A stretch of DNA of 64,000 nucleotides from an uncultured Clostridia bacterium (GTDB lineage Bacteria; Bacillota; Clostridia; Oscillospirales; CAG-272): assembly GCA_947624995.1 (NCBI GenBank), contig CANQMS010000006.1, positions 11,393-75,392 on the forward strand, read 5' to 3'. Shown here in pieces: positions 1 to 64,000 of this stretch (positions are counted from its first letter, which is position 1; every line of letters starts with the position of its first letter). The position numbers and the translations under genes are program-made. Under the pieces are notes generated by a model, which was not told the origin of the DNA, did not search any database, and saw only the letters and a list, made by a program, of their open reading frames with translations.

Positions 1-2
1 TG

Positions 3-557
3 TCGGGGGTCGAGGTGATCCCGGCGGAGCTGCCGTATGACTTTGCGACCGGCTTTCACGGCGGGTTCGCCGTTGCCGGTGTGCGCGGTGCGGGCGGCGA
101 GGCGTGGCGATACGGATTGATAGACAGGGCGGGCAGAGAGGCGGTCCCGCCGATATATGACCGCATACATATCATGTACAGTGTGCCGGGGGTGTATCTC
201 GGCGTCAACGGCGACCGCGCCGTTATCATTGACGGGGCGGCAGGCTGCCGCGCTGCGGGCGAGATACGCGGGAGCTTTATCCGCCCGAGAGGAAAATATG
301 TGGGTGCGATCTGCGGCGGGCATGAGGCGCTCTTTGACCTTTCCGGCAAAATGATCCTGCCGCCGAAATATGAGCGCGTCATACCGAAGGAGAGCTTTGC
401 GGCGGTGAGCGACGGCGACAAATGGGGCGTCGTCGGGCTGCCGGGCGGGAGTATCATCATCCCGCTCGTGTATGATTCGATCAGCCCGGCGTTCGACGAG
501 GAAGGGTATTCGATCGCCCGCTCGGGGGACGACAGCTTTGTCATACATATTGAGTGA
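3..557 (+). CDS. WG-repeat-containing protein (5' partial, runs off window start)
   Basis: Repeated motifs YGLIDRAGREAVPPIYD, LFDLSGKMILPPKYE, KWGVVGLPGGSIIIPLVYD; frame is open back to the window edge. Confidence 0.75.
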   Translation, partial: SGVEVIPAELPYDFATGFHGGFAVAGVRGAGGEAWRYGLIDRAGREAVPPIYDRIHIMYSVPGVYLGVNGDRAVIIDGAAGCRAAGEIRGSFIRPRGKYVGAICGGHEALFDLSGKMILPPKYERVIPKESFAAVSDGDKWGVVGLPGGSIIIPLVYDSISPAFDEEGYSIARSGDDSFVIHIE

Positions 558-626
558 AGAATAAAAAAGCGCCGACGGCATCGCCCGCGGCGGATCTGTT
601 GTCGGTGACAGGGAGGTGACTGTATA

Positions 627-1076
627 ATGTTGAGAATTATCGGAAGAAAGCTCGGTTACGGTGCGTTTTACATCTTTATAAAGGGTGTTATAGAATGGCT
701 TGTCGGCTCGGCGCTGCCGATGTATTTCGCGGTGAGCGTCCTTGTCGGGGACGTCGCGGTCGCGGCGCTGTCGTACAGCTTCCGCGTCGGCAGAGGGGAG
801 CTGAGGCGCGAATATCTCTCGGGGCTTGAGGGTGACGGCGGCGCGAAATATGAGCTCTGCTATATGCGCGGCTTTGCCGAATTTTGGATAGAAGTTATTA
901 TGGCGGTGATTTATTTTACCGCAGGCGAGCTAATCTATTTGGCGTCGGGGGAAGGGTTTTATGTCCTCGACCTGCTCATCAATATAGTTATATTCGCGGT
1001 CGCGGACGTTATCGTGTGGGAGATCGTACACAATAAATGGAAGTCCGAGCACATCGAGAGGCGGGACAAGAACTGA
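627..1076 (+). CDS. hypothetical membrane protein
   Basis: GGGAGG RBS upstream; about 4 hydrophobic segments. Confidence 0.65.
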   Translation: MLRIIGRKLGYGAFYIFIKGVIEWLVGSALPMYFAVSVLVGDVAVAALSYSFRVGRGELRREYLSGLEGDGGAKYELCYMRGFAEFWIEVIMAVIYFTAGELIYLASGEGFYVLDLLINIVIFAVADVIVWEIVHNKWKSEHIERRDKN

Positions 1077-1197
1077 GACGAGGAAACCGTAAATGTACCT
1101 TCGAAAAATTTTTTGATAAAAAGTCAAAATAACTATTGACAATCGTATGAACGTATGATACGATTATATCACAAAGTGAAGGAGGCAAATAACCGGT

Positions 1198-2508
1198 ATG
1201 AAAAAGTTCATGATTTCAGCGATAGCGGCGGTCATCATTTTGGGATGTTTGACGGCTTGTGACAGCGGCGGGGGTGTGCCCGCCGGGACATCGGCGGGGA
1301 CTGCGGCTCCGGGCACTGACGTGCCGACCGCGGCGCCACCTGTTACGGATGATACGGAGCCGACGACCGCGCCGGAAACAGCGCCGGACGAGACGGTCCC
1401 GCCCGAGACGGGCGAGTCTGACGGCACGGCGGAAGACCGCGAACCGAACCCGGGACCTTCGACGCTTTGGGGCAACAACCTCGGCGAGCCGGGCCGTGTG
1501 CGCGCGCCTGCCGAGCCAGACGGCGATTTTCAGAAAGGCACACAGTACCTAACCTGCGGCGTCAAGTTCTTTTACCTTTACGGCGGCGCCGTATGGATGC
1601 AGGACCTGAACGATCCGCAGCCCGTGGGAGAGCTCGTCTACAGTGACAGGGACAGCGAATCCGGCGGGGACGTGAGTATGGTCGTTGACAGAGAGGCGAC
1701 GGAGGCGAATGGCGGCGAGCCCGTACTCATAATTTTTTACAGCCCCATCGAGGGCAAGGGCAAGATCGTGTCGGTCAACACGAAGACCGGCGAGAATACC
1801 GTCATCCGTGACGGCATCGGCGGGATGCGCTCATCGTTTACGATGTATAAGGACACGCTCTATTTCGCGACGCTGATGATGAGCGGCGACGGGATGGAAT
1901 TCTATTACACGCTGCACAGCGTCAAAAAAGACGGGGAAGACTATGTTAAGTCGCAGGGGTTCAATGCGTCTCCGCTGTGGTCGCTCGAATGGATAAGCGG
2001 CGACAGAATATACTGCTCCGACGGCAGCGCCGGGCATATCGTATCGTATGACCTCGCGTTTGAGGACGAAAAAGTATACGAAGGGAAGGTCACCTCGGTC
2101 GTTTATGTCGACGACAGATATATCTGTTATACGTCCTTCGACGGGGACGCGGAGGAGGCATCGCTTTACAGGTGCGACGTGAACGAGCCGCTGACAGGCG
2201 CGCAGGCGCTCCTGAAAACAGATGACAAGCTCATCGTCGGATATTATGACGGGGCGGTATACTATATCGAAAAGAGCGGCAGCGCGATATTCGAGTTCAA
2301 TTTATCGACGAGAAAATCGAAAAAGGTATTTGATATCGGAGATGTGCCGGATAGTGTCATGGTGATCCCCGTGACCGTTAACGATAAGTATGCGGTCTAT
2401 CGGGCGATATATATGGCGGGGAGCGAGGATGACATTGAGACCCCCGGTTACAATCACTATGTGTGCGCGGACTACAGGACGGGCAGCATGTGGAAGATAC
2501 AGGATTGA
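1198..2508 (+). CDS. lipoprotein with Pro/Thr-rich linker and probable beta-propeller (DUF5050-like) domain
   Basis: Lipobox LTAC after signal peptide; low-complexity linker; beta-rich repeats; TTGACA-17-TACGAT promoter and AGGAGG RBS upstream. Confidence 0.7.
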   Translation: MKKFMISAIAAVIILGCLTACDSGGGVPAGTSAGTAAPGTDVPTAAPPVTDDTEPTTAPETAPDETVPPETGESDGTAEDREPNPGPSTLWGNNLGEPGRVRAPAEPDGDFQKGTQYLTCGVKFFYLYGGAVWMQDLNDPQPVGELVYSDRDSESGGDVSMVVDREATEANGGEPVLIIFYSPIEGKGKIVSVNTKTGENTVIRDGIGGMRSSFTMYKDTLYFATLMMSGDGMEFYYTLHSVKKDGEDYVKSQGFNASPLWSLEWISGDRIYCSDGSAGHIVSYDLAFEDEKVYEGKVTSVVYVDDRYICYTSFDGDAEEASLYRCDVNEPLTGAQALLKTDDKLIVGYYDGAVYYIEKSGSAIFEFNLSTRKSKKVFDIGDVPDSVMVIPVTVNDKYAVYRAIYMAGSEDDIETPGYNHYVCADYRTGSMWKIQD

Positions 2509-2509
2509 C

Positions 2510-2553
2510 AAAAAAATCGGGCTGCCGCACACAAACGTGCGGCAGCCCGGTTT
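2510..2553. terminator. bidirectional intrinsic terminator
   Basis: 13-bp stem CGGGCTGCCGCAC/GTGCGGCAGCCCG flanked by A- and T-runs, between convergent genes. Confidence 0.75.
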
Positions 2554-2566
2554 AATATGCCTTGAT

Positions 2567-4594
2567 TTATTCGTCGTCCTCGACCTTTGATTCGGCGATG
2601 ATCTTCTGGGCGATGTTGCCCGGAACTTCCTCATAGCGCACGACTTCAAAGTCGTAGTGACCTCTGCCCTGCGTCATGGCGCGGAGCGCGACGGTGTAGT
2701 CCATCATCTCCGCCTTCGGAGCCTCCGCCTCGATGACGGTGTAGCCCTTCTTCGCCTCCCACGGATTCATGCCGAGCACACGGCCGCGGCGCTTGCCGTT
2801 GAGGTCGCCCATGATGTCGCCGACTATCGCATCCGGCACGTAGACCTTGAGCGCGCCGACCGGCTCGAGGATGACGGGGTTCGCCTGCGGCAGACCCGCC
2901 TTATATGCGAGGCGCGCGGCGAGCTTGAACGAAATTTCGTTACTGTCGACGGGGTGATACGAGCCGTCAAACAGGTCTGCGGCGAGGTGAACGACCGGAT
3001 ATCCGGCGAGCACACCGTGCTGCATCGCGTCGAGAAGACCCTTCTCGACCGCGGGGTAGTACTGCTTCGGCACCGTACCGCCGACGACGCTCTGCGTGAA
3101 CGTCAGACCCTCGTCCTCACCGGGAGCGAACGTCATCTTGACGTGACCGTACTGACCGGAGCCGCCGGACTGTTTCTTGTGCTTGCCCTCGACGGAGACG
3201 CGCTTCTTGATCGTCTCGCGGTATGCGATCTTCGGGGCGACAAGGTCGACGGAGACGCCGTAGCGCGACTTCATCTTGGACTTGACGACTTCGAGATGGA
3301 TATCGGACATGCCGTAGATGAGCATCTGCTTCGTCTCGGCGTTGTTCTCGTATTTGAGCGTGAGATCTTCCTCGAGCAGCCTTGCGACGCCCGTGGATAT
3401 CTTGTCTTCGTCGCCCTTTGAGGACGGCTGGATCGCCATGCAGAGGAACGGCGTCGGGAAGACGATCTTCTTATAGCCCTCGGTCCCGCCGAGCGTGTTG
3501 TTCGTGTTCGTGTTCGCGAGCTTCGGGATCATGCCGATGTCGCCGGCGGAGAGCTCGTCGACCTCGGTCTGCTTCTTGCCGCGGACCGTGTAGATGTGGG
3601 AGAATTTCTCGCTCGTGTCCGTGTCGAGATTGCGCAGCGTCGTGTCGCGGCGGAGCGTGCCGGACATGACCTTGAAGAAGGACTGCTTTCCGAACGAGTC
3701 CGCGACCGTCTTATATACGAAGACGGAGGTGTCGCCCTCAGCCTTGACGCTGCCCGCGGTGATCGGATTCGGGAAGCTGCTGATGAGCGCGTCGATAAGC
3801 GTTGTGACGCCCCAGAGGTTCGTTGCGGAGCCGCTGAACACGGGGACGATGGATTCGTCAAGAATGCCGGAGTGGATCGCCTCGGACGCTTCTTCGCGCG
3901 TGATCGGCTCTTCCATAAGTATTTTTTCCATGAGCTCCTCGCTCGTCATCGAGAGCGAGTCGTAGAGGACGGTCTTGTATTCCTCCGCCTCGGCGGCAAA
4001 GGACGCGGGGATCTCGCACTCGATGGCGGTGCCCTTCTTCGGGTCGTAGGTGTACGCCTTCATCTCGATGAGGTCGGCGAACATTCCCTTCTGTCCCGTG
4101 ACGGGGACGACGACGGGGCAGACCGAGATGCCGAACATGTCGCGCAGCTCGTCAAATACGCGGCGGAAGTGCGCGTCATTGTCGTCCGCCTTGTTGATGA
4201 AGAATGCCTTCGGGATATCCGCCTCCGTCGCGTTGTCCCAGGAGAGCTCGGTGCCGACCTCGACGCCCGCCTTCGCATCCACAAGGATGACGGCGCTGTC
4301 TGCGGCAAAGAGCGCTTCCTTGACTTCGCCGACGAATTCGAGATATCCGGGCGCGTCGAGAATATTTATCTTCTTGCCCTTCGTTTCAACGGGTACAAGC
4401 GCCGTCGAAAGCGAATAGCCGCGCTTTATCTCTTCGGGGTCGTAGTCGCTCGTCGTGTTGCCGTCCGTCGTTTTGCCCATTCTGTCGACGGCGCCCGTGA
4501 CGTAGAGCATCGCCTCCGTGAGAGACGTCTTGCCCGAGCCGCCGTGCCCGAGGAGGGCGATGTTGCGTATGTCGGTTGATTTGTAGGTTGCCAT
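2567..4594 (-). CDS. fusA2: elongation factor G-like protein (EF-G2 paralog)
   Basis: GHGGSGKT, DAPG and NKAD G-motifs; RGYSL in place of RGITI; KKQSGGSGQYG and DGSYHPVDS in domain IV; not in an str operon. Confidence 0.9.
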   Translation of the reverse strand: MATYKSTDIRNIALLGHGGSGKTSLTEAMLYVTGAVDRMGKTTDGNTTSDYDPEEIKRGYSLSTALVPVETKGKKINILDAPGYLEFVGEVKEALFAADSAVILVDAKAGVEVGTELSWDNATEADIPKAFFINKADDNDAHFRRVFDELRDMFGISVCPVVVPVTGQKGMFADLIEMKAYTYDPKKGTAIECEIPASFAAEAEEYKTVLYDSLSMTSEELMEKILMEEPITREEASEAIHSGILDESIVPVFSGSATNLWGVTTLIDALISSFPNPITAGSVKAEGDTSVFVYKTVADSFGKQSFFKVMSGTLRRDTTLRNLDTDTSEKFSHIYTVRGKKQTEVDELSAGDIGMIPKLANTNTNNTLGGTEGYKKIVFPTPFLCMAIQPSSKGDEDKISTGVARLLEEDLTLKYENNAETKQMLIYGMSDIHLEVVKSKMKSRYGVSVDLVAPKIAYRETIKKRVSVEGKHKKQSGGSGQYGHVKMTFAPGEDEGLTFTQSVVGGTVPKQYYPAVEKGLLDAMQHGVLAGYPVVHLAADLFDGSYHPVDSNEISFKLAARLAYKAGLPQANPVILEPVGALKVYVPDAIVGDIMGDLNGKRRGRVLGMNPWEAKKGYTVIEAEAPKAEMMDYTVALRAMTQGRGHYDFEVVRYEEVPGNIAQKIIAESKVEDDE

Positions 4595-4881
4595 TTGCTT
4601 CTCCTTAATCGGTTTTTATGTATATGACGTGCCGTCAATATCCGTATGTGAACGTGCCGAAAAAAACGGTCCGTACCTATCAATTATACACGATTGCGCT
4701 CTACTATGCAAGGGGTGTTTCTTCATTTTCAATGATTTTTTCGCGCCGGGAGCGATTTTTTTGCACAAAAAGACGATTTTTTCCGCCTCTGCCGCATATG
4801 CGGCACCGTCCGGCTTGTGCTCCCGGGCGCTTTTATGGTATACTTATGATGCAAATACATGACCTCACGGAGGAAAACCTC

Positions 4882-7065
4882 ATGGGCATATCATTTTTCC
4901 CCGAAAAAAAAATATTCAAGCTCGACACGTCCGCCTCGTCGTACATATTCAAAATAGGCGCGGGCGGCTACGTCATGGGGCTGTACTACGGCGCGCGCCT
5001 CGACGAGCACGACGTCGACTATCTCACGGTGCGCGAGGGGCACGACTCGACCGTGCCGCTCTCCGCCGCCGTTGACGACTGGCGCTTTTCCCCGGACACG
5101 ATGCAGGCTGAGTACCCGGCATACGGCTCGGGCGACTTCCGCATATCGGCGGTGAAGATAAAAAACGGGGACGGAAATTCCGTCACCGACTGCCGGTACG
5201 TCTCGCACAGAATATATAAGGGGAAGGAACCAATCCCGGGGATGCCGTCGACGGCAGGCGGCGAGGGCGAGGCGGAGACGCTCGAGCTATACTGCCGGGA
5301 CGTGACGGGCGCCGAGATCACGCTCGTCTACTCCGTCTATGAAAGCCACCCCGTCATAACGCGGCGCGCTGTCATAAAAAACGGCGGTGAGGCGCCGATA
5401 TATGTGGAGCGCGCGTACAGCGCCGCCGTCGATTTCACGCATCCGGAGTTCAGGCTGCTGCACCTCTGGGGCTGCTGGGGGCGGGAGAGGGCGGTCGAAC
5501 GCCGCGATCTCGGTCACGGCATAACGACTGTTTCGAGCGGGAGGGGCGCATCCGGGCATTATCACAACCCGTTCGCGGCGCTGCTCGCGCCGGGGTGTAC
5601 CGAGGAGTCCGGCGAGGCTTACGGGTTCAATCTCGTTTACAGCGGAAATTTCTCGATAGACGCGGAGGTGGACGCTTTCGGGCTCACGCGCATCCTTGTC
5701 GGTATAAATCCCGAGGGGTTTTCGTGGAAGCTCGAGCCGGGCGAGGATTTTTGCACGCCCGAGGCGGTTATGGTATATTCGGACCGGGGCGAGGGCGGCA
5801 TGTCTCGTGCGCTGCACCGCTTTTACCGCGAGCACCTGCTCTCGGAAAAGTGGTTAAAAGCGCCGCGCCCCGTCGTCGTCAACAACTGGGAGGCGACGTA
5901 TTTCGGATTCGACACGGAAAAGCTCGTCTCGATAGCGAGGTCGGCGGCGGAGCTCGGGATAGATATGCTCGTCGTGGACGACGGCTGGTTCGGCCGCCGA
6001 AATGACGACACCTCGTCCCTCGGCGACTGGGTCGCGAACGAGGAAAAGCTGCCGGGCGGGCTCTCTCTGCTCGCGGAGCGCGTGAATGCGCTCGGACTCG
6101 GGCTCGGGCTGTGGTTCGAGCCGGAAATGGCGAGCCGGGACAGCGACCTCTATCGCGCGCATCCGGAATGGTGCATACGGACTGAGGGGCGCGATATGTC
6201 GATCGCGCGCCATCAGTATATACTCGATCTATCGCGCGAGGACGTCCGGGACTATATCGTGGATTCGCTCTCGTCCGTGCTCTCGTCGGCGAATATCGAA
6301 TACGTCAAGTGGGATTTCAACCGCAATCTGACCGAGTATTCGTCGTCGCTCCTGCCGAGCGACAGGCAGGGCGAGGTCTTCCACCGCTATGTGCTCGGGC
6401 TCTATGAGGTCATAGAGAGGCTGCAAAAGGCTTTCCCGGACGTGCTGTTTGAGGGGTGCGCGTCGGGCGGCGGCAGATATGACCCCGCCATGCTGCACTA
6501 TTTCCCGCAGTACTGGACGAGCGACGACACGGACCCGCTCGAAAGGATAAAAATACAGTACGGGACCTCGATCGCGTACCCGGCGTGTACGATGAGCTGT
6601 CACGTCTCGGCGTCTCCGAACCATCAGACCGGGAGGCGGACGCCGCTCAGAACGCGCGGCGACGTTGCGGCGGCGGGCGTTTTCGGATACGAGCTCGACC
6701 CGACCGCGCTCTCCGACCGCGAGCGCGAGGAGGTGAGGCGGCAGATCGCGGAATACAAGGCGCACCGCCGCATCGTCATGGAGGGCGACCTCTATAGACT
6801 CGTCCCGCCGGAAGGGAACGTTGCCGCGTGGATGTATGTGACGCCGGATCTGGAGGAGGCGCTCTTTACATACGTCCGCATGAGGACGATGATAGCGCCC
6901 GTTTCGTTCGTCAGGCTCGCGGGGCTCGACCCGGACCGCACGTATACGGACGGGGACGGCAGGCGTTATCTCGGCAGCACGCTTATGCGCGCCGGGCTCA
7001 ATCTTACCGGCAGCCGCCGGGACGGCGAGAGCGTGACCGTTTATTTAAAGGCGGAGCCGCAGTAA
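4882..7065 (+). CDS. alpha-galactosidase, GH36
   Basis: NNWEATYF, VVDDGWF, YVKWDFNR, EGCASGGGR and WTSDDTD motifs; GGAGG RBS before ATG 4882. Confidence 0.93.
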   Translation: MGISFFPEKKIFKLDTSASSYIFKIGAGGYVMGLYYGARLDEHDVDYLTVREGHDSTVPLSAAVDDWRFSPDTMQAEYPAYGSGDFRISAVKIKNGDGNSVTDCRYVSHRIYKGKEPIPGMPSTAGGEGEAETLELYCRDVTGAEITLVYSVYESHPVITRRAVIKNGGEAPIYVERAYSAAVDFTHPEFRLLHLWGCWGRERAVERRDLGHGITTVSSGRGASGHYHNPFAALLAPGCTEESGEAYGFNLVYSGNFSIDAEVDAFGLTRILVGINPEGFSWKLEPGEDFCTPEAVMVYSDRGEGGMSRALHRFYREHLLSEKWLKAPRPVVVNNWEATYFGFDTEKLVSIARSAAELGIDMLVVDDGWFGRRNDDTSSLGDWVANEEKLPGGLSLLAERVNALGLGLGLWFEPEMASRDSDLYRAHPEWCIRTEGRDMSIARHQYILDLSREDVRDYIVDSLSSVLSSANIEYVKWDFNRNLTEYSSSLLPSDRQGEVFHRYVLGLYEVIERLQKAFPDVLFEGCASGGGRYDPAMLHYFPQYWTSDDTDPLERIKIQYGTSIAYPACTMSCHVSASPNHQTGRRTPLRTRGDVAAAGVFGYELDPTALSDREREEVRRQIAEYKAHRRIVMEGDLYRLVPPEGNVAAWMYVTPDLEEALFTYVRMRTMIAPVSFVRLAGLDPDRTYTDGDGRRYLGSTLMRAGLNLTGSRRDGESVTVYLKAEPQ

Positions 7066-7177
7066 AAAGTTTTGAAAAGGGGGGATCGGGGGGAAAAAAG
7101 ATGGGGCAGCCGCCCCATCTTTTGCTTTTTCGCGAGGCGAAAAAGCCGAATTTAATCCTAAAAGGCACTCCCCCCGG
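7064..7177 (-). repeat. hairpin/TTCAAA element, copy A (expanded, with two nested hairpins)
   Basis: AAAAAGTTTTGAAAAGGGGGGATCGGGGGGA ... CCTAAAAGGCACTCCCCCCGG; both ends match copy C. Confidence 0.8.
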
Positions 7178-7261
7178 CTCGCCCTAACCGATCCGCACAC
7201 TTTTACAACCTGCGGTTGAGTTTATGTTGCCGCAGACGATAGTTTATTTGATAAATCCGCG

Positions 7262-7290
7262 TTGACGCCGCGGATTTTTTGTTTTAGAAT
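7262..7290 (+). promoter_or_regulatory. sigma-A promoter for leader peptide and ABC transporter
   Basis: TTGACG-17 nt-TAGAAT. Confidence 0.65.
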
Positions 7291-7336
7291 AGACGACGGC
7301 GAATGTGCAAATGTTTGAAGGAAAGGAGAATTTACG

Positions 7337-7411
7337 ATGAGCATCGGAAAATTATTTGAAGAACACATACGGAAAAATGGGGCGCCGCGGCGCTGTCGGA
7401 ACATGAGATGA
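7337..7411 (+). CDS. putative 24-aa leader peptide MSIGKLFEEHIRKNGAPRRCRNMR
   Basis: AAAGGAG RBS; stop codon overlaps the 5' arm of a terminator-like hairpin upstream of the ABC transporter. Confidence 0.55.
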   Translation: MSIGKLFEEHIRKNGAPRRCRNMR

Positions 7412-7456
7412 GGCGATAGCTTCGGGACTCTGCCGATCGTCGCCTCATCCGTTTTT
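7407..7456 (+). terminator. attenuator-like hairpin
   Basis: GATGAGGCGA...TCGCCTCATC followed by CGTTTTT. Confidence 0.55.
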
Positions 7457-7486
7457 ATACGGACAATGAAAGGAGATCGGTATAAT

Positions 7487-9265
7487 ATGAAAAAATTTTT
7501 TAAAAAGGCAAAAAATATATTTTGGCTCATCGCGCCGTTCTGGAAGTACGGCAAGTGGGTCATCATATACGGGCTCATACACAACGGCATCATATGGCCG
7601 CTGCGCGACCTGCTCTACATCTATACGCCGCAGGTCGTTGTGAACGCGCTTGACGCGGGGCACGGGATCGCGTATGTGCTTTTGCTGACGGCGGGGCTGT
7701 ATTTCGTCTCGTTTGCGACGTTTTCGATATCGGATTATTATTGGGAGCTGCTCGACAAGGTCGGCAGCGAGCGCGCGAGGCTGAAAATTCGCAGGCTCGT
7801 GTATGACAAGGCGGAGGCGACGGATTACGCCTGCATCGACGACCCCGAGTTCTACGACAAATATAAATGGGCTCAGGACAATTTCGCGTCAAAGTCGCAG
7901 GACGCCGTCAATATGTGCAACAACCTTATTCGCGGCGTCATGTGCATATTGACGCTCGCCTCGGTCATAGCGACCGTTTCACCGTGGGCGATAGTCATCG
8001 TGACGGTGTACGCCTGCCTGCGCCTCCCCGTCAACGCGCGCCTCAACAAATACGAGATCGCGCGCGACGAGGAGTGCATACCTCATGACAGGCGCCTCGA
8101 CTATGTTCACCGCGTCTTTTATATGAAGGATTACGCCGCAGACCTGCGCTCGACGCGCCTGCCGGAGCTCTGCCGCCGCCACTACGACGAGCAGTCCGAG
8201 AAAAAGCTCGGCGTCATCTCGAAATATTCGAAAAAGGTGTTGAGGCTCGATATTCTGCTCTACGCGCTCTATGAGCTTTCGCAGTTTCTGATAATGGCGC
8301 TGATCGTTCTGTCGTTTTACCGCGGCGAGCTCGAGAGCACCGCAATGCTCGTGACGATGTTCATGGCGGCGGGGCAGCTGGCTGGCGACCTCTGGGACAT
8401 CACGGCAGTCGTCAAGGACTATGACAGGCTCGCGGGATATTCGGAGCGCATAAAGGCATTCTTCGATATGCCTTCAACTATCGAATCAAAACGCGACGGT
8501 GTCACAGTCCCGGGCGGTGCGTTTTCGCTCGAGATGAGGGACGTCGGATTCAGATATACGGATGAAAGTCCGTTCGTGCTGCGCCATCTGTCGCTCCGCG
8601 TCTCCCCCGGGGAGAGACTCGCGATAGTCGGCGAGAACGGAGCCGGAAAGTCAACGCTCCTCAAGCTTTTGTTGAGGCTTTACGACGTCACCGAGGGGGA
8701 GATCCTCATCGACGGCGTGAACATAAAGGAATACGATCCGCATATGCTCCGCGCGCGCGTCGGCGTCGCGTTCCAGAACACGAACGTGTACGCGATGACT
8801 ATGCGCGAAAATATCGGTCTCTGCCACGAGGCGGAGGGCGATCTTGACGCGGTCGTAAAGACGTTCGGCATCGACAGGGTGCTCGAGAAAAACGGTGTTG
8901 ACGCCGGATGCGAGATGACGAGGGAATTCTCGGAGCATGGCGTCGTCGTCTCCGGCGGCGAGGCGCAAAAGCTGGCGCTCACGCGCCTCAAAACGGCGGA
9001 GTTCGGGCTGTACCTGCTCGACGAGCCGTCCTCTGCGCTCGACCCGCTGGCTGAATATGAGATGACAAAGACGATAGTGAACGGAGCGGAAGGAAAGACG
9101 ACGCTGCTCATCGCGCACCGCCTCTCCTCCGTCCGCGAGATGGACAGGATCGTCCTCATCTCCGGCGGTCACGCCGCCGAATCCGGCACGCACGACGAGC
9201 TCATGAAGGCGGGCGGCATCTACGCCGCCATGTTCACAAAACAGGCCGAGGGATATAGAGAATGA
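7487..9265 (+). CDS. ABC transporter, fused permease and ATP-binding domains (exporter)
   Basis: N-terminal TM domain; GENGAGKST, VSGGEAQKL, LLDEP and AHRLS motifs. Confidence 0.92.
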   Translation: MKKFFKKAKNIFWLIAPFWKYGKWVIIYGLIHNGIIWPLRDLLYIYTPQVVVNALDAGHGIAYVLLLTAGLYFVSFATFSISDYYWELLDKVGSERARLKIRRLVYDKAEATDYACIDDPEFYDKYKWAQDNFASKSQDAVNMCNNLIRGVMCILTLASVIATVSPWAIVIVTVYACLRLPVNARLNKYEIARDEECIPHDRRLDYVHRVFYMKDYAADLRSTRLPELCRRHYDEQSEKKLGVISKYSKKVLRLDILLYALYELSQFLIMALIVLSFYRGELESTAMLVTMFMAAGQLAGDLWDITAVVKDYDRLAGYSERIKAFFDMPSTIESKRDGVTVPGGAFSLEMRDVGFRYTDESPFVLRHLSLRVSPGERLAIVGENGAGKSTLLKLLLRLYDVTEGEILIDGVNIKEYDPHMLRARVGVAFQNTNVYAMTMRENIGLCHEAEGDLDAVVKTFGIDRVLEKNGVDAGCEMTREFSEHGVVVSGGEAQKLALTRLKTAEFGLYLLDEPSSALDPLAEYEMTKTIVNGAEGKTTLLIAHRLSSVREMDRIVLISGGHAAESGTHDELMKAGGIYAAMFTKQAEGYRE

Positions 9266-9284
9266 TTAGGTTTAGAGGGATAAA

Positions 9285-9344
9285 TGCGGGAAGGAAACTT
9301 TTCATGAAAAGTTTCCTTCCCGCACCCTTCTTTCAAAAGTTTTT
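9285..9344 (+). repeat. hairpin/TTCAAA element, copy B
   Basis: Perfect 40-bp palindrome TGCGGGAAGGAAACTTTTCATGAAAAGTTTCCTTCCCGCA, then CCCTTCTTTCAAAAGTTTTT. Confidence 0.9.
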
Positions 9345-9492
9345 ATTATTGGACATACAAGTTTTTTATATCGCATATAAGCGGGCATGCTGCACAGTTA
9401 CGAACGATTCTACGTTTTAGCTAAATCGGGGGCGTTCGTTTTGTGAAAAAATACCTATTTTATTTTTGACGTACGTATGGTACAATAATATT

Positions 9493-9704
9493 GAACTCTG
9501 CGGAGTGCGTGACAACCCGGTTATTTAAACCCACGAAAGATTAAATGGGGTCCGGCTTCAGTCGGTGTCGATGCAGGCCTCCCGCTCGCCGGCAGCTTTT
9601 GCTCGCGACGGACGTTGGAAGCTCAAAAGCCGATCGAGAGGACATACCAGCCTTGCGAGAGCAGGGTTTCTAATCGCCGGGATGCACGGCCCTCGCGGGG
9701 TTTC
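9493..9704 (+). ncRNA. ssrS: probable 6S RNA
   Basis: End-to-end pairing GAACTCTGCG/CGCGGGGTTTC, GTGCGT/ATGCAC and CCCGG/CCGGG; A-rich 5' central bubble; 3' bubble hairpin CCTTGC-GAGA-GCAGGG; extended -10 TGGTACAAT upstream; T-run downstream. Confidence 0.72.
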
Positions 9705-9834
9705 TTTTTTCCCGATCTTTTGCGTCGCCCGAAATAGCGGGCGGCGCAAAAATATTATATCCGCTACTTGATTTTTTCACGCGAATGTATTAGAATACAT
9801 AATGGAACGAAAAACCAAAAAGGGAGATATAAAA

Positions 9835-10788
9835 ATGGCACTCGTAACAACAAAAGAAATGTTCGCAAAAGCGTATAACGGCGGCTACGCTGTCGGCGCT
9901 TTCAACGTAAACAACATGGAGATCATCCAGGGCATCACTGAGGCGGCCATCGCCCAGAAATCCCCGCTCATCCTTCAGGTCAGCAAGGGCGCCCGCAACT
10001 ATGCGAAGCACGCGTATCTTATGAAGCTGATCGAGGCGGCTCTCATCGACGCACAGGAATCTGCCGGATTCGACCTTCCGATCGCGGTCCATCTCGACCA
10101 CGGCGACACGTTTGAGCTCTGCAAGTCCTGCATAGACGGCGGCTTCACCTCCGTCATGATCGACGGCTCGTCAAAGAGCTTCAAGGACAATATCGAGCTG
10201 ACAAAGAAGGTCGTTGAATACGCGCACGCTCACGGCGTTGTCGTCGAGGCGGAGCTCGGAACGCTCGCAGGCGTTGAGGACGAGGTCAAGGTTTCCGCTG
10301 AGGATTCTTCTTACACGAAGCCCGAGCAGGTCGAGGAATTCGTCGGCGCTACCGGATGTGACTCGCTCGCTATCGCCATCGGCACGAGCCACGGCGCGTA
10401 CAAGTTCAAGCCCGGCACGAAGCCGCAGCTCAGATTCGATATCCTCGAAGAGGTTTCAAAGCGCCTGCCCGGATTCCCGATAGTGCTGCACGGCTCGTCG
10501 TCCGTCCCGCAGGAGTTTGTCAAGGAGATCAACGAGAACGGCGGCAATATGCCCGGCGCTATCGGCGTTCCCGAGGATCAGCTCCGTCACGCGGCGTCCA
10601 TGGCGGTCTGCAAGATCAACATTGACTCCGACCTGCGCCTCGCTATGACGGCGTCCATACGCAAGTACTTCAACGAGCATCCCGATCACTTCGATCCCCG
10701 CCAGTACCTCAAGCCCGCGCGCGAGGCTATCAAGGCAATGGTCGAGCACAAGATCGTCGACGTCCTCGGCTCGAACGGAAAAGCGTAA
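9835..10788 (+). CDS. fba: class II fructose-1,6-bisphosphate aldolase
   Basis: HLDHG, VEAELG, AIGTSHG, LHGSS and KINID motifs. Confidence 0.95.
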   Translation: MALVTTKEMFAKAYNGGYAVGAFNVNNMEIIQGITEAAIAQKSPLILQVSKGARNYAKHAYLMKLIEAALIDAQESAGFDLPIAVHLDHGDTFELCKSCIDGGFTSVMIDGSSKSFKDNIELTKKVVEYAHAHGVVVEAELGTLAGVEDEVKVSAEDSSYTKPEQVEEFVGATGCDSLAIAIGTSHGAYKFKPGTKPQLRFDILEEVSKRLPGFPIVLHGSSSVPQEFVKEINENGGNMPGAIGVPEDQLRHAASMAVCKINIDSDLRLAMTASIRKYFNEHPDHFDPRQYLKPAREAIKAMVEHKIVDVLGSNGKA

Positions 10789-10812
10789 GCGCAAGCCATA
10801 TAAGCAAACATC

Positions 10813-10848
10813 GGGGACGGCTTATAACCGTCCCCTCTGCTTTTCTTT
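10813..10848 (+). terminator. intrinsic terminator after fba
   Basis: GGGGACGG/CCGTCCCC stem with T-rich tail. Confidence 0.65.
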
Positions 10849-10875
10849 ATTTTTCTGAAACAAACGGAGAAAACG

Positions 10876-11598
10876 ATGATTTGGAGTGAAGATTATCGCG
10901 TGACGGCGCTCGACGTCGACATGACGGGGGCATTCAGCCCGGCGGCGATGATGAGATATATGCAGGAGACCGCGTACCGCCACATGGCGGGCACGGGTCC
11001 GACGGAGGACGAGCTGCGCTCGCGCGGACAGGCGTTTCTGCTCTCGCGGATAATATTTTATATCTACGGCGAGCTTCACCACGGGGACGCATTCACGCTC
11101 AGAACGTTTGCGGAGAAGAGCCGCGGGATCAGCTTCGGGCGCGTTTTTATGATATACGGCGCGGACGGCGAAAAAATTGCAGAGGCAAAAACGGTTTGGG
11201 TGCTGTACGATCTGTATGAGCGCAAAATCGTGCGCGTCGACAGTATAGGCGAGCTTTACGGACCCGAGCCGCCGCTCGAAACGGAGCTGCCCCGCAGGCT
11301 TTCGATCCCGGACGGGATGGAGCCGTCGCCGCTCTGCGTCCGGCGCGTCGACTACCCGGACGTCGACGTCAACGGTCACATGAACAACACCGTGTACGCG
11401 GGTTTCCTCTGCGGGTATGTGCCGGAGATACGCGCGGGCGAGGCGAGAGTTTCCTCGCTGTATATAAATTACAGCAACGAGTCAAAGCTCGACGACGAGA
11501 TCTCCGTCTCTATGTGCGGCAGCCGCGGCGAATGGTTCTTCCGCACGCACAGGGCGGACGGAAAGCTGAATGTCGAGGCGAGGATAACGACGGTATGA
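10876..11598 (+). CDS. acyl-ACP thioesterase family protein
   Basis: Double hot-dog pattern; DVDVNGHMNNTVY motif. Confidence 0.85.
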   Translation: MIWSEDYRVTALDVDMTGAFSPAAMMRYMQETAYRHMAGTGPTEDELRSRGQAFLLSRIIFYIYGELHHGDAFTLRTFAEKSRGISFGRVFMIYGADGEKIAEAKTVWVLYDLYERKIVRVDSIGELYGPEPPLETELPRRLSIPDGMEPSPLCVRRVDYPDVDVNGHMNNTVYAGFLCGYVPEIRAGEARVSSLYINYSNESKLDDEISVSMCGSRGEWFFRTHRADGKLNVEARITTV

Positions 11599-12152
11599 GC
11601 GGACGCAGGATTACGGTAAAAACGGAAGACGCGGAGCTATACGACCTTCTGAAAATGTGGCTCGGCGACGCCGGGTATGAGATATCCGACGGCGGCGACT
11701 GCACCATAATCGACACGGACACTTGCCCGGAAGAGGGGAGCGACGACGCAAAAACGCTTTATATCGTTTCATCTCCGGGCTGCCGTACACACGAGCTCAG
11801 GCGCCCGTTTTCACACACGGAGCTCACCTCGGCGATGCGCCGTATGTGCTCGGACGGCGCGGGCGAGCTCGTCGTGGACCCGACGTCGAAGCGCGTCACG
11901 TACCGCGGCGACAGTGTGGCGCTGACGGAGAAGGAGTACGCGGTCATGCGGCTGCTTTACGAGCGCGGCGAGTCGGGCGTCTCGCGCGACGAGCTCTCGT
12001 CCGTCGCGAGGCACGGGAGCGGCAAAGAGACGAACGCGGGCGACGTATACGTACACTATCTCCGCCGGAAGCTGTCGGCGCTGACGGGCGAGTCCGGCGA
12101 CAGGATCATCCGCACCGTGCGCGGATTCGGGTACGCGTTCACCGGTCGGTGA
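11595..12152 (+). CDS. OmpR-type winged-helix regulator with reduced receiver domain
   Basis: LTEKEY, DVYVHYLRRKL and IRTVRGFGY in the C-terminal domain; ATGA overlap with the thioesterase stop. Confidence 0.8.
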   Translation: MSGRRITVKTEDAELYDLLKMWLGDAGYEISDGGDCTIIDTDTCPEEGSDDAKTLYIVSSPGCRTHELRRPFSHTELTSAMRRMCSDGAGELVVDPTSKRVTYRGDSVALTEKEYAVMRLLYERGESGVSRDELSSVARHGSGKETNAGDVYVHYLRRKLSALTGESGDRIIRTVRGFGYAFTGR

Positions 12153-12231
12153 GCGTTGCGCGATGTTATCGCGCGTTGCTTGACTTTTGCGCGCTCCCGG
12201 CGTATGATGGCTTTCGAAGAGGAGGCTCTGT

Positions 12232-12660
12232 ATGCTTGGCGACAATATAAAAAGATACCGCACATCGTGCGGCATGACGCAGGAGGCGCTGGCGGGCAGA
12301 CTGAACGTCGTCCGCCAGACCGTTTCAAAATGGGAAAAGGGGATGTCCCTGCCGGATGCGGAAATGCTCGTGCATCTCGCGGCGGCACTCGGCACGGACG
12401 TTGAGACATTGCTCGGAGACGCGGATGCGGGGACCTCGCCGATGTCGACAGAGGAGCAGCTCGCAAGGATAAACGGGCATCTCGCGATAAAAAACAGTCA
12501 GGCGCGCCGGTTCCGGATCGCGGTCGCAGTGATCGCGGGTGCGATACTTTTGCTCTCGCTGCTCTCGATCATTGTTTCCGCCGTCGTGAACAGAACGTAC
12601 ACGTTCGAACGGGACAAGGTCGACGTTTACACATACGAGCTTGAGACGGTGGAAAACTGA
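12232..12660 (+). CDS. XRE-family HTH regulator with C-terminal TM helix
   Basis: MTQEALAGRLNVVRQTVSKWEKG; hydrophobic C-terminal segment. Confidence 0.85.
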   Translation: MLGDNIKRYRTSCGMTQEALAGRLNVVRQTVSKWEKGMSLPDAEMLVHLAAALGTDVETLLGDADAGTSPMSTEEQLARINGHLAIKNSQARRFRIAVAVIAGAILLLSLLSIIVSAVVNRTYTFERDKVDVYTYELETVEN

Positions 12661-12664
12661 AGCT

Positions 12665-12706
12665 GCATAAAAATATGCGCGGGCGGACCCGCGCATATTT
12701 TTATGC
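12665..12706. terminator. bidirectional terminator
   Basis: GCATAAAAATATGCGCGGG-CGGA-CCCGCGCATATTTTTATGC between convergent genes. Confidence 0.8.
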
Positions 12707-14632
12707 CTGTTTCAAAAGAAGCGTGACGCGGAAGAGGTCGGCGTCCGTTCGGACGGTTAGGGAGCCGCCCTGTATCTCGGCGAGGCTCGAGGCTATCGAG
12801 AGCCCGAGACCGCTGCCCTCCGTGTGGCGCGAAGCGTCTCCGCGGACAAAGCGCTCGGTCAGCTCGTCGGCTGCCACGCTGAGCGGCTCGCGGGAAATAT
12901 TTGATACGGATATGCCCGCGAGGTCGCCCTCCAGCTTTACATCCATATATACGCGCGTGCCGGGCATCGAGTATTTGCAGACGTTAGACATCAGATTGTC
13001 TATTATGCGCGCGGTGTGCCTGCCGTCCGCCATGACGTATATCGGCTCGGACGGCGCGCGGGTGACGAGCGTCAGCCCGGACGAGGCGAGCTTTTCCTCG
13101 TATTCGCCCGCCGCCTGCGAGATGAGGACGCCGAGCCCGACCGGGGAAAGCTCGACCGGGAGCGTCCCGGAGGATGCTTTCGACGCCTCTATCAGGTCTT
13201 CGGTTAACCGGCGCAGTGTCTGCGATTGGCGGTCGAGCACGTCGAGATACGACTTTACCGTTTCCGCGTCGAGACCCGGCGACCTTAAAAGGTCAACGTA
13301 GTTTATGATCGAGGTGAGCGGCGTTTTTATATCGTGTGAGACGTTTGTGATAAGCTCCGTGCGAAATCTCTCGCTCTTCATCCGCTCCTCGACCGCCGTT
13401 TCCATCCCGACGCCGATGTTGTTCAGGTCTTCGGCGTGACGGAGATAGTCTCCGTGAAGTCCCTTTGTGTCGATGCGGAAGGAAAGGTCGCCGGAGGCGA
13501 TCCTTTTCCCCGCGGCGCGCAGCCGGTATAGGCAGTATGCGTTATATGAGAGCAGCACCGTCACCGCTGCCCACAGAATGAGCAAAAGAATGATCGGAAC
13601 GGAGTTCATATACGAACGGGCGACAAGATACAGCGACAGTGCGGCGACGGCGACCGAGGCGAGCAGCGTCCTCCACACGACCGGTATCGCCATCACGGCG
13701 CGGATGAGCCCGCGGGCAGCATAGGTTATGACGTTGCAGCTCAAAATCGTGCGGCACTTTACGCGGACAGCTGCTGTGGTGCAAATGATCACGGCGAGCA
13801 GCGCAAAAACGAAAATGATGAGGAAAAAGCAGATCTGAGCGACCAGCAGCGACGTGTCGGATTCGTACCTGAAGTTGTTAATGGCGGAGACGGCGTCGCC
13901 GAGCGGATAAAAAAGGACGGCAGCGAGCAGCGCAGAAACTGCGAAAACAAGGTCGAACGGTACGCGGTCAAAGAGCGAGAGCACGACTGTGTCGGAGTCC
14001 TTTCTGTGCCCCGAGGCGGACAGCGTGAACGCGAATGAGAGCGAGAAAATCAAAACGGACACGGCGGCGACTATCGGCACGGTGATGAGCGTTTTACGAT
14101 CCGTTATAAACGATGCCGCGCTGCGCGACGCGAAAATGTCGTGCGATTTGGCGGAGTTCTTTACCATCATGCTGACGGTGACGTCGTAAGGCTCGCCGGT
14201 GACCTGATCGACGAGGAACCACGGGATCGACGGTCCGTAAAACATGTCGATCGAATTGCCGAACAGGAATATTTCGTCGTCCGGCCATTCCGAGAGCGTG
14301 TCGGTTATATACTGCGAGCCGATCTTAACCTCGACCAGACAGTCGCTTTTTTCCGAGTATGCATTCAGCCTTGACGCAAGCTCCGCGTATGCCGCGTCGC
14401 TGTCGGAGAGCGGGCGCTCGGCAACTTCGGTGAAGATCTCAAGCACTTCCCAGTAATTGTCGTACACGCACCTCTCCTCTAACTTTCTTTTGACCGAGTC
14501 GGGGTCGGTGTATGCGCCGATGCCGACCATCATGATGAGCAGCCAAGTCGACGCGACGGCGGCGGTCAGCGCCGCCGCGGCGAGCAGAGCGGCGAGAACT
14601 CTGCACGCGGTGTTTTCTTTGATCTTTTTCAC
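12701..14632 (-). CDS. membrane sensor histidine kinase
   Basis: H-box SHDIKTPL, N-box NLMSNVCKY, GSGLGL; multiple TM segments. Confidence 0.92.
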   Translation of the reverse strand: MKKIKENTACRVLAALLAAAALTAAVASTWLLIMMVGIGAYTDPDSVKRKLEERCVYDNYWEVLEIFTEVAERPLSDSDAAYAELASRLNAYSEKSDCLVEVKIGSQYITDTLSEWPDDEIFLFGNSIDMFYGPSIPWFLVDQVTGEPYDVTVSMMVKNSAKSHDIFASRSAASFITDRKTLITVPIVAAVSVLIFSLSFAFTLSASGHRKDSDTVVLSLFDRVPFDLVFAVSALLAAVLFYPLGDAVSAINNFRYESDTSLLVAQICFFLIIFVFALLAVIICTTAAVRVKCRTILSCNVITYAARGLIRAVMAIPVVWRTLLASVAVAALSLYLVARSYMNSVPIILLLILWAAVTVLLSYNAYCLYRLRAAGKRIASGDLSFRIDTKGLHGDYLRHAEDLNNIGVGMETAVEERMKSERFRTELITNVSHDIKTPLTSIINYVDLLRSPGLDAETVKSYLDVLDRQSQTLRRLTEDLIEASKASSGTLPVELSPVGLGVLISQAAGEYEEKLASSGLTLVTRAPSEPIYVMADGRHTARIIDNLMSNVCKYSMPGTRVYMDVKLEGDLAGISVSNISREPLSVAADELTERFVRGDASRHTEGSGLGLSIASSLAEIQGGSLTVRTDADLFRVTLLLKQA

Positions 14633-14647
14633 TTTGTTATTGCCACC

Positions 14648-15343
14648 TCATTTCTTTTTCGGCATCAGATATCCGTGCCCCCACACGACGCGGATATAGC
14701 GCGGGTATGAGGGGTTGATCTCTAATTTTTCGCGCAGGTGCCTGATATGTACGGCGACGGTGCTCTCGGCGCCGTATGGCTCCTCTCCCCAGACGGCGCG
14801 GTATATGTCCGCGGGCGTGAGGATCCGGTCCGTATTTTTCATGAAATAGCGGAGTATCTCATACTGTGTCGGCGTCAGCGTCACCTCGTCTCCGTCGAGC
14901 GTGACGGCGTGCGAATGCTCGTCAAGGCGGATGCCGCCTACGGCGAGGATATATTCCGCCTCGGCGGTCTTCGCGCCGAGCTGCATATAGCGCCGGAGCT
15001 GCGAGCGGACACGCGCCTTGACCTCCATCGGGTTAAAGGGTTTCGTTATATAGTCGTCGGCGCCGAGATCAAGACCGAGAATTTTGTCCGCGTCCTCGCT
15101 CTTTGCAGTTATCATTATGACCGGAATGTTGCTCATCCGCCGGAGCTCATGCAGCGTTTCAAGCCCGTTTTTGACAGGCATCATTATGTCGAGGAGCAGC
15201 AGATTTATGTCGTTTTCGCGGATGACGGCGAGCGCTTCCTCGCCGTTTTCGGCGCGGAATATGCCATAGCCCTCAGAGGAGAGATATATCTCGAGCGCGG
15301 AAACTATGTCGGGCTCGTCGTCGCATATGAGTATGTTGTACAT
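14648..15343 (-). CDS. OmpR-family response regulator
   Basis: ILICDDE, LLDIMMP, KPF and winged-helix domain. Confidence 0.95.
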   Translation of the reverse strand: MYNILICDDEPDIVSALEIYLSSEGYGIFRAENGEEALAVIRENDINLLLLDIMMPVKNGLETLHELRRMSNIPVIMITAKSEDADKILGLDLGADDYITKPFNPMEVKARVRSQLRRYMQLGAKTAEAEYILAVGGIRLDEHSHAVTLDGDEVTLTPTQYEILRYFMKNTDRILTPADIYRAVWGEEPYGAESTVAVHIRHLREKLEINPSYPRYIRVVWGHGYLMPKKK

Positions 15344-15515
15344 CGGGGCTTGCCTTTCTCTTTTAGTTCGTGTCTATGGTAACATAAAAATTTTTAAGAA
15401 GCAAGTGTGCATTTATTAAGATTTGTTTAACTTTTCGCCGCGCCCCCGCCGCTGTTGTAGCGCGCGGGGGTGTTTCATATATATTGAAGTGTGTATCACC
15501 TGACGGGAGGCGCAT

Positions 15516-15734
15516 ATGACGCTCGGCGAGGCAAAATCGGGGGAGGGGCACGTTGTTGTGTCCGTCGGCGGCAGCGGCGCGCTGCGGCGGCGGCTGCTCG
15601 AATTCGGATTCGTGCCGGGGACGGAGGTGCGCGTCGTCAGGCGCGCGCCGTTCGGCGGACCTGTCGAGGTCGCGCTGCGCGGCTATCTTTTGACGCTGCG
15701 GCGCGATGCCGCAGAGACGGTCGCGATAAAATAA
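15516..15734 (+). CDS. feoA: ferrous iron transport protein A
   Basis: LRRRLLEFGFVPGTEV..RRAPFGGP..LRG; directly upstream of feoB. Confidence 0.9.
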   Translation: MTLGEAKSGEGHVVVSVGGSGALRRRLLEFGFVPGTEVRVVRRAPFGGPVEVALRGYLLTLRRDAAETVAIK

Positions 15735-15762
15735 AAACAGATAAAATAAAGGGGGCGTATCT

Positions 15763-17730
15763 GTGCGGCTTGCGCTTGTGGGGAACCAGAACTGCGGAAA
15801 AACAACGCTGTATAACGCGCTTTCGGGGCGGGACAGACGCGTCGGAAATTTTCCCGGCGTCACCGTTGACGCGGAGGCGTGCGCGATAAAGACGGCGGGC
15901 GGCGAGTGCGAGCTTGTCGACCTGCCGGGCGTCTATTCGCTCCGCCCGTATTCGGAGGAGGAGCGCGTCACGCGGGAATATATACTGAACGCGCGCCCGG
16001 ACGGGATCATAAACGTCATGGATGCGACGTGCCCGGAGCGCGGGCTGTATCTGACGAGCCGGATCTTGGAGCTCGGAATACCGACGGTCGTGGCACTCAA
16101 CATGATTGACGAGGCAAAACGGCGCGGTGGCAGCGTTGACACGGAGCGGATGGAGGCGCTGCTCGGCGTCCCGGTCAGGGCGGTCTCCGCAAGGAGCTCC
16201 GAGGGGGTGGAGGAGCTCCTTTTGACGGCGATTTTTTGCGCCGGGTCCGGGAAAACGTGCGCGGCACCGATGCGGGACACGGCATACGGCAGGGCGATCG
16301 TGCGCATTGAGGCCGCGGTCCGGGAGAGGGCGGCGAGCGCCGGAATACCGCCATCATTCGCCGCGTCCCTCGCGGCGGAGGGAGACGCGGACGTGCTTTC
16401 GTCGCTCGCGCTCGGGGCGGAGGCATCGCGGCGGGTGGCAGGGTGCGTGCGAAGGCTCGAGCGCGAGGTTGGGCTCGACGTCGAGGCAGCGTCCGCGGCG
16501 GCGAGATACGCGTTCGCGGACAAGGTCTGCGGGGAGTGCGTGTACATACCGCCCGCGCCGCCGTCCCGGCTCGACGGGGCGGCGCTCGGAGCGGCGGCGT
16601 ATCCGATATTCGCGCTTGTGATGTCCGCGGTATTTTTCCTGACGTTCGAGGTGATAGGCGGACGGCTTTCGGACTTGTGCTCCGCTATTTTCGGGGCGTT
16701 GACGGATGCGGCGGCGGCAGCGATGGCGAGGGCGGAGGTCGCGCCGTTCCTTGCCTCGCTCGTCACGGACGGGGCGATGGCGGGCGTCGGCGCCGTCGTC
16801 GGATTCCTTCCGCTCGTCGTGACTCTGTTTTTCTTTCTGTCGCTCATCGAGGACACGGGATATATGGCGCGGGTGGCGTTCATAATGGACGCGCCGTGCA
16901 AAAGACTCGGGCTGTCCGGCAAAAGCGTTGTTCCATTGCTGCTCGGGTTCGGGTGCAGCGTGCCGGCAGTGATGGCGTCGCGGACGCTGCCGACGCGGAG
17001 GGACAGGCGCGTCACGGCGCTGCTCGTGCCGTTTATGAGCTGCGGCGCGAAAATACCGATTTACACGCTTTTGCTGTCGTACTTTTTCCCGGCGCGGCGG
17101 GGTGTTTTGACCTGCGCCTTATACTTCGCGGGCGTGATAACCGCCGTTTTCGCGGCGGCGGTCATGCGAAAAATTTACCCCGGGCGGGGTGAGGCGGAAT
17201 ATATACTCGAGCTGCCGCCGTGGCGGCTGCCGACGGCAAAAAACGTGCTCCGCGCGCTCGGGCGGAGGGCGAAGGAATTTTTGTCGCGCGCGTTCGGGAT
17301 AATTTTTCTTTCCTCGGTCGCCGTGTGGCTGCTGTCGGCGGTCGATACGGGACTTCATATCACATATGACAGCGAAAAAAGCATACTTGCCGCCGTCGGA
17401 AGACTCGCGGCGCCCATATTCGCCCCGCTCGGGTTCGGGGACTGGCGCGCGTCCGCGGCGCTTGTTTCGGGGCTGTCGGCTAAGGAAGCCGTCGTCGGGA
17501 CGCTCGCGGTGCTCGCGGGAGAGGGCGGCGTCGGCAGCATTTTCACGCCCGCATCGGCGATCTCGTTCTTGACGTTCACGCTCCTTTATACGCCGTGCGC
17601 ATCCGCCGTCGCGGCGATACGCGGCGAGGCGGGGACGAAAATGACGGTTCTGTGGCTCGCCGCCGGACTGCTTTTCGCGTGGCTCGCGTCCTTCGCGGTC
17701 TACGGTATTGCTGCCGCCGCGGGAATATAA
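15763..17730 (+). CDS. feoB: ferrous iron transporter B
   Basis: GNQNCGKT, VGNFPGVTV, DLPG, EDTGYMARVAF, GFGCSVPA and LYTPC motifs. Confidence 0.93.
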   Translation: MRLALVGNQNCGKTTLYNALSGRDRRVGNFPGVTVDAEACAIKTAGGECELVDLPGVYSLRPYSEEERVTREYILNARPDGIINVMDATCPERGLYLTSRILELGIPTVVALNMIDEAKRRGGSVDTERMEALLGVPVRAVSARSSEGVEELLLTAIFCAGSGKTCAAPMRDTAYGRAIVRIEAAVRERAASAGIPPSFAASLAAEGDADVLSSLALGAEASRRVAGCVRRLEREVGLDVEAASAAARYAFADKVCGECVYIPPAPPSRLDGAALGAAAYPIFALVMSAVFFLTFEVIGGRLSDLCSAIFGALTDAAAAAMARAEVAPFLASLVTDGAMAGVGAVVGFLPLVVTLFFFLSLIEDTGYMARVAFIMDAPCKRLGLSGKSVVPLLLGFGCSVPAVMASRTLPTRRDRRVTALLVPFMSCGAKIPIYTLLLSYFFPARRGVLTCALYFAGVITAVFAAAVMRKIYPGRGEAEYILELPPWRLPTAKNVLRALGRRAKEFLSRAFGIIFLSSVAVWLLSAVDTGLHITYDSEKSILAAVGRLAAPIFAPLGFGDWRASAALVSGLSAKEAVVGTLAVLAGEGGVGSIFTPASAISFLTFTLLYTPCASAVAAIRGEAGTKMTVLWLAAGLLFAWLASFAVYGIAAAAGI

Positions 17731-17790
17731 AAAGGGGACGGACCCACAGACGGGTCCGTCCCACGGCTTTTTGCGGTGCCGGATAATATA

Positions 17791-18483
17791 TCAGATGATG
17801 TAGCAGAGTATGCCGACAAGCTGCAAAACGCTGCCGAGCACGACGAAGATGTGGAAGACGGAGTGGATATACCGGTGCTTTGCGCCGATGCCGTAGAGGA
17901 CGGCGCCGACGGTGTACGCGATGCCGCCCGCGAGGATATAGAGGAACGCCTCGAACGGTACGCAGGAGAGCATCGGCTTCAGCGCAATGACGATGCACCA
18001 CCCCATGCCGATATAGCACGCCATTGAAAATTTGCCGTATTTTTTCAGGTCTATCGCGGTGAACACGCAGCCGAGGACGGCGAACCCCCAGACGAGCCCG
18101 AATATCGTCCAGCCCCAGCCGGGGGAGAATCGGCGGAGCCGCGTTAAGACGATGGGAGTGTACGTTCCGGCGATCAGAAAATAGATCGTGCAGTGGTCGA
18201 TGACCTGCATGACTTTCTTCGCCATGCACGGATAGAGCCCGTGATATACGCTCGAATTCGTATATAAAAGGATGAGAGACGCGCCGTAAATCGCCGAGCT
18301 GACCGTCGCCCAGACGTCGCCGTGCATGACGGAGACGAGCACGCACGAGACGAGCGCGAATATGCCGACGGCGGCGCCGACGATATGGGATATCATATTG
18401 AAGCGTTCCTCGCCGCGCGTGTAATCCGGGAGCTTGCGGTCGGCGAGCTTTGTGCGCGTTCTTCTGTTGACGGCATGTACCAT
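17791..18483 (-). CDS. hemolysin III / PAQR family membrane protein
   Basis: EERFNMISH, SSVYH, DHCTIYFLIAGTYTP and HSVFHIFV motifs; GAGG RBS before ATG 18483. Confidence 0.9.
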   Translation of the reverse strand: MVHAVNRRTRTKLADRKLPDYTRGEERFNMISHIVGAAVGIFALVSCVLVSVMHGDVWATVSSAIYGASLILLYTNSSVYHGLYPCMAKKVMQVIDHCTIYFLIAGTYTPIVLTRLRRFSPGWGWTIFGLVWGFAVLGCVFTAIDLKKYGKFSMACYIGMGWCIVIALKPMLSCVPFEAFLYILAGGIAYTVGAVLYGIGAKHRYIHSVFHIFVVLGSVLQLVGILCYII

Positions 18484-18710
18484 AACGTTTGTACCTCGGT
18501 GCCATTTTTTTGATGCACACTTATTGTACGCCGTGTGGGGCACAATATCAACCTACAGAACGTTTCCGCGCCTCGACGCGCCGTTCCGCGCCGGTAGAGA
18601 AGACAAAAACGGACTCTACGGGCAGTAGAATTTCCTTGCGCCGCCTGTATCTACGCGCAGTCGAGCCTGCCGCGCCCTCTCTCGGTTCACACCGTCACAA
18701 CACAGTCAAT

Positions 18711-18771
18711 AAAAAGTTTTGAAGATAGGGGTCCGGGGGAAGTGCCTTTCCTAAAAGGCACTTCCCCCGGA
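18711..18771 (-). repeat. hairpin/TTCAAA element, copy C
   Basis: TCCGGGGGAAGTGCCTTT-CCTA-AAAGGCACTTCCCCCGGA; minus-strand tail CCCCTATCTTCAAAACTTTTT; 11 nt after the thiI stop. Confidence 0.9.
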
Positions 18772-18781
18772 AACACATTCA

Positions 18782-19993
18782 TCAGTTTGCCGCATACTCA
18801 CGGGGAGGCTCGCCGCTCCTGATGTAGTAGAGGCGGCGCGTTGCCCACGCCTCGTCCGCGAGGGCGGCGAAGTCGACCTTTGCCTCCTGCTCCTCGACCT
18901 TTGAAAGCTCGGGGCGCGTTTTCGGGTGGGGCGGCGTGAAGACGGTGCAGCAGTCCTCATACGGCAAGATCGAGGTGTCAAATGCGCCTATCTTCCGCGA
19001 CACGGTGATTATCTCCTCCTTGTCCATGCCGATGCAGGGGCGAAAGACGGGGAGCGAGGTCACGATATCCGTCGCCGAGAGGGCGTGCATCGTCTGGCTC
19101 GCGACCTGACCGAGGCTTTCGCCCGTGATCAGCGCCTGAGCGCCCGTGTGCCTCGCCGTCCTGTCGGCGAGCGCCATCATGAACCGGCGCAGAAGGATAG
19201 TGAAATAGTCGTTGTCGCAGGTGTCGCGCAGGACCTCCTGTATATGCGTGACGGAGATGACGTGGACGCGTATCTCGCCCGACCAGTCCGTCAGGATGGA
19301 GGCGAGGGCGAGGACCTTGTCCCGCGCCTGCTCGCTCGTATAGGGGATGCTCTCGAAGTGGACCGCGTCGACGGTGACGCCGCGCTTCATCATCATATAT
19401 CCGGCAACGGGGCTGTCGATGCCGCCGGAGAGCAGCAAGAGCGCGCGCCCGTTTGTCCCGGCGGGGAGCCCGCCGGCGCCGCGCTCCTGTCCCGCGTGGA
19501 TGTAGGCACCGCGCTCGCGGACCTCGACCGTCACAACGACGTCGGGTGAGTGCAGATCGACCGTGAGAGCGGGGGCGGCGTCGAGGATCGCCTCGCCGAC
19601 GGAGGCGGCGATCTCCGGCGATTTCATCGGAAAGCGCTTGTCTGCGCGCTTCGCCTCGACCTTGAACGTCCGCGCGCCGTCGACGGATGCGGGGATGTAT
19701 CCCGCAGCGACGCGGCGGATGTCGCCGATATCCTTTTCCGCGACGGCGGCAACGCAGAGTCCCGAAAAGCCGAAGACATGCTCCGCCTCGCGGTACATCT
19801 CGTCGATATCGTCACCCTCGCCGCACGGCTCGATGTAAACGGTGCTCTGCGCCGCGTAGATCTCGAAATCGCCGACGCGCTTTGCGCGGCGGCGCAGGTC
19901 CTTCATCATCGTCTGCTCGAACTGCGGTCTGTTTGCGCCCTTGAGGGCGACCTCGCCGTATTTGCAAAGTATTACCCGCCTGTAGTTTTCCAT
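18782..19993 (-). CDS. thiI: tRNA 4-thiouridine synthase ThiI
   Basis: KYGEVALKGANR, THUMP domain, LLSGGIDSPVA, GESLGQVASQT and PYEDCC motifs. Confidence 0.95.
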   Translation of the reverse strand: MENYRRVILCKYGEVALKGANRPQFEQTMMKDLRRRAKRVGDFEIYAAQSTVYIEPCGEGDDIDEMYREAEHVFGFSGLCVAAVAEKDIGDIRRVAAGYIPASVDGARTFKVEAKRADKRFPMKSPEIAASVGEAILDAAPALTVDLHSPDVVVTVEVRERGAYIHAGQERGAGGLPAGTNGRALLLLSGGIDSPVAGYMMMKRGVTVDAVHFESIPYTSEQARDKVLALASILTDWSGEIRVHVISVTHIQEVLRDTCDNDYFTILLRRFMMALADRTARHTGAQALITGESLGQVASQTMHALSATDIVTSLPVFRPCIGMDKEEIITVSRKIGAFDTSILPYEDCCTVFTPPHPKTRPELSKVEEQEAKVDFAALADEAWATRRLYYIRSGEPPREYAAN

Positions 19994-20154
19994 ATTTTTC
20001 TCCGTTTCGGTGCGATCATGCGCAATTTTCCGACCTCGACGCCGATTTGGACGAAAAATTTCTCAAAATCTATTCCAATAAGGCGCCAAATATATTATAA
20101 TATAGTGTAGTATGCTCCCGTACTGCGCCCACATGAGGGGGGGCGTACATGCAT

Positions 20155-20183
20155 ATTATATAACACCTCGTCGCGGTTTTCAA
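20155..20183 (-). promoter_or_regulatory. sigma-A promoter for thiI
   Basis: TTGAAA-17 nt-TATAAT on the minus strand. Confidence 0.6.
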
Positions 20184-20233
20184 GTACCGACCGGCGGGCG
20201 GGAGAAAAAACAATACATAGGAGTGTTGACACG

Positions 20234-20539
20234 ATGGAGAAGTACGACATTGAGATAGCGGGCATCGCTATGACGGTAAAAACGGACGAAAACGAGGATT
20301 TCGTAAATTACGTCGTCGGAGAGCTTGACAACAAGATAAATACCATGGTGGCGCACAATCCGCGCTGCACGAAGACAGAGGCGGCGATCCTCTGCGCGCT
20401 CGAGTACAACTGCGAGCGCGCGAGGCTCGACAAGCGGCTCAAGAATCTTGAGGCGCAGGTGGCGCTCTACTCCGCGAACGTGAACAGGCTCAAGGAAGAG
20501 AACACCGAGCTGAAGCGCAAGCTCGGTCTTGCCGAGTGA
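20234..20539 (+). CDS. zapA: cell division protein ZapA
   Basis: IEIAG..TV..DE..FV..V..ELD.KI...AAILCAL pattern plus C-terminal coiled coil. Confidence 0.8.
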   Translation: MEKYDIEIAGIAMTVKTDENEDFVNYVVGELDNKINTMVAHNPRCTKTEAAILCALEYNCERARLDKRLKNLEAQVALYSANVNRLKEENTELKRKLGLAE

Positions 20540-22560
20540 GAAAGCTCCCGGAGCTGCTCGCCCCCGCCGGCTCGCCGGAGGCGCTGTCGGCGGCTGTCGC
20601 CGCGGGAGCGGACGCGGTGTATTTCGGCGCGTCCGCGTATAACGCGAGGATGGGGGCGAGAAATTTCCGAGACGACGAGCTTTCGGAGTCGATAAAAAAG
20701 CTGCACGCACACGGTGTTGATGCGCACGCGGCACTCAACATCCAGCTATACGACCGCGAGCTTGACGGCGCGCTCTTTTGCGCGGAGCGGCTGTACTTGT
20801 CCGGCGTCGACGCGCTGATAGTCGCGGACCTCGGTCTTGCGCGCCTTATCCACGGCGAATTCCCGGAGCTGCCGCTGCACGCGTCAACGCAGTGCTCCGG
20901 CGCGAGCGCGCGCGACGCCGAATATTTTTCGTCCCTCGGGTTTTCGCGCATGGTGTGCGCGAGAGAGCTGTCGGCTGAGAACATAAAGCGGCTCGCAGAG
21001 ACCTCGCCGATAGAGATCGAGATGTTCATCCACGGGGCGAATTGCGTCTCGGTGTCGGGGCAGTGCCTTTACAGCTCCGTCGTCGGCGGCAGATCGGGGA
21101 ACAGGGGCGAATGCGCGCAGCCGTGCAGGCTGCCGTATAACGGCGGATATCCGCTCTCGCCGAAGGATCTGTGCCTCGCGGGGCACATAAAAGAAATAAT
21201 CGGGACGGGTGTCCGCTCGCTGAAGATAGAGGGCAGGATGAAGAGCCCCGACTACGTTTACCGCGTGACCTCCCTTTACCGCCGCCTGCTCGACGAAGGA
21301 CGGGACGCGGACGCGGACGAGATCGAGGGTGCCGCGTCTGCTTTTTCGCGCTCGGGATTTACGGACGCGTATTATACGGGAGATGTGAAAAAAGACCCGA
21401 ACGCGATGCTCGGCATCCGCACGGACGAGGACAAGGACGTAACGCGCGCGACGCGCGCGGACATACCGGAGCCCGAAAAGGTCATGATCCGGCGCATACG
21501 GTGCCGCATAACGGTCGGGGAGCCGGCAGAGCTCTCGCTGACGGTCGGGGAGCGCACGGTCACGGTGGCGGGAGATGTGCCGGAGGCGGCTGAAAGAAGA
21601 CCGCTGACGGCGGAGGAAGTGCGGGACCGGATATCGAAGCTCGGCGGGACCGAATACGCTGTCGGGGACGAAACGGTTTTCGACATCACGGTCGGGGACG
21701 GCGCCATGATGACGGCGTCCGCGATAAACGGGCTGAGGCGTCGCGCGATATCGGCGCTGACCGATACGGACAGGTCGCCGCATCTCTCGGGAAAGCCTGC
21801 CGCGCCGTGGAAGAAACCCACGGAAAAGCGCGGCGGGGAGCCGCTTTTGACGGCGGAATTTCGGTCACCCGAAAATATAAGCTTGCAAGCGCGCGAATTT
21901 TTTGATATGATATATGTCCCCCTCGAGAGGCACGGCGGGGCGGCGGACGGCTTTGTGATGCCCGCCGTCGTCTACGACGACGGGGAGGAGGACGTCCGGC
22001 GCGCGGTGAGCGATGCCGTCGCCGCCGGGGCGCGCTCGGCGATCCTCGCGAACGCGGGGCAGCGCCGCCTCATAGACGCGCCGCTGCAAACCGTGGCGGG
22101 GCACAGATATAACGTCTGCAACACTTGCTCGGCGCTGCTCGCGCACGAGGCGGGCGCGGAGCTCGTGACGCTGTCGCCCGAGACGACGGCGAGACAGGCG
22201 GAGGACATTTCGCGGTATGTGCCGACCTCGGCGATCGTATACGGACGGCTGCCGCTGATGGTGACGGAACGCTGCATAATCCGCGCCGTTTCGGGCGATA
22301 AATGTATATGCGGGCGGGGTCCAGCCACACTCCGGGACAGGCGCGGCGTCGAATTCCCGATATACGGCGAGGGGTGCCGCAACGTCATATACAACAGCGT
22401 CCCGGTCTATATGGCGGACAAAAAGGATGTGCTTTACGGCATGGGGTGCTCGGCGTGGCACTTTATATTCACGACCGAGAGCCGGGACGAGACGGACAGC
22501 GTCATTGAAAGCTACAGGCTCGGGGCGCCGAGCAAAACACCGGTGCGCCGAATAAGATAG
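20536..22560 (+). CDS. U32-family protein, long form with DUF3656-like region (RlhA-like RNA hydroxylase)
   Basis: ELLAPAG, HASTQ, HGANCVSVSGQC, NRGECAQPCR and KIEGRMK motifs. Confidence 0.85.
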   Translation: MRKLPELLAPAGSPEALSAAVAAGADAVYFGASAYNARMGARNFRDDELSESIKKLHAHGVDAHAALNIQLYDRELDGALFCAERLYLSGVDALIVADLGLARLIHGEFPELPLHASTQCSGASARDAEYFSSLGFSRMVCARELSAENIKRLAETSPIEIEMFIHGANCVSVSGQCLYSSVVGGRSGNRGECAQPCRLPYNGGYPLSPKDLCLAGHIKEIIGTGVRSLKIEGRMKSPDYVYRVTSLYRRLLDEGRDADADEIEGAASAFSRSGFTDAYYTGDVKKDPNAMLGIRTDEDKDVTRATRADIPEPEKVMIRRIRCRITVGEPAELSLTVGERTVTVAGDVPEAAERRPLTAEEVRDRISKLGGTEYAVGDETVFDITVGDGAMMTASAINGLRRRAISALTDTDRSPHLSGKPAAPWKKPTEKRGGEPLLTAEFRSPENISLQAREFFDMIYVPLERHGGAADGFVMPAVVYDDGEEDVRRAVSDAVAAGARSAILANAGQRRLIDAPLQTVAGHRYNVCNTCSALLAHEAGAELVTLSPETTARQAEDISRYVPTSAIVYGRLPLMVTERCIIRAVSGDKCICGRGPATLRDRRGVEFPIYGEGCRNVIYNSVPVYMADKKDVLYGMGCSAWHFIFTTESRDETDSVIESYRLGAPSKTPVRRIR

Positions 22561-22587
22561 AAAAGCAGCAGAAAAGGAAAAAAGACC

Positions 22588-23034
22588 ATGGAAAACAAAA
22601 AACTGATGTTCAAAAAACTGAGAGCGGACGCCGAGGTGCCCGCATATGCGACGGCGGGCGCCGCCGCGCTCGATCTGCGCTACTGCGGAGATGCGTGCAT
22701 AACGATGGCGGTAAGCGAGATAAAGTCGATACCGACGGGGCTCGCGATCGAGGTACCGGACGGATGCGCCGCCGTCGTCTGCGCGAGGAGCGGGCTTGCG
22801 TCGAAGCGCGGGATCGCACTTGCAAACGGGATCGGGCTCATCGACCCGGATTACAGGGGAGAGCTTTGCGTCGTTCTGAAGAATCACGGCTCGTCCGTTT
22901 TCACCGTTCATCCGGGCGACAGAATAGCGCAGCTCATGATAATCCCGATATACCGCGCCGAGCTCTGCGAGGTCGAGGCTCTCGACGAAACGGAGCGCGG
23001 AGAGGGCGGATTCGGCTCAACGGGAATAAAATAA
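22588..23034 (+). CDS. dut: dUTP diphosphatase
   Basis: ARSGLA, GLIDPDYRGE, GDRIAQ and RGEGGFGSTG motifs. Confidence 0.95.
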   Translation: MENKKLMFKKLRADAEVPAYATAGAAALDLRYCGDACITMAVSEIKSIPTGLAIEVPDGCAAVVCARSGLASKRGIALANGIGLIDPDYRGELCVVLKNHGSSVFTVHPGDRIAQLMIIPIYRAELCEVEALDETERGEGGFGSTGIK

Positions 23035-23625
23035 GTGAAGGATATAGTACTTGCCTCCGCGTCGCCGAGACGGCGCGACCTTTTGTCCTCTCTCGGGCTC
23101 AGCTTCACCGTTTATGTGACCGATGCCGACGAGACCGTCGCGGGCTCGCCGACCCCGGACGAGCTCGTAAAGATACTGGCGGGGCGAAAGGCGGAGGCTG
23201 CCGCCGCCGTCTTTCCGGACAGCGTCGTCATAGCCGCGGACACCGTCGTGAGCATTGACGGGGAGATACTCGGCAAGCCGGAAAACGACGCTGACGCCGC
23301 ACGCATGCTGCGGCTGCTCTCGGGCAGGCGCCACACGGTCTATACGGGCGTCACCGTCGCCTCCGGCGGCGAGCGGTTTTCCGACGTGACGGCGACCGAC
23401 GTATATATGCGAAAGCTCGGAGAGGACGAGATCTCGGCATACATAAAAACGGGCGAGCCGCGCGACAAGGCGGGCGCTTACGGTATACAGGGGCTCGGCG
23501 GCGTCTTTGTGACGCGCGTCGACGGCGAATATTTCAGCGTTACGGGAATGCCCAAGGAGGCGACGGCGAGACTTCTGCGCCTCGCCGGGATCGACGTTAT
23601 AGCGGCACGTGCGGGAAAAGAATAA
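23035..23625 (+). CDS. maf: Maf nucleotide pyrophosphatase
   Basis: LASASPRR, AADTVV, GKP and DKAGAYGIQG motifs. Confidence 0.93.
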   Translation: MKDIVLASASPRRRDLLSSLGLSFTVYVTDADETVAGSPTPDELVKILAGRKAEAAAAVFPDSVVIAADTVVSIDGEILGKPENDADAARMLRLLSGRRHTVYTGVTVASGGERFSDVTATDVYMRKLGEDEISAYIKTGEPRDKAGAYGIQGLGGVFVTRVDGEYFSVTGMPKEATARLLRLAGIDVIAARAGKE

Positions 23626-23661
23626 ACTGAAAGGCTGCGGCATCTGCCGCCACTTTTTGAA

Positions 23662-24669
23662 ATGTCAAGAAGCATAGGAATAGATCTCGGAACGGCGAAC
23701 ACGCTCGTGTGCGTCAAGGGAAAGGGAATAGTGCTGCGCGAGCCGTCCGTCGTGGCGGTCGAGGCGAGGACCGGAAAGGTCGTCGCCGTCGGCTCGGAGG
23801 CAAAGCTGATGCTCGGGAGGACTCCCGGTTCGATCACGGCTATGAGACCGCTCAAGGACGGCGTCATAGCCGAATTCGACGTTGCCGCCGCGATGCTGCA
23901 CCAGTTCTTCAAAAAAGTCTCGGGCAACACGATGCTGACGCGCCCGCGCGTCGTAATATGCATACCGTACGGCGTCACCGAGGTCGAAAAGCGCGCCGTC
24001 GAGGATGCGACGTTCGAGGCGGGCGCCCAGAGCGTCGCGCTGATCGAGGAGCCGATAGCGGCGGCGATCGGGACGGGGCTCAATATCGGCGGCTCCCGCG
24101 GGAACATGGTCATCGACATCGGCGGCGGCACGACGGAGGTCGCGGTCATAAGCCTCGGCGGAATCGTGCTCTCGAATTCGCTGCGCGTCGCCGGAGACGA
24201 GCTCGACGAGGCGATCGTAAGCTATCTGCGGCGGAAATATAACGTGCTCATAGGCGACACGACGGCGGAAATGCTCAAAAAGGCGATAGGCTCGATACAT
24301 CCGGCAGCCGACCGCGGCGAGATGGAGGTGCGCGGGCGCAACCTGCTCTCCGGACTCCCGGCGACGGTGCGCATCAATTCCGCGAACATACGCGAGGCGA
24401 TCAAGGAGCCCGTCTCCCACATCGTCGACGCGCTCCGCACGACGCTCGAATCGACGCCGCCCGAGCTGTCCGGCGATATATACGACAACGGCATAATGCT
24501 CGCGGGCGGCGGCGCGCTGCTCGGCGGGCTCGATATACTCCTCTCCGGCGTGACGGGGATCCGCGTCCGCCGACCGAAGCACCCACTCGACTCCGTCGCG
24601 ATCGGCATCGGGCGCGTGCTCGAATCCGAGGATAAATTCCCCGGCGCGATACAGTACCGCATGAGGTAA
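23662..24669 (+). CDS. mreB: rod shape-determining protein MreB
   Basis: IGIDLGTANT, EPSVVA, DIGGGTTEVA and LAGGGALL motifs. Confidence 0.95.
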   Translation: MSRSIGIDLGTANTLVCVKGKGIVLREPSVVAVEARTGKVVAVGSEAKLMLGRTPGSITAMRPLKDGVIAEFDVAAAMLHQFFKKVSGNTMLTRPRVVICIPYGVTEVEKRAVEDATFEAGAQSVALIEEPIAAAIGTGLNIGGSRGNMVIDIGGGTTEVAVISLGGIVLSNSLRVAGDELDEAIVSYLRRKYNVLIGDTTAEMLKKAIGSIHPAADRGEMEVRGRNLLSGLPATVRINSANIREAIKEPVSHIVDALRTTLESTPPELSGDIYDNGIMLAGGGALLGGLDILLSGVTGIRVRRPKHPLDSVAIGIGRVLESEDKFPGAIQYRMR

Positions 24670-24740
24670 CGGAAGCGGGAGAGTACAAAAAGCCCGGGGA
24701 CAGTGCCCGGACGCAAAAAGGAACGTGAAAGGAGGTCAGG

Positions 24741-25580
24741 ATGAAAAAGCTGCTTGCAAACAAATTCTTCGTCGTCATGCTCTGCATCGCGCTGATGCTC
24801 GTCATCGTGCCGTCCGTGCTGGCGATAATGGGGCTTTCGGACTATATGCGCGGCATCGTCGTGACCGTTCTTTCCCCGCTCGAAAGGGCGATGACGGCGG
24901 CGACGGACGCGATCGACGGATTCACCGATTATTTTACCGAGTTCGACAGGCTGAAGGCGGAAAACGAGGAGCTGAAGCAAAAGCTCGCGGAGCTCGAGGA
25001 CAAAAACTACGAGATCGAGGAGATCGAGCGCATGAACGAGTGGCTGTACAGCTATTTCGACCTTGCGCGCGAGCACCCCGAATACGACTTCGCCGTCGCA
25101 AACATCGTCGGGCGAGAGGTCGGCAACTATATGACGGTGTTCACGCTCGATGTCGGAACGGACAGCGGCGTCACAAAGGACATGCCCGTCGTCACGGCGG
25201 ACGGCATCGTCGGTTACGTAAACGAGGCGGGCACAAACTGGTGCAAGGTCCTGACCGTGATCGAATCGGCGTCCGCGGTCGGCGCGTACATACAGCGGAC
25301 GGGCGAGGTCGGGCTGCTCGAGGGCGACTACGATATGCGCCTTGACGGGCTATGCCGCCTAACGTATCTTGCGACGGACTCAAACGTTGAGGTCGGGGAC
25401 CGTGTGCTCTCATCCGGGCTCGGGAGCATATATCCGCGCGACCTTGTGATCGGCATCGTCGAGCGCGTCGAGACGGACGAATACAGCCGGACGGTGACGG
25501 CGTACGTGCGCCCGGCAGCGGACCTCGAGGAGCTCTCCCGCGTCATGGTGATAAAATCGTATGAGACGGTCAGAGACTAA
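24741..25580 (+). CDS. mreC: rod shape-determining protein MreC
   Basis: TM segment, coiled coil, SSGLGSIYP; operon position. Confidence 0.93.
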   Translation: MKKLLANKFFVVMLCIALMLVIVPSVLAIMGLSDYMRGIVVTVLSPLERAMTAATDAIDGFTDYFTEFDRLKAENEELKQKLAELEDKNYEIEEIERMNEWLYSYFDLAREHPEYDFAVANIVGREVGNYMTVFTLDVGTDSGVTKDMPVVTADGIVGYVNEAGTNWCKVLTVIESASAVGAYIQRTGEVGLLEGDYDMRLDGLCRLTYLATDSNVEVGDRVLSSGLGSIYPRDLVIGIVERVETDEYSRTVTAYVRPAADLEELSRVMVIKSYETVRD

Positions 25581-25650
25581 AGAAAAGGCGGTGCGCACGC
25601 TTCCCCGTCTGCGCATCTCTTTCGGCAAGGCGGACGTTATAGGGGAAAAA

Positions 25651-26184
25651 ATGAGATCGGGAGTGACCGCGGCGACGGTGTGCAAATACGTCATCTACGC
25701 CGTCATGTCACTCTTTCTTATACTTATGCGCGTGACATTTTTCGCGCGCTTTTGCCCGTTCGGGGCGTCGCCGGACATCCTGATCGTCGCGGTCGCGGCG
25801 ATAGGGATGTTTGAGGGGTGCCGCGCGGGCGCGATATACGGCGTTGCCGTCGGCTTCATTGCGGACGCGCTCGGCGGCGTCGGCGTCATAATACTTCCGC
25901 TCCCGTACATGCTTGTCGGCTACATATGCGGCGTGGTTGCGACGGAGTATTACAGGCGCTCGGTGCTTCTGTTTCTGATATTCGATGCCGCGGCGGCGGT
26001 CGTGAGGCTTTTAACGTCGCTGTTTTATATGCTCCTCGTGTGGCACTCCTTCGACCTGTCGGTCGTATTCATGCGCGTGCTGCTTCCGGAGCTGTGTTCC
26101 ACGCTTGCGGTCTCGCCGTTCCCGACGCTCTGCATCCTTCCGATATACATGATCTTCCGGAAGAAGAAAAAAGAGCTCGACTGA
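25651..26184 (+). CDS. mreD: rod shape-determining protein MreD
   Basis: Polytopic membrane protein with PDILIV, between mreC and the PBP gene; start codon uncertain. Confidence 0.82.
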   Translation: MRSGVTAATVCKYVIYAVMSLFLILMRVTFFARFCPFGASPDILIVAVAAIGMFEGCRAGAIYGVAVGFIADALGGVGVIILPLPYMLVGYICGVVATEYYRRSVLLFLIFDAAAAVVRLLTSLFYMLLVWHSFDLSVVFMRVLLPELCSTLAVSPFPTLCILPIYMIFRKKKKELD

Positions 26185-26222
26185 AAAGACGGGTCGGAGC
26201 ATTTTATGAAAGGGGGACGAAT

Positions 26223-28412
26223 ATGGAAAAACGGCACATGAGCAGGCTGATCTCGCTCATAGTTCTTTTTGTGTTTATTTGTCTGCTTTATACTGCGCGG
26301 CTCATAAACGTACAGATCGCCGGGCAGGACTTTTATACTTTCGTCTCCGATGACACGTATACGCGCAAGGTCACAATACAGGCGCAGCGCGGCGAGGTCT
26401 ACGACTGCAACGGCAAGCCGCTCATCAAAAACGACTATTCGTACAGCATCGTGCTCGACCGCGGCACGCTGCCGACGAGGAACGCAGAGCAGAACGAAAC
26501 GCTGCTCATGCTGTATGACAAGATACTGCGCTCGGACGCGGAATACACGCTGTCGAAGATCAGTTTCCCGGCGACGGGAAAATACCCCGACTACGTGATA
26601 GATGAGGATTTCTTCAATACGACGGAGAGCCGCGCGCGGTTCAGCAGGCTGATCTCCTCGCTCGGCATCGGCGACATCGGGACAATAGTCGGCGGCGACG
26701 AGCTGCCGTACGCGCTGTCGTACTTTGAGAGCACGCTCTCTGAATACGGGCTCGGGCGCGATCTCTACGCGTTCACGCTCGTGGAGGAGCGCGCCGTCAC
26801 GCTCGGGGACATAATAGACAAGCTCGCCGTCCGGTACGGCATCGTCGACGGAGACGGGGAGCTCCTGTATGACCGCGACACCGCGGACTTTCTGCTCCGC
26901 CTGCGGTACGACATGGAGTCCCGCGATTTTTCGTATGTGAATCCGTACACGGTCGCGACGGACGCCGACATCTCGCTGCTGTCGTATCTCGGAGAGGGTG
27001 CTCAGCGCGGGTACACGGTGCGCGTCGAGGCGAAGCGCGTTTACTGCGAGCCGGGCGTCGCCTCTCACATCCTCGGGATGACGGGGAAGATCGGCGCGGG
27101 CGACGTCGAATACTACACCTCGAAGGGGTACCGCCTCGACGCGACGGTCGGCGTCTCCGGCGTCGAGCTCGCGTTCGAGGAGGAGCTGCACGGCATGGAC
27201 GGCGAGATGACGATCACCGAGGACGAGTACGGAAACATCATCGGGCGCGAGGTGACAAAGGAGCCGAAGGCGGGAAACGACATATATCTGACGCTCGACA
27301 TCGACCTCCAGCGCGCTGCCGAAAAGGCGCTCGAGGACAACGTCGACTACATACACGAGCAGTCAAAGATCGAGGAAGCCGAGCACGACGGCGAGGACGC
27401 GTGCGCCGGCGCGATCGCGGCGGTCGACGTCGAAACGGGGAAGGTGCGCGCGCTCGCGACATATCCGACATATGACTTAACGACGTACCGCGAGGACCTC
27501 CCCGAGCTCAATCAGGACGTGAACACCCCGCTTTTGAACCGGGCGCTCAACGGCAAATATCCTCCCGGCTCGACGTTCAAGCCCGCGGTCGCTGCGGCGG
27601 CGATGACGGAGGGGATAATCGACGAGAACACCATAATCGAGACGAAGGGAATATATACATATTACGCCGGATTCACGCCTCGCTGCTGGCTCTACGTGCA
27701 GGACGGCTTGTCGCACGGAAGGATAAACGTGTCAACGGCGATCGAGGTCTCATGCAACTACTTTTTCTACGAGCTCGGGCGCAGACTTACGATAGAGACG
27801 ATGAACAGGTACTGCCGCGCCTTCGGGCTCGGGGAAAAGACCGGGATCGAGCTGCCCGAATCCGAGGGCGTGCTCGCCGGTCCCGATTACAGGACTCAGC
27901 ACGGACTTGGCGGCTGGAACCCCGGGGACACGCTCGTGGCGGCGATAGGTCAGTCGGACAATCTGTTCACACCGCTTCAGCTCAGCGTCTATATGTCCGC
28001 GATAATAAACGACGGCGAGCGGTACCGCGCACACATACTTGATTCCGTCCGCGAATACGGGACGGGGAAAATCGTCCGGGAGGTCGAGCGGGAGACGCTG
28101 AGCTCGGTCGAGCTTGACGATCATGACGTCACCGTCATACTGAACGCGATGCAGCGAGTGATAGAGACGGGGACGCAGGCGACGCTGTTTGATAAGCTGC
28201 CGATAAAGGTCGGCGGCAAGACGGGAACGGCGCAGGTCGGCTCCGGCAGCTCGAATGCGGTCTTTGTCGGGTTCGCTCCGTTTGACGACCCTGAGATCGT
28301 TGTTACGAGCGTCATCGAGCACGGCTCCGCGGGAGCATGGGCTGCGATGTCGGTCCGCGACGTTTTTCTCGAATACTTCGATATCGACCTTGACGAGGGG
28401 GCGGAGGAATAG
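26223..28412 (+). CDS. mrdA: class B penicillin-binding protein (PBP2-type)
   Basis: AQRGEVYD, PGSTFK (SxxK), SCN (SxN) and KTGTAQ motifs; follows mreBCD. Confidence 0.9.
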   Translation: MEKRHMSRLISLIVLFVFICLLYTARLINVQIAGQDFYTFVSDDTYTRKVTIQAQRGEVYDCNGKPLIKNDYSYSIVLDRGTLPTRNAEQNETLLMLYDKILRSDAEYTLSKISFPATGKYPDYVIDEDFFNTTESRARFSRLISSLGIGDIGTIVGGDELPYALSYFESTLSEYGLGRDLYAFTLVEERAVTLGDIIDKLAVRYGIVDGDGELLYDRDTADFLLRLRYDMESRDFSYVNPYTVATDADISLLSYLGEGAQRGYTVRVEAKRVYCEPGVASHILGMTGKIGAGDVEYYTSKGYRLDATVGVSGVELAFEEELHGMDGEMTITEDEYGNIIGREVTKEPKAGNDIYLTLDIDLQRAAEKALEDNVDYIHEQSKIEEAEHDGEDACAGAIAAVDVETGKVRALATYPTYDLTTYREDLPELNQDVNTPLLNRALNGKYPPGSTFKPAVAAAAMTEGIIDENTIIETKGIYTYYAGFTPRCWLYVQDGLSHGRINVSTAIEVSCNYFFYELGRRLTIETMNRYCRAFGLGEKTGIELPESEGVLAGPDYRTQHGLGGWNPGDTLVAAIGQSDNLFTPLQLSVYMSAIINDGERYRAHILDSVREYGTGKIVREVERETLSSVELDDHDVTVILNAMQRVIETGTQATLFDKLPIKVGGKTGTAQVGSGSSNAVFVGFAPFDDPEIVVTSVIEHGSAGAWAAMSVRDVFLEYFDIDLDEGAEE

Positions 28413-28415
28413 GAT

Positions 28416-29093
28416 ATGACCGATACCGAAAAAAGAGAACTTTTCGCCGAGGCGGTCGGAATATTGAAGGAAGAATACCCGGACGCCGTCTGCTCTTTGC
28501 GGTACGAAGGGGACCCGTGGCGGCTGCTCGTGATGGCGCGCCTCTCGGCGCAGTGTACGGACGCGAGGGTCAACATCGTTTCGGAGGAGCTGTTCGCCGA
28601 ATTCCCGGATGCCGCGTCCATGGCGGGCGCGGATATCGGGGAGCTCGAGCGCATCGTCCGCCCGTGCGGGCTCTATCGCGTCAAGGCGAAGGATATAAAA
28701 GAGATGTCAGGTATGGTTGCCGTCCGCTTCGGCGGGAGGGTGCCGGACACGATGGAGGAGCTTTTGTCCCTGCCCGGTGTCGGCAGGAAGATAGCGAACC
28801 TGATCCTCGGCGACGTTTACGGCGTGCCCGGCGTTGTGACGGACACGCACTGCATCCGCATCTGCGGCAGGCTCGGCGCCTATGACGAGTCGATGAAGAC
28901 GCCGGAGAAGGCGGAAAAAATACTGCTTTCGCTCATAGAGCCGCCGGAGCAGACGGATTTCTGCCACCGCCTCGTTTTGTTCGGGCGCGACGTCTGTACG
29001 GCGCGGGCGCCGAAGTGCGGGGAGTGCAGGCTCTCCCGAATTTGCGCGCACGCGGTGAACGAGGGGAAAATGTCGCCGCCTGTCATCTCATAG
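28416..29093 (+). CDS. nth: endonuclease III
   Basis: LSAQCTD, HhH motif LPGVGRKIAN, DTH and a C-x6-C-x2-C-x5-C Fe-S motif. Confidence 0.93.
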   Translation: MTDTEKRELFAEAVGILKEEYPDAVCSLRYEGDPWRLLVMARLSAQCTDARVNIVSEELFAEFPDAASMAGADIGELERIVRPCGLYRVKAKDIKEMSGMVAVRFGGRVPDTMEELLSLPGVGRKIANLILGDVYGVPGVVTDTHCIRICGRLGAYDESMKTPEKAEKILLSLIEPPEQTDFCHRLVLFGRDVCTARAPKCGECRLSRICAHAVNEGKMSPPVIS

Positions 29094-29176
29094 CGACGGA
29101 AGATACTTGACAAAAGCGAGGTTTTATACTACTATAAATACGAGCCGCAGAGACGGCGGAAAAAGGAGAATCAAAA

Positions 29177-29461
29177 ATGGATAACGAAGAATACAGCATC
29201 GGCGATATCGTAACGCTGACGGATGACGACGGAAACGAGAGCGAATACGAGCTCATCGGCGAGACGGAATCCGAGGGGAGCACATATTATGCGCTTGCCC
29301 CGGCAGACAACGACGAAGAATACGTCATCCTCAAGCTCGAGCGGGACGAGGACGGCGAGGAGATCCTCTCCACCATCACGGACGACGACGAGTTCGACCG
29401 GGTTGCCTCTATCTTTGATGACGAGCTCTATGAGGATATTGACTACGACGGGGAAGAATGA
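29177..29461 (+). CDS. DUF1292 domain acidic protein
   Basis: IVTLTDDDGNESEYE...YYAL...I.DDDEFDRV pattern. Confidence 0.8.
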   Translation: MDNEEYSIGDIVTLTDDDGNESEYELIGETESEGSTYYALAPADNDEEYVILKLERDEDGEEILSTITDDDEFDRVASIFDDELYEDIDYDGEE

Positions 29462-29569
29462 TCTTTCATATTTTGTCAAAAAGTGTTGATTTTCACGCTG
29501 CCTTGTGATAAAATAAAGAAAAAGCGCGGAATCTTTCACCTCCGCGCAAACCGACAGGAGTGATCTATC

Positions 29570-29944
29570 ATGGGAAAGTTTGTTATCAGAAAGACCAATA
29601 CCGGCTTCAAATTCGATCTCAAGGCGCAGAACGGCGAAGTTATTGCGACGTCCGAGGTCTATGAGACGCTCACTTCCGCGCGCAACGGCGTTCAGTCCGT
29701 TATGAACAACGCGCCGGTTGCAAACGTCGAGGATCAGACGGTCGAGGACTACGAGAAGCAGAAGCACCCGAAGTTCGAGATGTACACCGACAAGGCGGGC
29801 GAGTACCGCTTCAGGCTGAAGGCGAAGAACGGTGAGGTCATCGCCGTATCCGAGGGCTACAAGGCTAAGGCGAGCTGCGAGAACGGCATCGCATCCGTGA
29901 AGAAGAACGCGGAGGACGCAAAGATCGAGGAAAATCTCGACTGA
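29570..29944 (+). CDS. YegP / DUF1508 tandem-domain protein
   Basis: Two copies of F(K/R)F.LKA.NGEVIA.SE.Y...NG(V/I).SV..NA. Confidence 0.88.
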   Translation: MGKFVIRKTNTGFKFDLKAQNGEVIATSEVYETLTSARNGVQSVMNNAPVANVEDQTVEDYEKQKHPKFEMYTDKAGEYRFRLKAKNGEVIAVSEGYKAKASCENGIASVKKNAEDAKIEENLD

Positions 29945-30153
29945 ACCGACAGACGGTAAAAAGAGAGCGGCGGGCGTTTTGTCCGCCGCCTTTTTTGCGC
30001 CGCCTGGCTTTTTGGCTTTAAAATCCACAATAGCGGAGCTGTGCCGGGCGGGAAATTCGTCGTGTTTGCCATTGTAAAAAGGGATTTTATGCGAGTATAA
30101 TATTATTCGGCAAAAGGTAAAATATTGCAGTACCGAAAAAAGGGGTGCTCCAA

Positions 30154-31605
30154 ATGGAAAACAAACGCAATCTGACGATGCTCTGTGATTTTTATGAGCT
30201 CACAATGGCAAACGGATATTATAAGTGCGGCAAGGGGGACGAGATATCGTATTTCGACGTATTTTTCCGCACCGTGCCGGACGGCGGCGGGTACGCCATC
30301 GCTGCCGGGCTCGAGCAGATAATCGAATATATAAAGGATCTTCACTTTGACGACGAGGACATTGAATATCTGCGCGGAAAAGGCATTTTCGGCGAGGATT
30401 TCCTCTCCTACCTGCGCGGCTTCAGATTCACGGGCGACATGTGGGCGGTGCCGGAGGGGACCGTTATTTTCCCGAACGAGCCGGTCATAACGGTGCGCGC
30501 ACCGGCGGCGGAGGCGCAGTTCATCGAGACGTATCTTCTCCTGATGTTCAATCACCAGTCCCTTGTCGCGACGAAGGCGAACAGGATCGTGACGGCGGCG
30601 GAGGGGCGCTCGATATCCGAGTTCGGCTCGCGCCGCGCGCACAGCGCGGATGCCGCGATCCTCGGCGCGCGCGCCGCGTACATCGGCGGCTGCACCGGGA
30701 CGGCGTGTACGGCGTCCGATGAGCTGTACGGCGTCCCCGCGACGGGGACGATGGCGCACTCGTGGGTGCAGATGTTTGATTCTGAGTATGAGGCATTCCG
30801 CACGTACTGCGAGATATACCCCGAATCGGCAACGCTGCTCGTCGACACGTACAACGTCTTAAAGAGCGGCATACCGAACGCGATACGCGCGTTCCGCGAC
30901 GTGCTTTTGCCGCGTGGAATAAAAAAGTGTGCGATCCGCCTCGATTCCGGCGATATCACGTATCTGTCGCGCCGCGCGCGCAAAATGCTTGACGACGCGG
31001 GATTTGACTATTGCAAGATAGTCGTTTCGAATTCGCTCGACGAGTATCTGATCCGCGACATGATAAGGCAGGGCGCGCAGGTCGACGCGTTCGGCGTCGG
31101 CGAAAGGCTCATAACGTCGATGTCGTCGCCGGTGTTCGGCGGCGTCTACAAGCTCGCCGCCGTCGAGGACGAGGTTGGGACCGTCATCCCGCGCATCAAG
31201 ATCAGCGAGAACGTCACCAAGATCACGAACCCGCACTATAAAAAGGTATATCGCCTCTATTCGAACGAAACGGGCAAGGCGGAGGCGGACCTCATCACGG
31301 TCTACGACGAGGTGATAGACGAGTCGCAGCCGCTTGAAATATTCGACCCGGACTACACGTGGAAGCGCAAGACCTTCGAAAATTACACGGCGCGCCCGCT
31401 GCTCGTGGACATCTTCCGCGGCGGTGAGCTCGTGTACGATATGCCGTCACTCGACGAGATCCGCAGCTATTGCCGCCGCGAGGTCGGCACGCTCTGGGAC
31501 GAGGTCAAGCGGTTTGATAACCCGCACAATTATTACGTCGACCTCTCACAGAAGCTCTGGGATGAGAAGAAGCGCCTCATAAACGAACGCTCAAAGCGCA
31601 GATAA
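30154..31605 (+). CDS. pncB: nicotinate phosphoribosyltransferase
   Basis: DFYELTM, EFGSRRAH, GTMAHSW, LVDTY, RLDSGD and GGVYKL motifs. Confidence 0.95.
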   Translation: MENKRNLTMLCDFYELTMANGYYKCGKGDEISYFDVFFRTVPDGGGYAIAAGLEQIIEYIKDLHFDDEDIEYLRGKGIFGEDFLSYLRGFRFTGDMWAVPEGTVIFPNEPVITVRAPAAEAQFIETYLLLMFNHQSLVATKANRIVTAAEGRSISEFGSRRAHSADAAILGARAAYIGGCTGTACTASDELYGVPATGTMAHSWVQMFDSEYEAFRTYCEIYPESATLLVDTYNVLKSGIPNAIRAFRDVLLPRGIKKCAIRLDSGDITYLSRRARKMLDDAGFDYCKIVVSNSLDEYLIRDMIRQGAQVDAFGVGERLITSMSSPVFGGVYKLAAVEDEVGTVIPRIKISENVTKITNPHYKKVYRLYSNETGKAEADLITVYDEVIDESQPLEIFDPDYTWKRKTFENYTARPLLVDIFRGGELVYDMPSLDEIRSYCRREVGTLWDEVKRFDNPHNYYVDLSQKLWDEKKRLINERSKRR

Positions 31606-31620
31606 AAAAGATAGATATTG

Positions 31621-31680
31621 CCGGGGGAGAAAACTTTCTCGAAAGTTTTCTCCCCCGGACCCTCTTTTTCAAAGCTTTTT
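31621..31680 (+). repeat. hairpin/TTCAAA element, copy D
   Basis: CCGGGGGAGAAAACTTTC-TC-GAAAGTTTTCTCCCCCGG, then ACCCTCTTTTTCAAAGCTTTTT. Confidence 0.9.
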
Positions 31681-31739
31681 AAGATAAAAGTCTGGTTTCT
31701 GCGGCGAAATATGATTGCATTTTTTGTGAAGATGCGAAT

Positions 31740-31774
31740 ATTGTATTGCAATCTGCAACACAATATGGTAGAAT
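31740..31774 (+). promoter_or_regulatory. toxin-antitoxin promoter with overlapping inverted-repeat operator
   Basis: TTGCAA-17-TAGAAT; ATTGTATTGCA-ATC-TGCAACACAAT (10/11 inverted match) covers the -35 box. Confidence 0.65.
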
Positions 31775-31800
31775 TAAATGCGGAAAGGCAGGTAGTTATG

Positions 31801-32097
31801 ATGGCAACAAAAAGCGCAAATGTAACGGCACGTGTCCAGCCCGAGATCAAGCGGCAGGCGGAGGCGGTTTTGGAGAAGATCGGACTGCCCGTTTCGGTCC
31901 TGATAGATACCTTGTACAGGCAAATCATTATGACGGGCGGTGTTCCGTATTCTCTCACCGTGCCGAAGCTGCCTGCGAGAGACAGCATAACTTCAGAGCA
32001 GTTTGACGCGATGATGGAGAGGGGATATGATCAGGCGAAGTCCGGCGAGGGGCTGACCGCCGGTGAAGCCTTTGCCAAGATCCGCGAGGACATTTGA
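31801..32097 (+). CDS. RelB/DinJ-family antitoxin
   Basis: ANVTARVQPEIKRQAEAVLEKIGLPVS...GGVPY ribbon-helix-helix pattern. Confidence 0.85.
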   Translation: MATKSANVTARVQPEIKRQAEAVLEKIGLPVSVLIDTLYRQIIMTGGVPYSLTVPKLPARDSITSEQFDAMMERGYDQAKSGEGLTAGEAFAKIREDI

Positions 32098-32106
32098 GTA
32101 CGCGGT

Positions 32107-32448
32107 ATGAAGTATGAGGTGAAGCTGACAGCACAGGCAATTGAGCAGATCGAAGAAATTATACAGTATATTTCCAAGATCCTGCTCGCGCCGGAAATTG
32201 CGCGGAAATGGACAGGCACCTTGCAATATGAAATCGAAAAGCTGGATTCTATGCCGTCAAGATATCCTCTTACAGAGGAAGAACCGTGGCACACGAGAGG
32301 GATCCGCAAAATGCCGGTTAAGAACTTTCTCGTTTACTATTTGGTGGACGAGGAAAATAAAACCGTGTGGATCACGGCGGTGATTTATGGGCGCAGAAAT
32401 CAGATCGCGGCATTGTCGGATATGCCGGAAGACAGTATAGAGCGATAA
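32107..32448 (+). CDS. RelE/ParE-family toxin
   Basis: YEVKLT..A..QIEEI..YI...L..MP.RYP...R...VKNFLVYY.VDE...V.I.AVIYGRR; directly after the antitoxin. Confidence 0.85.
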   Translation: MKYEVKLTAQAIEQIEEIIQYISKILLAPEIARKWTGTLQYEIEKLDSMPSRYPLTEEEPWHTRGIRKMPVKNFLVYYLVDEENKTVWITAVIYGRRNQIAALSDMPEDSIER

Positions 32449-32560
32449 CCGAAACGACGCTGCCGGATCATCATTCAGGCTCCGAACCCTTTCTTTGAAA
32501 GGAATTCGGAGCTGAGCTTTGTACAGGTAGAATATTTGCGTAAAAAATTTCCGAAATGTA

Positions 32561-32590
32561 TTGACATATGGCGACGGCGCGTGGTAGTAT
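32561..32590 (+). promoter_or_regulatory. sigma-A promoter of small transcript
   Basis: TTGACA-18 nt-TAGTAT with TG extension. Confidence 0.6.
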
Positions 32591-32644
32591 AAAAATACCG
32601 ACAGAGATGGGTGGCGAAATTTTATGCAAAGGAGGAATATAGCC

Positions 32645-32698
32645 ATGAAAAACTCATATTTTTCGGACGTCTGCCTCCTTGCTTTCGTAAAACGGTAA
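32645..32698 (+). CDS. putative 17-aa peptide MKNSYFSDVCLLAFVKR
   Basis: Perfect AAAGGAGG RBS 9 nt upstream; own promoter and two downstream terminators. Confidence 0.5.
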   Translation: MKNSYFSDVCLLAFVKR

Positions 32699-32721
32699 GA
32701 GAGAGAATATAAAGTGCGGTT

Positions 32722-32788
32722 CGCGTCCGAATCTCGGGCGCGTTTTTTGTTTTCCGAAAAGAGCTCGCCCGCCGGGCGTTCTTTTTTT
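32722..32788 (+). terminator. two tandem intrinsic terminators
   Basis: CGCGTCCGA-ATC-TCGGGCGCG-TTTTTT and AAAAGAGCTCGCCC-GCC-GGGCGTTCTTTTTTT. Confidence 0.7.
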
Positions 32789-32876
32789 GCCGCGTAATGT
32801 AAAAATATGAGTTAAAAGTAAAAAGAAGGGGGAAATGAAGAGACAGGGAATTTGCTTTGAAAGACAGGGGGTGATA

Positions 32877-33020
32877 ATGATGAAACGACTTAAATGTTAT
32901 TTGCACGATACGGATAACAACACCGCAGCCTGCAAGACTGCGGCATGGCTGCCGCGCAAAAGCGAGCTTACGGCGGGGATCTCGCATATGCGGCACGCGC
33001 GGCGTGTGAGGTGCGTCTAA
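32877..33020 (+). CDS. small hypothetical protein (47 aa)
   Basis: GGGGGTG RBS-like sequence; no recognisable motif. Confidence 0.35.
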   Translation: MMKRLKCYLHDTDNNTAACKTAAWLPRKSELTAGISHMRHARRVRCV

Positions 33021-33110
33021 ACCGGCGGTTGAGCTCGGCTAAACGAATAAGTTATTGATAAAATCGACCGAAGCCGATAAAATCGGAAAATGAAAGGACA
33101 GGTAAAAAAC

Positions 33111-33812
33111 ATGGATTACAAAGGACTGAAAAAATATTTCGAACCGAAAAACATGATCCCGCAGATCATAGGGGCGGTAATATGCGCCTTCGGCATATTT
33201 GTCGCCGTTGCGGATTTTATATATTTCGGCGTGCCGATAATAATTGTCGGCGTCTGCGTGATACTTTTCACGCGTGATTCGCGCGTCTCCGACGAGGAGG
33301 TGGACAGGACGGCGGCGTCAAAGATAAAAGATCTTGACGGGCGGGCGCGCGCCGACATCGGTGTCCGCGAGCGCGATATGCGAGGCTTTATGCCGGAGAC
33401 ATTTTCGGGGTACGAGTTTACGGATGGCACAGCTGTCGCCCGTGGGCGCGACCGCAAGCTGCGCTCGGACAGATACGCGGCGGCGGAGCTCGTCTTCACG
33501 CAGGAGTGCATACACGCCTATGTTTACAGGTTCAGCCTTACAAAGGAGGAAGAATCCGAGCGGCGCGCCGTCATAAAATACTGTGACGTCGGCGACGCCG
33601 CCGTCACGGAGCGGACAGTCTCCGTCCGCGTTTCAAACGTGCCGAAGGGCGAGCGGGCGGAGGTGACCGTACATACGCTCGAGATCCTTGACGGCGCGGG
33701 CGAGCCGATCATAGTGATCCCGGTCGGTGTGGGTGCGGACGTTGACAGAGTCGTTAAGAACATAAAGCGGCTTGCCGAAAGGGAAAGAGAAAAGGCAAAG
33801 AGCGATACGTAA
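33111..33812 (+). CDS. hypothetical membrane protein
   Basis: Two N-terminal TM helices plus soluble domain; AGGACAGG upstream. Confidence 0.7.
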   Translation: MDYKGLKKYFEPKNMIPQIIGAVICAFGIFVAVADFIYFGVPIIIVGVCVILFTRDSRVSDEEVDRTAASKIKDLDGRARADIGVRERDMRGFMPETFSGYEFTDGTAVARGRDRKLRSDRYAAAELVFTQECIHAYVYRFSLTKEEESERRAVIKYCDVGDAAVTERTVSVRVSNVPKGERAEVTVHTLEILDGAGEPIIVIPVGVGADVDRVVKNIKRLAEREREKAKSDT

Positions 33813-33966
33813 CAGAGGAAAAACCGCCGGTATGCCGGAGAGGATGGGATTTTTATCGGAAAAACTCTGCGTTTTTCGCTTTATTGTTGCTCCCGACCGT
33901 TGATTTTCACTTAATATTAGTGTATAATTGACATATAAGTACGACTTTGCCGGGGAGGATCATGAG

Positions 33967-34899
33967 ATGAAGCCAAGAATACTCGCGATAAGTCCGACCG
34001 ATATGGAATTTGTGCAGCGCACGGAGGTTTTTCCCGAGGCGGGAGAGACCGTTGTCGGCAGCTCGTATGACAACATTCCGGGCGGCGAAGGCGCGGAATT
34101 CGCGGTCACGCTGACGATGCTGGGCGCGGAATGCATCCTCTGCTCGCGCGTCGGCGCGGACAGCAACGGGCAGCGTCTCCGCGCGCAGTTCCGCGAAATG
34201 GGAATAGACACGCGCTTCATGAGCATGGACCGCCGCGCCGCGACGGGGCTCGTCTCCGCGATAACAGACGCGACCGGCGCTGTGCGCCGCGTCTCATTCC
34301 CGGGTGCAAACCTTTTGATCTCGGCAGCCGACACCGAGGATGCGTTCACCTCCATCCCGGACGCGGCGATAATCTCGCTGCGCTCACCGGACAAGATAGT
34401 GACGTCCGTCTCCGAATACGCGGCGCGGAAAAAGATACCGCTGATGATAGACGGCGGTCCGAAAAATCCCGATTTCCAGCTCAACAGGCTGTTCCCCTGC
34501 GAGATATTCACGCCGGACGAGGAGGAGCTCCTCGCATTCACCGGCATTGCTCCGTCGAACACCGAAAACTGCCTGCGCTCCGTCATAAGGCTGTCCTCGC
34601 TCGTGAAGGCGAAGTATTATATCATAAAAATGGGCGACCGCGGCGCCTTCCTCTACGACGGCAAATATTATAACGTCGTCTTGCCGATAAACGTCGACGC
34701 GGCGGACACCGCCTGCGCCGGCAGCGTGTTTGATGCGGCGCTGATGACGGAATACGTTCGCTCCGGGGACATCATGCGCTCCGTACACTACGCGAACGCG
34801 GCGGCGGCGCTGACGGTCTCGCGCCACGGCAGCCTCGATTCGATCCCGACGGGGGAGGAGCTCTCGTCGTTCATCGAAGAGCGCGGCATACAGCTTTAA
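33967..34899 (+). CDS. PfkB/ribokinase-family protein (catalytic Asp substituted)
   Basis: PGGEG, VGADSNG, TPDEEEL, KMGDRGA, DTACAGSVF and ANAAAALTV motifs. Confidence 0.85.
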   Translation: MKPRILAISPTDMEFVQRTEVFPEAGETVVGSSYDNIPGGEGAEFAVTLTMLGAECILCSRVGADSNGQRLRAQFREMGIDTRFMSMDRRAATGLVSAITDATGAVRRVSFPGANLLISAADTEDAFTSIPDAAIISLRSPDKIVTSVSEYAARKKIPLMIDGGPKNPDFQLNRLFPCEIFTPDEEELLAFTGIAPSNTENCLRSVIRLSSLVKAKYYIIKMGDRGAFLYDGKYYNVVLPINVDAADTACAGSVFDAALMTEYVRSGDIMRSVHYANAAAALTVSRHGSLDSIPTGEELSSFIEERGIQL

Positions 34900-34908
34900 A
34901 AATCGAAG

Positions 34909-35334
34909 ATGAAGAAGCGGATACTCGGCGTCGACTACGGCGACGCGAGGACGGGGATGGCGATATCGGATGCGACCGGGCTCATTGCCACGGGCGTCGG
35001 CGTCATAAAGTCGTCCGGAATGAGAAAAACGGCGGCGGCGGTAGCGGAGGCAGTCCGAAAATACGGGGCGGAGCTCGTCGTCATCGGATGCCCGTACAAT
35101 ATGGATGGCAGCGAGGGCGCGCGGGCGGAAAAAGCGAGGGTGTTTGCCGAGATGGTCGGCGGGCTCTGCGGCGTGCCTGTCGAGATTTATGACGAAAGGC
35201 TGACGACAGTCGAAGCATACGAGATCATGGACAGGACTGGGACGCACGGCAAAAAACGGCGCGACCGCGTCGACGAGCTCGCGGCGGAAATAATACTTCA
35301 GGATTATCTCGACGAGCAGAGACGGGAAAGTTAA
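34909..35334 (+). CDS. ruvX: YqgF/RuvX family nuclease
   Basis: ILGVDYGDARTGMAISD, DERLTT and VDELAAEIILQDYL motifs. Confidence 0.92.
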   Translation: MKKRILGVDYGDARTGMAISDATGLIATGVGVIKSSGMRKTAAAVAEAVRKYGAELVVIGCPYNMDGSEGARAEKARVFAEMVGGLCGVPVEIYDERLTTVEAYEIMDRTGTHGKKRRDRVDELAAEIILQDYLDEQRRES

Positions 35335-35445
35335 TCATACGCATAAAACACGAATTTGCAGGCAATATAAGCAAAAACAGACGAGCCGATGCTGGGAGCA
35401 TCGGCTCGATTTCTCATGTATTGAAAATAAGTTATAAAAGACGCC

Positions 35446-35994
35446 CTAAATCTGCTTCAGCTTTTCGGCAAGTGCCTGCATATCCGTTAACATATCCTCT
35501 TTCTTGCGCGGGTCGCGCAGGAGCGCCGAGGGATGATAGAATGCGGACATCTCGAACCTGCCGCGCCTGAACCAGACGCCGTGCTCCTGCGTGATCTTGA
35601 AGTCCGGCTTGATGAGCCGCATCGCGGCGATGCGCCCGAGGCAGACGATGATCTTCGGCTCGATGATGCGAACCTGCTCGCGCAGATACGGCATGCAGGC
35701 GTCCTCTTCGTCGGGCAGCGGGTCGCGGTTCTTCGGCGGGCGGCATTTTAAGATGTTTGCTATGTAGACCGAGTCGCGGTCGATGCCGACGGCGGCAAGG
35801 TACGAGTCGAGGAGCTTTCCCGCCCGCCCGACGAAGGGGATCCCGGAGAGGTCCTCCTGCTCGCCGGGCGCCTCCCCGACGAACATGAGGTCGGCGGACT
35901 CGTTCCCGACGCCGAAGACGATGTTCGTCCGGGTCGGGGCGAGCCTGCATTTATCGCACGCGGCACAGCTCTGCCGCAGAGTTTCAATATCCAT
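35446..35994 (-). CDS. uracil-DNA glycosylase, family 4
   Basis: CxxC, GEAPG, PFVGRAG, NILKCRPPKNR and YHPSALLR motifs. Confidence 0.92.
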   Translation of the reverse strand: MDIETLRQSCAACDKCRLAPTRTNIVFGVGNESADLMFVGEAPGEQEDLSGIPFVGRAGKLLDSYLAAVGIDRDSVYIANILKCRPPKNRDPLPDEEDACMPYLREQVRIIEPKIIVCLGRIAAMRLIKPDFKITQEHGVWFRRGRFEMSAFYHPSALLRDPRKKEDMLTDMQALAEKLKQI

Positions 35995-36094
35995 AACGTC
36001 ACCGCCTGTTTTTCTCTATGGTACGTATATTGTACCATATCCGGACGGATTTGTCGCGCTTTTTTCAAAAAATGATTTTTTCTGATCTATTGCT

Positions 36095-36763
36095 TTATCT
36101 GCTTTTAAGATATCGCAGTGCGTCGGAGAGGCTGCCGATCTCGTCTATCAGTCCGCAAGCGACCGCCTCACCTCCGTCGATGATCGTGCCGACGTCGTTG
36201 GCGAGTTCGTCCGTATTGAGCATGAGGCGGCGGAGGTCGTCGGCGCTTATGCGTGAATGCGCGGTGATGAAGCCGATGATGCGTTCCTGCATACGGCGCA
36301 GGTACGCGTATGTCTGCGGAACGCCGATGACGGTGCCGTTCATACGGACGGGGTGCAGCGTCATCGTCGCGGACGGAACGATAAACGAGCGGTCCGCGGC
36401 AACCGCGAGCGGCACGCCGATGCTGTGTCCGCCGCCGAGAACGACGGATGCCGTCGGCTTTGAGAGTCCGGCGATGAGCTCCGAGATCGCAAGTCCGGCT
36501 TCAACGTCGCCGCCCATCGTGTTTATGAGCAGGAGTATACCTTTTATCTTCGGATCGTCCTCGGCGTCCGCGATTATCGGGATCACGTGCTCGTATTTCG
36601 TTGCCTTTTGCCCTTCTCCGAGCGCGTAGTGCCCCTCGATCTGCCCGATTATCGTCATCACGCGTATGTGTCCGCCGTCGGCGGTCACCGTGCCGAAGTC
36701 CTCGACCTCGCCGCGCATGTCCTCGCTCATCGCGCCGTTTTTTTCTTCTTTTTCCGTTTCCAC
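36095..36763 (-). CDS. tepA: ClpP-family TepA-like protein
   Basis: IIGQIEGH, TKYEHVIP, NTMGGDVEAGLAI, GGGHSIGVPL and HPVRM motifs. Confidence 0.85.
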   Translation of the reverse strand: METEKEEKNGAMSEDMRGEVEDFGTVTADGGHIRVMTIIGQIEGHYALGEGQKATKYEHVIPIIADAEDDPKIKGILLLINTMGGDVEAGLAISELIAGLSKPTASVVLGGGHSIGVPLAVAADRSFIVPSATMTLHPVRMNGTVIGVPQTYAYLRRMQERIIGFITAHSRISADDLRRLMLNTDELANDVGTIIDGGEAVACGLIDEIGSLSDALRYLKSR

Positions 36764-36882
36764 GTTTATGCGTCCCCTTTAAAAAACAACATATCCGGGA
36801 CATATTATTCCGCCGGCACTTGTTTTTTATGCGCGGGTGTGATATACTTATGGAAGAAAAAAGAAAGGTTCGGTATTTATAA

Positions 36883-37458
36883 ATGGCAAAAAAAGTTTTG
36901 GTCGAAACGTCCGCCCGCCACGTCCATCTGACGGTTGAGGATATCGAAACGCTGTTCGGCAAGGGACATGAGCTCACCGTCAAGAAGATGCTCTCCCAGC
37001 CCGGTCAATTTGCGTGCGAAGAAAAGGTGACCGTCGTCGGTCCGAAGAAGTCGATAGAGAGAGTCAGCATACTCGGACCGGCACGCTCCGCGTCTCAGGT
37101 CGAGGTCTCCCTCACAGACGCGAGAACTCTCGGGGTCGACGCTCCCGTCCGCGAAAGCGGGGATCTTGCAGGCAGCGCGCCGTGCAAGCTCATAGGTCCG
37201 TGCGGTGAGGTCGAGCTCTCCGAGGGCGTCATCGCCGCGAAGCGCCACATCCATTTCACGCCCGAGGATGCCGAGGAGTTCGGCATAAAGGACAAGGATA
37301 TCGTCAAGGTGAAGATCGACTCGAACGGTCGCTCCCTCGTGTTTGACGACGTTATCTGCCGCGTCAGCAAGTCATACGCACTCGCAATGCACATCGACAC
37401 CGACGAGGCGAACGCCGCCTGCGCGTTCGGCGAGTGCTACGGCGAGATCGTGAAGTAA
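36883..37458 (+). CDS. pduL: phosphate propanoyltransferase PduL
   Basis: SARHVHL, LSQPGQFA, RESGDL, KRHIH and MHIDTDEANA motifs. Confidence 0.93.
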   Translation: MAKKVLVETSARHVHLTVEDIETLFGKGHELTVKKMLSQPGQFACEEKVTVVGPKKSIERVSILGPARSASQVEVSLTDARTLGVDAPVRESGDLAGSAPCKLIGPCGEVELSEGVIAAKRHIHFTPEDAEEFGIKDKDIVKVKIDSNGRSLVFDDVICRVSKSYALAMHIDTDEANAACAFGECYGEIVK

Positions 37459-37477
37459 GGGATTGTTTAAAAGATAT

Positions 37478-37533
37478 GCGAGGGGAAACTTTCAAGAGAA
37501 AGTTTCCCCTCGCGCTCCCTTTCAAAGCTTTTT
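37478..37533 (+). repeat. hairpin/TTCAAA element, copy E1 (left half of inverted doublet)
   Basis: GCGAGGGGAAACTTTC-AAGA-GAAAGTTTCCCCTCGC, then GCTCCCTTTCAAAGCTTTTT. Confidence 0.9.
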
Positions 37534-37548
37534 ACTTTTTAAGTCAAT

Positions 37549-37605
37549 AAAGATTTTTGAAGGTGGGTCCGGGAGGGAACTTTTTTTAAAAAGTTCCCTC
37601 CCGGA
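37549..37605 (-). repeat. hairpin/TTCAAA element, copy E2 (right half of inverted doublet)
   Basis: TCCGGGAGGGAACTTTTT-TT-AAAAAGTTCCCTCCCGGA; minus-strand tail CCCACCTTCAAAAATCTTT. Confidence 0.88.
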
Positions 37606-37612
37606 AATATTA

Positions 37613-38758
37613 TTATCTTATCTTAGCAAGCGTGCGGACGCCTTCGGCGAGGGCGGCGGCGAGGGCGTCTATTTCGTCCTCGGTCGTCTCGCGGGAGAGG
37701 CTGACGCGGACCGTCGTGTCGGCGTCGCGCTCGGTGAGACCGAACGCGAGCAGCGCGCGGCTGACGGTGCGCGAGTGTGTCGAGCAGGCGGAGCCGCTCG
37801 ATATGCAGATATCGCGCGAGGAAAGAAAGTTGAGCGCCGTCTCGCTCTTGATCCCCGGAAGCGTCAGGGAGAGGATGTGCGGGGCTGAGACGGGCGGCAG
37901 ATTCGGACGTATGCCGAGATGCATAACGGACGATATCGCTCGCTCGCGCAGCGCGCGCATATGCTCGGTGTCATCGGAACACGTCTTTGACGCGCGCTCA
38001 GCGGCGGCGGCAAAGCCGAGGACGGCGGGGACGTTGACGGTGCCGGAGCGCAGCCCGCTCTCCTGCCCGCCGCCGTAGATGACGGGGGCGAGCGCGCGCA
38101 GCTTCAGGATGCGCGGAGCGACATAGAGCGCGCCCGCGCCCTTCGGTCCGTGAATTTTGTGCGCGCTCACGGTGATGAGGTCCGCGCCGAGCGAGGATGC
38201 GGTGAAGGGCATCTTCATATATGCCTGAACGGCGTCGCAGTGGCAGACGGCGGACGGGACGGCGGCGCGGACGGCGCGGAACGCGCCCTCAACGTCGTAG
38301 CGCGCGCCCGTCTCGCTGTTGACGAGCATAAGCGAGCAGAGCACGGTGTCCGGCGTGAGGGCGGCGCGCAGCGCATCCATGTCGAGGACGCCGCCTCGCG
38401 TCGGGACGGTGACGAGTTCGAATCCCTCCTTCTCCGCCTCTTCGGCGGATGCTCGGACGGAGGCGTGTTCACCCTCGGTGATGATGACGCGCCCGCGGCG
38501 CGCTTTCGAGCGGCTGACGCCGAGCACGGCGAGGTCGTTCGCCTCGGTGCCGCTCGCGGTAAAGACGAGGGCGCCGTCGCGGCGGACGCCGAGCGTGGAA
38601 AGTATGAGCGCGCGCGCCGCGTCAAGTCGGCGGCGCGCGTCAAGCCCCTTTTTATGTACTGAGGAGGGGTTCCCCCAATCTTCCGTAAGCGCCGCCGCGA
38701 CGGCGTCCGCCGCCTCACGGCACGGGCGCGTCGTCGCGGCGCAGTCAAGATATATCAT
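37613..38758 (-). CDS. cysteine desulfurase (IscS/NifZ type)
   Basis: IYLDCAATT, GNPSS, SGTEAND, DAVQA, SAHKIHGPKG, RSGT and SSGSACS motifs. Confidence 0.92.
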   Translation of the reverse strand: MIYLDCAATTRPCREAADAVAAALTEDWGNPSSVHKKGLDARRRLDAARALILSTLGVRRDGALVFTASGTEANDLAVLGVSRSKARRGRVIITEGEHASVRASAEEAEKEGFELVTVPTRGGVLDMDALRAALTPDTVLCSLMLVNSETGARYDVEGAFRAVRAAVPSAVCHCDAVQAYMKMPFTASSLGADLITVSAHKIHGPKGAGALYVAPRILKLRALAPVIYGGGQESGLRSGTVNVPAVLGFAAAAERASKTCSDDTEHMRALRERAISSVMHLGIRPNLPPVSAPHILSLTLPGIKSETALNFLSSRDICISSGSACSTHSRTVSRALLAFGLTERDADTTVRVSLSRETTEDEIDALAAALAEGVRTLAKIR

Positions 38759-38770
38759 GATTCCGACCCG

Positions 38771-39295
38771 TCAGCGGAACGCGAAGTTCGATATCATGTC
38801 GGAGAATTCCTCCGCGTGGGACTCGTACTTGTCGGGCGTCGTCGTAAACGTCAGGACGTATACCATGCCCCAGTGCAGACACGCGCACTGAACGTATTTG
38901 AATTCGTTCTCGCCGAGCTTTGCCGTGTACGTATACTTGTTCGCGGCGACGCCGCCGAGCGTCGTCGTCTCGGTGTTTTCGAGCTTGAAGTCGTCGAAGA
39001 CGAGGTTAAATTCGTCCTCGTACAGCTCCCACCACGAATCAAGCGTCGTTGACGCGTCGACATTCCACGCCATGACGGTCACGTTCGTCGAATCGCTGTT
39101 CGAGCAGTAGGCGCCGACGGCGCCCGTCGACATCGAATCCGTCCACTCCTCGGGGACGATGAGATCGACGCCTATCGTTTCACTTTCGATGCGGCGCATC
39201 CCGTCCGGAACGGTCGTGTCGCGCTTCTGGCACGCGGTGAGAGCGACCGCCGCGAGCATCACGGCGGCGAGTAACATTGACAGCTTTCTTTTCAT
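38771..39295 (-). CDS. lipoprotein, PsbP/DcrB-like
   Basis: Lipobox LTAC; VPEEW...TTLGGVAA.KYTY...VYVLTFT...MISNF pattern. Confidence 0.65.
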   Translation of the reverse strand: MKRKLSMLLAAVMLAAVALTACQKRDTTVPDGMRRIESETIGVDLIVPEEWTDSMSTGAVGAYCSNSDSTNVTVMAWNVDASTTLDSWWELYEDEFNLVFDDFKLENTETTTLGGVAANKYTYTAKLGENEFKYVQCACLHWGMVYVLTFTTTPDKYESHAEEFSDMISNFAFR

Positions 39296-39348
39296 TATTT
39301 ATCCCTCTTCGGTTTATTTAAAACGAAGGCAAAAATCGTCTTTCCTAT

Positions 39349-39377
39349 ATTATATAACCGCGACCGCCGCTTGTCAA
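39349..39377 (-). promoter_or_regulatory. consensus sigma-A promoter
   Basis: TTGACA-17 nt-TATAAT; -35 box overlaps the upstream stop codon. Confidence 0.75.
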
Positions 39378-40609
39378 TCGCCAAGCGCGGCTATTTCGCG
39401 CGCGGCAAGGATGACGCCGAGCCGCCCCGACTCGTACGTGAGCCCGCCCTGCATATAGGCGATATACGGCGGGCGCAGGGGACCGTCCGCGGACAGCTCA
39501 ATGGAGGCGCCGGAAACGAACGTCCCCGCCGCCATTATGACCTTGTCCTCGTAGCCGGGCATGTCCCACGGCTCCGGCGTCACGAACGAATCGACGGGCG
39601 AGCCGTGCTGTATGCCGCGGCAGAACGCGCAGAGCGCGTCCGGGTCGCCGAACTTTATCGTCTCGATTATGTCGGACCTGTCCTCGTCCCACTGCGGCGA
39701 GACCTCGAATCCCATGCGGTCGAAGACGTAGGCGGCGAGCGCCGCCGTTTTTTTCGCCTGCGCAACGGTGTGCGGCGCCATGAAAAAGCCCTGTATCATG
39801 TGGCGGTTCTGCCCGAGCGTCGCGCCGACCTCGCCGCCGATGCCCGGCGTCGTCAGTCTGTACGAGGCGAGCTCAACGGCGCGCGCCGTCCCGGCGAGAT
39901 ATCCGCCCGACATCGCGAGCCCGCCGCCCGGGTTCTTGATGAGCGAGCCCATCATGAGGTCCGCCCGGGGCTCCGAATAGTCCGTGAACTCGCCGTAGCA
40001 GTTGTCGAGGACGACATAGGCGGATGTGCGCGCGTGTACGAAATCGCACAGCTCGTCAAGCTCCGGGACGGTGAGCGCGCGCCTGTCGCCGTAGCCGCGG
40101 CTGCGCTGCGCGTATATAACTTTGATTTTGGCGTTTGCCGAAATTTTTTCGGCAATTGCGGAAAAGTCAATTTTGCCGTCCTTCAGCGGGACCTCGTCGT
40201 AATTTATGCCGAAGTCGTAGAGCGACCCCTCGCCGTCGCGCCCGTTTATGACGCGGGAGAGCGTGTCATACGGCGCGCCGGTGACGGAGAGCATCGTGTC
40301 CCCGGTGCGAAGGAGTCCGAACAGCCCTATCGCGATGGCATGGGTGCCGTTCGCGACGGAATGGCGGACGACGGCTGCCTCCGTGCCGAATACGTCGGCA
40401 TATACGCGATCGAGCGTTTCGCGTCCGCGATCGCCGTAGCCGTAACCGCTCGTCGGGTAGAGGCACGCCTCGGACATCCCGCACCGGCGGAACGCGTCTA
40501 TGACGTCTGCGGTGCGCGCCTGCGCGATCTTGTCGAACCGGTCAAAGACGGGGCGCAGCGCCGCCTCCGCCTCGGCGACGAGGCTTTCTATGTCTGTGTT
40601 TTTATTCAT
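39374..40609 (-). CDS. methionine gamma-lyase family / YnbB (aluminium-resistance family) PLP protein
   Basis: GYGYGDRGR, GTHAI, QRSRGY, DNCYGEF, GSLIKNPGGG and MAAGTFVSGASIELSADGP motifs. Confidence 0.9.
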   Translation of the reverse strand: MNKNTDIESLVAEAEAALRPVFDRFDKIAQARTADVIDAFRRCGMSEACLYPTSGYGYGDRGRETLDRVYADVFGTEAAVVRHSVANGTHAIAIGLFGLLRTGDTMLSVTGAPYDTLSRVINGRDGEGSLYDFGINYDEVPLKDGKIDFSAIAEKISANAKIKVIYAQRSRGYGDRRALTVPELDELCDFVHARTSAYVVLDNCYGEFTDYSEPRADLMMGSLIKNPGGGLAMSGGYLAGTARAVELASYRLTTPGIGGEVGATLGQNRHMIQGFFMAPHTVAQAKKTAALAAYVFDRMGFEVSPQWDEDRSDIIETIKFGDPDALCAFCRGIQHGSPVDSFVTPEPWDMPGYEDKVIMAAGTFVSGASIELSADGPLRPPYIAYMQGGLTYESGRLGVILAAREIAALGD

Positions 40610-40789
40610 GATCTCACCGAAACGAAAAAAGTCTACGAGTCTACGGTCAATATTATATAATCAATTCGCGAAAAGCGCAAGGGGGTGCGCGTTTTTTTGC
40701 CGTGCAGCGGGATTATAATTGTATTTGCGGGCAAAATGTGGTAAAATGGTAAGGAAGAAACAAACTGTTTTCGAAAGGCTGAAATCGTT

Positions 40790-41617
40790 ATGGGAAGATA
40801 CAGGCTCGGATGCTCCATCCCCGGCGCATCCTTCATGCCGGAGGGCGAGGCGGGAATAAAGCGGAGCGCGCTCGAACTCCTTTCGGACGGGTGCGAGGCG
40901 ATCATCGGCGCGGGATTCGATTACGCGGAGACCGGCGTCGGAATGGTGATGAGCATGACGGAGGCGGAGATGGGCAAGGCGGCGGCTGCCGGGCTGCCGA
41001 TAGAGACCGCGAACAGCTTTATCCCGCCCGAATATAAAATCGTCGCGGACGGCGCGTGCGAGGTCGGCTCGCCGCTCTACAAGTACGTTGACACGGCGCT
41101 TTCCCGCGCGGCGGCGCTCGGGATAAAGATCGTCGTCTTCGGCTCGGGCGGCGCGCGCAGGATCCCGGACGGGATGGCAAAGGAGACGGGGCGCGCGTAC
41201 ATAGCGAAATTTCTCTCGATGTGCGCCGACATCGGCGACCGCTGCGGCGTCACCGTTGCGATCGAGCCGCTGCGCGCCTCGGAGTGCAACGCGATAAACC
41301 TCACCTCGACCGCGGCGGAGCTTTCGGGCGGCGTCGGCAGGGAGCGCATTTCTTACATCGCGGACGCGTTTCACATGTACCACGGCGGCGAGCCGGCGGA
41401 CGCGCTTTTGCGCGCCTCGGCGCTGCCCGTTCACATACACGTCTCGGAGCCGCCGGACAGGACGTACCCGGGGCGTCACGGCGGGGAATACGTCGCCGCG
41501 TTCGCGGAGGCGCTCGGCAGGACCGCGTATCGCGGCAGGGTCTCCGTCGAGTGCGGATTTTCGGATTTCCGGCGCGAGGTGCGCCTCGCGTACGATTTCA
41601 TGAATGCACATTTTTAA
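40790..41617 (+). CDS. sugar phosphate isomerase/epimerase (AP endonuclease 2 TIM barrel)
   Basis: GFDYAE, VVFGSGGAR, AIEPL, DAFHM, HIHVS and VSVEC motifs. Confidence 0.85.
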   Translation: MGRYRLGCSIPGASFMPEGEAGIKRSALELLSDGCEAIIGAGFDYAETGVGMVMSMTEAEMGKAAAAGLPIETANSFIPPEYKIVADGACEVGSPLYKYVDTALSRAAALGIKIVVFGSGGARRIPDGMAKETGRAYIAKFLSMCADIGDRCGVTVAIEPLRASECNAINLTSTAAELSGGVGRERISYIADAFHMYHGGEPADALLRASALPVHIHVSEPPDRTYPGRHGGEYVAAFAEALGRTAYRGRVSVECGFSDFRREVRLAYDFMNAHF

Positions 41618-41632
41618 AGGGAGGATGATAAA

Positions 41633-42706
41633 ATGAGCACGCTAAAGCTGAAAACGGCGCGGGCGCTCGATGGCGAGCCGGTCGTAATAAGATCCGAACC
41701 GGCAGACGGGCTCGTCGGGCTGCGCGGCAAGGTCTGCGGGAACGAGTGCGAGGGCTGCGTTTTCCCCGCCGTATACGAAAACGGCGCCGTCACCGCCATC
41801 GTGACCGCGCCTGCGGGCGAGCACGAGCTTGAAGTCGTGACCGGGGAGTCGGCGCCCGCGGTGACGCTGTCAAAAGTGGGCGACGGCAGAGTCGATATCG
41901 CGATAAACGGCGAGCCGTTCACCTCGTATGTGACGGATCCGGCGCTCGCAAAGCCGTATCTCGGACCGGTGATGACATCGTTCGGCGAGAGCTACACAAG
42001 GCTCGACTTCGAGACGAAGGAGCACCCGCATCACCGCTCCGTCTTCTTCGGAGTAGGAGACGTGACGCTTGACGGCGGACCCGAGCACGTCGATTTCTGG
42101 AACGAGCCCGCAAACTGCGGCATACAGAAGTCAACGGGGATCAAAAACACAGTCTCAAACAACGTCTGCGCCTCATTCACGGCGGGGACGCAGTGGTGCT
42201 CGCACGACGGGGTGCCGATGATCGACGCCGAGTGCGAATACAAATTCTACGCGCAGAACCGCAGCGTCCGCTATATCGACCTCGCCCTCACGTACACGGC
42301 AGCGTACGGCGGCGTGACGTTCTGGAAGACGAAGGAGGCGGGACCGCTCGGCGTCCGCATGGCGGACCCGCTGCGCGCGGAGAGGGGCGGCTATATCGCC
42401 AATTCATACGGCGCGCGCGGAGAGGGCGAGTGCTGGGGGCGCGCCGCGAACTGGTGCGTCTACGGCGGCGAGCTTTCGGGGCACAAGATCGGCATCGCGG
42501 TGTTCGACGACCCCAGAAACGAGCGCTACCCGACCTCGTGGCATATCCGCGACTACGGTCTCTTCGCCGCGAACAACCTCTATTTCAAGGGCCCCGTTCG
42601 TATCGAATCAGGCGAAACCCTCACCTACCGATACCGCCTCGTCTTCTTCGAGGGGACGCCCGAGGCGGCGAGGATCGCCGACAGATTTATTGTTTATGCT
42701 AAATAA
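41633..42706 (+). CDS. PmoA-like (DUF6807-type) soluble protein of unknown function
   Basis: KPYL.PV, HPHHRSVFF, DFW, TKEAG.LGVRM, WG..ANW and WHIRDYGLFAAN motifs. Confidence 0.75.
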   Translation: MSTLKLKTARALDGEPVVIRSEPADGLVGLRGKVCGNECEGCVFPAVYENGAVTAIVTAPAGEHELEVVTGESAPAVTLSKVGDGRVDIAINGEPFTSYVTDPALAKPYLGPVMTSFGESYTRLDFETKEHPHHRSVFFGVGDVTLDGGPEHVDFWNEPANCGIQKSTGIKNTVSNNVCASFTAGTQWCSHDGVPMIDAECEYKFYAQNRSVRYIDLALTYTAAYGGVTFWKTKEAGPLGVRMADPLRAERGGYIANSYGARGEGECWGRAANWCVYGGELSGHKIGIAVFDDPRNERYPTSWHIRDYGLFAANNLYFKGPVRIESGETLTYRYRLVFFEGTPEAARIADRFIVYAK

Positions 42707-42712
42707 AATAAG

Positions 42713-42772
42713 CCGGGGGAAGTGCCTTTCGGGAAAGGCACTTCCCCCGGACCCCCATCTTCAAAGCTTTTT
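42713..42772 (+). repeat. hairpin/TTCAAA element, copy F1 (left half of inverted doublet)
   Basis: CCGGGGGAAGTGCCTTTC-GG-GAAAGGCACTTCCCCCGG, then ACCCCCATCTTCAAAGCTTTTT; stem nearly identical to copy C. Confidence 0.9.
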
Positions 42773-42786
42773 ATGGCTATTATTAT

Positions 42787-42845
42787 AAAAGCTTTTGAAG
42801 GAGGGGTGCGGGGAGGAAACTTTTCTCGAAAAGTTTCCTCCCCGC
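42787..42845 (-). repeat. hairpin/TTCAAA element, copy F2 (right half of inverted doublet)
   Basis: GCGGGGAGGAAACTTTTC-TC-GAAAAGTTTCCTCCCCGC; minus-strand tail ACCCCTCCTTCAAAAGCTTTT. Confidence 0.9.
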
Positions 42846-42856
42846 GTTATTCCCCC

Positions 42857-45004
42857 TCAATCACTCCCGGCGTTTCCGATGACGGAGACGGAGAAAATTT
42901 CCCATATCTCGGCGGGCGCGTTCGTTGCGCCGACGCAGGTGCAGACGATGCGCAGGGATGTGCCGACGGTTATTTCGCCGTCCGCGAGCGACTGAACTTC
43001 CGCTTTCGGCAGCTCGATCATCGCGGAGACGTTCATGGGGGCATCATGGCTGTCCGTCACCGAAACAGTGTACGTGTCTGCCGTCTCATCGACAACAACG
43101 CGGCAGTCGATGTAATATGCCTCCGTGTACGTACATTCAATGCTTGAATAGTAGTCCGCGTGCGATTTCGGGACCGGGATGAGGGCGCAGACGGTGTCGG
43201 TGCCCTCCCTTTCGGAGAACCCGCCGTGCGGCCGGACGTCCGCGACGAGCGCCCCCTCTGTCTCGGTGAGCGTGAGCCGCAGCTCAGCGCCGCTCATTCT
43301 GCGGACGGTGAAAAACGCGACGCAGAGGTCATAGCCCGAGAAAAAATCGGTGCCGAACCGCGCGGTGCGCGCGTCGAACTCGGTGTCTGATTTGACCTCC
43401 TCCCCGCCGCGGACTGCGTTCCCAAGGGTAAAGAGCTCCGCGACGGAGGAGACGTGGAAGACAGGGGCATACTTCGCCTCCGGCGCGCCGTTCGGGATGC
43501 TGCCGGTGCTCACGAGCGGAGCGGAAACGGATGCGGACGGCCCCGGCATTGTCCCGAGGTAAAATACTTCGGGCTCGGGAGAGGAGACGGACTCCGTATA
43601 GACAGTTTCGTTCACGGTGACCTCCGCGCCGACAACGGAGCGCGCCGCGTCTCCTTCAACGGCGAAGAATATCCAGTAACCGGCGCAGTCCTCGGTATAC
43701 GCGGCGGGCACCGTGCAGTCGAGCGTGACCTTGAGGACGCCGCCGTCGATATCGACGGAGCCGAGGCTGTATTCGATCTCGGAGCTGCGCGGCTCGTCGA
43801 CATAGATGACAAACACGGAGCGGCTCCCGAGCGTTTCCTCGCTGCCGAAGAACTCCGCCATATCGTCAAACGATATGTTCCCGACATCACCTCTGTCGAC
43901 GGCGAGCCCGGCGCGGACCGCGCGCTCGCGGATGGAGTCGAGGTCGTCTTTTGACGTTATGCGGAACACGGGGGCGTCTTCCCCGTCGTCATTCAGGGCG
44001 CCGCGGCGGAACTCGCCGAGCATTTCGGGGTGGAGGAACGTGTTTGCCCACGCGATCATGCAGAGGGTCACTTTTGGCGCGGTCGCCTCGACCGGCTCGA
44101 TGGCGAGCACGCACGGGAGCTGAGCCGGGAACGTCTCCATGACGCCGCCCGCGTGGACGACGCGGACAGTGTCGCCGACGGCGAAGGTGTCCGGCGCGGT
44201 AAAGCCCGTGCGGCTGTCCGATCTCGACACATAGACGAGGTCCCCGTCTGTGAGCCCGGAGTTTACGGTGTCGCCGGTCACCTCTACAAGCAGCGACTTC
44301 GGGAGGACCTCGGTGACGACCGCGTCAAATATGCCGCTGCCGACAAATTCAGCGCTCACGGACTCCGGCGCGTCCGCGCGGGGGACCGCGACGAGTACAC
44401 AATAATTGAGATATTCGCCGCCCGGGAACTCCTGACTGTAGGTGAAGACTACATCGAGCGAGGAGCCGCTGCGCTTGAATGTGAGCGTCGGCTCGCTGTT
44501 TTTGCATTCAAAGACGGTGGCGGGGACGACGTAGAGCACGTATTCGGAGAAAAACGCGCCGTCACATATTTTGGTTTTTTCGGTGAAGACGTCGTCCGCA
44601 CCGGGGAGAAAGAGACTCTCGCGTATCTGCGCGAGCTCCTCCGGGGAGCCGACGGCGAACGCCGGAAGATACAGCCCGAGCTCGCCGCCCGTGGAGAGCC
44701 GCGGCTTGTAGTCGGACGAAAAGCCGGCGGGGCAGAGGAAGACGGAGCCCTTTTCGGCGAGGTCGCGGACGGAGATGCTGCCGGGTGCGCCCTCGGGACC
44801 GACTGGCGCGGACGCGGAGCGGAACGCAATGAGCACGGCGGCGAGCGCGGCGAAGACGAGCACGGCGGCGGCAGCCGCCAATTTTGTGAGATTCTGTTCC
44901 CGCACCTCGCGGCTGCCCTCGGCGGCTTCGAGCACGAGGCTGTCGCCGAGCGAGCCGATAGCGGAGAGAAGATTATCGAACTTTTGTTCGTTTGTTCCGT
45001 TCAT
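42857..45004 (-). CDS. putative anti-sigma factor with repeated extracellular domains
   Basis: Short N-terminal cytoplasmic segment (LLSAIGSLGDSLVLEA), one TM helix and a large repeated ectodomain; ATGA overlap with the ECF sigma stop. Confidence 0.7.
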   Translation of the reverse strand: MNGTNEQKFDNLLSAIGSLGDSLVLEAAEGSREVREQNLTKLAAAAAVLVFAALAAVLIAFRSASAPVGPEGAPGSISVRDLAEKGSVFLCPAGFSSDYKPRLSTGGELGLYLPAFAVGSPEELAQIRESLFLPGADDVFTEKTKICDGAFFSEYVLYVVPATVFECKNSEPTLTFKRSGSSLDVVFTYSQEFPGGEYLNYCVLVAVPRADAPESVSAEFVGSGIFDAVVTEVLPKSLLVEVTGDTVNSGLTDGDLVYVSRSDSRTGFTAPDTFAVGDTVRVVHAGGVMETFPAQLPCVLAIEPVEATAPKVTLCMIAWANTFLHPEMLGEFRRGALNDDGEDAPVFRITSKDDLDSIRERAVRAGLAVDRGDVGNISFDDMAEFFGSEETLGSRSVFVIYVDEPRSSEIEYSLGSVDIDGGVLKVTLDCTVPAAYTEDCAGYWIFFAVEGDAARSVVGAEVTVNETVYTESVSSPEPEVFYLGTMPGPSASVSAPLVSTGSIPNGAPEAKYAPVFHVSSVAELFTLGNAVRGGEEVKSDTEFDARTARFGTDFFSGYDLCVAFFTVRRMSGAELRLTLTETEGALVADVRPHGGFSEREGTDTVCALIPVPKSHADYYSSIECTYTEAYYIDCRVVVDETADTYTVSVTDSHDAPMNVSAMIELPKAEVQSLADGEITVGTSLRIVCTCVGATNAPAEIWEIFSVSVIGNAGSD

Positions 45005-45591
45005 TCCTCAATACCTTCCTTTTCGAGAAATTTTTTCAGCCTCCGCCGCAGGCTTGAGAGCGTGACGCGGACGCTCGCGTCCGTCGTCGTCAAGCGGCGC
45101 GCGATGGCGCGCGTGCCGTCCATGTAGAAATAGCGGCGCATGAAGATGATGCGCTGGCGCGGCGAAAGCGAGTACAAAAAGCGCGTTAACGCGTCCTTCA
45201 GCGCGATCTTGTCCGTCATGACGGCGTCGCTCCCGTCCGGGATGACGGCGGCGAGCTCGTCTATCGCGGCGGCAAAAGAGGGGGCGGAGCGCTTTTTCGC
45301 GGACGCGCGGCGTACACGGTCGAGGGCGAGGTTCCGGACGATGCGCGAAAGATACGCCTTCAGATTTTCGGGAGTTTCGGGCGGGATCGAGTTCCACACG
45401 CGCAGATACGCGTCATTGACGCACTCCTCCGCGTCCTCGCGGACGCCGAGAATGGTGTTCGCGACGGCGAAACAGTATGCGCCGTATTTTTCCGCAGTCT
45501 TTGAGATCGCGGACTCGGTGCGCTCGAGATAGAGCTTTACGATGTCGGCGTCGCTGCAACCGTGTCGGCTCGGTTGTCCTGCCGGTTTCAT
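45001..45591 (-). CDS. ECF-type RNA polymerase sigma factor
   Basis: DAEECVNDAYLRVWNSIPP, YLSRIVRNLALD, IFMRRYFY and HTH. Confidence 0.92.
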   Translation of the reverse strand: MKPAGQPSRHGCSDADIVKLYLERTESAISKTAEKYGAYCFAVANTILGVREDAEECVNDAYLRVWNSIPPETPENLKAYLSRIVRNLALDRVRRASAKKRSAPSFAAAIDELAAVIPDGSDAVMTDKIALKDALTRFLYSLSPRQRIIFMRRYFYMDGTRAIARRLTTTDASVRVTLSSLRRRLKKFLEKEGIEE

Positions 45592-45704
45592 TCGCTGTCA
45601 CCTCGCTTTCGTGCTTTCAATAATAAAGACGCAAATCACCCCGCAGATGTTAGCTGTGCGGGGCGATTTTTTTCGGAAAAACGGGACGGAAAATCCGGTT
45701 TCGT

Positions 45705-45944
45705 CTATTCGGCATTTTCGGGCGGGACGTATTCGAGGATGTCGGAGATGCCGCAGCCGAGCACGGAGCACATACGCGCGAGCACGTCGAGGTCGACCAT
45801 CGCGACGTCGTTGTTGATATATCTGTTGAGCTGCGTCCGCTCCATCTCGGCGCATTTTGAAAACAAATTTTTGGACATGCCCGATTTTTCGAGCTGTTCT
45901 CCCAGCTTTATTTTTATTTTTCCGTGTTCGACATATTTCAGCAT
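45705..45944 (-). CDS. Cro/C1-type HTH regulator
   Basis: MSKNLFSK..MERTQLNRY.NN...VDLDVLARMCSVLGC.ISDILEY. Confidence 0.85.
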   Translation of the reverse strand: MLKYVEHGKIKIKLGEQLEKSGMSKNLFSKCAEMERTQLNRYINNDVAMVDLDVLARMCSVLGCGISDILEYVPPENAE

Positions 45945-46128
45945 AATATTCCCCACATAAAGGTGTAATATACTTTTTAACAGTATAACATCCGCATGCC
46001 GAAAAAATAAGTCGTAAATAGCTATATGCAAAATCCAACACAAAATAATAAAATGAGTAAAAACTGTTGTGTAAAAAATTACACTATGATATAATATACA
46101 TACTATCACAAAAAAGGAGAATTTGCAA

Positions 46129-46791
46129 ATGAAAAAGAGGAAAACAGCGCCGGCGGCGCTGATTTTGGCGGCGGCGATCGCGGCGGTGACGGCGCTTTCG
46201 TCGTTCGGGTGCGTGTATGTGGGACCGACCGAGGACGGACCGACAAAGGTGACGGACGGCGGGGCGGCGAACGGAGGCAATACCGGCGGAGGAAACGGAA
46301 GCAATACCGGCAGCACCGGAAACGCGAACGGAAGCAATACCGACGGCGCGGGGGATGCGAACGGAGGGGACGAGACCTCGGGCGAGACCGTGTTCGGGAT
46401 AGGCGACACGGCGGAATACAGGGGCGTCCGCGTGACGCTCAAGAGCATCACGGAGAGCTACGGCAAGGAATATATGGAGCCCGGCGAGGGAAAGGTGTTC
46501 CTCGTCTGCGAATTCGAGGTCGAGAACGGCTCGGATAAAGAGATAAACGTCAGCTCCGTTTTGTCGTTTGAAGCATACATAGACGATTACAACGCGAGCC
46601 TTGACATCCTCGCATGTACCTCGTCGGGGAAAGAGACGATGGACGGGACGGCGGCTCCCGGGAAAAAGCTCGCCGGCGCCGTCGGCTACGAGGCGCCCGA
46701 GGGGTGGCAGACGGTAGAGATACGCTTCAAGGCTAACGTCTGGTCCGACACCGCGTTCATCTTCAAGGCGAACAAATCGGAGATAGGATAA
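46129..46791 (+). CDS. DUF4352-like lipoprotein
   Basis: Lipobox-like SFGC; Gly/Asn linker; FGIGDTAE...P.EGKVFLVCEFEVEN...G..APGKK..G.VGYEAP. Confidence 0.8.
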   Translation: MKKRKTAPAALILAAAIAAVTALSSFGCVYVGPTEDGPTKVTDGGAANGGNTGGGNGSNTGSTGNANGSNTDGAGDANGGDETSGETVFGIGDTAEYRGVRVTLKSITESYGKEYMEPGEGKVFLVCEFEVENGSDKEINVSSVLSFEAYIDDYNASLDILACTSSGKETMDGTAAPGKKLAGAVGYEAPEGWQTVEIRFKANVWSDTAFIFKANKSEIG

Positions 46792-46799
46792 ATAATAAA

Positions 46800-46840
46800 A
46801 AAACGACCGGGGACGCCTGTGGGCGTCCCCGGATGTTTTT
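46800..46840. terminator. bidirectional terminator
   Basis: CCGGGGACGCC-TGTG-GGCGTCCCCGG flanked by A- and T-runs. Confidence 0.7.
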
Positions 46841-46854
46841 GCTTCAGGGCAGAT

Positions 46855-49207
46855 TTATCTGTCCTTTTTCTTGAAGCGGATGACTGTTGTCATGCCGATG
46901 CCGCTGAGAGCAAGCACGGTGATGAGAGCCGCGACGTGCGCGGTGTCACCCGTCGTCGGAGGCGTTACCTGACCGCCGGGAGTCGTGCCGCCGGGCGTCG
47001 TGCCGGGATCGGTCGTGCCGGGCGTCGAGGTGGGAACAGCTTCCCATGTAGCGACGTACGTCACATCGCCTGTAACGGTATCGGTCACAGCGGGCTCCCA
47101 GCCCGTGAACTTGTAGCCGTCACGCGTAGGCGTGCCTTCGAACTTGGGCGTCGGGTTGGTCGAGAGCGTGGGATAAGTCTGAGACTTGAACGCTGTGCCC
47201 TTCGCGCCGTCCGTGTATGTGACATTGTACTTCTTCGCATATGCGAACGTACCGACTACTGCGGCATGGTCGGAGAGGGATGCTCCGGTCTCATCAACGA
47301 GCTTTACTTCTTCGTACTTCGTCAGGCAGAGCTGATAATCGCACTGCGAGTTGTTAACATAAATGATCTTGTCGACGATCTCTTCACTGAGCGTCTTCGA
47401 AGCGAACTCGGGGTAGTTGCCGTCCTTCTTCGTTTCGACCCATGCGTCTACTGCGTAGAGGTTATCCTCAGCGTTAAGTACGCCGATAAGGTTGGCGATA
47501 ACGTCATCGCGAGTGTAGCGGCAGTTCGTGTCGCCCATGATGATGATCGGGTTCTTGGTCTTTGAATCGACAATGTACTTTGCAAGCTGCTTGAGCTGCT
47601 CCGCGCGTGCGTTCTTGTCACCGGGGGCATTGTCTGCGTCCATGTGGAGAGTGTAGACATCGACCTTAACGCCATTTGCTACTTCTGCCACAAAGTGACG
47701 GAATCCCTTTGTGATGAGTTTATCTGCTCCGTTCAACTGGGGAATGTTGTAAAAATACTCATAGTAATTCATAGAGGGTATTTCTATGCCATATCCTTTA
47801 TAAGGAGAGTAATTCTCTTCCCAAGCGACTTTCTTTTCCTGATCTACCGAAACAGTAGCTTTATTATAGAACAGCGAGAGTCCGTCAGTGTCCAATGAAA
47901 TAAAGGGATAGGGGTAACCTTTGGATTGATCAAAATGACTTAAAAGCTCTTTTGACGAAACATCTGTCGGAACGGTGTCCTTGTTCTTGTTTATCTCCTC
48001 GTAGTCTTTGAGACCCGCCGAGAGTTTATCACCATAGGTGAAGTTTTCGGAAACACCGATGATATCCCAGCCCTTTTCAGCGATAAGTTTGCCGAGAATT
48101 TCTGTTTTGTCAGCACCGGGACCGTCAGGATTTAACGAAATATTCTTTTTACCATACGCGCCTAAGTCTAAGCTTATCTGATTAGGCAGACCGTCGACGT
48201 TGAAAGCAGCAGCGGTAAATGTGCCGTCACCCTTGCCGGTGAGCTCGAGAGCGTCTTTCTCAAGAATGTACTCCGGCTCTTTATAGTCCTTAACTGCTTC
48301 CCAGCCCTCGTTAACAAGGACGGAGACTTCTCTATTGTTCAGTGCCGTCGGATAAATAACAAGATCGCTGTATGTACCGAAGCCCCAGTGACCGGAAAAG
48401 CCGTCATTTGATCTACCGATAATAAGAGAAGTAAGATTGTGAATATCCTCGGGTGAGAGATCCGCAAGTACTTTCCAGCTTGCATCGAGAGAGTACTGTG
48501 CCATGCTGCCGTCAATATAGAGAACAAGTCCGTTGGATGCGGCATCATATGTTACCGTGACAGTATGCTCTTCATTGAACTTAAGAATGGTGGATTCATG
48601 ATCCCATGCATCGAGAGCGCCATCGACCCAGTTTCCGCCGCCTTCAGCCTCATAATACGGATGTCTGCCGGAGCCGATGCATCCGTGATATGTCATGTGG
48701 ATAGAAGTATCAGATCTTTCCGCTTCCGGGAGAGAATCCGTGTTATTTCTGCCCTCGAAGTAATCCCTCTCCGCGAAAGAGAACAGCATTTCGAACTGGT
48801 ATGTCCACGGGTTCTTGACCTTTGTGAGCGTGAACGAAACGGTGAAGCCGTCTATATCCGACACGTCTATTCGAGAAGATGTTGCTCGGGAGCTTGACAT
48901 AGCCGTTATCGAGCTTTATGCCTTTTCCTTCTTCCCACGTGGCGCACGTGGAATTAACGGTGGGCTTCAGCTTGTCCGCATCGTTCGCACGACCCTCATC
49001 ACTGTCAAGCACGACTTCCTTAACGTCGGTCCTGCCGGAATGATCCTTCAGGTCCTTCTTAAAGTCGAACGCCGCGATCGGCGTTTTGCCGGTACCTGCC
49101 GGTGCGGTGTCCGCGCCGAGTACGGGTGACGCCGCTACTGCGGAGAGCGCGAAGACCGTCGCCGCCGTCAGCACGAGCGCCAGGATTTTCTTGAAGCTGT
49201 GTTTCAT
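46855..49207 (-). pseudogene. frameshifted sortase-anchored protein: signal peptide, LamG-like domain, EEP (sphingomyelinase-like) phosphodiesterase, B-repeat, PPTTG anchor
   Basis: N-terminal frame (MKHSFKK...YVKLPSNIFS) continues in another frame (IDVSDIDGFTVSF) near 48870; EEP motifs FNVDGLP, GDTNCRY, VDKIIY and SDH; C-terminal PPTTGDT, TM helix and basic tail. Confidence 0.75.
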
Positions 49208-49260
49208 TTTTTGATTCCTCCATAAAATTGTGAGCTTCAACGCTAATTATGTATGTAATT

Positions 49261-49289
49261 ATTATACACGCCCCGCCTCCCTCTGTCAA
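49261..49289 (-). promoter_or_regulatory. consensus sigma-A promoter of the cell-wall protein
   Basis: TTGACA-17 nt-TATAAT. Confidence 0.8.
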
Positions 49290-49481
49290 CCGCTTATTTC
49301 AATATGACGAAAATTTATTTTTCAGACGCGCCCGATTTTATACACTTTTTTCCTTTTTATAGCGCATTGTGACAATTGTGTTACAAAAAAAGACCGTCCC
49401 CCGGCTTTCGCCGAAGGACGGTTTTTCCGAAAACAAAATTTCCGTGACGGTTTCGCTTTTGCCGCTTCTTTCCCGCGTTCC

Positions 49482-49883
49482 TTATCTCTTTGAGAACTGG
49501 GACGCACGGCGCGCCTTTTTGAGACCGTACTTCTTTCTCTCGACCATTCTCGGGTCGCGGCGGAGGAACCCGGCGCGCTTGAGCGCGGGGCGGAAGTTCT
49601 CGTCCGCATTGCAGAGGGCGCGGGCGAGCCCGTGACGGATGGCGCCTGCCTGCCCGGAATAGCCGCCGCCGCGAACGGTGGCGATGATGTCAAACTTGCC
49701 CTCGGTGTCGGTGACGGCGAAGGGCTGGTTGACGATGAGCTTGAGCGTGTCAAGCCCGAAATAGTTGTCTATATCTCTGCCGTTGATCGTCACGACGCCG
49801 GAGCCGGGAACGATGCGGACGCGGGCGACGGACTTCTTTCTTCTGCCGGTGCCGTAGAAATAGGGTTTAGCGCTTGTGTACAT
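49482..49883 (-). CDS. rpsI: 30S ribosomal protein S9
   Basis: [27 protein letters not shown] and C-terminal QFSKR. Confidence 0.98.
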
Positions 49884-49901
49884 TTAATCGTCCTCCCTTT
49901 C

Positions 49902-50330
49902 TTATATCTCGTAAGCCTCGGGCTTCTGTGCCTGCTGCTTATGCTCGGGTCCGCGGTAAACGCGGAGCCTCGTTATCGCCTTGTCGCCGATGGAGTTCTT
50001 CGGGAGCATCCCCTTGACGGCGAGCTCCATTGCGAGCTCGGGGCGGGTCGCCATCAGCGTCTTATACTGGACTTCCTTCAGTCCGCCGATGTAGCCGGAG
50101 TGACGGCGATAATACTTCTGCGTGAGCTTTTTGCCCGTGAGGACTGCCTTTTCCGCGTTTATGACGATAACATATTCGCCGCAGTCGACATGGGGCGTGA
50201 ATTCGGGGCGGTGCTTGCCGCGCAGGATCGTGGCGGCGGCGACAGCCGTCTTCCCGAGAGGCTTGCCCGCCGCGTCTATTACGTACCACTTGCGGCTGAC
50301 AGTCTCTTTCTTTGCCATGTAGGTTGACAT
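49902..50330 (-). CDS. rplM: 50S ribosomal protein L13
   Basis: [24 protein letters not shown] and AVKGMLPKN motifs. Confidence 0.98.
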
Positions 50331-50379
50331 TTTGCTTCCTCCGTTATATAAAAAGCATTTTTCGAGTCGTGCAGGCATG

Positions 50380-50408
50380 ATTATACATTATCGCCGCCGC
50401 CTTGTCAA
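50380..50408 (-). promoter_or_regulatory. consensus sigma-A promoter of rplM-rpsI
   Basis: TTGACA-17 nt-TATAAT. Confidence 0.85.
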
Positions 50409-50597
50409 TACGAAAACGGAAAAAAGTTTTCGGAATTTCAAAAAAAGTATAGACTATCTCTCAAAAGCTCGCGAAAGCTCGCGTTTTTGCGCCTCATTTT
50501 CGCCGGCGGTACACGTTTTTTCTTCTCCCGCATATTTACTTTCGGAAAAAAATCTGCTACAATTATCTATAGCTATGCGGCATTAAGGAGGCGTACC

Positions 50598-51251
50598 GTG
50601 ACGGATTACAGAGGGATAATAGCGAAGAACCTCATCAGCCTGCGCACATCTGCCGGGCTCACCCAGGCGGAGGTCGCCTCAAAGCTGTCATACTCGGACA
50701 AGGCGGTCTCAAAATGGGAGCGGGCGGAGAGCATCCCGGACATCGCGGTACTTAAGGCGATCGCGGATATGTACGGCGTCACCGTCGACTACCTGCTCGC
50801 GCCGCACGGCGCCGAGACGGAGCTGCCGCAGAAGCAGGGTCCGCGCAAAATGACGCGGAACAAGACGCTCATAACGATCATTTCCGTCGTGGGCGTATGG
50901 TTTCTGGCGCTCGTCATCTTCGCCGCGTGCTTTTTCAGCGGGGTCCCCGGCTGGCAGGCGTTTTTGTGGGCGGCGCCCGTCTCGCTGACGGTCGCGCTCG
51001 TTTTAACGTGCGTGTGGGGCGGGCGAAACATGATGTTCGTCTTTATATCGGCTCTTTTGTGGTCGCTGTCGGCGGCTGTATATATAACATGGATGGAAGC
51101 GCGCCCGTGGCTCGTCTTTATCGGCGCGGGGATCCTCGAGGTGATCGTGATCCTCGCCTTCGGCATCAGGCTTTTGCCGAAGTCAAAAGACGGCGAAAAG
51201 ACCGAGCCCGGTGAGGGCGGAGACGGCAGCGGGGGAGGCGGCGAGGCGTGA
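50598..51251 (+). CDS. XRE-family HTH regulator with 4 TM helices
   Basis: LTQAEVASKLSYSDKAVSKWER; AAGGAGG RBS before GTG 50598. Confidence 0.85.
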   Translation: MTDYRGIIAKNLISLRTSAGLTQAEVASKLSYSDKAVSKWERAESIPDIAVLKAIADMYGVTVDYLLAPHGAETELPQKQGPRKMTRNKTLITIISVVGVWFLALVIFAACFFSGVPGWQAFLWAAPVSLTVALVLTCVWGGRNMMFVFISALLWSLSAAVYITWMEARPWLVFIGAGILEVIVILAFGIRLLPKSKDGEKTEPGEGGDGSGGGGEA

Positions 51252-52483
51252 GGCGACCTGAGCTTTTGTGCCCCGCCGGGAACGCGGAAAAGCTGCGCGC
51301 CGTCATCGGCTACGGGGCGGACGCGGTCTATCTCTCCGGCAAAAAATACGGGATGCGGTCCGCGTGCGATAATTTTACGGAGGCGGAGCTGCGGGACGCG
51401 GTCGAATTCGCGCACACGCGCGGCGTCCGCGTGTATGTGACCGTCAACATCCTGCCGAGGACGCGCGAATACGGCGAGCTCTCGGAATACATAAAATTCC
51501 TCGACGGTATCGGCGCGGACGCCGTCATCGTCTCGGACATCGGCGTCGTCTCGCTCGTGCGGGAGCGCGCGCCGCGGCTGGGTGTACACATCTCGACGCA
51601 GGCGTCCGTCGTCTCGGCGGAGGCGGCGCGCGCGTGGCACGCGCTCGGCGCCGAGCGCGTTGTGCTCGCGCGGGAGCTGACGCTCGACGAGATCAAAGAG
51701 ATACGCGAGAATACGCCCGAGACGCTGGCGCTCGAGGCGTTCGTCCACGGGTCGATGTGCATCGCGTACAGCGGGCGGTGCCTGCTCTCGAACTATTTTA
51801 CGGGTCGGGACGCGAACCGCGGCGAGTGCTCGCAGCCGTGCAGGTGGAATTATACGGTCCGGCGCGTCGAGGTGACGGAGGAAAAGCGTCCCGGCACGAT
51901 GATACCGATAGAGGAGACGGAGGCGGGCACGCTCGTCATGAGCTCGCGCGACATGTGCATGATCGGGCACGTCCCGGAGCTTATTTCGGCGGGCATCGAC
52001 AGCTTTAAGATCGAGGGGCGCGTGAAGAGCGCGTATTACGGCGCGGTCACCGCGAACGCGTACAGGATAGCGATCGACCGCTACCGCTCCGACCCGGGCG
52101 GGTACGTCTTTGACCCGGCGCTCCTTTCCGAGCTCGAGAGCGTCTCGCACCGCGAATACTGCACGGGGTTCTATTTCGGCGCGCCGAACGGCGGGGCGAA
52201 CACGGTCAGCTCCGGCGGGTACCTGCGCGACAAATCATATCTTGCCGCCGTGCTCTCATATGATGAAAACACATGCACGGCGCGCTTTATGCAGAAGAAC
52301 AAGCTCTGCCGCGGGGACACGGTCGAGATCGTTTCGCCCGGGTCGGTCGGGCGGCGCTTTTCGGTCGGCGAGCTCTACGGCGAGGGGGGCGAGCCGATAG
52401 AGGCGACGCCGCATCCCGGCATGATATATTCGGCTGCCGTGCCGTTTCCGGTGCGAGCCGGCGATATAATGAGATCAGTATAA
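51248..52483 (+). CDS. U32-family protein (TrhP-like tRNA hydroxylase)
   Basis: ELLCPAG, HISTQAS, HGSMCIAYSGRC, NRGECSQPCRW and KIEGRVKS motifs. Confidence 0.88.
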   Translation: MRRPELLCPAGNAEKLRAVIGYGADAVYLSGKKYGMRSACDNFTEAELRDAVEFAHTRGVRVYVTVNILPRTREYGELSEYIKFLDGIGADAVIVSDIGVVSLVRERAPRLGVHISTQASVVSAEAARAWHALGAERVVLARELTLDEIKEIRENTPETLALEAFVHGSMCIAYSGRCLLSNYFTGRDANRGECSQPCRWNYTVRRVEVTEEKRPGTMIPIEETEAGTLVMSSRDMCMIGHVPELISAGIDSFKIEGRVKSAYYGAVTANAYRIAIDRYRSDPGGYVFDPALLSELESVSHREYCTGFYFGAPNGGANTVSSGGYLRDKSYLAAVLSYDENTCTARFMQKNKLCRGDTVEIVSPGSVGRRFSVGELYGEGGEPIEATPHPGMIYSAAVPFPVRAGDIMRSV

Positions 52484-52496
52484 GGGGAAAGAGAAT

Positions 52497-53348
52497 ATGA
52501 CAGCATTTTTCGAAGCGATAAAGGCGATACTGTTCGGCATCGTCGAGGGCATCACGGAGTGGCTGCCCGTGTCGAGCACGGGGCACCTGATCCTGCTCGA
52601 CGAGTTCGTCCGGCTCGACGTGAGCGACGAATTCAAGGAAATGTTCGAGGTCGTGATCCAGCTCGGCGCGATCCTCGCCGTCGTCGTTCTGTTTTTTAAG
52701 AAGCTGAACCCGTTCGACGGGGGCAAAACGGAAAAGCAGAAGCTGGCGACGTGGCATCTGTGGCTGACGGTCGTGATAGCCGTTCTGCCGTCCGCCGTGA
52801 TCGGGTTCTTGTTTGACGACTGGTTCGACGCGACGTTTTATAATCCGCCGACGGTCGCGGCGACGCTGATCATATACGGTATAGCGTTCATCCTGATCGA
52901 GCGGTGGCGGCAGGGCAAGGCGCCCGAGATCAAGTCGCCGTACGCCGTCTCGCTCAAGACGGCGGCGCTGATCGGCTGCTTTCAGGTGCTCGCGATAATC
53001 CCCGGGACGTCGCGCTCCGGCTCGACGATCCTCGGCGCGATGATCCTCGGCATGTCGAGGACGGCTGCCGCGGAGTTCTCGTTCTTCCTCGCGATCCCGA
53101 CGATGCTCGGCGCGTCGCTTTTGAAGGTCGTCAAGTTCATCTTCGGCGGCGCCGCCGCGATGACGGGGACGGAGGTCACGGTCCTCATCGTCGGCTGCGT
53201 TGTGGCGTTCGCGGTCTCGCTCGTGTCGATAAAGTTCCTGATGGATTTCGTGAAGCGGCACACGTTCACCTCGTTCGGCGTTTACAGGATCGCGCTCGGC
53301 TTGCTCGTTTGCGTTTACTTCCTTATTAAAGGCTTTGCCGCGGCGTGA
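52497..53348 (+). CDS. uppP: undecaprenyl-diphosphate phosphatase
   Basis: GIVEGITEWLPVSSTGHL, PGTSRSGST and AAEFSFFLAIP motifs. Confidence 0.95.
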   Translation: MTAFFEAIKAILFGIVEGITEWLPVSSTGHLILLDEFVRLDVSDEFKEMFEVVIQLGAILAVVVLFFKKLNPFDGGKTEKQKLATWHLWLTVVIAVLPSAVIGFLFDDWFDATFYNPPTVAATLIIYGIAFILIERWRQGKAPEIKSPYAVSLKTAALIGCFQVLAIIPGTSRSGSTILGAMILGMSRTAAAEFSFFLAIPTMLGASLLKVVKFIFGGAAAMTGTEVTVLIVGCVVAFAVSLVSIKFLMDFVKRHTFTSFGVYRIALGLLVCVYFLIKGFAAA

Positions 53349-53454
53349 GTTTTTTCGCGATAAAAGAGCAAATGGCGCTTGTAAAAACGCGTGAATTGTG
53401 ATATAGTATTGATGGTTTCCAAATATCAGTAATATTTAAGGAGATTTTCGGAAC

Positions 53455-54756
53455 ATGGCAAAGTACAATAAGAAAACTATCGAGGATATCGACGTATCCG
53501 GCAAGCGGGTCCTCGCCCGCTGCGACTTCAACGTCCCGATGGAGGGCGGCAAGATCACGGACGACAAGCGCATTGTCGGCGCTATGCCCACGATCAAGTA
53601 CCTTTCCGAGCACGGCGCGCGCGTCATCCTCTGCTCGCATCTCGGCAGACCGCACAACGTGCTGAACGAGAAGATAAAGCTTGACAAGAAAGAGAAGAAA
53701 AAGGTCGAGGAGCTGCCCGAGTCCGAGCGCGAGGCGGCGACTGCGGCGTATATCGAGAAGGCGAAGGGCGATATAAAGAAGCTCTCGCTCGCGCCCGTTG
53801 CGGAGCGCATATCCGAATATCTCGGCGCGCCCGTCGTCATGGCGTCCGACGTTGTCGGTCCGGACGCGAAGGCGAAGGCGGCGACGCTGAAGGACGGGGA
53901 GGTCATGCTCCTTGAAAACGTCCGCTTCCACGCGGAGGAGGAGAAGAACGATCCCGAGTTCGCGAAGGAGCTTGCCTCTATGGCGGACATTTATGTGAAT
54001 GACGCGTTCGGCACGGCGCACAGGGCGCACGCGTCGACCGCCGGCGTTGCGGATTATCTGCCCGCAGTCTGCGGATATCTGATCCAGAAGGAGATCACGA
54101 TCATGGGCGGCGCGCTCGAGGACCCGAAGCGCCCGTTCGTCGCGATCCTCGGCGGCGCTAAGGTTTCGGACAAGATCGGCGTCATAAACAATCTGATCGA
54201 AAAGGTCGACATGCTCATCATCGGCGGCGGCATGGCGTACACGTTCTTCCGCGCGCTCGGCTCGCCCATCGGCAATTCGATCTGCGAGGAGGACAAGGTC
54301 GACCTCGCGCGCGAGCTGATGGAAAAGGCGCGCGCAAAGGGCGTCAAGTTTCTGCTCCCCGTCGACAACATAATCGGGCGCGAGTATAAGGAAGACACCG
54401 TTTCGATGCGCATCTATTCCGATTCCATCCCGGACGGCTGGATGGGTCTTGACATAGGTCAGACGACGCAGGAGCTGTTCGCGAAGTCGATAGTCGGCGC
54501 GGGCACGGTAGTCTGGAACGGCCCGATGGGCGTTTCCGAATGGGAGCACTTCGCGGCGGGCACCGAGTGCGTTGCCGAGGCGGTTGCGGATTCGGGCGCG
54601 ATCTCGATCATCGGCGGCGGCGACTCCGCGGCGGCGATCGAAAAGCTCGGCTATGCGGACAAGATGACGCACATCTCTACGGGCGGCGGCGCAAGCCTCG
54701 AATTCCTCGAAGGCAAGGAGCTCCCCGGCATAGCCTGCCTCAACGACAAGGACTGA
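53455..54756 (+). CDS. pgk: phosphoglycerate kinase (with internal insertion)
   Basis: [45 protein letters not shown] and STGGGASLE motifs. Confidence 0.97.
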
Positions 54757-54797
54757 AAACAGACAAATAGTTTTAAAACAGGAGATCCCATAAGGAT

Positions 54798-55556
54798 ATG
54801 AAAGATACGAGAAGAACGGTCATCGCCGGAAACTGGAAGATGAACAAGACGCCGTCCGAGGCGAAGGCGCTCGTCGCGGCTATCGCCGAGAAGGCGGCGG
54901 GCAAGGACAATTGCGACGTTGTCCTCTGCGTCCCGTATGTCGACATCCCCGCCGCCGTCGAGGCGGCGAAGGGCACGAACGTGAAGATCGGCGCCGAGAA
55001 CGTCCATTTCAAGGAATCGGGCGCTTACACGGGCGAGATCTCCGCCGCGATGCTCGTTGAGTGCGGCGTGACGCACGTCATCGTCGGGCACAGCGAGAGA
55101 AGACAGTATTTCGGCGAGACGGACGAGACAGTCAATCTCCGCGCGAAGGCGGGGCTCGCAGCCGGGCTCAAGGTCATCATCTGCGTCGGCGAGGTCATCG
55201 GTCAGAGGCAGTCGGGCATCACGTCCGAGATCGTCTCGATGCAGACGAAGCTCGCGCTCGCGGGGATCGAGGACATCTCGAACGTCATCATCGCGTACGA
55301 GCCAGTGTGGGCTATCGGCACCGGTCTGACGGCGACGCCCGAACAGGCGGACGAGGTCTGCGGCATCATCCGCGGCGTCGTTGCGGAGCTGTACGGCGAG
55401 GAAAAGGCGGAGGCGCTGACGATACAGTACGGCGGCTCCATGAACGATAAGAACGCCGCCGAGCTCCTCGGCAAAGTCAATGTCGACGGCGGGCTCATCG
55501 GCGGCGCGTCCCTCAAGGCGGACGCGTTCGGCGCCATCATCGACGCGGCTCAGTGA
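54798..55556 (+). CDS. tpiA: triosephosphate isomerase
   Basis: AGNWKMN, GHSERR, AYEPVWAIGTG, YGGS and GGASL motifs. Confidence 0.98.
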   Translation: MKDTRRTVIAGNWKMNKTPSEAKALVAAIAEKAAGKDNCDVVLCVPYVDIPAAVEAAKGTNVKIGAENVHFKESGAYTGEISAAMLVECGVTHVIVGHSERRQYFGETDETVNLRAKAGLAAGLKVIICVGEVIGQRQSGITSEIVSMQTKLALAGIEDISNVIIAYEPVWAIGTGLTATPEQADEVCGIIRGVVAELYGEEKAEALTIQYGGSMNDKNAAELLGKVNVDGGLIGGASLKADAFGAIIDAAQ

Positions 55557-55590
55557 TTTGAACAGGGCATATATAATCATATATAATTAT

Positions 55591-55653
55591 TGCGGGAGAG
55601 GGGACTTTTTAAAAAAAGCCCCCTCTCCCGCACCCACTCCTTCAAAAATTTTT
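55591..55653 (+). repeat. hairpin/TTCAAA element, copy G
   Basis: TGCGGGAGAGGGGACTTTTT-AA-AAAAAGCCCCCTCTCCCGCA (1 mismatch), then CCCACTCCTTCAAAAATTTTT. Confidence 0.88.
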
Positions 55654-55673
55654 ACTTTTGGGGGAGCGGTTTT

Positions 55674-56495
55674 TTATATGCCGTATTCGCGGAAGGCGAC
55701 GGCGGTGTGATGGAGGTAAACGAGCTTTAATATGTCTACGATCAAGGTGGCGATCGACGCCGGGAGCATGATCAGCGGTCCGATAAACGGGACTATCGTG
55801 CCGAAGATAGTGCCGATGAGAGAGGCTACGTACAGGAAGATGAGCTTTCGCCATTTCTCGGCGAGCTCGTCGTCTATGCCCTCAAGGACTTGGCTGTGCG
55901 CGGCATATTCCTTGAAATCCTTGAAAAATGCGGGTATCATGCTCGCGAGGAGGATGAGCAGCCCGGCGATCACGTGCTCCATGATAAGTAAAACGCCGCC
56001 GGCGAGCATGAGGACCGCGGAGCCGAAAAAGCATATGCCGGCGATCATATAGTCGGTCGATTCCTTCGAGAGGACGAGCAGTATCGCGCCATATGCTATG
56101 CTCGCGGCGGCTGATATGATCAGTCCGATGAGCTCGAGCGGCATCGGGAGTATGGAGAGAACTTCGCCTATGATCGAGGGGATGATCAGCAGGAACATTG
56201 CCCAGAGCCATTTTCCGAGAAAGGCGCTTTTTTCTCTGTTGTGCGCCTCGCGTTCGGCGCGCTCAGCCGCCGCCCTCGCGCGCTCCTCCGGCATCCCGTC
56301 GCGGTTCTTCAGCATCTCGCACGCGCCCCTGTCAAGGCACATGCGGCACCTGTCGTGCCCGCGCTCGCGGCAGCACGAGGCGAGATTACAGTTCCCGGAA
56401 TAGGGCGCGCCCGGTCCCTCGGAGCAGCCCGGGCAGCCGAAGGCTTCCCTGTATTTGCATTCGTCGCAGGATTTCCCGCAATATGTTTCGGACAT
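55674..56495 (-). CDS. Cys-rich DUF3795-like domain fused to a membrane domain
   Basis: CG..C..C......C.GC...C....CC......C..C.....C N-terminus followed by about 6 TM segments. Confidence 0.7.
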   Translation of the reverse strand: MSETYCGKSCDECKYREAFGCPGCSEGPGAPYSGNCNLASCCRERGHDRCRMCLDRGACEMLKNRDGMPEERARAAAERAEREAHNREKSAFLGKWLWAMFLLIIPSIIGEVLSILPMPLELIGLIISAAASIAYGAILLVLSKESTDYMIAGICFFGSAVLMLAGGVLLIMEHVIAGLLILLASMIPAFFKDFKEYAAHSQVLEGIDDELAEKWRKLIFLYVASLIGTIFGTIVPFIGPLIMLPASIATLIVDILKLVYLHHTAVAFREYGI

Positions 56496-56605
56496 GATGC
56501 ACCGCCTCTTTGTAAATAATTTTTTAAAATTATATCATTTCGGGGGGTATTGTCAAGATATTTTTATAAATTTATTCAGTTTGCGGGGGATTTTCAAAGT
56601 TAGGT

Positions 56606-57532
56606 TTATTTTTCCCTTATTCTGTTGTCGCCGTCGATATATGCCGTGGCTGAACGGGTGTTCAGGTCGGCGACGGTGCCGTCCGCGTCGCTGCCGGACA
56701 AAAGCCTGCCGCCGGAGCAGGGGAAAAGGCGGACGACGGGAGTTATCCCGACGGCGAACGTCACGGTTATCACCGCGCCGTCGCCGGGACCGTATATGAC
56801 GGGCGTGCCGCCGATGTATTCCGGCGCGGCGGACGGACCGCGGCATATCACGACGTCGGCGCCGCTCGCGGCGGCGACGGCGGCGCTGTCCGCGCCGTCT
56901 GCTACGGCGAGCACGGCATCCGCGCGCGCGGCGGCGTCTTCAGCGGCGGACGCCGGGCAGACGGCGAACTTTATCCCGCCGGAGATGTAGTACCGCGCAT
57001 CCGGCACACCGTCTGTGTCGGGGGTGAGGGTCACGTCGGCGCTTCCGTCCGCCGCGGGGAGGGCAGCGGTCGAGGCGACGGCGACGACGGTTTTGTGCGT
57101 GTCATAGACGTCACCGAGAAACGTGACGCCGGCATCGGCGCCCTTGTAGATGTCGTAAAGCACCGGTAGCGTGATGCCAGTCAGGACCTCCCACATCCTG
57201 TCGCTGTAACCGGAGGCGGATATGTACCGCCGCGCGGCGGCTGAAAATCCGCCGTCCGGGAAGAGGCGCGCGTTTTCCGAGCAGAATTTTATAAATCCGC
57301 GGTCGAGGGGAAATTTCGAGTCCGCCTCGAGGATAGAGTCGTATACGAACGCGTCCGTGTCGGAATATCTGATGCCGCCGGGGAGCGCGCTGTCGGCGGG
57401 GGAATCCTCCATCGGCGAAAGAAACGCCGAGGCGGCGCGCGGGTGAAGGCTGAAGACCGCCGTGAACGCGAGCGCGACGAGGAGTACGGCGGCGACCGCG
57501 CGCGTCAGCGCCGCCTCGCGCCTCCCGGTCAC
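56606..57532 (-). CDS. hypothetical exported protein with degenerate CapA-like C-terminus
   Basis: N-terminal TM/signal; GADVVICRGP..PEYIGGTPVIYGPGD resembles the CapA C-terminal motif without its His residues. Confidence 0.5.
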   Translation of the reverse strand: MTGRREAALTRAVAAVLLVALAFTAVFSLHPRAASAFLSPMEDSPADSALPGGIRYSDTDAFVYDSILEADSKFPLDRGFIKFCSENARLFPDGGFSAAARRYISASGYSDRMWEVLTGITLPVLYDIYKGADAGVTFLGDVYDTHKTVVAVASTAALPAADGSADVTLTPDTDGVPDARYYISGGIKFAVCPASAAEDAAARADAVLAVADGADSAAVAAASGADVVICRGPSAAPEYIGGTPVIYGPGDGAVITVTFAVGITPVVRLFPCSGGRLLSGSDADGTVADLNTRSATAYIDGDNRIREK

Positions 57533-58386
57533 GTCCGCCTCCCGTCGCGGCGCGGCAGGAACCCCTCAAATATTACGCAGTCGCAGTCGGGGGCGGCGAG
57601 CCTGTACGCGTCCGCGTCGCGGACGGTCCAGAGCGCCGTCGGCATACGGAGCAGGCGGCGCCACGCGCGGTACGCGGGCGCGTCCGTGTGCTTGCAGTTG
57701 TAGGCGACGAAATCGGGTCTGCCGACGACGTTCATGAGCAGGTTTTCGAGCATGAAGAGCGCGGCGCCGTTCTTTCTGTGCTTGCCGCGCGTGAAGAAGC
57801 GCTCGGCGAGCTGCCCGCGGTAGACGGACGGCTCGTGCTTTTTGTACCAGCCGACGACATAGGGATTGAAGGATTCAATGCAGTATTCGCCGCGGTAGCG
57901 CGAGAGCGTCGCGGAGACGGCGAGGCAGAGCGGCGACGGGTCGACGCGCGGCTCGCATTTCAGCTCGATTATGAGCGGGACGCGCCCCGAGACGAGGGAG
58001 AGCACGTCCGAGAAGCGCGGCGGGGATTCCGCGCCGCCGAGCAGCCGGACGGAAAAGATCTCGTCCGAGGTCATTTCCGTTATGTTGCGGTCAAGACCGC
58101 ACATCCGCTTCATGTTTTCGTCGTGGAAGACGAAGAGCTCCCCGTCCGCCGAGAGGTGAACGTCGAGCTCGATGCCGAAGCCGTGCTCTACCGCGCGGTG
58201 GAACGCGGGCATCGAGTTTTCGGGCGCCTCGGGCGTTTTGTTCGAATAGAGCCCGCGGTGCGCGTACAGCCCGCGGAAGCGGAAGCCGGTCGGGTGGCGG
58301 CGGCGACCGGAGATCAGGAACAGAAATACTGCGAAGAGCAGGAGCAGCGCGAAGATGCACGCCGCGAAAATTATCAGCGCGGTCAT
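57529..58386 (-). CDS. glycerophosphodiester phosphodiesterase family protein
   Basis: AHRGL, PENS, IELDVHLSADG..VFHD, IELK, SFNP and WTV motifs. Confidence 0.92.
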   Translation of the reverse strand: MTALIIFAACIFALLLLFAVFLFLISGRRRHPTGFRFRGLYAHRGLYSNKTPEAPENSMPAFHRAVEHGFGIELDVHLSADGELFVFHDENMKRMCGLDRNITEMTSDEIFSVRLLGGAESPPRFSDVLSLVSGRVPLIIELKCEPRVDPSPLCLAVSATLSRYRGEYCIESFNPYVVGWYKKHEPSVYRGQLAERFFTRGKHRKNGAALFMLENLLMNVVGRPDFVAYNCKHTDAPAYRAWRRLLRMPTALWTVRDADAYRLAAPDCDCVIFEGFLPRRDGRRT

Positions 58387-58389
58387 GGC

Positions 58390-59667
58390 TCAGTCGTTGT
58401 CGGCGAACGCCTCGAGCTTCGAGGCGGAAGCGGCGGGCTTCGAGTCGCCGTGGCGGACGAAGCACATCGTTACAAACGAGAGGACGACGAACACGGTCGC
58501 GTACGGGAAGAAGACCTCGCGCATCCCGAAGATGTCCATCAGGTAGCCGGAGAGTATCGGGGTGACGACCTGCGCCGCCATCGACGCCGTGTAGTAAAAG
58601 CCGGTGTATTTGCCCGTGTCCCCTGACGAGGCGAGCTCAACGACCATCGGGAACGAATTTACGTTGATCGTTGCCCAGCCGATCCCGGCGAGAACGAAGA
58701 ATATGTCCATGATTATGACGGAGGTGCCGCGCTCGATGAAGCTCGCGCCGAAGAATGCGGCGGCGAGGATCGCGACGCCGGCGAGAATGGATTTTTTGCG
58801 TCCGATCTTAGAGGCGATCATGCCGACGGGGATGTATGTCACGACGGCGGCGGCGTTCGCGAGCAGCAGCGTCGTCGAATACGAGACGCCGATGACGTCC
58901 GTCGCGTAGACGGAATATTTGGACGTGACCGCGTTATATCCTATGTACCAGAGCGCGACGGAGGCGAGGATGAAGAGCAGCGAGACGAACTGCCCGCGCG
59001 AGAGCTTTCCGCCCTCGGTTCGTTCTTCCGCCTCGGTGTCGAGGTGATATTTTTCCGTTTCAGCTTCCATTTCCGCCGCCCACTTCCGCTCGCGGACCGT
59101 GAGAATGAAGACGGCGAGCGCCGCCAGCATTATGACGGAGACGGTGATCATGTAGAGCGAGAAATCAGTTTTGCCCTCCTCGCTCGTTTTGAAGACTGTC
59201 GCAAGGATGAGGATGATCATTCCTCCGGCGGTGCCCATCAGATTTATTATCGCGTTGCCCTTTGAGCGGAGCGGCTTCACGGTGACGTCCGGCATGAGCG
59301 CGACCGCGGGCGAGCGGAACGTCGCCATCGCGAGCAGGGAGGCGAGCAGTATGCCGATGAAGAGCGGCAGCGTGTCCGCGAATCCGAGCGCGGAGAAGGC
59401 GATCGCCGCGGCAACCGTCCCGCCGAGGATAAACGGCGTGCGCCTGCCGAACCGCGTCGAGAGCCGGTCGGAAACGTTGCCGAAGATGGGGAGGAGAAAT
59501 ACGGCGAAAATGTTGTCGAGCGACATTATTATGCCCGACGTCCCCTGCGAGAGTTCGAATTTGTTCGTTAATATGAGCGGCACTATCGTGTCGTACGCCT
59601 GCCAGAAGGCGGAAATGAGAAAAAACGCAAAGCCTACAAGCACAGTCCGTTTGTAGTTCAGCTTCAT
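58390..59667 (-). CDS. MFS transporter (GPH/SLC45-like)
   Basis: About 12 TM segments; SDRLSTRFGRRTPF, RSPAVALMPD and NVNSFPMV motifs. Confidence 0.88.
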   Translation of the reverse strand: MKLNYKRTVLVGFAFFLISAFWQAYDTIVPLILTNKFELSQGTSGIIMSLDNIFAVFLLPIFGNVSDRLSTRFGRRTPFILGGTVAAAIAFSALGFADTLPLFIGILLASLLAMATFRSPAVALMPDVTVKPLRSKGNAIINLMGTAGGMIILILATVFKTSEEGKTDFSLYMITVSVIMLAALAVFILTVRERKWAAEMEAETEKYHLDTEAEERTEGGKLSRGQFVSLLFILASVALWYIGYNAVTSKYSVYATDVIGVSYSTTLLLANAAAVVTYIPVGMIASKIGRKKSILAGVAILAAAFFGASFIERGTSVIIMDIFFVLAGIGWATINVNSFPMVVELASSGDTGKYTGFYYTASMAAQVVTPILSGYLMDIFGMREVFFPYATVFVVLSFVTMCFVRHGDSKPAASASKLEAFADND

Positions 59668-59880
59668 ATATTTATCCGGCTCCTTTCGCCGCCCGCCGGC
59701 ATATATGCGGCGGGAGACTGAAATAATATAAGGTGAAGACGGAATGCATCAGTTTTCAATGAATTTTACTCGAAGCATCATACAGTCTTCACATATTAAA
59801 ATTATAATCGAAACACAAAGTAAAAACAAGTGCAAAACGAAAAGTTCCGCATAATTTGTTAAAGGCGAGGTCAAAAGAAC

Positions 59881-61320
59881 ATGGCTGACTATATTTACAA
59901 TAACGAAGACAACAACAGCAGCAGCAACAACAGCAGCAGCGGCGGAAACGAAAACGGCGTGCGTCCGGAGAACAATGACGTGAGGCGCGACGGCAATAGC
60001 AACAGCGCCGGCAGTAGCGCCGGCTACGGCGGATATAACGGCGGCTACGGCGGATATCAGTATACATCGAATCCGTATAACTACGGCTACGGACAGCCGA
60101 CGCCTCCGCAGCCCCCGAAGAAGCACGGCGGCAAAACGGCGCTCATCGTCGTGACCATAATCGTCGCGACGGTGCTGCTCGCGACCGCGGCGGGCGTCGG
60201 CGGATATTTCCTCACGCTGAACAGAGACGACATCGCGGATGGCGAAGACGTCGGCAATGTCGGCGGCGATGAAACCGGCGCACCTGTCGAAGGCACGCCG
60301 CAGGGCAAGGACCCGTCCACGGGCGTCGTCATCGCACCCGATTCTCTCGGGACGAAGGACAAGGGCACGATCGCGGACGTCGTTAAGAAAACGGCTGACT
60401 CCGTTGTCGAGATCACGACCGAATACGCGACGAGCAACAGCTTTTACTATACGTACGGCGCGGGCAGCGGCGTCATCATAAACGAGAACGGATATATCAT
60501 CACGAACAACCACGTAATAACCGGCGACACCGGCACGGCGACCTCGATACACGTCAGGCTGACGAACGGGGACTCGTATGACGCAGAAGTCGTCGGCGCC
60601 GACTCCGATTCCGATATCGCCGTGCTAAAGATAGATGCCAAGGGGCTCACCGCGGCGACGATCGGCACGAGCTCCACGCTCGTCGTCGGCGAAGAGGTCA
60701 TCGTGATCGGCAACCCGCTCGGAACGCTCGGCGGCTCCGTCTCGAACGGAATCATCAGCGCGCTAGACCGCGAGATCACGGTCGAGGATGAGACGATGAA
60801 CCTGATGCAGACGAACGCGGCTGTCAACCCCGGCAACTCGGGCGGCGGCATGTTTAACATGGCGGGCGAGCTCGTCGGCATCGTCAACGCGAAGTATTCC
60901 GAGACGGGCATCGAGGGGCTCGGGTTCGCGATCCCGATCGACGACGCCACGGTCGTTGCGAATGAGATACTCGAATACGGATATGTGCGCGGTCGCGCAT
61001 CCTTCCACATCACCGTCCTCAGCGTCAACTCGATCGAGGACATGATGAGATACCGTGTGAACGCAGTCGGACTGTATGTGGCTGAGACCGAGGATGGCTA
61101 TAACGACGACGTCCTCCAGAGCGGCGACAGATTCGTAGAGGTGGACGGCTCGGAGATCATTGACCTTGCCGACCTCAAGGCGGTGCTCAAGCGGCACAGC
61201 GTCGGAGACGTGCTCGACGCAACGGTCATGAGGGGCGGCAGGAGCGTCCGCGTCAAGCTCACCTGCTATGAAAAAATGACGGGTGACGTCAATTTCGAAG
61301 GCAACGAAGCGGATGAATAA
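59881..61320 (+). CDS. htrA: HtrA/DegP-family serine protease with PDZ domain
   Basis: GSGVII, ITNNHV, DIAVLK, NPGNSGG and C-terminal PDZ; N-terminal low-complexity tail and TM helix. Confidence 0.92.
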   Translation: MADYIYNNEDNNSSSNNSSSGGNENGVRPENNDVRRDGNSNSAGSSAGYGGYNGGYGGYQYTSNPYNYGYGQPTPPQPPKKHGGKTALIVVTIIVATVLLATAAGVGGYFLTLNRDDIADGEDVGNVGGDETGAPVEGTPQGKDPSTGVVIAPDSLGTKDKGTIADVVKKTADSVVEITTEYATSNSFYYTYGAGSGVIINENGYIITNNHVITGDTGTATSIHVRLTNGDSYDAEVVGADSDSDIAVLKIDAKGLTAATIGTSSTLVVGEEVIVIGNPLGTLGGSVSNGIISALDREITVEDETMNLMQTNAAVNPGNSGGGMFNMAGELVGIVNAKYSETGIEGLGFAIPIDDATVVANEILEYGYVRGRASFHITVLSVNSIEDMMRYRVNAVGLYVAETEDGYNDDVLQSGDRFVEVDGSEIIDLADLKAVLKRHSVGDVLDATVMRGGRSVRVKLTCYEKMTGDVNFEGNEADE

Positions 61321-61481
61321 GCGCCGCGTCCCGGCGGCTTTTCGGGGGCGCCCTATGACGGGCGCCCCCGATTTGGGAAAAAGCGCGATTTTTCTCCCGA
61401 AAAATCGCGGCGGGACTTGATTCTCCCTTTTCCCGGTCATATAATAATGTGGAGAGATGTTTGTAAGGAGAGGTTTTGACG

Positions 61482-62186
61482 ATGTACAAGATCCTTGTTG
61501 TCGACGACGAAGAGCGCATCAGGCGAATGATCTGCAAATATGCCGCTTTTGAGGGGCACAAGACCGAGGAGGCGGCGGACGGCATCGGCGCCATCGAGAT
61601 GGCGCGCCGCGGCGACTTCGATATACTTATAATAGATATAATGATGCCGGAGCTCGACGGGTTCTCCGCCTGCCGCGAGATCAGAAAATTCTCGGACACG
61701 CCGATAATCATGCTGTCCGCGCGCGGCGAGGAATACGACAAGATAAACGGATTTGAGCTCGGCATCGACGACTATGTGATAAAGCCGTTCTCGCCGAAGG
61801 AGCTGATGCTCCGCATCGACGCGATCATGAAGCGGTACCGCCGCGGGACAGGGGCGCAGGCTCCGACCGCGGATGACGCGCCGAAGCACGAGATCTTCGA
61901 GCTCGGCGGGCTGCGCGCCGACCTGACCGCCCGCATCGTGTACTGCGACGGCGAGCGCGTCGATATGTCGCCGAAGGAGTATGAGCTGTTCTTCTATATG
62001 CTCAAGAACCGCAATATCGCGCTCTCTCGCGAAAAGCTGATCTCAGAGGTTTGGGGCTACGACTTTTACGGGGACGACAGGACGCTTGACACGCACATCA
62101 AGCTCCTGCGCCGCAGCCTCGGGCAGTACGCGTCACATATCGTGACGCTGCGCGGCGTCGGTTACAGGTTCGACACCGAAAAATGA
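61482..62186 (+). CDS. OmpR-family response regulator
   Basis: ILVVDDE, IIDIMMP, KPF and DTHIKLLR motifs. Confidence 0.95.
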   Translation: MYKILVVDDEERIRRMICKYAAFEGHKTEEAADGIGAIEMARRGDFDILIIDIMMPELDGFSACREIRKFSDTPIIMLSARGEEYDKINGFELGIDDYVIKPFSPKELMLRIDAIMKRYRRGTGAQAPTADDAPKHEIFELGGLRADLTARIVYCDGERVDMSPKEYELFFYMLKNRNIALSREKLISEVWGYDFYGDDRTLDTHIKLLRRSLGQYASHIVTLRGVGYRFDTEK

Positions 62187-63697
62187 AAGACGGCAAAATG
62201 CGCCGCGGAGGCGGCGTCAAAACGAAGATAGTGCTGTATCTCGTTTTGTTCGTGCTCTTTGTGATAGGGCTACTATGGGTCCTGCAGATATTCCTGCTCG
62301 ACAGGATATACAGCGCGATAGTGGAGAACACGCTCTACCGCTCGAGCGAGACGATACTGCACGATATCGACGATGCGGACGGGCTTGCGGAAACGGTGCG
62401 GTACATCTCGCAGGAATATGAAATGTGCATCTCCGTTTTCAAGTTCGACGAGGAGAGGACGGGGCGCTCGATAGCGGATTCGCACATCAATTCGAGCTGC
62501 CTCCTTCACAGCATAAACGATGATGCGCTCTCCGCATACTATATGAGTGCGCGGGAGGCGGAGAACGGGATATACGTCCACAAGGTCGCGCTGAAGGCGT
62601 TCGGAAGACCCGGGTACTCGGCGCGCCCGAGCTCGTCGCTCCCGGACTCGGTCATATATACGCGCGCGGTCAAGATGGCGGACGGCGCGGACGCCGTCAT
62701 ATTCCTGAACTGCGACATGACGCCCGTGGCGGCAACGGTGCGGACGTTAACGGTCATGCTCGTGTTCATCTCGGTCATCACGCTGACGCTCGCGATAGCG
62801 CTCGCGTACTTTATCGCGTGGCGCGTGTCGGCGCCGATAGCGGACGTGAACCGCGAGGCGAAAAAGCTCGTCAACAACAAATACGACGGCAGAAACGTCC
62901 GCCGCGGCTACCGCGAGATAAACGAGCTGTCCGAAACGCTGACGTATGCGGCGCGCGAGCTTTCAAAGGTGGACAGGATGCAGAAGGAGCTCATCGCGAA
63001 CATCTCGCACGACCTGCGCACCCCGCTCACGCTGATAGAGGGCTACACCGAGATGATGCGCGACATTCCGGGCGAGAACTCGCCCGAAAACATGCAGGTC
63101 GTCATCGACGAAACGAAGCGCCTGTCGACGCTCGTTTCAGACCTGCTCGAGCTGTCGCGGCTCGAAACGGGCAAGCAGACGATATATCCCGCGGTGTTCG
63201 ACCTCGGCGAGGCGCTGCGCGACACGGTCAGCAGGGTCATGAAGCTTTACGAGCCGGACGGGTACCGCGTTATCCTGAACGAGGCGGGAGACGTCTACGT
63301 TAACGCCGACAAAACAAGAATACTTCAGGTGCTCTATAATCTCATCGGAAACGCTGTCAGCTACACGGGCGAGGACAAGACCGTCACCGTCGACGAGACG
63401 GTTCGCGATGGTGTTGTCCGCGTGTCGGTGACGGACACGGGAGAGGGGATCTCGAAGGAGGACCTGCCGCTCATCTGGGACAGGTACTACAAGGTCGAGG
63501 GAACGCACCGCCGCGGCGTCGGCGGCTCGGGACTCGGGCTGTCGATAGTGAAGGAGATCCTCGTTCTGCACGGGGCGAAGTTCGGCGTTTCGAGCGAGCC
63601 CGGGCACGGGAGCACGTTCTGGTTTGAGCTGCCCGTCGCCGAAAACAGGCAGCAGCCTGCGGGGAGCTCTTCCCCGCGACCGGAAAATTATGAATGA
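62183..63697 (+). CDS. HAMP-domain sensor histidine kinase
   Basis: Two TM helices; SHDLRTPL, NLIGNA, DTGEGI and GSGLGL motifs. Confidence 0.94.
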   Translation: MKDGKMRRGGGVKTKIVLYLVLFVLFVIGLLWVLQIFLLDRIYSAIVENTLYRSSETILHDIDDADGLAETVRYISQEYEMCISVFKFDEERTGRSIADSHINSSCLLHSINDDALSAYYMSAREAENGIYVHKVALKAFGRPGYSARPSSSLPDSVIYTRAVKMADGADAVIFLNCDMTPVAATVRTLTVMLVFISVITLTLAIALAYFIAWRVSAPIADVNREAKKLVNNKYDGRNVRRGYREINELSETLTYAARELSKVDRMQKELIANISHDLRTPLTLIEGYTEMMRDIPGENSPENMQVVIDETKRLSTLVSDLLELSRLETGKQTIYPAVFDLGEALRDTVSRVMKLYEPDGYRVILNEAGDVYVNADKTRILQVLYNLIGNAVSYTGEDKTVTVDETVRDGVVRVSVTDTGEGISKEDLPLIWDRYYKVEGTHRRGVGGSGLGLSIVKEILVLHGAKFGVSSEPGHGSTFWFELPVAENRQQPAGSSSPRPENYE

Positions 63698-63741
63698 TAA
63701 ATGAAAAAACGGGACCGTCCGGTCCCGTTTTTTCATTTATC
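63696..63741. terminator. bidirectional terminator
   Basis: GATAAATGAAAAAACGGGACC-GTCC-GGTCCCGTTTTTTCATTTATC. Confidence 0.85.
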
Positions 63742-63772
63742 GTTTCCGTTTTTGCATTTGCAGCCGGTCATT

Positions 63773-64000
63773 TTACCGGTCGCCGCCGCGCGTTCCGTCA
63801 GTACCGATGCCGAGATCGGGGTCGACGGAGTTTTCCGAGCCGCGGTTCATGCCGTCCGTAACGTCACCGCCGTTAACGTCGTCGTTCGGGTCAAGTACGC
63901 CGCCGTTGTCGCCGGTGCCGTCTGTCATGTCACCGTTGCCGATGTCATCTGTCATGTCACCGATGCCGATGTCATCTGTCATGTCACCGTCCCCGATGTT
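63773..64000 (-). CDS. acidic Gly/Asp-rich low-complexity protein (5' partial)
   Basis: Frame is open to the window end; GDMTDDIG(N/I) repeats. Confidence 0.6.
   Translation of the reverse strand, partial: NIGDGDMTDDIGIGDMTDDIGNGDMTDGTGDNGGVLDPNDDVNGGDVTDGMNRGSENSVDPDLGIGTDGTRGGDR
63921..64000. repeat. 27-bp tandem repeat, at least 3 units
   Basis: TCTGTCATGTCACCG(TTG/ATG/TCC)CCGATGT(C/T) units starting at 63921, 63948 and 63975. Confidence 0.9.

Follow-up and report, generated by a model that had tools for sequence, protein, structure and literature searches.

The window analysed here, a stretch of 64,000 nucleotides from an uncultured Clostridia bacterium, holds nine copies of an intergenic unit made up of a hairpin, a further block called here the third strand, and a run of T. 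The copies and the genes beside them are as follows.

Copy A, 7055..7130, minus strand: degenerate; retains T-run, TTCAAA (7071-7076), third strand and a remnant of the 3′ arm
Copy B, 9285..9345, plus strand: hairpin 9285-9324 (18 bp, loop CATG), third strand 9325-9338 including TTCAAA 9332-9337, T-run to 9345; after an ABC-transporter gene (stop at 9265), 20 nt from stop to hairpin
Copy C, 18709..18771, minus strand: hairpin 18732-18771, third strand with TTCAAA (18718-18723), T-run; after minus-strand thiI (stop at 18782), about 11 nt from stop to hairpin
Copy D, 31621..31681, plus strand: hairpin 31621-31658 (17 bp), third strand 31659-31674 (ACCCTCTTTTTCAAAG) mirroring the 5′ arm GGGAGAAAACTTTC, T-run 31675-31681; after a nicotinate phosphoribosyltransferase gene (stop at 31605), 15 nt from stop to hairpin
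Copy E1, 37478..37534, plus strand: hairpin 37478-37513, third strand GCTCCCTTTCAAAG, T-run; tail-to-tail with E2; after a phosphate propanoyltransferase gene (stop at 37458), 19 nt from stop to hairpin
Copy E2, 37548..37605, minus strand: hairpin 37568-37605, third strand with TTCAAA (37556-37561); after a minus-strand class-V aminotransferase gene (stop at 37613), about 7 nt from stop to hairpin
Copy F1, 42713..42773, plus strand: hairpin 42713-42750, third strand, TTCAAA 42760-42765, T-run; tail-to-tail with F2; after a DUF6807 gene (stop at 42706), 6 nt from stop to hairpin
Copy F2, 42785..42845, minus strand: hairpin 42808-42845, third strand with TTCAAA (42794-42799); after a minus-strand 715-aa gene (stop at 42857), about 11 nt from stop to hairpin
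Copy G, 55591..55654, plus strand: hairpin 55591-55632 (19 bp, one A:C mismatch), third strand CCCACTCCTTCAAAAA with five A facing five T at the stem top, T-run 55649-55654; after tpiA (stop at 55556), 34 nt from stop to hairpin

All nine copies named in the original prediction are present, and they share the layout it described, in which a stem of 16-19 bp is followed by 7-9 nt of pyrimidines, TTCAAA, one or two bases and then the T-run. Eight were said to start shortly after a stop codon, and the eight copies other than A indeed start 6-34 nt after one, on the gene's own strand. Copy A is reversed, as had been noted, lying on the strand opposite to its upstream gene; it is additionally degenerate, with another small hairpin in place of the 5′ arm (covariance-model row C6:18447-18522, E 6e-5), and the complement of its T-run forms the TAA stop (7063-7065) of a GH36 gene. 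TTCAAA occurs at 37 sites in the window, the nine element sites included, against 21.8 ± 4.6 over 100 shuffles, all of which stayed below 37.

A covariance model seeded with eight window copies and 20 others, a scan that the original prediction had proposed, found exactly these nine places in the window and 146 matches in the whole genome at E ≤ 0.01. The 127 best of these 146 were kept and the 19 weakest left out; they reduce to 114 non-overlapping places, of which the 104 full-length ones were analysed, with 101 parsed copies behind the letter-rule and structure counts below. Rfam gave no match within the window at its curated gathering score; the best sub-threshold match, over E1/E2, scored 35.4 bits where the cut-off is 80.4. 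The claim of a family dispersed at gene 3′ ends holds, with ∼100 copies in this 2.34 Mb gut Clostridia genome, the window's nine among them, and no Rfam match.

The third strand and its relation to the stem

The family unit spans ∼60-70 nt and consists of a purine-rich arm (R) that turns pyrimidine-rich at its top, a loop, the Watson-Crick partner arm (Y), a mirrored third block and the T-run. Stems have a median length of 17 bp and a median hairpin energy of -31 kcal/mol, and 85/101 are perfect. The hairpin loop is 3-4 nt long in 97/101 copies, and the turn between stem and third block is 0-3 nt. Ordinary folding leaves the entire post-hairpin stretch unpaired in 89/101 copies. The third strand averages 15.8 nt, its length follows that of the stem (Spearman 0.56), and it is 1-3 nt shorter than the stem in 76/101.

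Since the third block mirrors the Y arm, it is the parallel complement of the R arm. Linker and TTCAAA had been taken as fixed sequence, a view that falls: together they are the mirror of the 3′ arm and covary with the stem. TTCAAA is constant in the window (9/9), yet genome-wide it varies along with the stem. Changes at the stem top are tracked at the TTCAAA site, CTCTT going with CAGAA, CTTCTT with CAAGAA and ATTTT with TAAAA. An antiparallel Watson-Crick relation between tail and stem would predict AAGAG where CAGAA is observed. The purine run of the tail (matched variants AAA, AAAA, AAAAA, AAAG, AAAAG, AGAA and AAGAA) is the exact parallel complement of the stem-top pyrimidine run in 75/101 copies, compared with 19.7 ± 3.4 and a maximum of 34 in 10,000 permutations of the tails.

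Several other measures address the same relation. Four relations of the post-hairpin strand to the 5′ arm were scored, with 6.19 for the parallel complement, -4.4 for the antiparallel one, -9.2 for a direct copy and -7.8 for the 5′-arm mirror. The parallel complement is the single best of the four in 98/101 copies, and shuffled tails score -2.19 ± 0.28. Among 56 TTCAAA-anchored copies the linker scores 4.32 against its own stem and 2.24 ± 0.20 against those of other copies (z ∼10). Stem and third strand have equal numbers of C at the purine/pyrimidine junction in 77/101. Between closely related copies, matched changes can affect all three blocks at once, as in ACC TTT / AAAGGT / TTC AAAA versus AAT TTT / AAAATT / TTT AAAA, the units being otherwise identical.

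The mirror is imperfect in the lower, purine part. All runs there are mirrored in 57/101 copies versus 47.8 ± 2.7 under permutation (maximum 59), a difference short of significance; significance is reached only by the mean matched-run measure (2.95 versus 2.54 ± 0.07). The rule is broken by GTGCC/GTGAC stems and by GAAGG stretches, whose third strand reads CATC, and a C adjacent to the junction is retained and does not turn into G. Among stem mismatches G:U is not preferred (G:T 5, A:C 7, C:A 1), so they bear no mark of the sense RNA as the selected strand. Shared descent of subfamilies could account for part of the stem-tail association.

The rule extends beyond this genome. Eight other species of the genus supplied 40 further copies, of which 35/40 have an exact top run and 40/40 have the parallel complement as the best relation; their own-stem score is 7.03 against 6.20 ± 0.20 when permuted. 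Checked by eye, copies in four other families of the order and on three viral contigs obey the rule too.

The rule can be read as base triplets. With the purine on the 5′ arm, G meets a third-strand C and A meets T/U (Hoogsteen, parallel to the purine); with the purine on the 3′ arm, the third strand repeats that purine, whether A or G (reverse Hoogsteen, antiparallel). The implied triplets are canonical, namely C.G-C and T.A-T in parallel and G.G-C and A.A-T in antiparallel orientation, and their succession along the stem would make an alternate-strand triple helix. The layout of purine arm, pyrimidine arm and mirrored third strand is therefore that of a potential intrastrand triplex. Judged by its letters, the unit belongs to class III of the intrastrand-triplex scheme when the sense strand is read, and to class I when the antisense strand is; the class III block order (purine-rich, pyrimidine-rich, Hoogsteen block) is present in 101/101 parsed copies. 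Because linker and TTCAAA covary with the stem as its 3′-arm mirror, they point to a three-stranded fold and not to a site of nuclease cleavage or a protein-binding box of fixed sequence.

Gene ends and exchange with ordinary terminators

The orientation claimed for a 3′-end module is borne out across the genome: by a rough in-house gene caller, 85/104 copies lie shortly after a stop codon on the same strand, at a median distance of 16 nt, and 12/104 seem to adjoin a gene start. The downstream gene is convergent for 54 copies, although convergent intergenic regions make up only 230/1754, and close back-to-back pairs are tail-to-tail in 8/8 cases.

In these respects the units resemble intrinsic terminators, in which a G+C-rich hairpin and then a T-run also stand just after genes, on the gene's strand, and form tail-to-tail pairs between convergent genes. 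A stable G+C-rich hairpin at the gene 3′ end is present here as well. The T-tract, however, does not begin 0-2 nt after the stem; as had been claimed, it lies at a distance, 13-20 nt from the stem base and outside the canonical terminator rule, with the third strand intervening. That this stretch mirrors the 3′ arm and covaries with it, and that the stems are unusually long and perfect, also sets the units apart. A simple terminator scan fires at only 4/85 element-bearing gene ends. A canonical hairpin with T-run occurs within 120 nt downstream of 13/102 elements, and 4/13 of these are the partner element read backwards. In relatives, ordinary hairpin and T-run terminators stand at the element sites after the tpiA, pncB, PTAC, aminotransferase and DUF6807 genes. 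Elements and the ordinary terminators of relatives are interchangeable at the same sites.

A hairpin followed by a tail that mirrors its 3′ arm, just after genes, looks like a mobile and unusual transcription stop signal. Our main reading, to which we give a probability of roughly 55%, is that the element would be a transcription stop and 3′-end module for the preceding gene, with a third block that folds as a triplex, and that it spreads by copying. Transcription presumably stops at the elements as follows. The 17-bp hairpin would form first, and the third block would zip up the major groove of the stem while leaving the polymerase. This zipping would bring the folded structure up to the T/U-run, like the lower stem of an ordinary terminator, and would leave the 3′ end of the transcript tucked in a compact fold. 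The family would multiply as whole units are copied to new gene ends.

Position, orientation and the swap with canonical terminators would suit any terminator, and the units could be ordinary lineage-specific ones with no three-stranded fold. The hairpin alone would then pause or stop the polymerase, together with the T-rich stretch of the linker or the later T-run, and the likeness of the C/T-rich spacer to the 3′ arm would reflect only composition and subfamily descent. Subfamilies with co-inherited stems and tails do exist, and in its lower part the third strand shows little specificity for its own stem. Descent accounts for stem and tail staying together, but gives no reason for the tail being a parallel complement in every subfamily, the best relation in 98/101 copies here and in 40/40 from other species. 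Close copies show matched changes across all three blocks, and the distance of the T-run misfits the canonical rule. We regard this explanation as quite unlikely.

The stop-signal reading has a bolder extension, tentative and rather doubtful as it stands: the elements may be the first natural bacterial terminators based on a major-groove triple helix, mobile and replacing ordinary terminators across a genus of gut Clostridia. If so, a nascent RNA hairpin would be clamped by its own downstream strand in an alternate-strand triplex (C+.G-C, U.A-U, then A.A-U, G.G-C), a fold that would both release the polymerase at a distant U-run and cap the 3′ end of the mRNA.

Probable spread of the units by copying

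Members of a subfamily are identical across ∼62 nt, with homology running from the first hairpin base to just past the T-run, and such near-identical units sit at unrelated loci with sharp boundaries. Copy counts within the genus range from 0 to 110. A few copies occur in other families of the order, others lie on the three viral contigs, and contigs of a close relative end inside elements. Sharp-ended, near-identical units at unrelated loci and very uneven counts argue for spread by copying, apparently of whole units.

The same observations (discrete units identical at unrelated loci, 0 to 110 copies among the species of one genus, the few copies in other families and on viral contigs, and the contig breaks) would suit a non-autonomous element of the REP/RAYT, IS200/IS605 or MITE type, whose hairpin is read by a trans-acting enzyme that cuts near TTCAA. 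Like the family, REP/BIME elements with their RAYTs and IS200/IS605 ends are dispersed extragenic hairpins, and IS608-type ends make non-Watson-Crick contacts beside the hairpin and have TCAA-like terminal sites. No gene for the enzyme came to light: Pfam Y1_Tnp (PF01797) was unmatched in this 97.6%-complete genome (3 candidates scored), and elsewhere in the genus it matched in 1/18 other genomes (G005, partial) and in none of G006, G009 and G016, each with at least 100 copies. The reverse transcriptase family RVT_1 likewise gave no hit in this genome or in those three. The positive control for Y1_Tnp gave a match in 6/14 named genomes; the assemblies searched are drafts, and repeated transposase genes are often absent from such bins.

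Against such an element, the units lack terminal inverted repeats, the GTAG-type REP head and any conserved head tetranucleotide. They are asymmetric, with the hairpin at one end and the T-run at the other. In three subfamily alignments the flanks share nothing and no target duplication is visible by inspection; no empty-site allele was found. The complementarity spans the whole stem, and the TTCAA-like site is not fixed but follows the stem top. Of the original leading idea of a mobile element moved in trans, the copied unit is supported and the link to HUH/Y1 enzymes (REP-RAYT, IS200/IS605 ends) is not. We consider a transposable element of these types very improbable.

RNA, DNA and known triple helices

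That family units physically form a triplex, in RNA or DNA, we infer from the letter rule; we put the odds at ∼45% for nascent RNA, ∼35% for single-stranded or supercoiled DNA and ∼20% for no triplex. The turn of only 0-3 nt between the 3′ arm and the third strand, and a third strand usually 1-3 nt shorter than the arm, count against our main reading. A pyrimidine-motif RNA triplex requires protonated C, and third strands start with runs of 3-6 C, which speaks against RNA. The statistically strongest part of the rule, the stem top with A opposite U-A and G opposite C-G, is a purine-motif triplet. According to the available text of PMC4666352 such triplets cannot form in RNA, which favours DNA or an unconventional RNA geometry.

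Intrastrand triplex repeats are known from bacteria as BoxC/PIT/TM_ECO (Hoyne et al. 2000; Holder et al. 2015, PMC4666352). As described in the accessible part of PMC4666352, they share with the Clostridia family three consecutive one-strand blocks foldable twice into a triple helix, an intergenic and many-copy distribution with very uneven numbers among close relatives, frequent inverted pairs and the lack of an associated transposase. The TM_ECO pattern printed there (class II) is a 9-nt C-rich block, a loop, a 9-nt G-rich block, a 3-nt loop and a 9-nt G-rich block. The family was not assigned to TM_ECO/BoxC, as its block order, lengths and sequence all differ from this pattern: the order is R-Y-Hoogsteen (class III, or class I on the other strand) instead of Y-R-reverse-Hoogsteen, stems are ∼17 bp instead of 9, at the stem top the third strand passes from one strand to the other, and a T-run follows. 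TM_ECO is also described there as without strand bias and more often upstream of ORFs, whereas the Clostridia family keeps a strict orientation and distance to the stop. The strict post-stop position, the T-run, the tail-to-tail pairs and the terminator swaps in relatives distinguish the family from PIT-type repeats. E. coli PIT/TM_ECO elements have no terminator activity in the same account (PMC4666352), which we count against a stop-signal role for the Clostridia family.

By analogy with E. coli BoxC/TM_ECO, the triplex might form in DNA and not in RNA, serving unit copying, recombination or polymerase blockage, while hairpin and T-run would merely make gene-end insertions tolerable or useful. 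Its best form would be a class I purine-motif fold of the antisense (template) strand, with G.G-C and A.A-T below and T.A-T above; H-DNA with a cruciform under supercoiling is the alternative. The stem-top triplets suit DNA on the grounds just given, those of the antisense strand would nearly all be pH-independent, and the perfect stems (85/101) without wobble bias, the sharp unit ends and the identical copies agree with it. In the portions of the cited papers available, the purine-motif repeat TM_ECO folds by NMR and CD with a Tm of 70-82 °C and is similarly patchy in copy number among close species (PMC4666352), and T7 RNA polymerase is blocked in vitro by a stable H-DNA analogue (PMC4538819). 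A purely DNA role leaves unexplained the strict sense orientation after stops, in which the family departs from TM_ECO as described (PMC4666352), and also the sense-strand T-run and the fact that all pairs are tail-to-tail. Most copies lie between convergent genes, moreover, where positive supercoiling should disfavour extrusion. We judge a purely DNA-level role unlikely.

For a triplex in the transcript, as our main reading would have it, parallels are the transcript-stabilising 3′-end triple helices of PAN ENE and MALAT1, where U.A-U clamps close round an A-rich tail in viral and eukaryotic RNAs; in both cases a 3′ tail in the major groove of an upstream helix would shield the 3′ end from exonucleases. 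The word 'terminator' is absent from the review PMC7583470, and in the passages of it consulted bacteria or prokaryotes come up only under riboswitches and in general remarks. Unlike those clamps, the third strand of the family is C/U-rich and then A/G-rich and covaries copy by copy.

The Clostridia family is a natural genomic one, known from sequence alone, and its block order recurs in synthetic DNA constructs. Designed intramolecular R-Y-Y triplexes and alternate-strand triplex-forming oligonucleotides were reportedly the work of Sklenar and Feigon in 1990 and Beal and Dervan in 1992, and de Bizemont et al. are said to have treated such designs in 1996 and 1998. As in those designs, pyrimidine- and purine-motif segments joined by normal linkages follow the purines across a 5′-purine/pyrimidine-3′ junction.

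The element family and its mirrored third block

All nine copies that the original prediction had listed in the window (A, B, C, D, E1, E2, F1, F2 and G) were recovered at the positions and with the layout it had given. TTCAAA occurs at 37 window sites, against 21.8 ± 4.6 in shuffles. The window covers C6:11393–75392 of the source genome (G000), a 2.34 Mb draft of 77 contigs with 57.8% G+C, in which a crude scan for a hairpin plus TTCAAA returned 89 places. Eight window copies and 20 others were aligned; of the 12 pairs that RNAalifold predicts for this alignment, 10 show compensatory changes. The alignment then served to build a covariance model (R1). R1 gave at least 146 genomic matches at E ≤ 0.01 (150 of 995 candidates scored) and, within the window, exactly the nine predicted places. 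The best 127 of the 146 matches were kept and reduced to 114 non-overlapping places; the analysed set comprises 104 full-length copies, with a clean hairpin parse in 101. Stems are free of mismatches in 85 of these 101, and copy A survives as a remnant in which other sequence stands in place of the 5′ arm. Rfam produced no match in the window at gathering score. An Rfam identity for E1/E2 was rejected after a permissive search, which returned only hairpin look-alikes far below threshold (the best scored 35.4 bits, where the cut-off is 80.4).

The linker and TTCAAA had been taken as constant parts; instead, both vary with the stem. Read 5′ to 3′, the third block (tail) complements the 5′ arm in the same reading direction, and thus mirrors the 3′ arm. 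G or A in the 5′ arm corresponds to C or T in the tail, and a pyrimidine top of C TTT, C TTTT or C TTTTT in the 5′ arm corresponds to C AAA, C AAAA or C AAAAA in the tail. The TTCAAA box therefore arises because the tail complements the arm's pyrimidine top (C TTT to C AAA).

Stem tops and the tail boxes that accompany them
Stem top AAATTTT, tail box TTTAAAA
Stem top AACTCTT, tail box TTCAGAA
Stem top ACTTCTT, tail box TCAAGAA
Stem top ACCTTTT, tail box TCCAAAA
Stem top AACCTCTT, tail box TTCCAGAA

This relation is specific to each copy's own stem. In 75 of 101 copies the purine run of the tail complements the pyrimidine run of the stem top exactly and in parallel, compared with 19.7 ± 3.4 under permuted pairings (maximum 34 in 10,000), and the junction C count agrees between stem and tail in 77 of 101. 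When the third strand was scored over its full length, the parallel complement reached 6.19, compared with −4.4 for the antiparallel complement, −9.2 for a direct copy of the 5′ arm and −7.8 for a mirror of that arm; shuffled tails scored −2.19 ± 0.28. The parallel complement was the single best of the four relations in 98 of 101 copies. Two alternatives, antiparallel tail-to-stem-top pairing and a tail that repeats the 5′ arm directly, were ruled out because stems with CTCTT and CTTCTT carry the tails CAGAA and CAAGAA. Linkers match the stem of their own copy more closely than those of other copies (4.32 versus 2.24 ± 0.20; 56 TTCAAA-anchored copies). In the lower third strand, full run-pattern agreement (57 of 101) was not significantly above permutation (47.8 ± 2.7, maximum 59); the mean number of matched runs (2.95 versus 2.54 ± 0.07) was the sole run measure that exceeded it. 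In 76 of 101 copies the arm exceeds the third strand by 1–3 nt, and longer stems go with longer third strands (Spearman 0.56). GTGCC/GTGAC stems and GAAGG stretches deviate from the rule, and the junction C remains C. Between related members of a subfamily, matched changes are seen in all three blocks.

A proposed three-stranded fold in RNA or DNA

Conventional folding gives a hairpin with a median energy of −31 kcal/mol and leaves the third strand unpaired in 89 of 101 copies. A strand leaving the hairpin base and folding back would run parallel to the 5′ arm, and the letter relations seen are those of four canonical base triplets. Where the purine lies on the 5′ arm, the third strand runs parallel to it and the triplets are C.G-C and T/U.A-T/U (Hoogsteen); where the purines lie on the 3′ arm, it runs antiparallel to them and the triplets are A.A-T/U and G.G-C (reverse Hoogsteen). 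Beal and Dervan reportedly described an alternate-strand triplex in which the strand switch falls at a 5′-purine/pyrimidine-3′ junction with ordinary linkages, and de Bizemont et al. are said to have published under titles related to alternate-strand triplexes. We know of no copying mechanism that makes mirror repeats, and we therefore infer that the mirror relation has been selected for a three-stranded fold.

The triplet rules applied here are those of section 3 of PMC4666352 and section 6 of PMC7583470. In the classification given in section 3 of PMC4666352, a purine arm, a pyrimidine arm and a Hoogsteen block form a class III intrastrand triplex, and the complementary strand forms class I. 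Bacterial intrastrand triplex repeats are already described in that paper, namely BoxC, PIT elements and TM_ECO (citing Hoyne et al. 2000). Like these, the present elements have a three-block logic, lie between genes, are patchy among close strains and occur as inverted pairs. TM_ECO differs, according to the same source, in being a class II, purine-motif repeat with 9-nt blocks, in having no strand bias and lying more often upstream of ORFs, and in having shown no promoter or terminator activity. We thus class the element as an intrastrand-triplex-type repeat that shares its position, orientation and T-run with terminators. A title and abstract search returned nothing relevant on a triple-helix terminator or a bacterial 3′-end RNA triplex. 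A term search of the RNA triple helix review PMC7583470 gave no occurrence of the word terminator, and the passages that it returned name bacteria or prokaryotes for riboswitches and in general remarks only.

The predicted triplex may form in RNA, as suggested by the strict sense orientation of the elements, the T-run and their place between convergent genes. However, the C runs of an RNA third strand would need protonation, the purine-motif triplets of the stem top are said in section 3 of PMC4666352 not to form in RNA, and the stems have no G:U preference; a wobble bias that might discriminate RNA from DNA was absent from the element stems. The triplex may instead form in DNA. Nearly all triplets of the antisense strand would then be pH-independent, as in TM_ECO, which folded stably in vitro, and we also count for DNA that T7 RNA polymerase is blocked by a stable H-DNA analogue (PMC4538819). 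A mixed arrangement is possible, in which a DNA fold serves the copying of the unit and the hairpin with its T-run makes it useful at gene ends.

Gene ends and exchange with ordinary terminators

Gene calls came from a rough caller of our own (1831 genes, 84% coding). Directly upstream of the 104 copies lies a same-strand stop codon in 85 cases (median distance 16 nt), a gene start in 12 and nothing near in seven; downstream, the stop of a convergent gene follows in 54 and a tandem start in 35. Only 230 of the genome's 1754 intergenic regions are convergent. All eight close element pairs are tail-to-tail and none is head-to-head. The genes that precede elements are ordinary housekeeping genes. 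In a simple scan, 260 genes were followed by a canonical hairpin plus T-run and 85 by an element; only four gene ends had both. A canonical terminator lies within 120 nt past the element in 13 of 102 cases, four of which are the partner element read backwards.

Orthologous sites in relatives extend this picture. After tpiA, the nearest relative (G006) carries the same element, three further relatives (G004, G018 and G003) carry ordinary terminators, and a fourth (G016) carries an element of different sequence, its tail once more in agreement with its own arm. After the pncB, PTAC, aminotransferase and DUF6807 genes, G002, G010, G005, G009, G016 and G015 have mostly ordinary terminators, with a full element in G002 after the PTAC gene. 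Element and canonical terminator are thus interchangeable in evolution, which is our main reason for reading the element as a stop signal. This is its likely role, and transcription arriving from either side may be halted by the unit. No empty-site alleles were found.

Several local features were seen at these sites. At the PTAC gene of G010 the hairpin remains, while a deletion, apparently between two C-runs, has removed the third block and the base of the stem. The 8 nt 5′ of the hairpin are 61–85% A+T by position (for example in the flanks at window 55565–55590 and 42695–42712). From the opposite strand, the element hairpin has a T-rich stretch directly behind it and then scores as a canonical terminator. 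Copy A's T-run, in reverse complement, contains the TAA stop (7063–7065) of the GH36 alpha-galactosidase gene, and that gene's own terminator (7099–7130) is an ordinary hairpin plus T-run, partly built from the copy A remnant. In G006, at 91–95% DNA identity, contigs C113, C155 and C122 end inside elements D, E1/E2 and F1/F2; elements fragment short-read assemblies. One G006 junction runs through the palindrome into unrelated sequence and is probably an assembly flip.

Examples of ordinary terminators in the window
46807–46832, bidirectional terminator of the ordinary kind between two genes, a perfect 11-bp G+C hairpin flanked by T-runs
32722–32742, ordinary terminator

Probable copying and spread

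Subfamily members within the genome are identical over ∼62 nt with unrelated flanks, and their homology runs from the first hairpin base to just past the T-run. Within the genus, 13 of 18 other genomes gave matches at E ≤ 1e-5 (110, 103, 103, 60, 55, 48, 20, 13, 11, 10, 8, 2 and 1 per genome, with at most 113 candidates scored in each). The other five, three of them 90–97% complete, gave none at this threshold. Outside the genus, a few elements occur in one of six other genera of the family and one of 16 other families sampled. Of 150 other genomes sampled evenly from the order (30 candidates scored each), six had 1–6 matches at E ≤ 1e-6, and these copies obey the mirror rule. One genome, from another family, holds a head-to-tail tandem array of four elements in ∼120-nt units (G133:C18:21440–21950). 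Among 40 copies from eight other species, which are top-scoring matches and hence biased towards the consensus, 35 had an exact top run, the parallel complement was best in all 40, and the own-stem score was 7.03 against 6.20 ± 0.20 permuted. Two named metagenome bins, whose TIM shares 69% identity, have elements adjoining tpiA; the closest named relative by TIM stands at 79%. In viral contigs (IMG/VR), the gapped pattern was found in 26 stretches, of which three are convincing elements by the model and obey the mirror rule; a fourth, weak match (E 1e-4) was left out of the count. A distant-mode search of a plasmid collection with F1+F2 as query gave no matches.

The original prediction had offered a mobile element of the REP/MITE kind, with HUH-type handling, as one of two readings. 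Identical discrete units at unrelated loci and uneven counts give the mobile-element reading partial support; the HUH link is not supported. Neither a Y1 transposase nor a reverse transcriptase could be retained as partner enzyme: Pfam Y1_Tnp and RVT_1 had no matches in the source genome or its three richest relatives, which are draft bins where absence is unproven. Among the 18 other genomes of the genus, Y1_Tnp was found only in G005, as a partial match. No target duplications were visible by eye in flank alignments.

Our best reading of these patterns is that the element is a copied terminator cassette composed of a hairpin and a mirrored third strand, a statement that we consider, taken whole, to have slightly better than an even chance of being correct (about 0.55). 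We hold the sequence rule itself with higher confidence, and any particular physical mechanism with lower. If the fold is real, each genome would supply about a hundred natural variants of a single triple-helix design, each compensated in its own way, and thus a data set for intramolecular triplex rules, strand switching included. Terminator position would also be the first clear genomic role for bacterial intrastrand-triplex repeats, which have been on record for 25 years with no function assigned. The definition of a factor-independent terminator would widen, and current predictors would miss or misplace the element. Elements amount to about a quarter of the genome's predicted terminators by simple scan (85 against 260), and terminators in uncultured gut Clostridia would behave as copied, replaceable cassettes.

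A few further features accompany the family. Four elements of the source genome carry loop inserts of 20–35 nt with a small G+C-rich hairpin of their own, and their outer arms and mirrored tail are kept.

Elements with a loop insert in the source genome
C9:34628–34743
C17:26936–27034
C19:18739–18835
C8:59060–59155

A second small hairpin repeat (T-run, CGC, 3–5 nt, GCG, A-run) occurs five times in the genome, and hairpins resembling it are nested within elements of G016 and G010.

Copies of the small CGC/GCG repeat
Window 7126–7144
C13:15946
C47:5220
C47:5335
C50:3285

Finally, the minus strand of the window holds perfect 12-of-12 matches to sigma-70-type promoters, with 17-nt spacers, at 39349–39377 and 49261–49289.

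Follow-up and report, generated by a model that had tools for sequence, protein, structure and literature searches.

Why should the pyrimidine-rich stretch behind an intergenic hairpin be a mirror image of that hairpin's own stem, copy after copy? The question is raised by an interspersed intergenic repeat of ~65 nt, of which the window analyzed here, 64,000 nucleotides from an uncultured Clostridia bacterium, holds nine copies and the whole genome at least 69. The repeat runs from a near-perfect G-rich/C-rich hairpin through a 3-nt turn into a C/T third strand and ends in a T-run. Its third strand mirrors the 3' arm and, read in parallel, complements the 5' arm base by base: C stands for G and T for A and then, in the upper stem, A for T. 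The purine and pyrimidine blocks are separated by the ~12–16 nt of the conserved upper stem and loop, and of 67 copies, 39 have a turn of 3 nt before the third strand and 64 one of 2–6 nt. As the family varies between copies, with 52 distinct purine tracts among the 69 in the genome, the three strands can be seen changing together.

In the window, copy B opens with a hairpin at 9285–9324 (+), with 18-bp arms and a catg loop, 19 nt past the stop of an ABC-transporter ORF (7466–9265); its third strand at 9325–9345 (+) comprises the linker, TTCAAAAG and the T-run, and the GT after its A-run matches the "ca" of the loop. Copy C lies on the minus strand (hairpin 18732–18771, third strand and T-run 18710–18731), 10 nt past the stop of a ThiI ORF (18782–19993, −), and copy D on the plus strand (hairpin 31621–31658, third strand and T-run 31659–31681, mirror 9/9), 15 nt past that of a NAPRTase ORF (30145–31605). 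E1 and E2 stand tail to tail. The former (+; hairpin 37477–37514, third strand and T-run 37515–37534), 18 nt past the stop of ORF 36883–37458, has a GCGAG-type foot, and its CTCCC tracks GAGGG; the latter (−; hairpin 37568–37605, third strand and T-run 37548–37567), 7 nt past the stop of an aminotransferase ORF (37613–38758, −), sets A, not T, opposite a stem A. F1 and F2 form a second tail-to-tail pair: F1 (+; hairpin 42713–42750, third strand and T-run 42751–42773) follows the stop of a DUF6807 ORF (41633–42706) by 6 nt, and F2 (−; hairpin 42808–42845, third strand and T-run 42786–42807, mirror 9/9) that of ORF 42857–45004 (−) by 11 nt. Copy G (+; hairpin 55591–55632 with one A.C mismatch, third strand and T-run 55633–55654) lies 34 nt past the stop of a triosephosphate isomerase ORF (54798–55556). 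The interval 9285–55653 begins at the foot of B and ends at the tail of G, which leaves copy A outside.

The mirror strings quoted in the initial annotation are all present in the window, and B, C, E1, E2, F1 and G read as given there; those of copies A (7075–7097, −), F2 (42798–42818, −) and D (31646–31668, +) have 0 mismatches each, matched by 0 of 100 shuffles. For copy A the string itself stands at 10/10, but its left half is no more than what remains of a 3' arm, the copy having been split by an insertion of ~58 nt. The original 5' arm (7161–7177, −) is now separated from its own 3' arm, and an inserted block of two small hairpins (7096–7156, −), the second of which (7096–7123) resembles an ordinary terminator, takes the place of the element's apical part. 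The 3'-arm residue (7063–7095, −) holds the turn GAT, the mirror C-run, TTTTCAAAAC and the T-run. At the same site, a close relative carries an intact element.

The claim that each linker tracks its own stem had come with a check named beforehand as able to refute it, the comparison of mirror identity to the own stem and to other stems. Over the 69 genome copies, the mirror score is 6.26 for the own stem versus 5.02 for other stems, a value reached in 0 of 10,000 permutations (z 9.4); such permutation figures overstate independence, since the copies are kin and fall into subfamilies, recognizable for example by recurrent ATC linkers and GCGAG-type feet. A direct repeat as the cause of the linker match was ruled out, the corresponding control on the same 69 copies giving z 2.8. 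The lengths of the first G-run and first C-run correlate with rho 0.79, and those of the terminal A-run and T-run with rho 0.83 (n = 69 for both). The mean ungapped triple-compatible run is 7.81, compared with 6.67 (sd 0.13) after linker exchange; with at most one mismatch, the median run is 8, and 42 of 68 distinct copies reach 8 or more. Interior A-blocks are mirrored at equal offset in 13 of 15 cases in the own genome and 17 of 22 in other genomes (Fisher p 6e-5 and 7e-9). The tracking extends through TTCAAA into the upper stem and on into the loop: in two counts, A-run and T-run are equal in length in 54/64 and 85/101 copies and the base that follows them is complementary in 49/54 and 75/85; the 49 joint matches compare with 16.2 (sd 3.0) on average under permutation.

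The repeat is also found in sister species and in Desulfovibrionaceae, where horizontal spread is probably its origin. Among 30 distinct non-Clostridia copies the mean run is 7.53 versus 6.61 (sd 0.15) after exchange, with 0 of 300 exchanges reaching the observed value. Copy-by-copy tracking holds beyond the own genome, both in sister species and in a second phylum. The match is imperfect. It covers only ~80% of ~16 aligned positions, and the own stem is the best (or tied best) partner of the linker in only 13/69 copies. The exceptions include T opposite G and C opposite a C-G pair, both known as tolerated triples (PMC7583470). A further claim, that the element presents an invariant TTCAAA as a separate motif, did not survive: just TTC and a minimum of AAA stay constant, the T-run and A-run on either side of the C grow longer with the stem, and the stretch is not a presented motif because it belongs to the tracking strand itself.

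Since own-stem tracking holds and Watson–Crick rivals fail, an intrastrand triple helix, in which the last strand would lie in the major groove of the hairpin, is the best available, not a proven, reading. The strand order proposed at the outset (R arm, Y arm, short turn, mirror Y strand) corresponds to R-Y-H on the sense strand, class III of the intrastrand triplex classes I–IV of Hoyne/Maher as cited in Holder et al. 2015 (PMC4666352), and to H-R-Y, class I, on the antisense strand. The former would be a pyrimidine-motif triplex and the latter a purine-motif one, in DNA only. Two complementary terminal pairs must open to form the turn, as had rightly been cautioned given its usual 3 nt. The ITxF rule asks for a triple-compatible stem of 6–15 positions with at most one mismatch and for two loops of 1–6 nt. 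In the ungapped register, the run is 6 or more in 56 of 68 distinct copies and shorter in 12; the distance between the purine and pyrimidine blocks exceeds the loop limit, so that an ITxF search would probably miss the family, which is a limit of the search and not of the fold. Together, the 3' arm and linker make up a mirror repeat of pyrimidines around a 3-nt centre, which is what H-DNA demands of a sequence (PMC4666352); the mirror is perfect, for example, in copies A, F2 and D (10/10, 9/9 and 9/9). The repeat differs from H-DNA in that its mirror runs on into a non-homopurine part and in that a complementary purine arm sits upstream on the same strand, so that one strand can supply all three.

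Position and orientation offer a hint at where such a fold might act. The repeat lies in sense behind a gene in 56 of 67 copies, with a median gap of 15 nt and typically 5–23 nt past the stop codon, and 11 copies fall outside sense orientation. By replication strand, 27 copies are on the G-rich and 30 on the C-rich strand; genes on the G-rich strand number 961 of 1441. We favor, at a probability of roughly 0.55, the reading that selection keeps the triplex fold and that, the element being in sense and close behind stops whichever the replication strand, the fold most likely acts at the transcript 3' end. We infer a role as a transcript 3'-end structure, capping mRNA for instance, which fits position and orientation: the bulky fold would cap the end against 3' exonucleases and/or aid in ending transcription, and it would carry the T-run to the tip of the hairpin.

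The element resembles an intrinsic terminator in its G/C-rich hairpin just past the stop, with an A-rich spacer before and a T-run after it, but differs in the third strand of 15–25 nt that separates T-run from stem; a U/T-tract 0–2 nt after the stem, as intrinsic terminators have, is absent. A simple terminator scan of positions 28000–47999 flagged one of five copies in sense (D, through its T-rich linker) and three in antisense only (E1, E2 and F1), with F2 unflagged in either direction. Antisense transcription would be terminated by the hairpin together with the upstream A-rich spacer. In D. caledoniensis an ordinary terminator precedes 4 of 20 copies, so the element is not the sole terminator there.

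A precedent for a groove third strand at an RNA 3' end, taken to block decay, is ENE/MALAT1 (PMC7583470). That eukaryotic and viral structure uses a U-rich internal loop to clamp an A-rich 3' tail through U.A-U triples, whereas the present repeat would set a C/U-rich third strand on a G/A-rich arm, and its stems have no U-rich internal loop. The sense-strand fold would require 4–7 adjacent protonated C+.G-C triples; according to PMC7583470, the MALAT1 and telomerase triplexes lose stability in cells when C.G-C triples stand two or more in a row. Upper-stem tracking on the sense strand would require triples of the A.A-U type; RNA is stated to take up the pyrimidine motif alone, and not the purine motif (PMC4666352).

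It is possible, if rather unlikely, that the same triplex constraint acts on DNA instead. The antisense (template) strand would then fold transiently, while single-stranded, as a purine-motif class I triplex of G.G-C and A.A-T or T.A-T triples, continuing with T.A-T past the strand switch, and would either help the repeat to spread, by offering a mobilising enzyme a structure to recognise, or perturb replication and recombination; sense orientation would mirror which insertions are tolerated. Every triple on this strand would be pH-independent. The exceptions opposite stem A are mostly A (9/10 substitutions in the own genome, 22/40 in others), equivalent to an antisense T.A-T allowed in the purine motif, and one orthologous pair (site 114) differs by just such a T/A swap with the stem unchanged. 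The stems, free of internal loops and with 963 of 968 pairs Watson–Crick, show no wobble bias on the sense strand (G.T versus A.C, 2 to 1 and 9 to 8 in two counts), and TMECO is a proven purine-motif triplex in vitro (PMC4666352). That the repeat proliferates is evident in D. caledoniensis, where nearly the same copy recurs at 12 or more loci, and in the own genome, where such copies also lie at separate loci; presence is patchy, with 9 of 18 species of one genus carrying the repeat and other sequence in its place at orthologous sites in relatives. Against a DNA role stands the orientation, set by the upstream gene and not by replication strand, a bias that TMECO lacks; the antisense strand is moreover the less exposed one, since it serves as template in transcription and, where genes are co-directional, for the leading strand. 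A mobilising enzyme did not emerge either: the RAYT/Y1 transposase PF01797 was not found in the genome (97.6% complete), PF07282 (TnpB-type zinc-ribbon domain) gave no match above the Pfam cut-off, and of 19 genomes from the genus, 3 have a reverse transcriptase, the own genome not among them. Comparison of orthologous sites showed neither target duplication nor a clean empty site. REP, BIME, REPIN and MITE elements are likewise extragenic, multi-copy hairpins at gene ends, patchy among relatives and partly in inverted pairs, and REPs have been proposed to end transcription or stabilise mRNA (PMC3733652). REPs differ in having no stem-tracking third strand, and the REP tag GTAG/GTGG is found in 1 of 69 copies of the present repeat.

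A bolder form of the triplex reading we regard as unlikely. Here a strand-switching triple helix, on mRNA 3' ends or on a displaced DNA strand, would act as a terminator or decay block within a mobile repeat crossing between Clostridia and Desulfovibrionaceae. The third strand would read the 5'-arm purines in the lower stem, cross the groove at the AAAC/TTTT junction and then read the 3'-arm purines in the upper stem.

That there is no triplex at all seems quite improbable. The linker would then be a pyrimidine tract read by a protein or the ribosome, whose length must only span the stem, and the base-level match would reflect low complexity and shared descent of subfamilies. A C-run then T-run facing a T-run then C-run is indeed of low complexity, the subfamilies make copies non-independent, ~20% of positions mismatch and 24 of 39 interior A-blocks go without a counterpart in the linker. 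Descent alone, however, should produce arbitrary associations, and what is seen is always one rule, parallel complementarity, kept through six G-run lengths, through interior blocks at equal offset, through T-run/A-run lengths of 3–6 and the base that follows, and in a second phylum with different subfamilies; a linker-only interior block without a stem block occurs in just 0/29 copies in the own genome and 3/64 in others. Very improbable is Watson–Crick pairing of the tail with the hairpin's T-run and loop (a pseudoknot or alternative hairpin) or with upstream purines, the mirror being incidental, for although TTCAAAA and TTTTGAA are reverse complements in tgaa-loop copies and the minimum-energy fold joins linker and upstream purines in 5 of the 8 copies examined from the window, the upstream–linker duplex is no better with own than with foreign partners (−5.42 versus −5.45 kcal; z 0.18 and −0.10), T-run pairing just trades upper-stem A-T pairs for an equal number, asymmetric stems (GAGGGG with CTCCC) suit the parallel and not the antiparallel register, and C follows the A-run when G follows the T-run (22/22 in the own genome, 60/62 in others), where antiparallel pairing predicts G.

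Intrastrand triplex repeats as such are already known in bacteria, namely BoxC/PIT/TMECO of E. coli and other Proteobacteria (Holder 2015, PMC4666352); judged by its sequence, the present family differs from them in strand order, covariation, strand switch and gene-end position. Both are short, G/C-rich, multi-copy intergenic repeats with three blocks on one strand that would fold back twice, a 3-nt turn between blocks two and three and some inverted pairs, and in both the copy number differs sharply among close relatives. The order in TMECO is Y-R-R, which makes it class II (purine motif), whereas the present family reads R-Y-Y in sense (III) and R-R-Y in antisense (I). The 9-nt stems of TMECO are nearly invariant, and it lies 10 to 310 nt from genes without strand bias; here, the triplex part is hypervariable and co-varying, the elements sit in sense closely behind stops, and the conserved A/T upper stem is tracked as well, past the purine-to-pyrimidine switch. 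The published TMECO pattern (a C-rich stem and then two G-rich stems, each of 9 nt, with a loop of 3–6 nt after the first stem and of 3 nt after the second) has 0 matches on both strands of the genome. The reported support for the BoxC/PIT-type fold is in vitro only, from NMR and CD of the E. coli motif. In cells, DMS footprinting of that motif did not reveal a triplex, earlier work saw no terminator activity, and no function is reported (PMC4666352).

Covariation of three strands is the kind of evidence by which RNA secondary structures were established, and the joint change of the strands in this repeat is evidence that a three-stranded relation is under selection in cells. Its fixed position and orientation behind genes suggest a concrete role, and the cultured carriers Anaerotruncus massiliensis and Desulfovibrio caledoniensis make that role testable. 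If upper-stem tracking is real, the repeat would add a natural case to the alternate-strand triplexes, which are not otherwise known except from designed oligonucleotides. Should the strand-switching reading be true, it would be the first bacterial triplex element with evolutionary proof by three-way covariation and a defined role in gene expression.

The nine copies in the window, which has a G+C content of 59%, belong to one element, and the genes upstream of them are ordinary housekeeping genes. Each copy has a hairpin of 17-19 bp, the lower half of which is a purine tract of G-runs interrupted by A. The upper half is nearly constant, with AAAC-TTTT, a loop of 3-4 nt and AAAA-GTTT. One to three bases separate the hairpin from the C/T linker, which is followed by TTC, an A-run, 1-2 bases, a run of 4-5 T (60/69 copies in the genome) and an A (78%). 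Folded as RNA, the stems reach -31.6 to -43.5 kcal/mol (z -4.3 to -7.1 against shuffles), and 963 of 968 stem pairs are Watson-Crick. The spacer 5' of the hairpin is rich in A, T and G and poor in C. Over the 69 copies of a genome with 59% G+C, 19 of the last 20 spacer positions have only 3-12% C, which may reflect avoidance of competitors for the G-rich arm. Rfam returned no family at gathering score for the window, and among six loci of other genomes only two tRNAs reached that score. Pattern matches at 7492, 34300 and 54766 lack a hairpin and were discarded as chance.

All strings quoted in the initial annotation were located in the window. The range it assigned to them, 9285-55653, starts at the foot of copy B, ends at the tail of copy G and leaves out copy A, which it nevertheless listed as a mirror. 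The mirror string of copy A is indeed present, but the copy is broken, with its 5' arm at 7161-7177 and its apical part replaced by a ~58-nt block of two small hairpins. At this site a close relative carries an intact element. The replacing hairpins, GCTTTTTCGC...GCGAAAAAGC and AAGATGGGGC...GCCCCATCTT, lie at 7096-7156 (-), and the same nested palindromes occur at another site in two sister species. Four other copies in the own genome (on contigs C8, C9, C17 and C19) hold a CGTC-type, GCGTGTCACAGACACGC-like palindrome in the hairpin loop. Such palindromes nested within copies suggest that the element is itself the target of another small mobile repeat.

The linker was claimed to track the stem from copy to copy, and a genome-wide comparison bears this out. 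Across its 77 contigs (2.34 Mb), we searched the genome for hairpins with TT[CT]AAA[AG] on their 3' side. The 128 matches were reduced to 71 by stricter filters and to the 69 counted here after two unrelated hairpins (C3+82535 and C63-223) were removed by eye. Each linker was then aligned to the parallel complement of each 5' arm, in own and foreign pairs. The mean mirror score is 6.26 for own versus 5.02 for foreign pairs, and 10,000 permutations never attained the own-pair mean (z 9.4), these permutation figures being inflated by shared descent of subfamilies. The same test of the linker as a direct repeat of the arm gives a z of only 2.8, and this reading was rejected. Tracking is imperfect, at ~80% match over ~16 aligned positions, and the own stem is the best or tied best partner of the linker in only 13 of 69 copies.

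Separate features of the stem are tracked as well. Over 52 distinct purine tracts, the first G-run correlates with the first C-run (rho 0.79) and the terminal A-run with the T-run (rho 0.83). With no gaps and one mismatch allowed, the median triple-compatible run is 8, and 42 of 68 distinct copies reach 8 or more; the mean of 7.81 falls to 6.67 when linkers are exchanged (sd 0.13, maximum 7.03, 300 exchanges). The turn measures 3 nt in 39/67 copies. Where the purine tract has an interior A-block, the linker has a T/A-block in 15 copies and none in 24; 29 copies have a block in neither stem nor linker, and none has it in the linker alone (Fisher p 6e-5). Blocks present in both share the same offset in 13/15.

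The match continues beyond the linker. The TTCAAA motif had been described as an invariant presented by the fold, but it is not independent of the stem, as the tail A-run equals the 5'-arm T-run in length, loop T counted, in 54 of 64 copies. In 49 of these 54, the bases next after the two runs are complementary: a c behind the T-run goes with a tail G, and a g with a tail C. The 49 joint matches of run and next base compare with 16.2 (sd 3.0) after permutation, and the single AAAGG tail is found with the single stem ending in CTTTCc. Since run lengths and next base also track, everything between the turn and the T-run is a parallel complement of the 5' arm. The exception is the C of AAAC, which stands opposite the C of TTC; constancy of the latter is partly by construction, because our filters demanded C or T there. 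As a triplex, the third strand would contact 5'-arm purines along the lower stem (C.G-C, T.A-T) and switch past the junction to those of the 3' arm (A.A-T, G.G-C), in an alternate-strand arrangement. To our knowledge, such an arrangement is described from designed oligonucleotides only.

The placement of the copies, based on genes called with a crude custom caller, follows transcription. A same-strand gene lies upstream of 56/67 copies, with a median of 15 nt from stop codon to hairpin start (10th-90th percentile 4.5-23). Downstream of these 56 sense copies, there is a convergent gene in 29 and a co-directional gene in 25, at a median gap of 117 nt to its start; nine copies are antisense between co-directional genes. 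Close pairs are tail-to-tail in 5/5 cases. In antisense, a T-rich spacer comes after the hairpin and 3/5 copies look terminator-like; in sense, 1/5 do. A TTGAC 3' of the T-run was considered as a promoter and dropped, as a scan for promoter-like sites left the tails of D, E1, F1 and F2 empty.

Every 4-kb bin of the window (1-64000) has a positive GC skew; the window therefore probably lies on a single replichore with + as the leading strand. Genome-wide, the G-rich strand carries 27 copies and the C-rich strand 30 (12 are unclear), so that an orientation relative to replication as in IS200/IS605-type elements was rejected. As 27 of 57 copies compare with 67% of genes (961/1441) on the G-rich strand, copies are over-represented behind presumed lagging-strand genes, perhaps because about half of them sit at convergent junctions.

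A triplex is the best-supported explanation of this sequence pattern, and we put selection for a three-stranded fold, on whichever strand, at a probability of roughly 0.8. The orientation of the copies along transcription favors RNA, or the sense strand, and the version with a sense-strand triplex at the transcript end seems slightly better than an even bet. The sense strand corresponds to the pyrimidine motif, the only one to form in RNA according to Holder et al. (2015; PMC4666352). The commonest exceptions to matching (T facing G, and C or T facing a C-G pair) are the noncanonical triples rated most stable in a review (Brown 2020, PMC7583470). Against a sense-strand fold, it would require 4-7 adjacent C+.G-C triples, which the same review describes as destabilizing known RNA triplexes in cells, as well as purine-motif triples in the upper part. 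The strongest rival is a fold formed by the antisense strand as DNA. There, all triples would be independent of pH, and the A opposite A that is the leading exception at A positions would read as a permitted T.A-T; the stems, Watson-Crick in 963/968 pairs with no wobble bias, also favor this rival. The wobble counts themselves (G.T versus A.C, 2 to 1 and 9 to 8) are uninformative on an RNA stem. A search for RNA runs that contain 36500-46400 listed none.

Shared descent of subfamilies could also associate linkers with stems, and it does inflate our figures, but it leaves unexplained why a single complement rule holds in every association. Polymerases make antiparallel complements only, and we know of no copying mechanism that yields a mirror; on this ground, the mirror is unlikely to stem from a known mode of copying. 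Watson-Crick pairing of the linker with a purine tract upstream of the hairpin gains from the minimum-energy RNA folds, which join the two in 5/8 window copies, but was rejected because own and foreign duplex energies are alike (-5.42 vs -5.45 kcal, z 0.18; other genomes z -0.10). A pseudoknot, with the tail pairing antiparallel to T-run and loop, was likewise rejected, as it predicts G after the A-run everywhere, and C is observed whenever the T-run is followed by G (22/22; other genomes 60/62).

Intrastrand triplex motifs of four classes are described by Holder et al. from 5,246 prokaryotic genomes and plasmids. According to that paper (PMC4666352), the E. coli BoxC/PIT motif TMECO folds as a purine-motif triplex by CD and NMR, with no in vivo footprint, strand bias or gene-related position, and earlier work had detected neither terminator nor promoter activity. 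A search of the own genome for the TMECO pattern gave 0 matches. Our element is of the same kind but of a different family: its block order differs, it co-varies whereas TMECO is conserved, it has a tracked upper stem, and its position and orientation differ too. We found no description of the element family in the literature, on which per-genome motif lists in the supplements of Holder et al. may bear.

Of the 18 other species in the genus, 9 match a strict pattern of the element, each 2 to 44 times (0-1 for a reversed-pattern control), and BLAST added weaker copies in a few additional species. Several genomes of the genus at least 94% complete lack a strict match. In a search of 22 other genera, the strict pattern found the element in none, its sole match having no hairpin. 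A wider scan, in which 185,579 species were represented by a single genome each, gave 63 stretches, mostly from rabbit-gut and other gut Clostridia MAGs and Anaerotruncus massiliensis. Others come from nine Desulfovibrionaceae records and single MAGs of Lentisphaerae, Thermodesulfobacteriota and unclassified proteobacteria. Four scan records (L058, L067, L095 and L111) are chance matches with no hairpin. Three loci (L054, L073 and L087) lack the 5' arm wholly (the first two) or in part, and retain 3' arm, mirrored linker and tail. Pattern matches number 30 in Desulfovibrio caledoniensis, 8 in Mailhella and 9 in A. massiliensis. The mirror rule extends to these carriers, in other subfamilies: in 30 distinct non-Clostridia copies, the mean run is 7.53 versus 6.61 (sd 0.15) after exchange, with 0/300 exchanges as high.

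In D. caledoniensis, at least 12 near-identical copies are parts of a longer unit, and an ordinary terminator precedes 4/20 copies. At these loci (L114-L133), the longer repeat is built around the element, with AATGCCTCCGGCGG as its conserved 5' flank and small TTCG-loop hairpins in its 3' flank; at L120, the 5' flank read in reverse complement puts GGAGG 10 nt ahead of the ATG of a divergent gene. In the own genome, a copy on contig C50 has a ~55-nt insertion within the linker, containing a CACTTTTCGCGCAGCGAAAACGTG hairpin and a ATATCTCC...GGAGATAT hairpin and absent from the orthologous copy of a relative. The same insert, with the usual tail behind it, recurs at three further places (C47 and C54 among the contigs).

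Among 30 site pairs between relatives and the own genome, most have the element in both; of 22 pairs read through, four have it in the relative only. The 30 pairs include no clean empty site and no target duplication, and element-less sites differ over the whole spacer. At 15 relatives' loci orthologous to the gene upstream of F1, no intact element of the family was found; these loci hold ordinary terminators, nested-hairpin composites (two loci) or another repeat array, run into a neighboring gene, or stop at a contig end. In an element-less sister species, the orthologous spacer (L044, G004:C36:122852-126110) holds an array of at least 4 units of GTGAAATC or GTTAAATC with a different G/C-rich hairpin behind, which is another, unrelated repeat family. 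In assemblies that are incomplete and often lack repeats, no Y1 transposase was found in the own genome. Nor did PF07282, the TnpB-type zinc-ribbon domain, match above the Pfam cut-off in the 19 incompletely assembled genomes of the genus; a reverse transcriptase occurs in 3/19 of these incomplete assemblies, the own genome not among them. The distribution over species and phyla, the near-identical copies and the site differences together indicate that the element is a proliferating, horizontally moving repeat, for which we infer a function that would lie at the transcript end.
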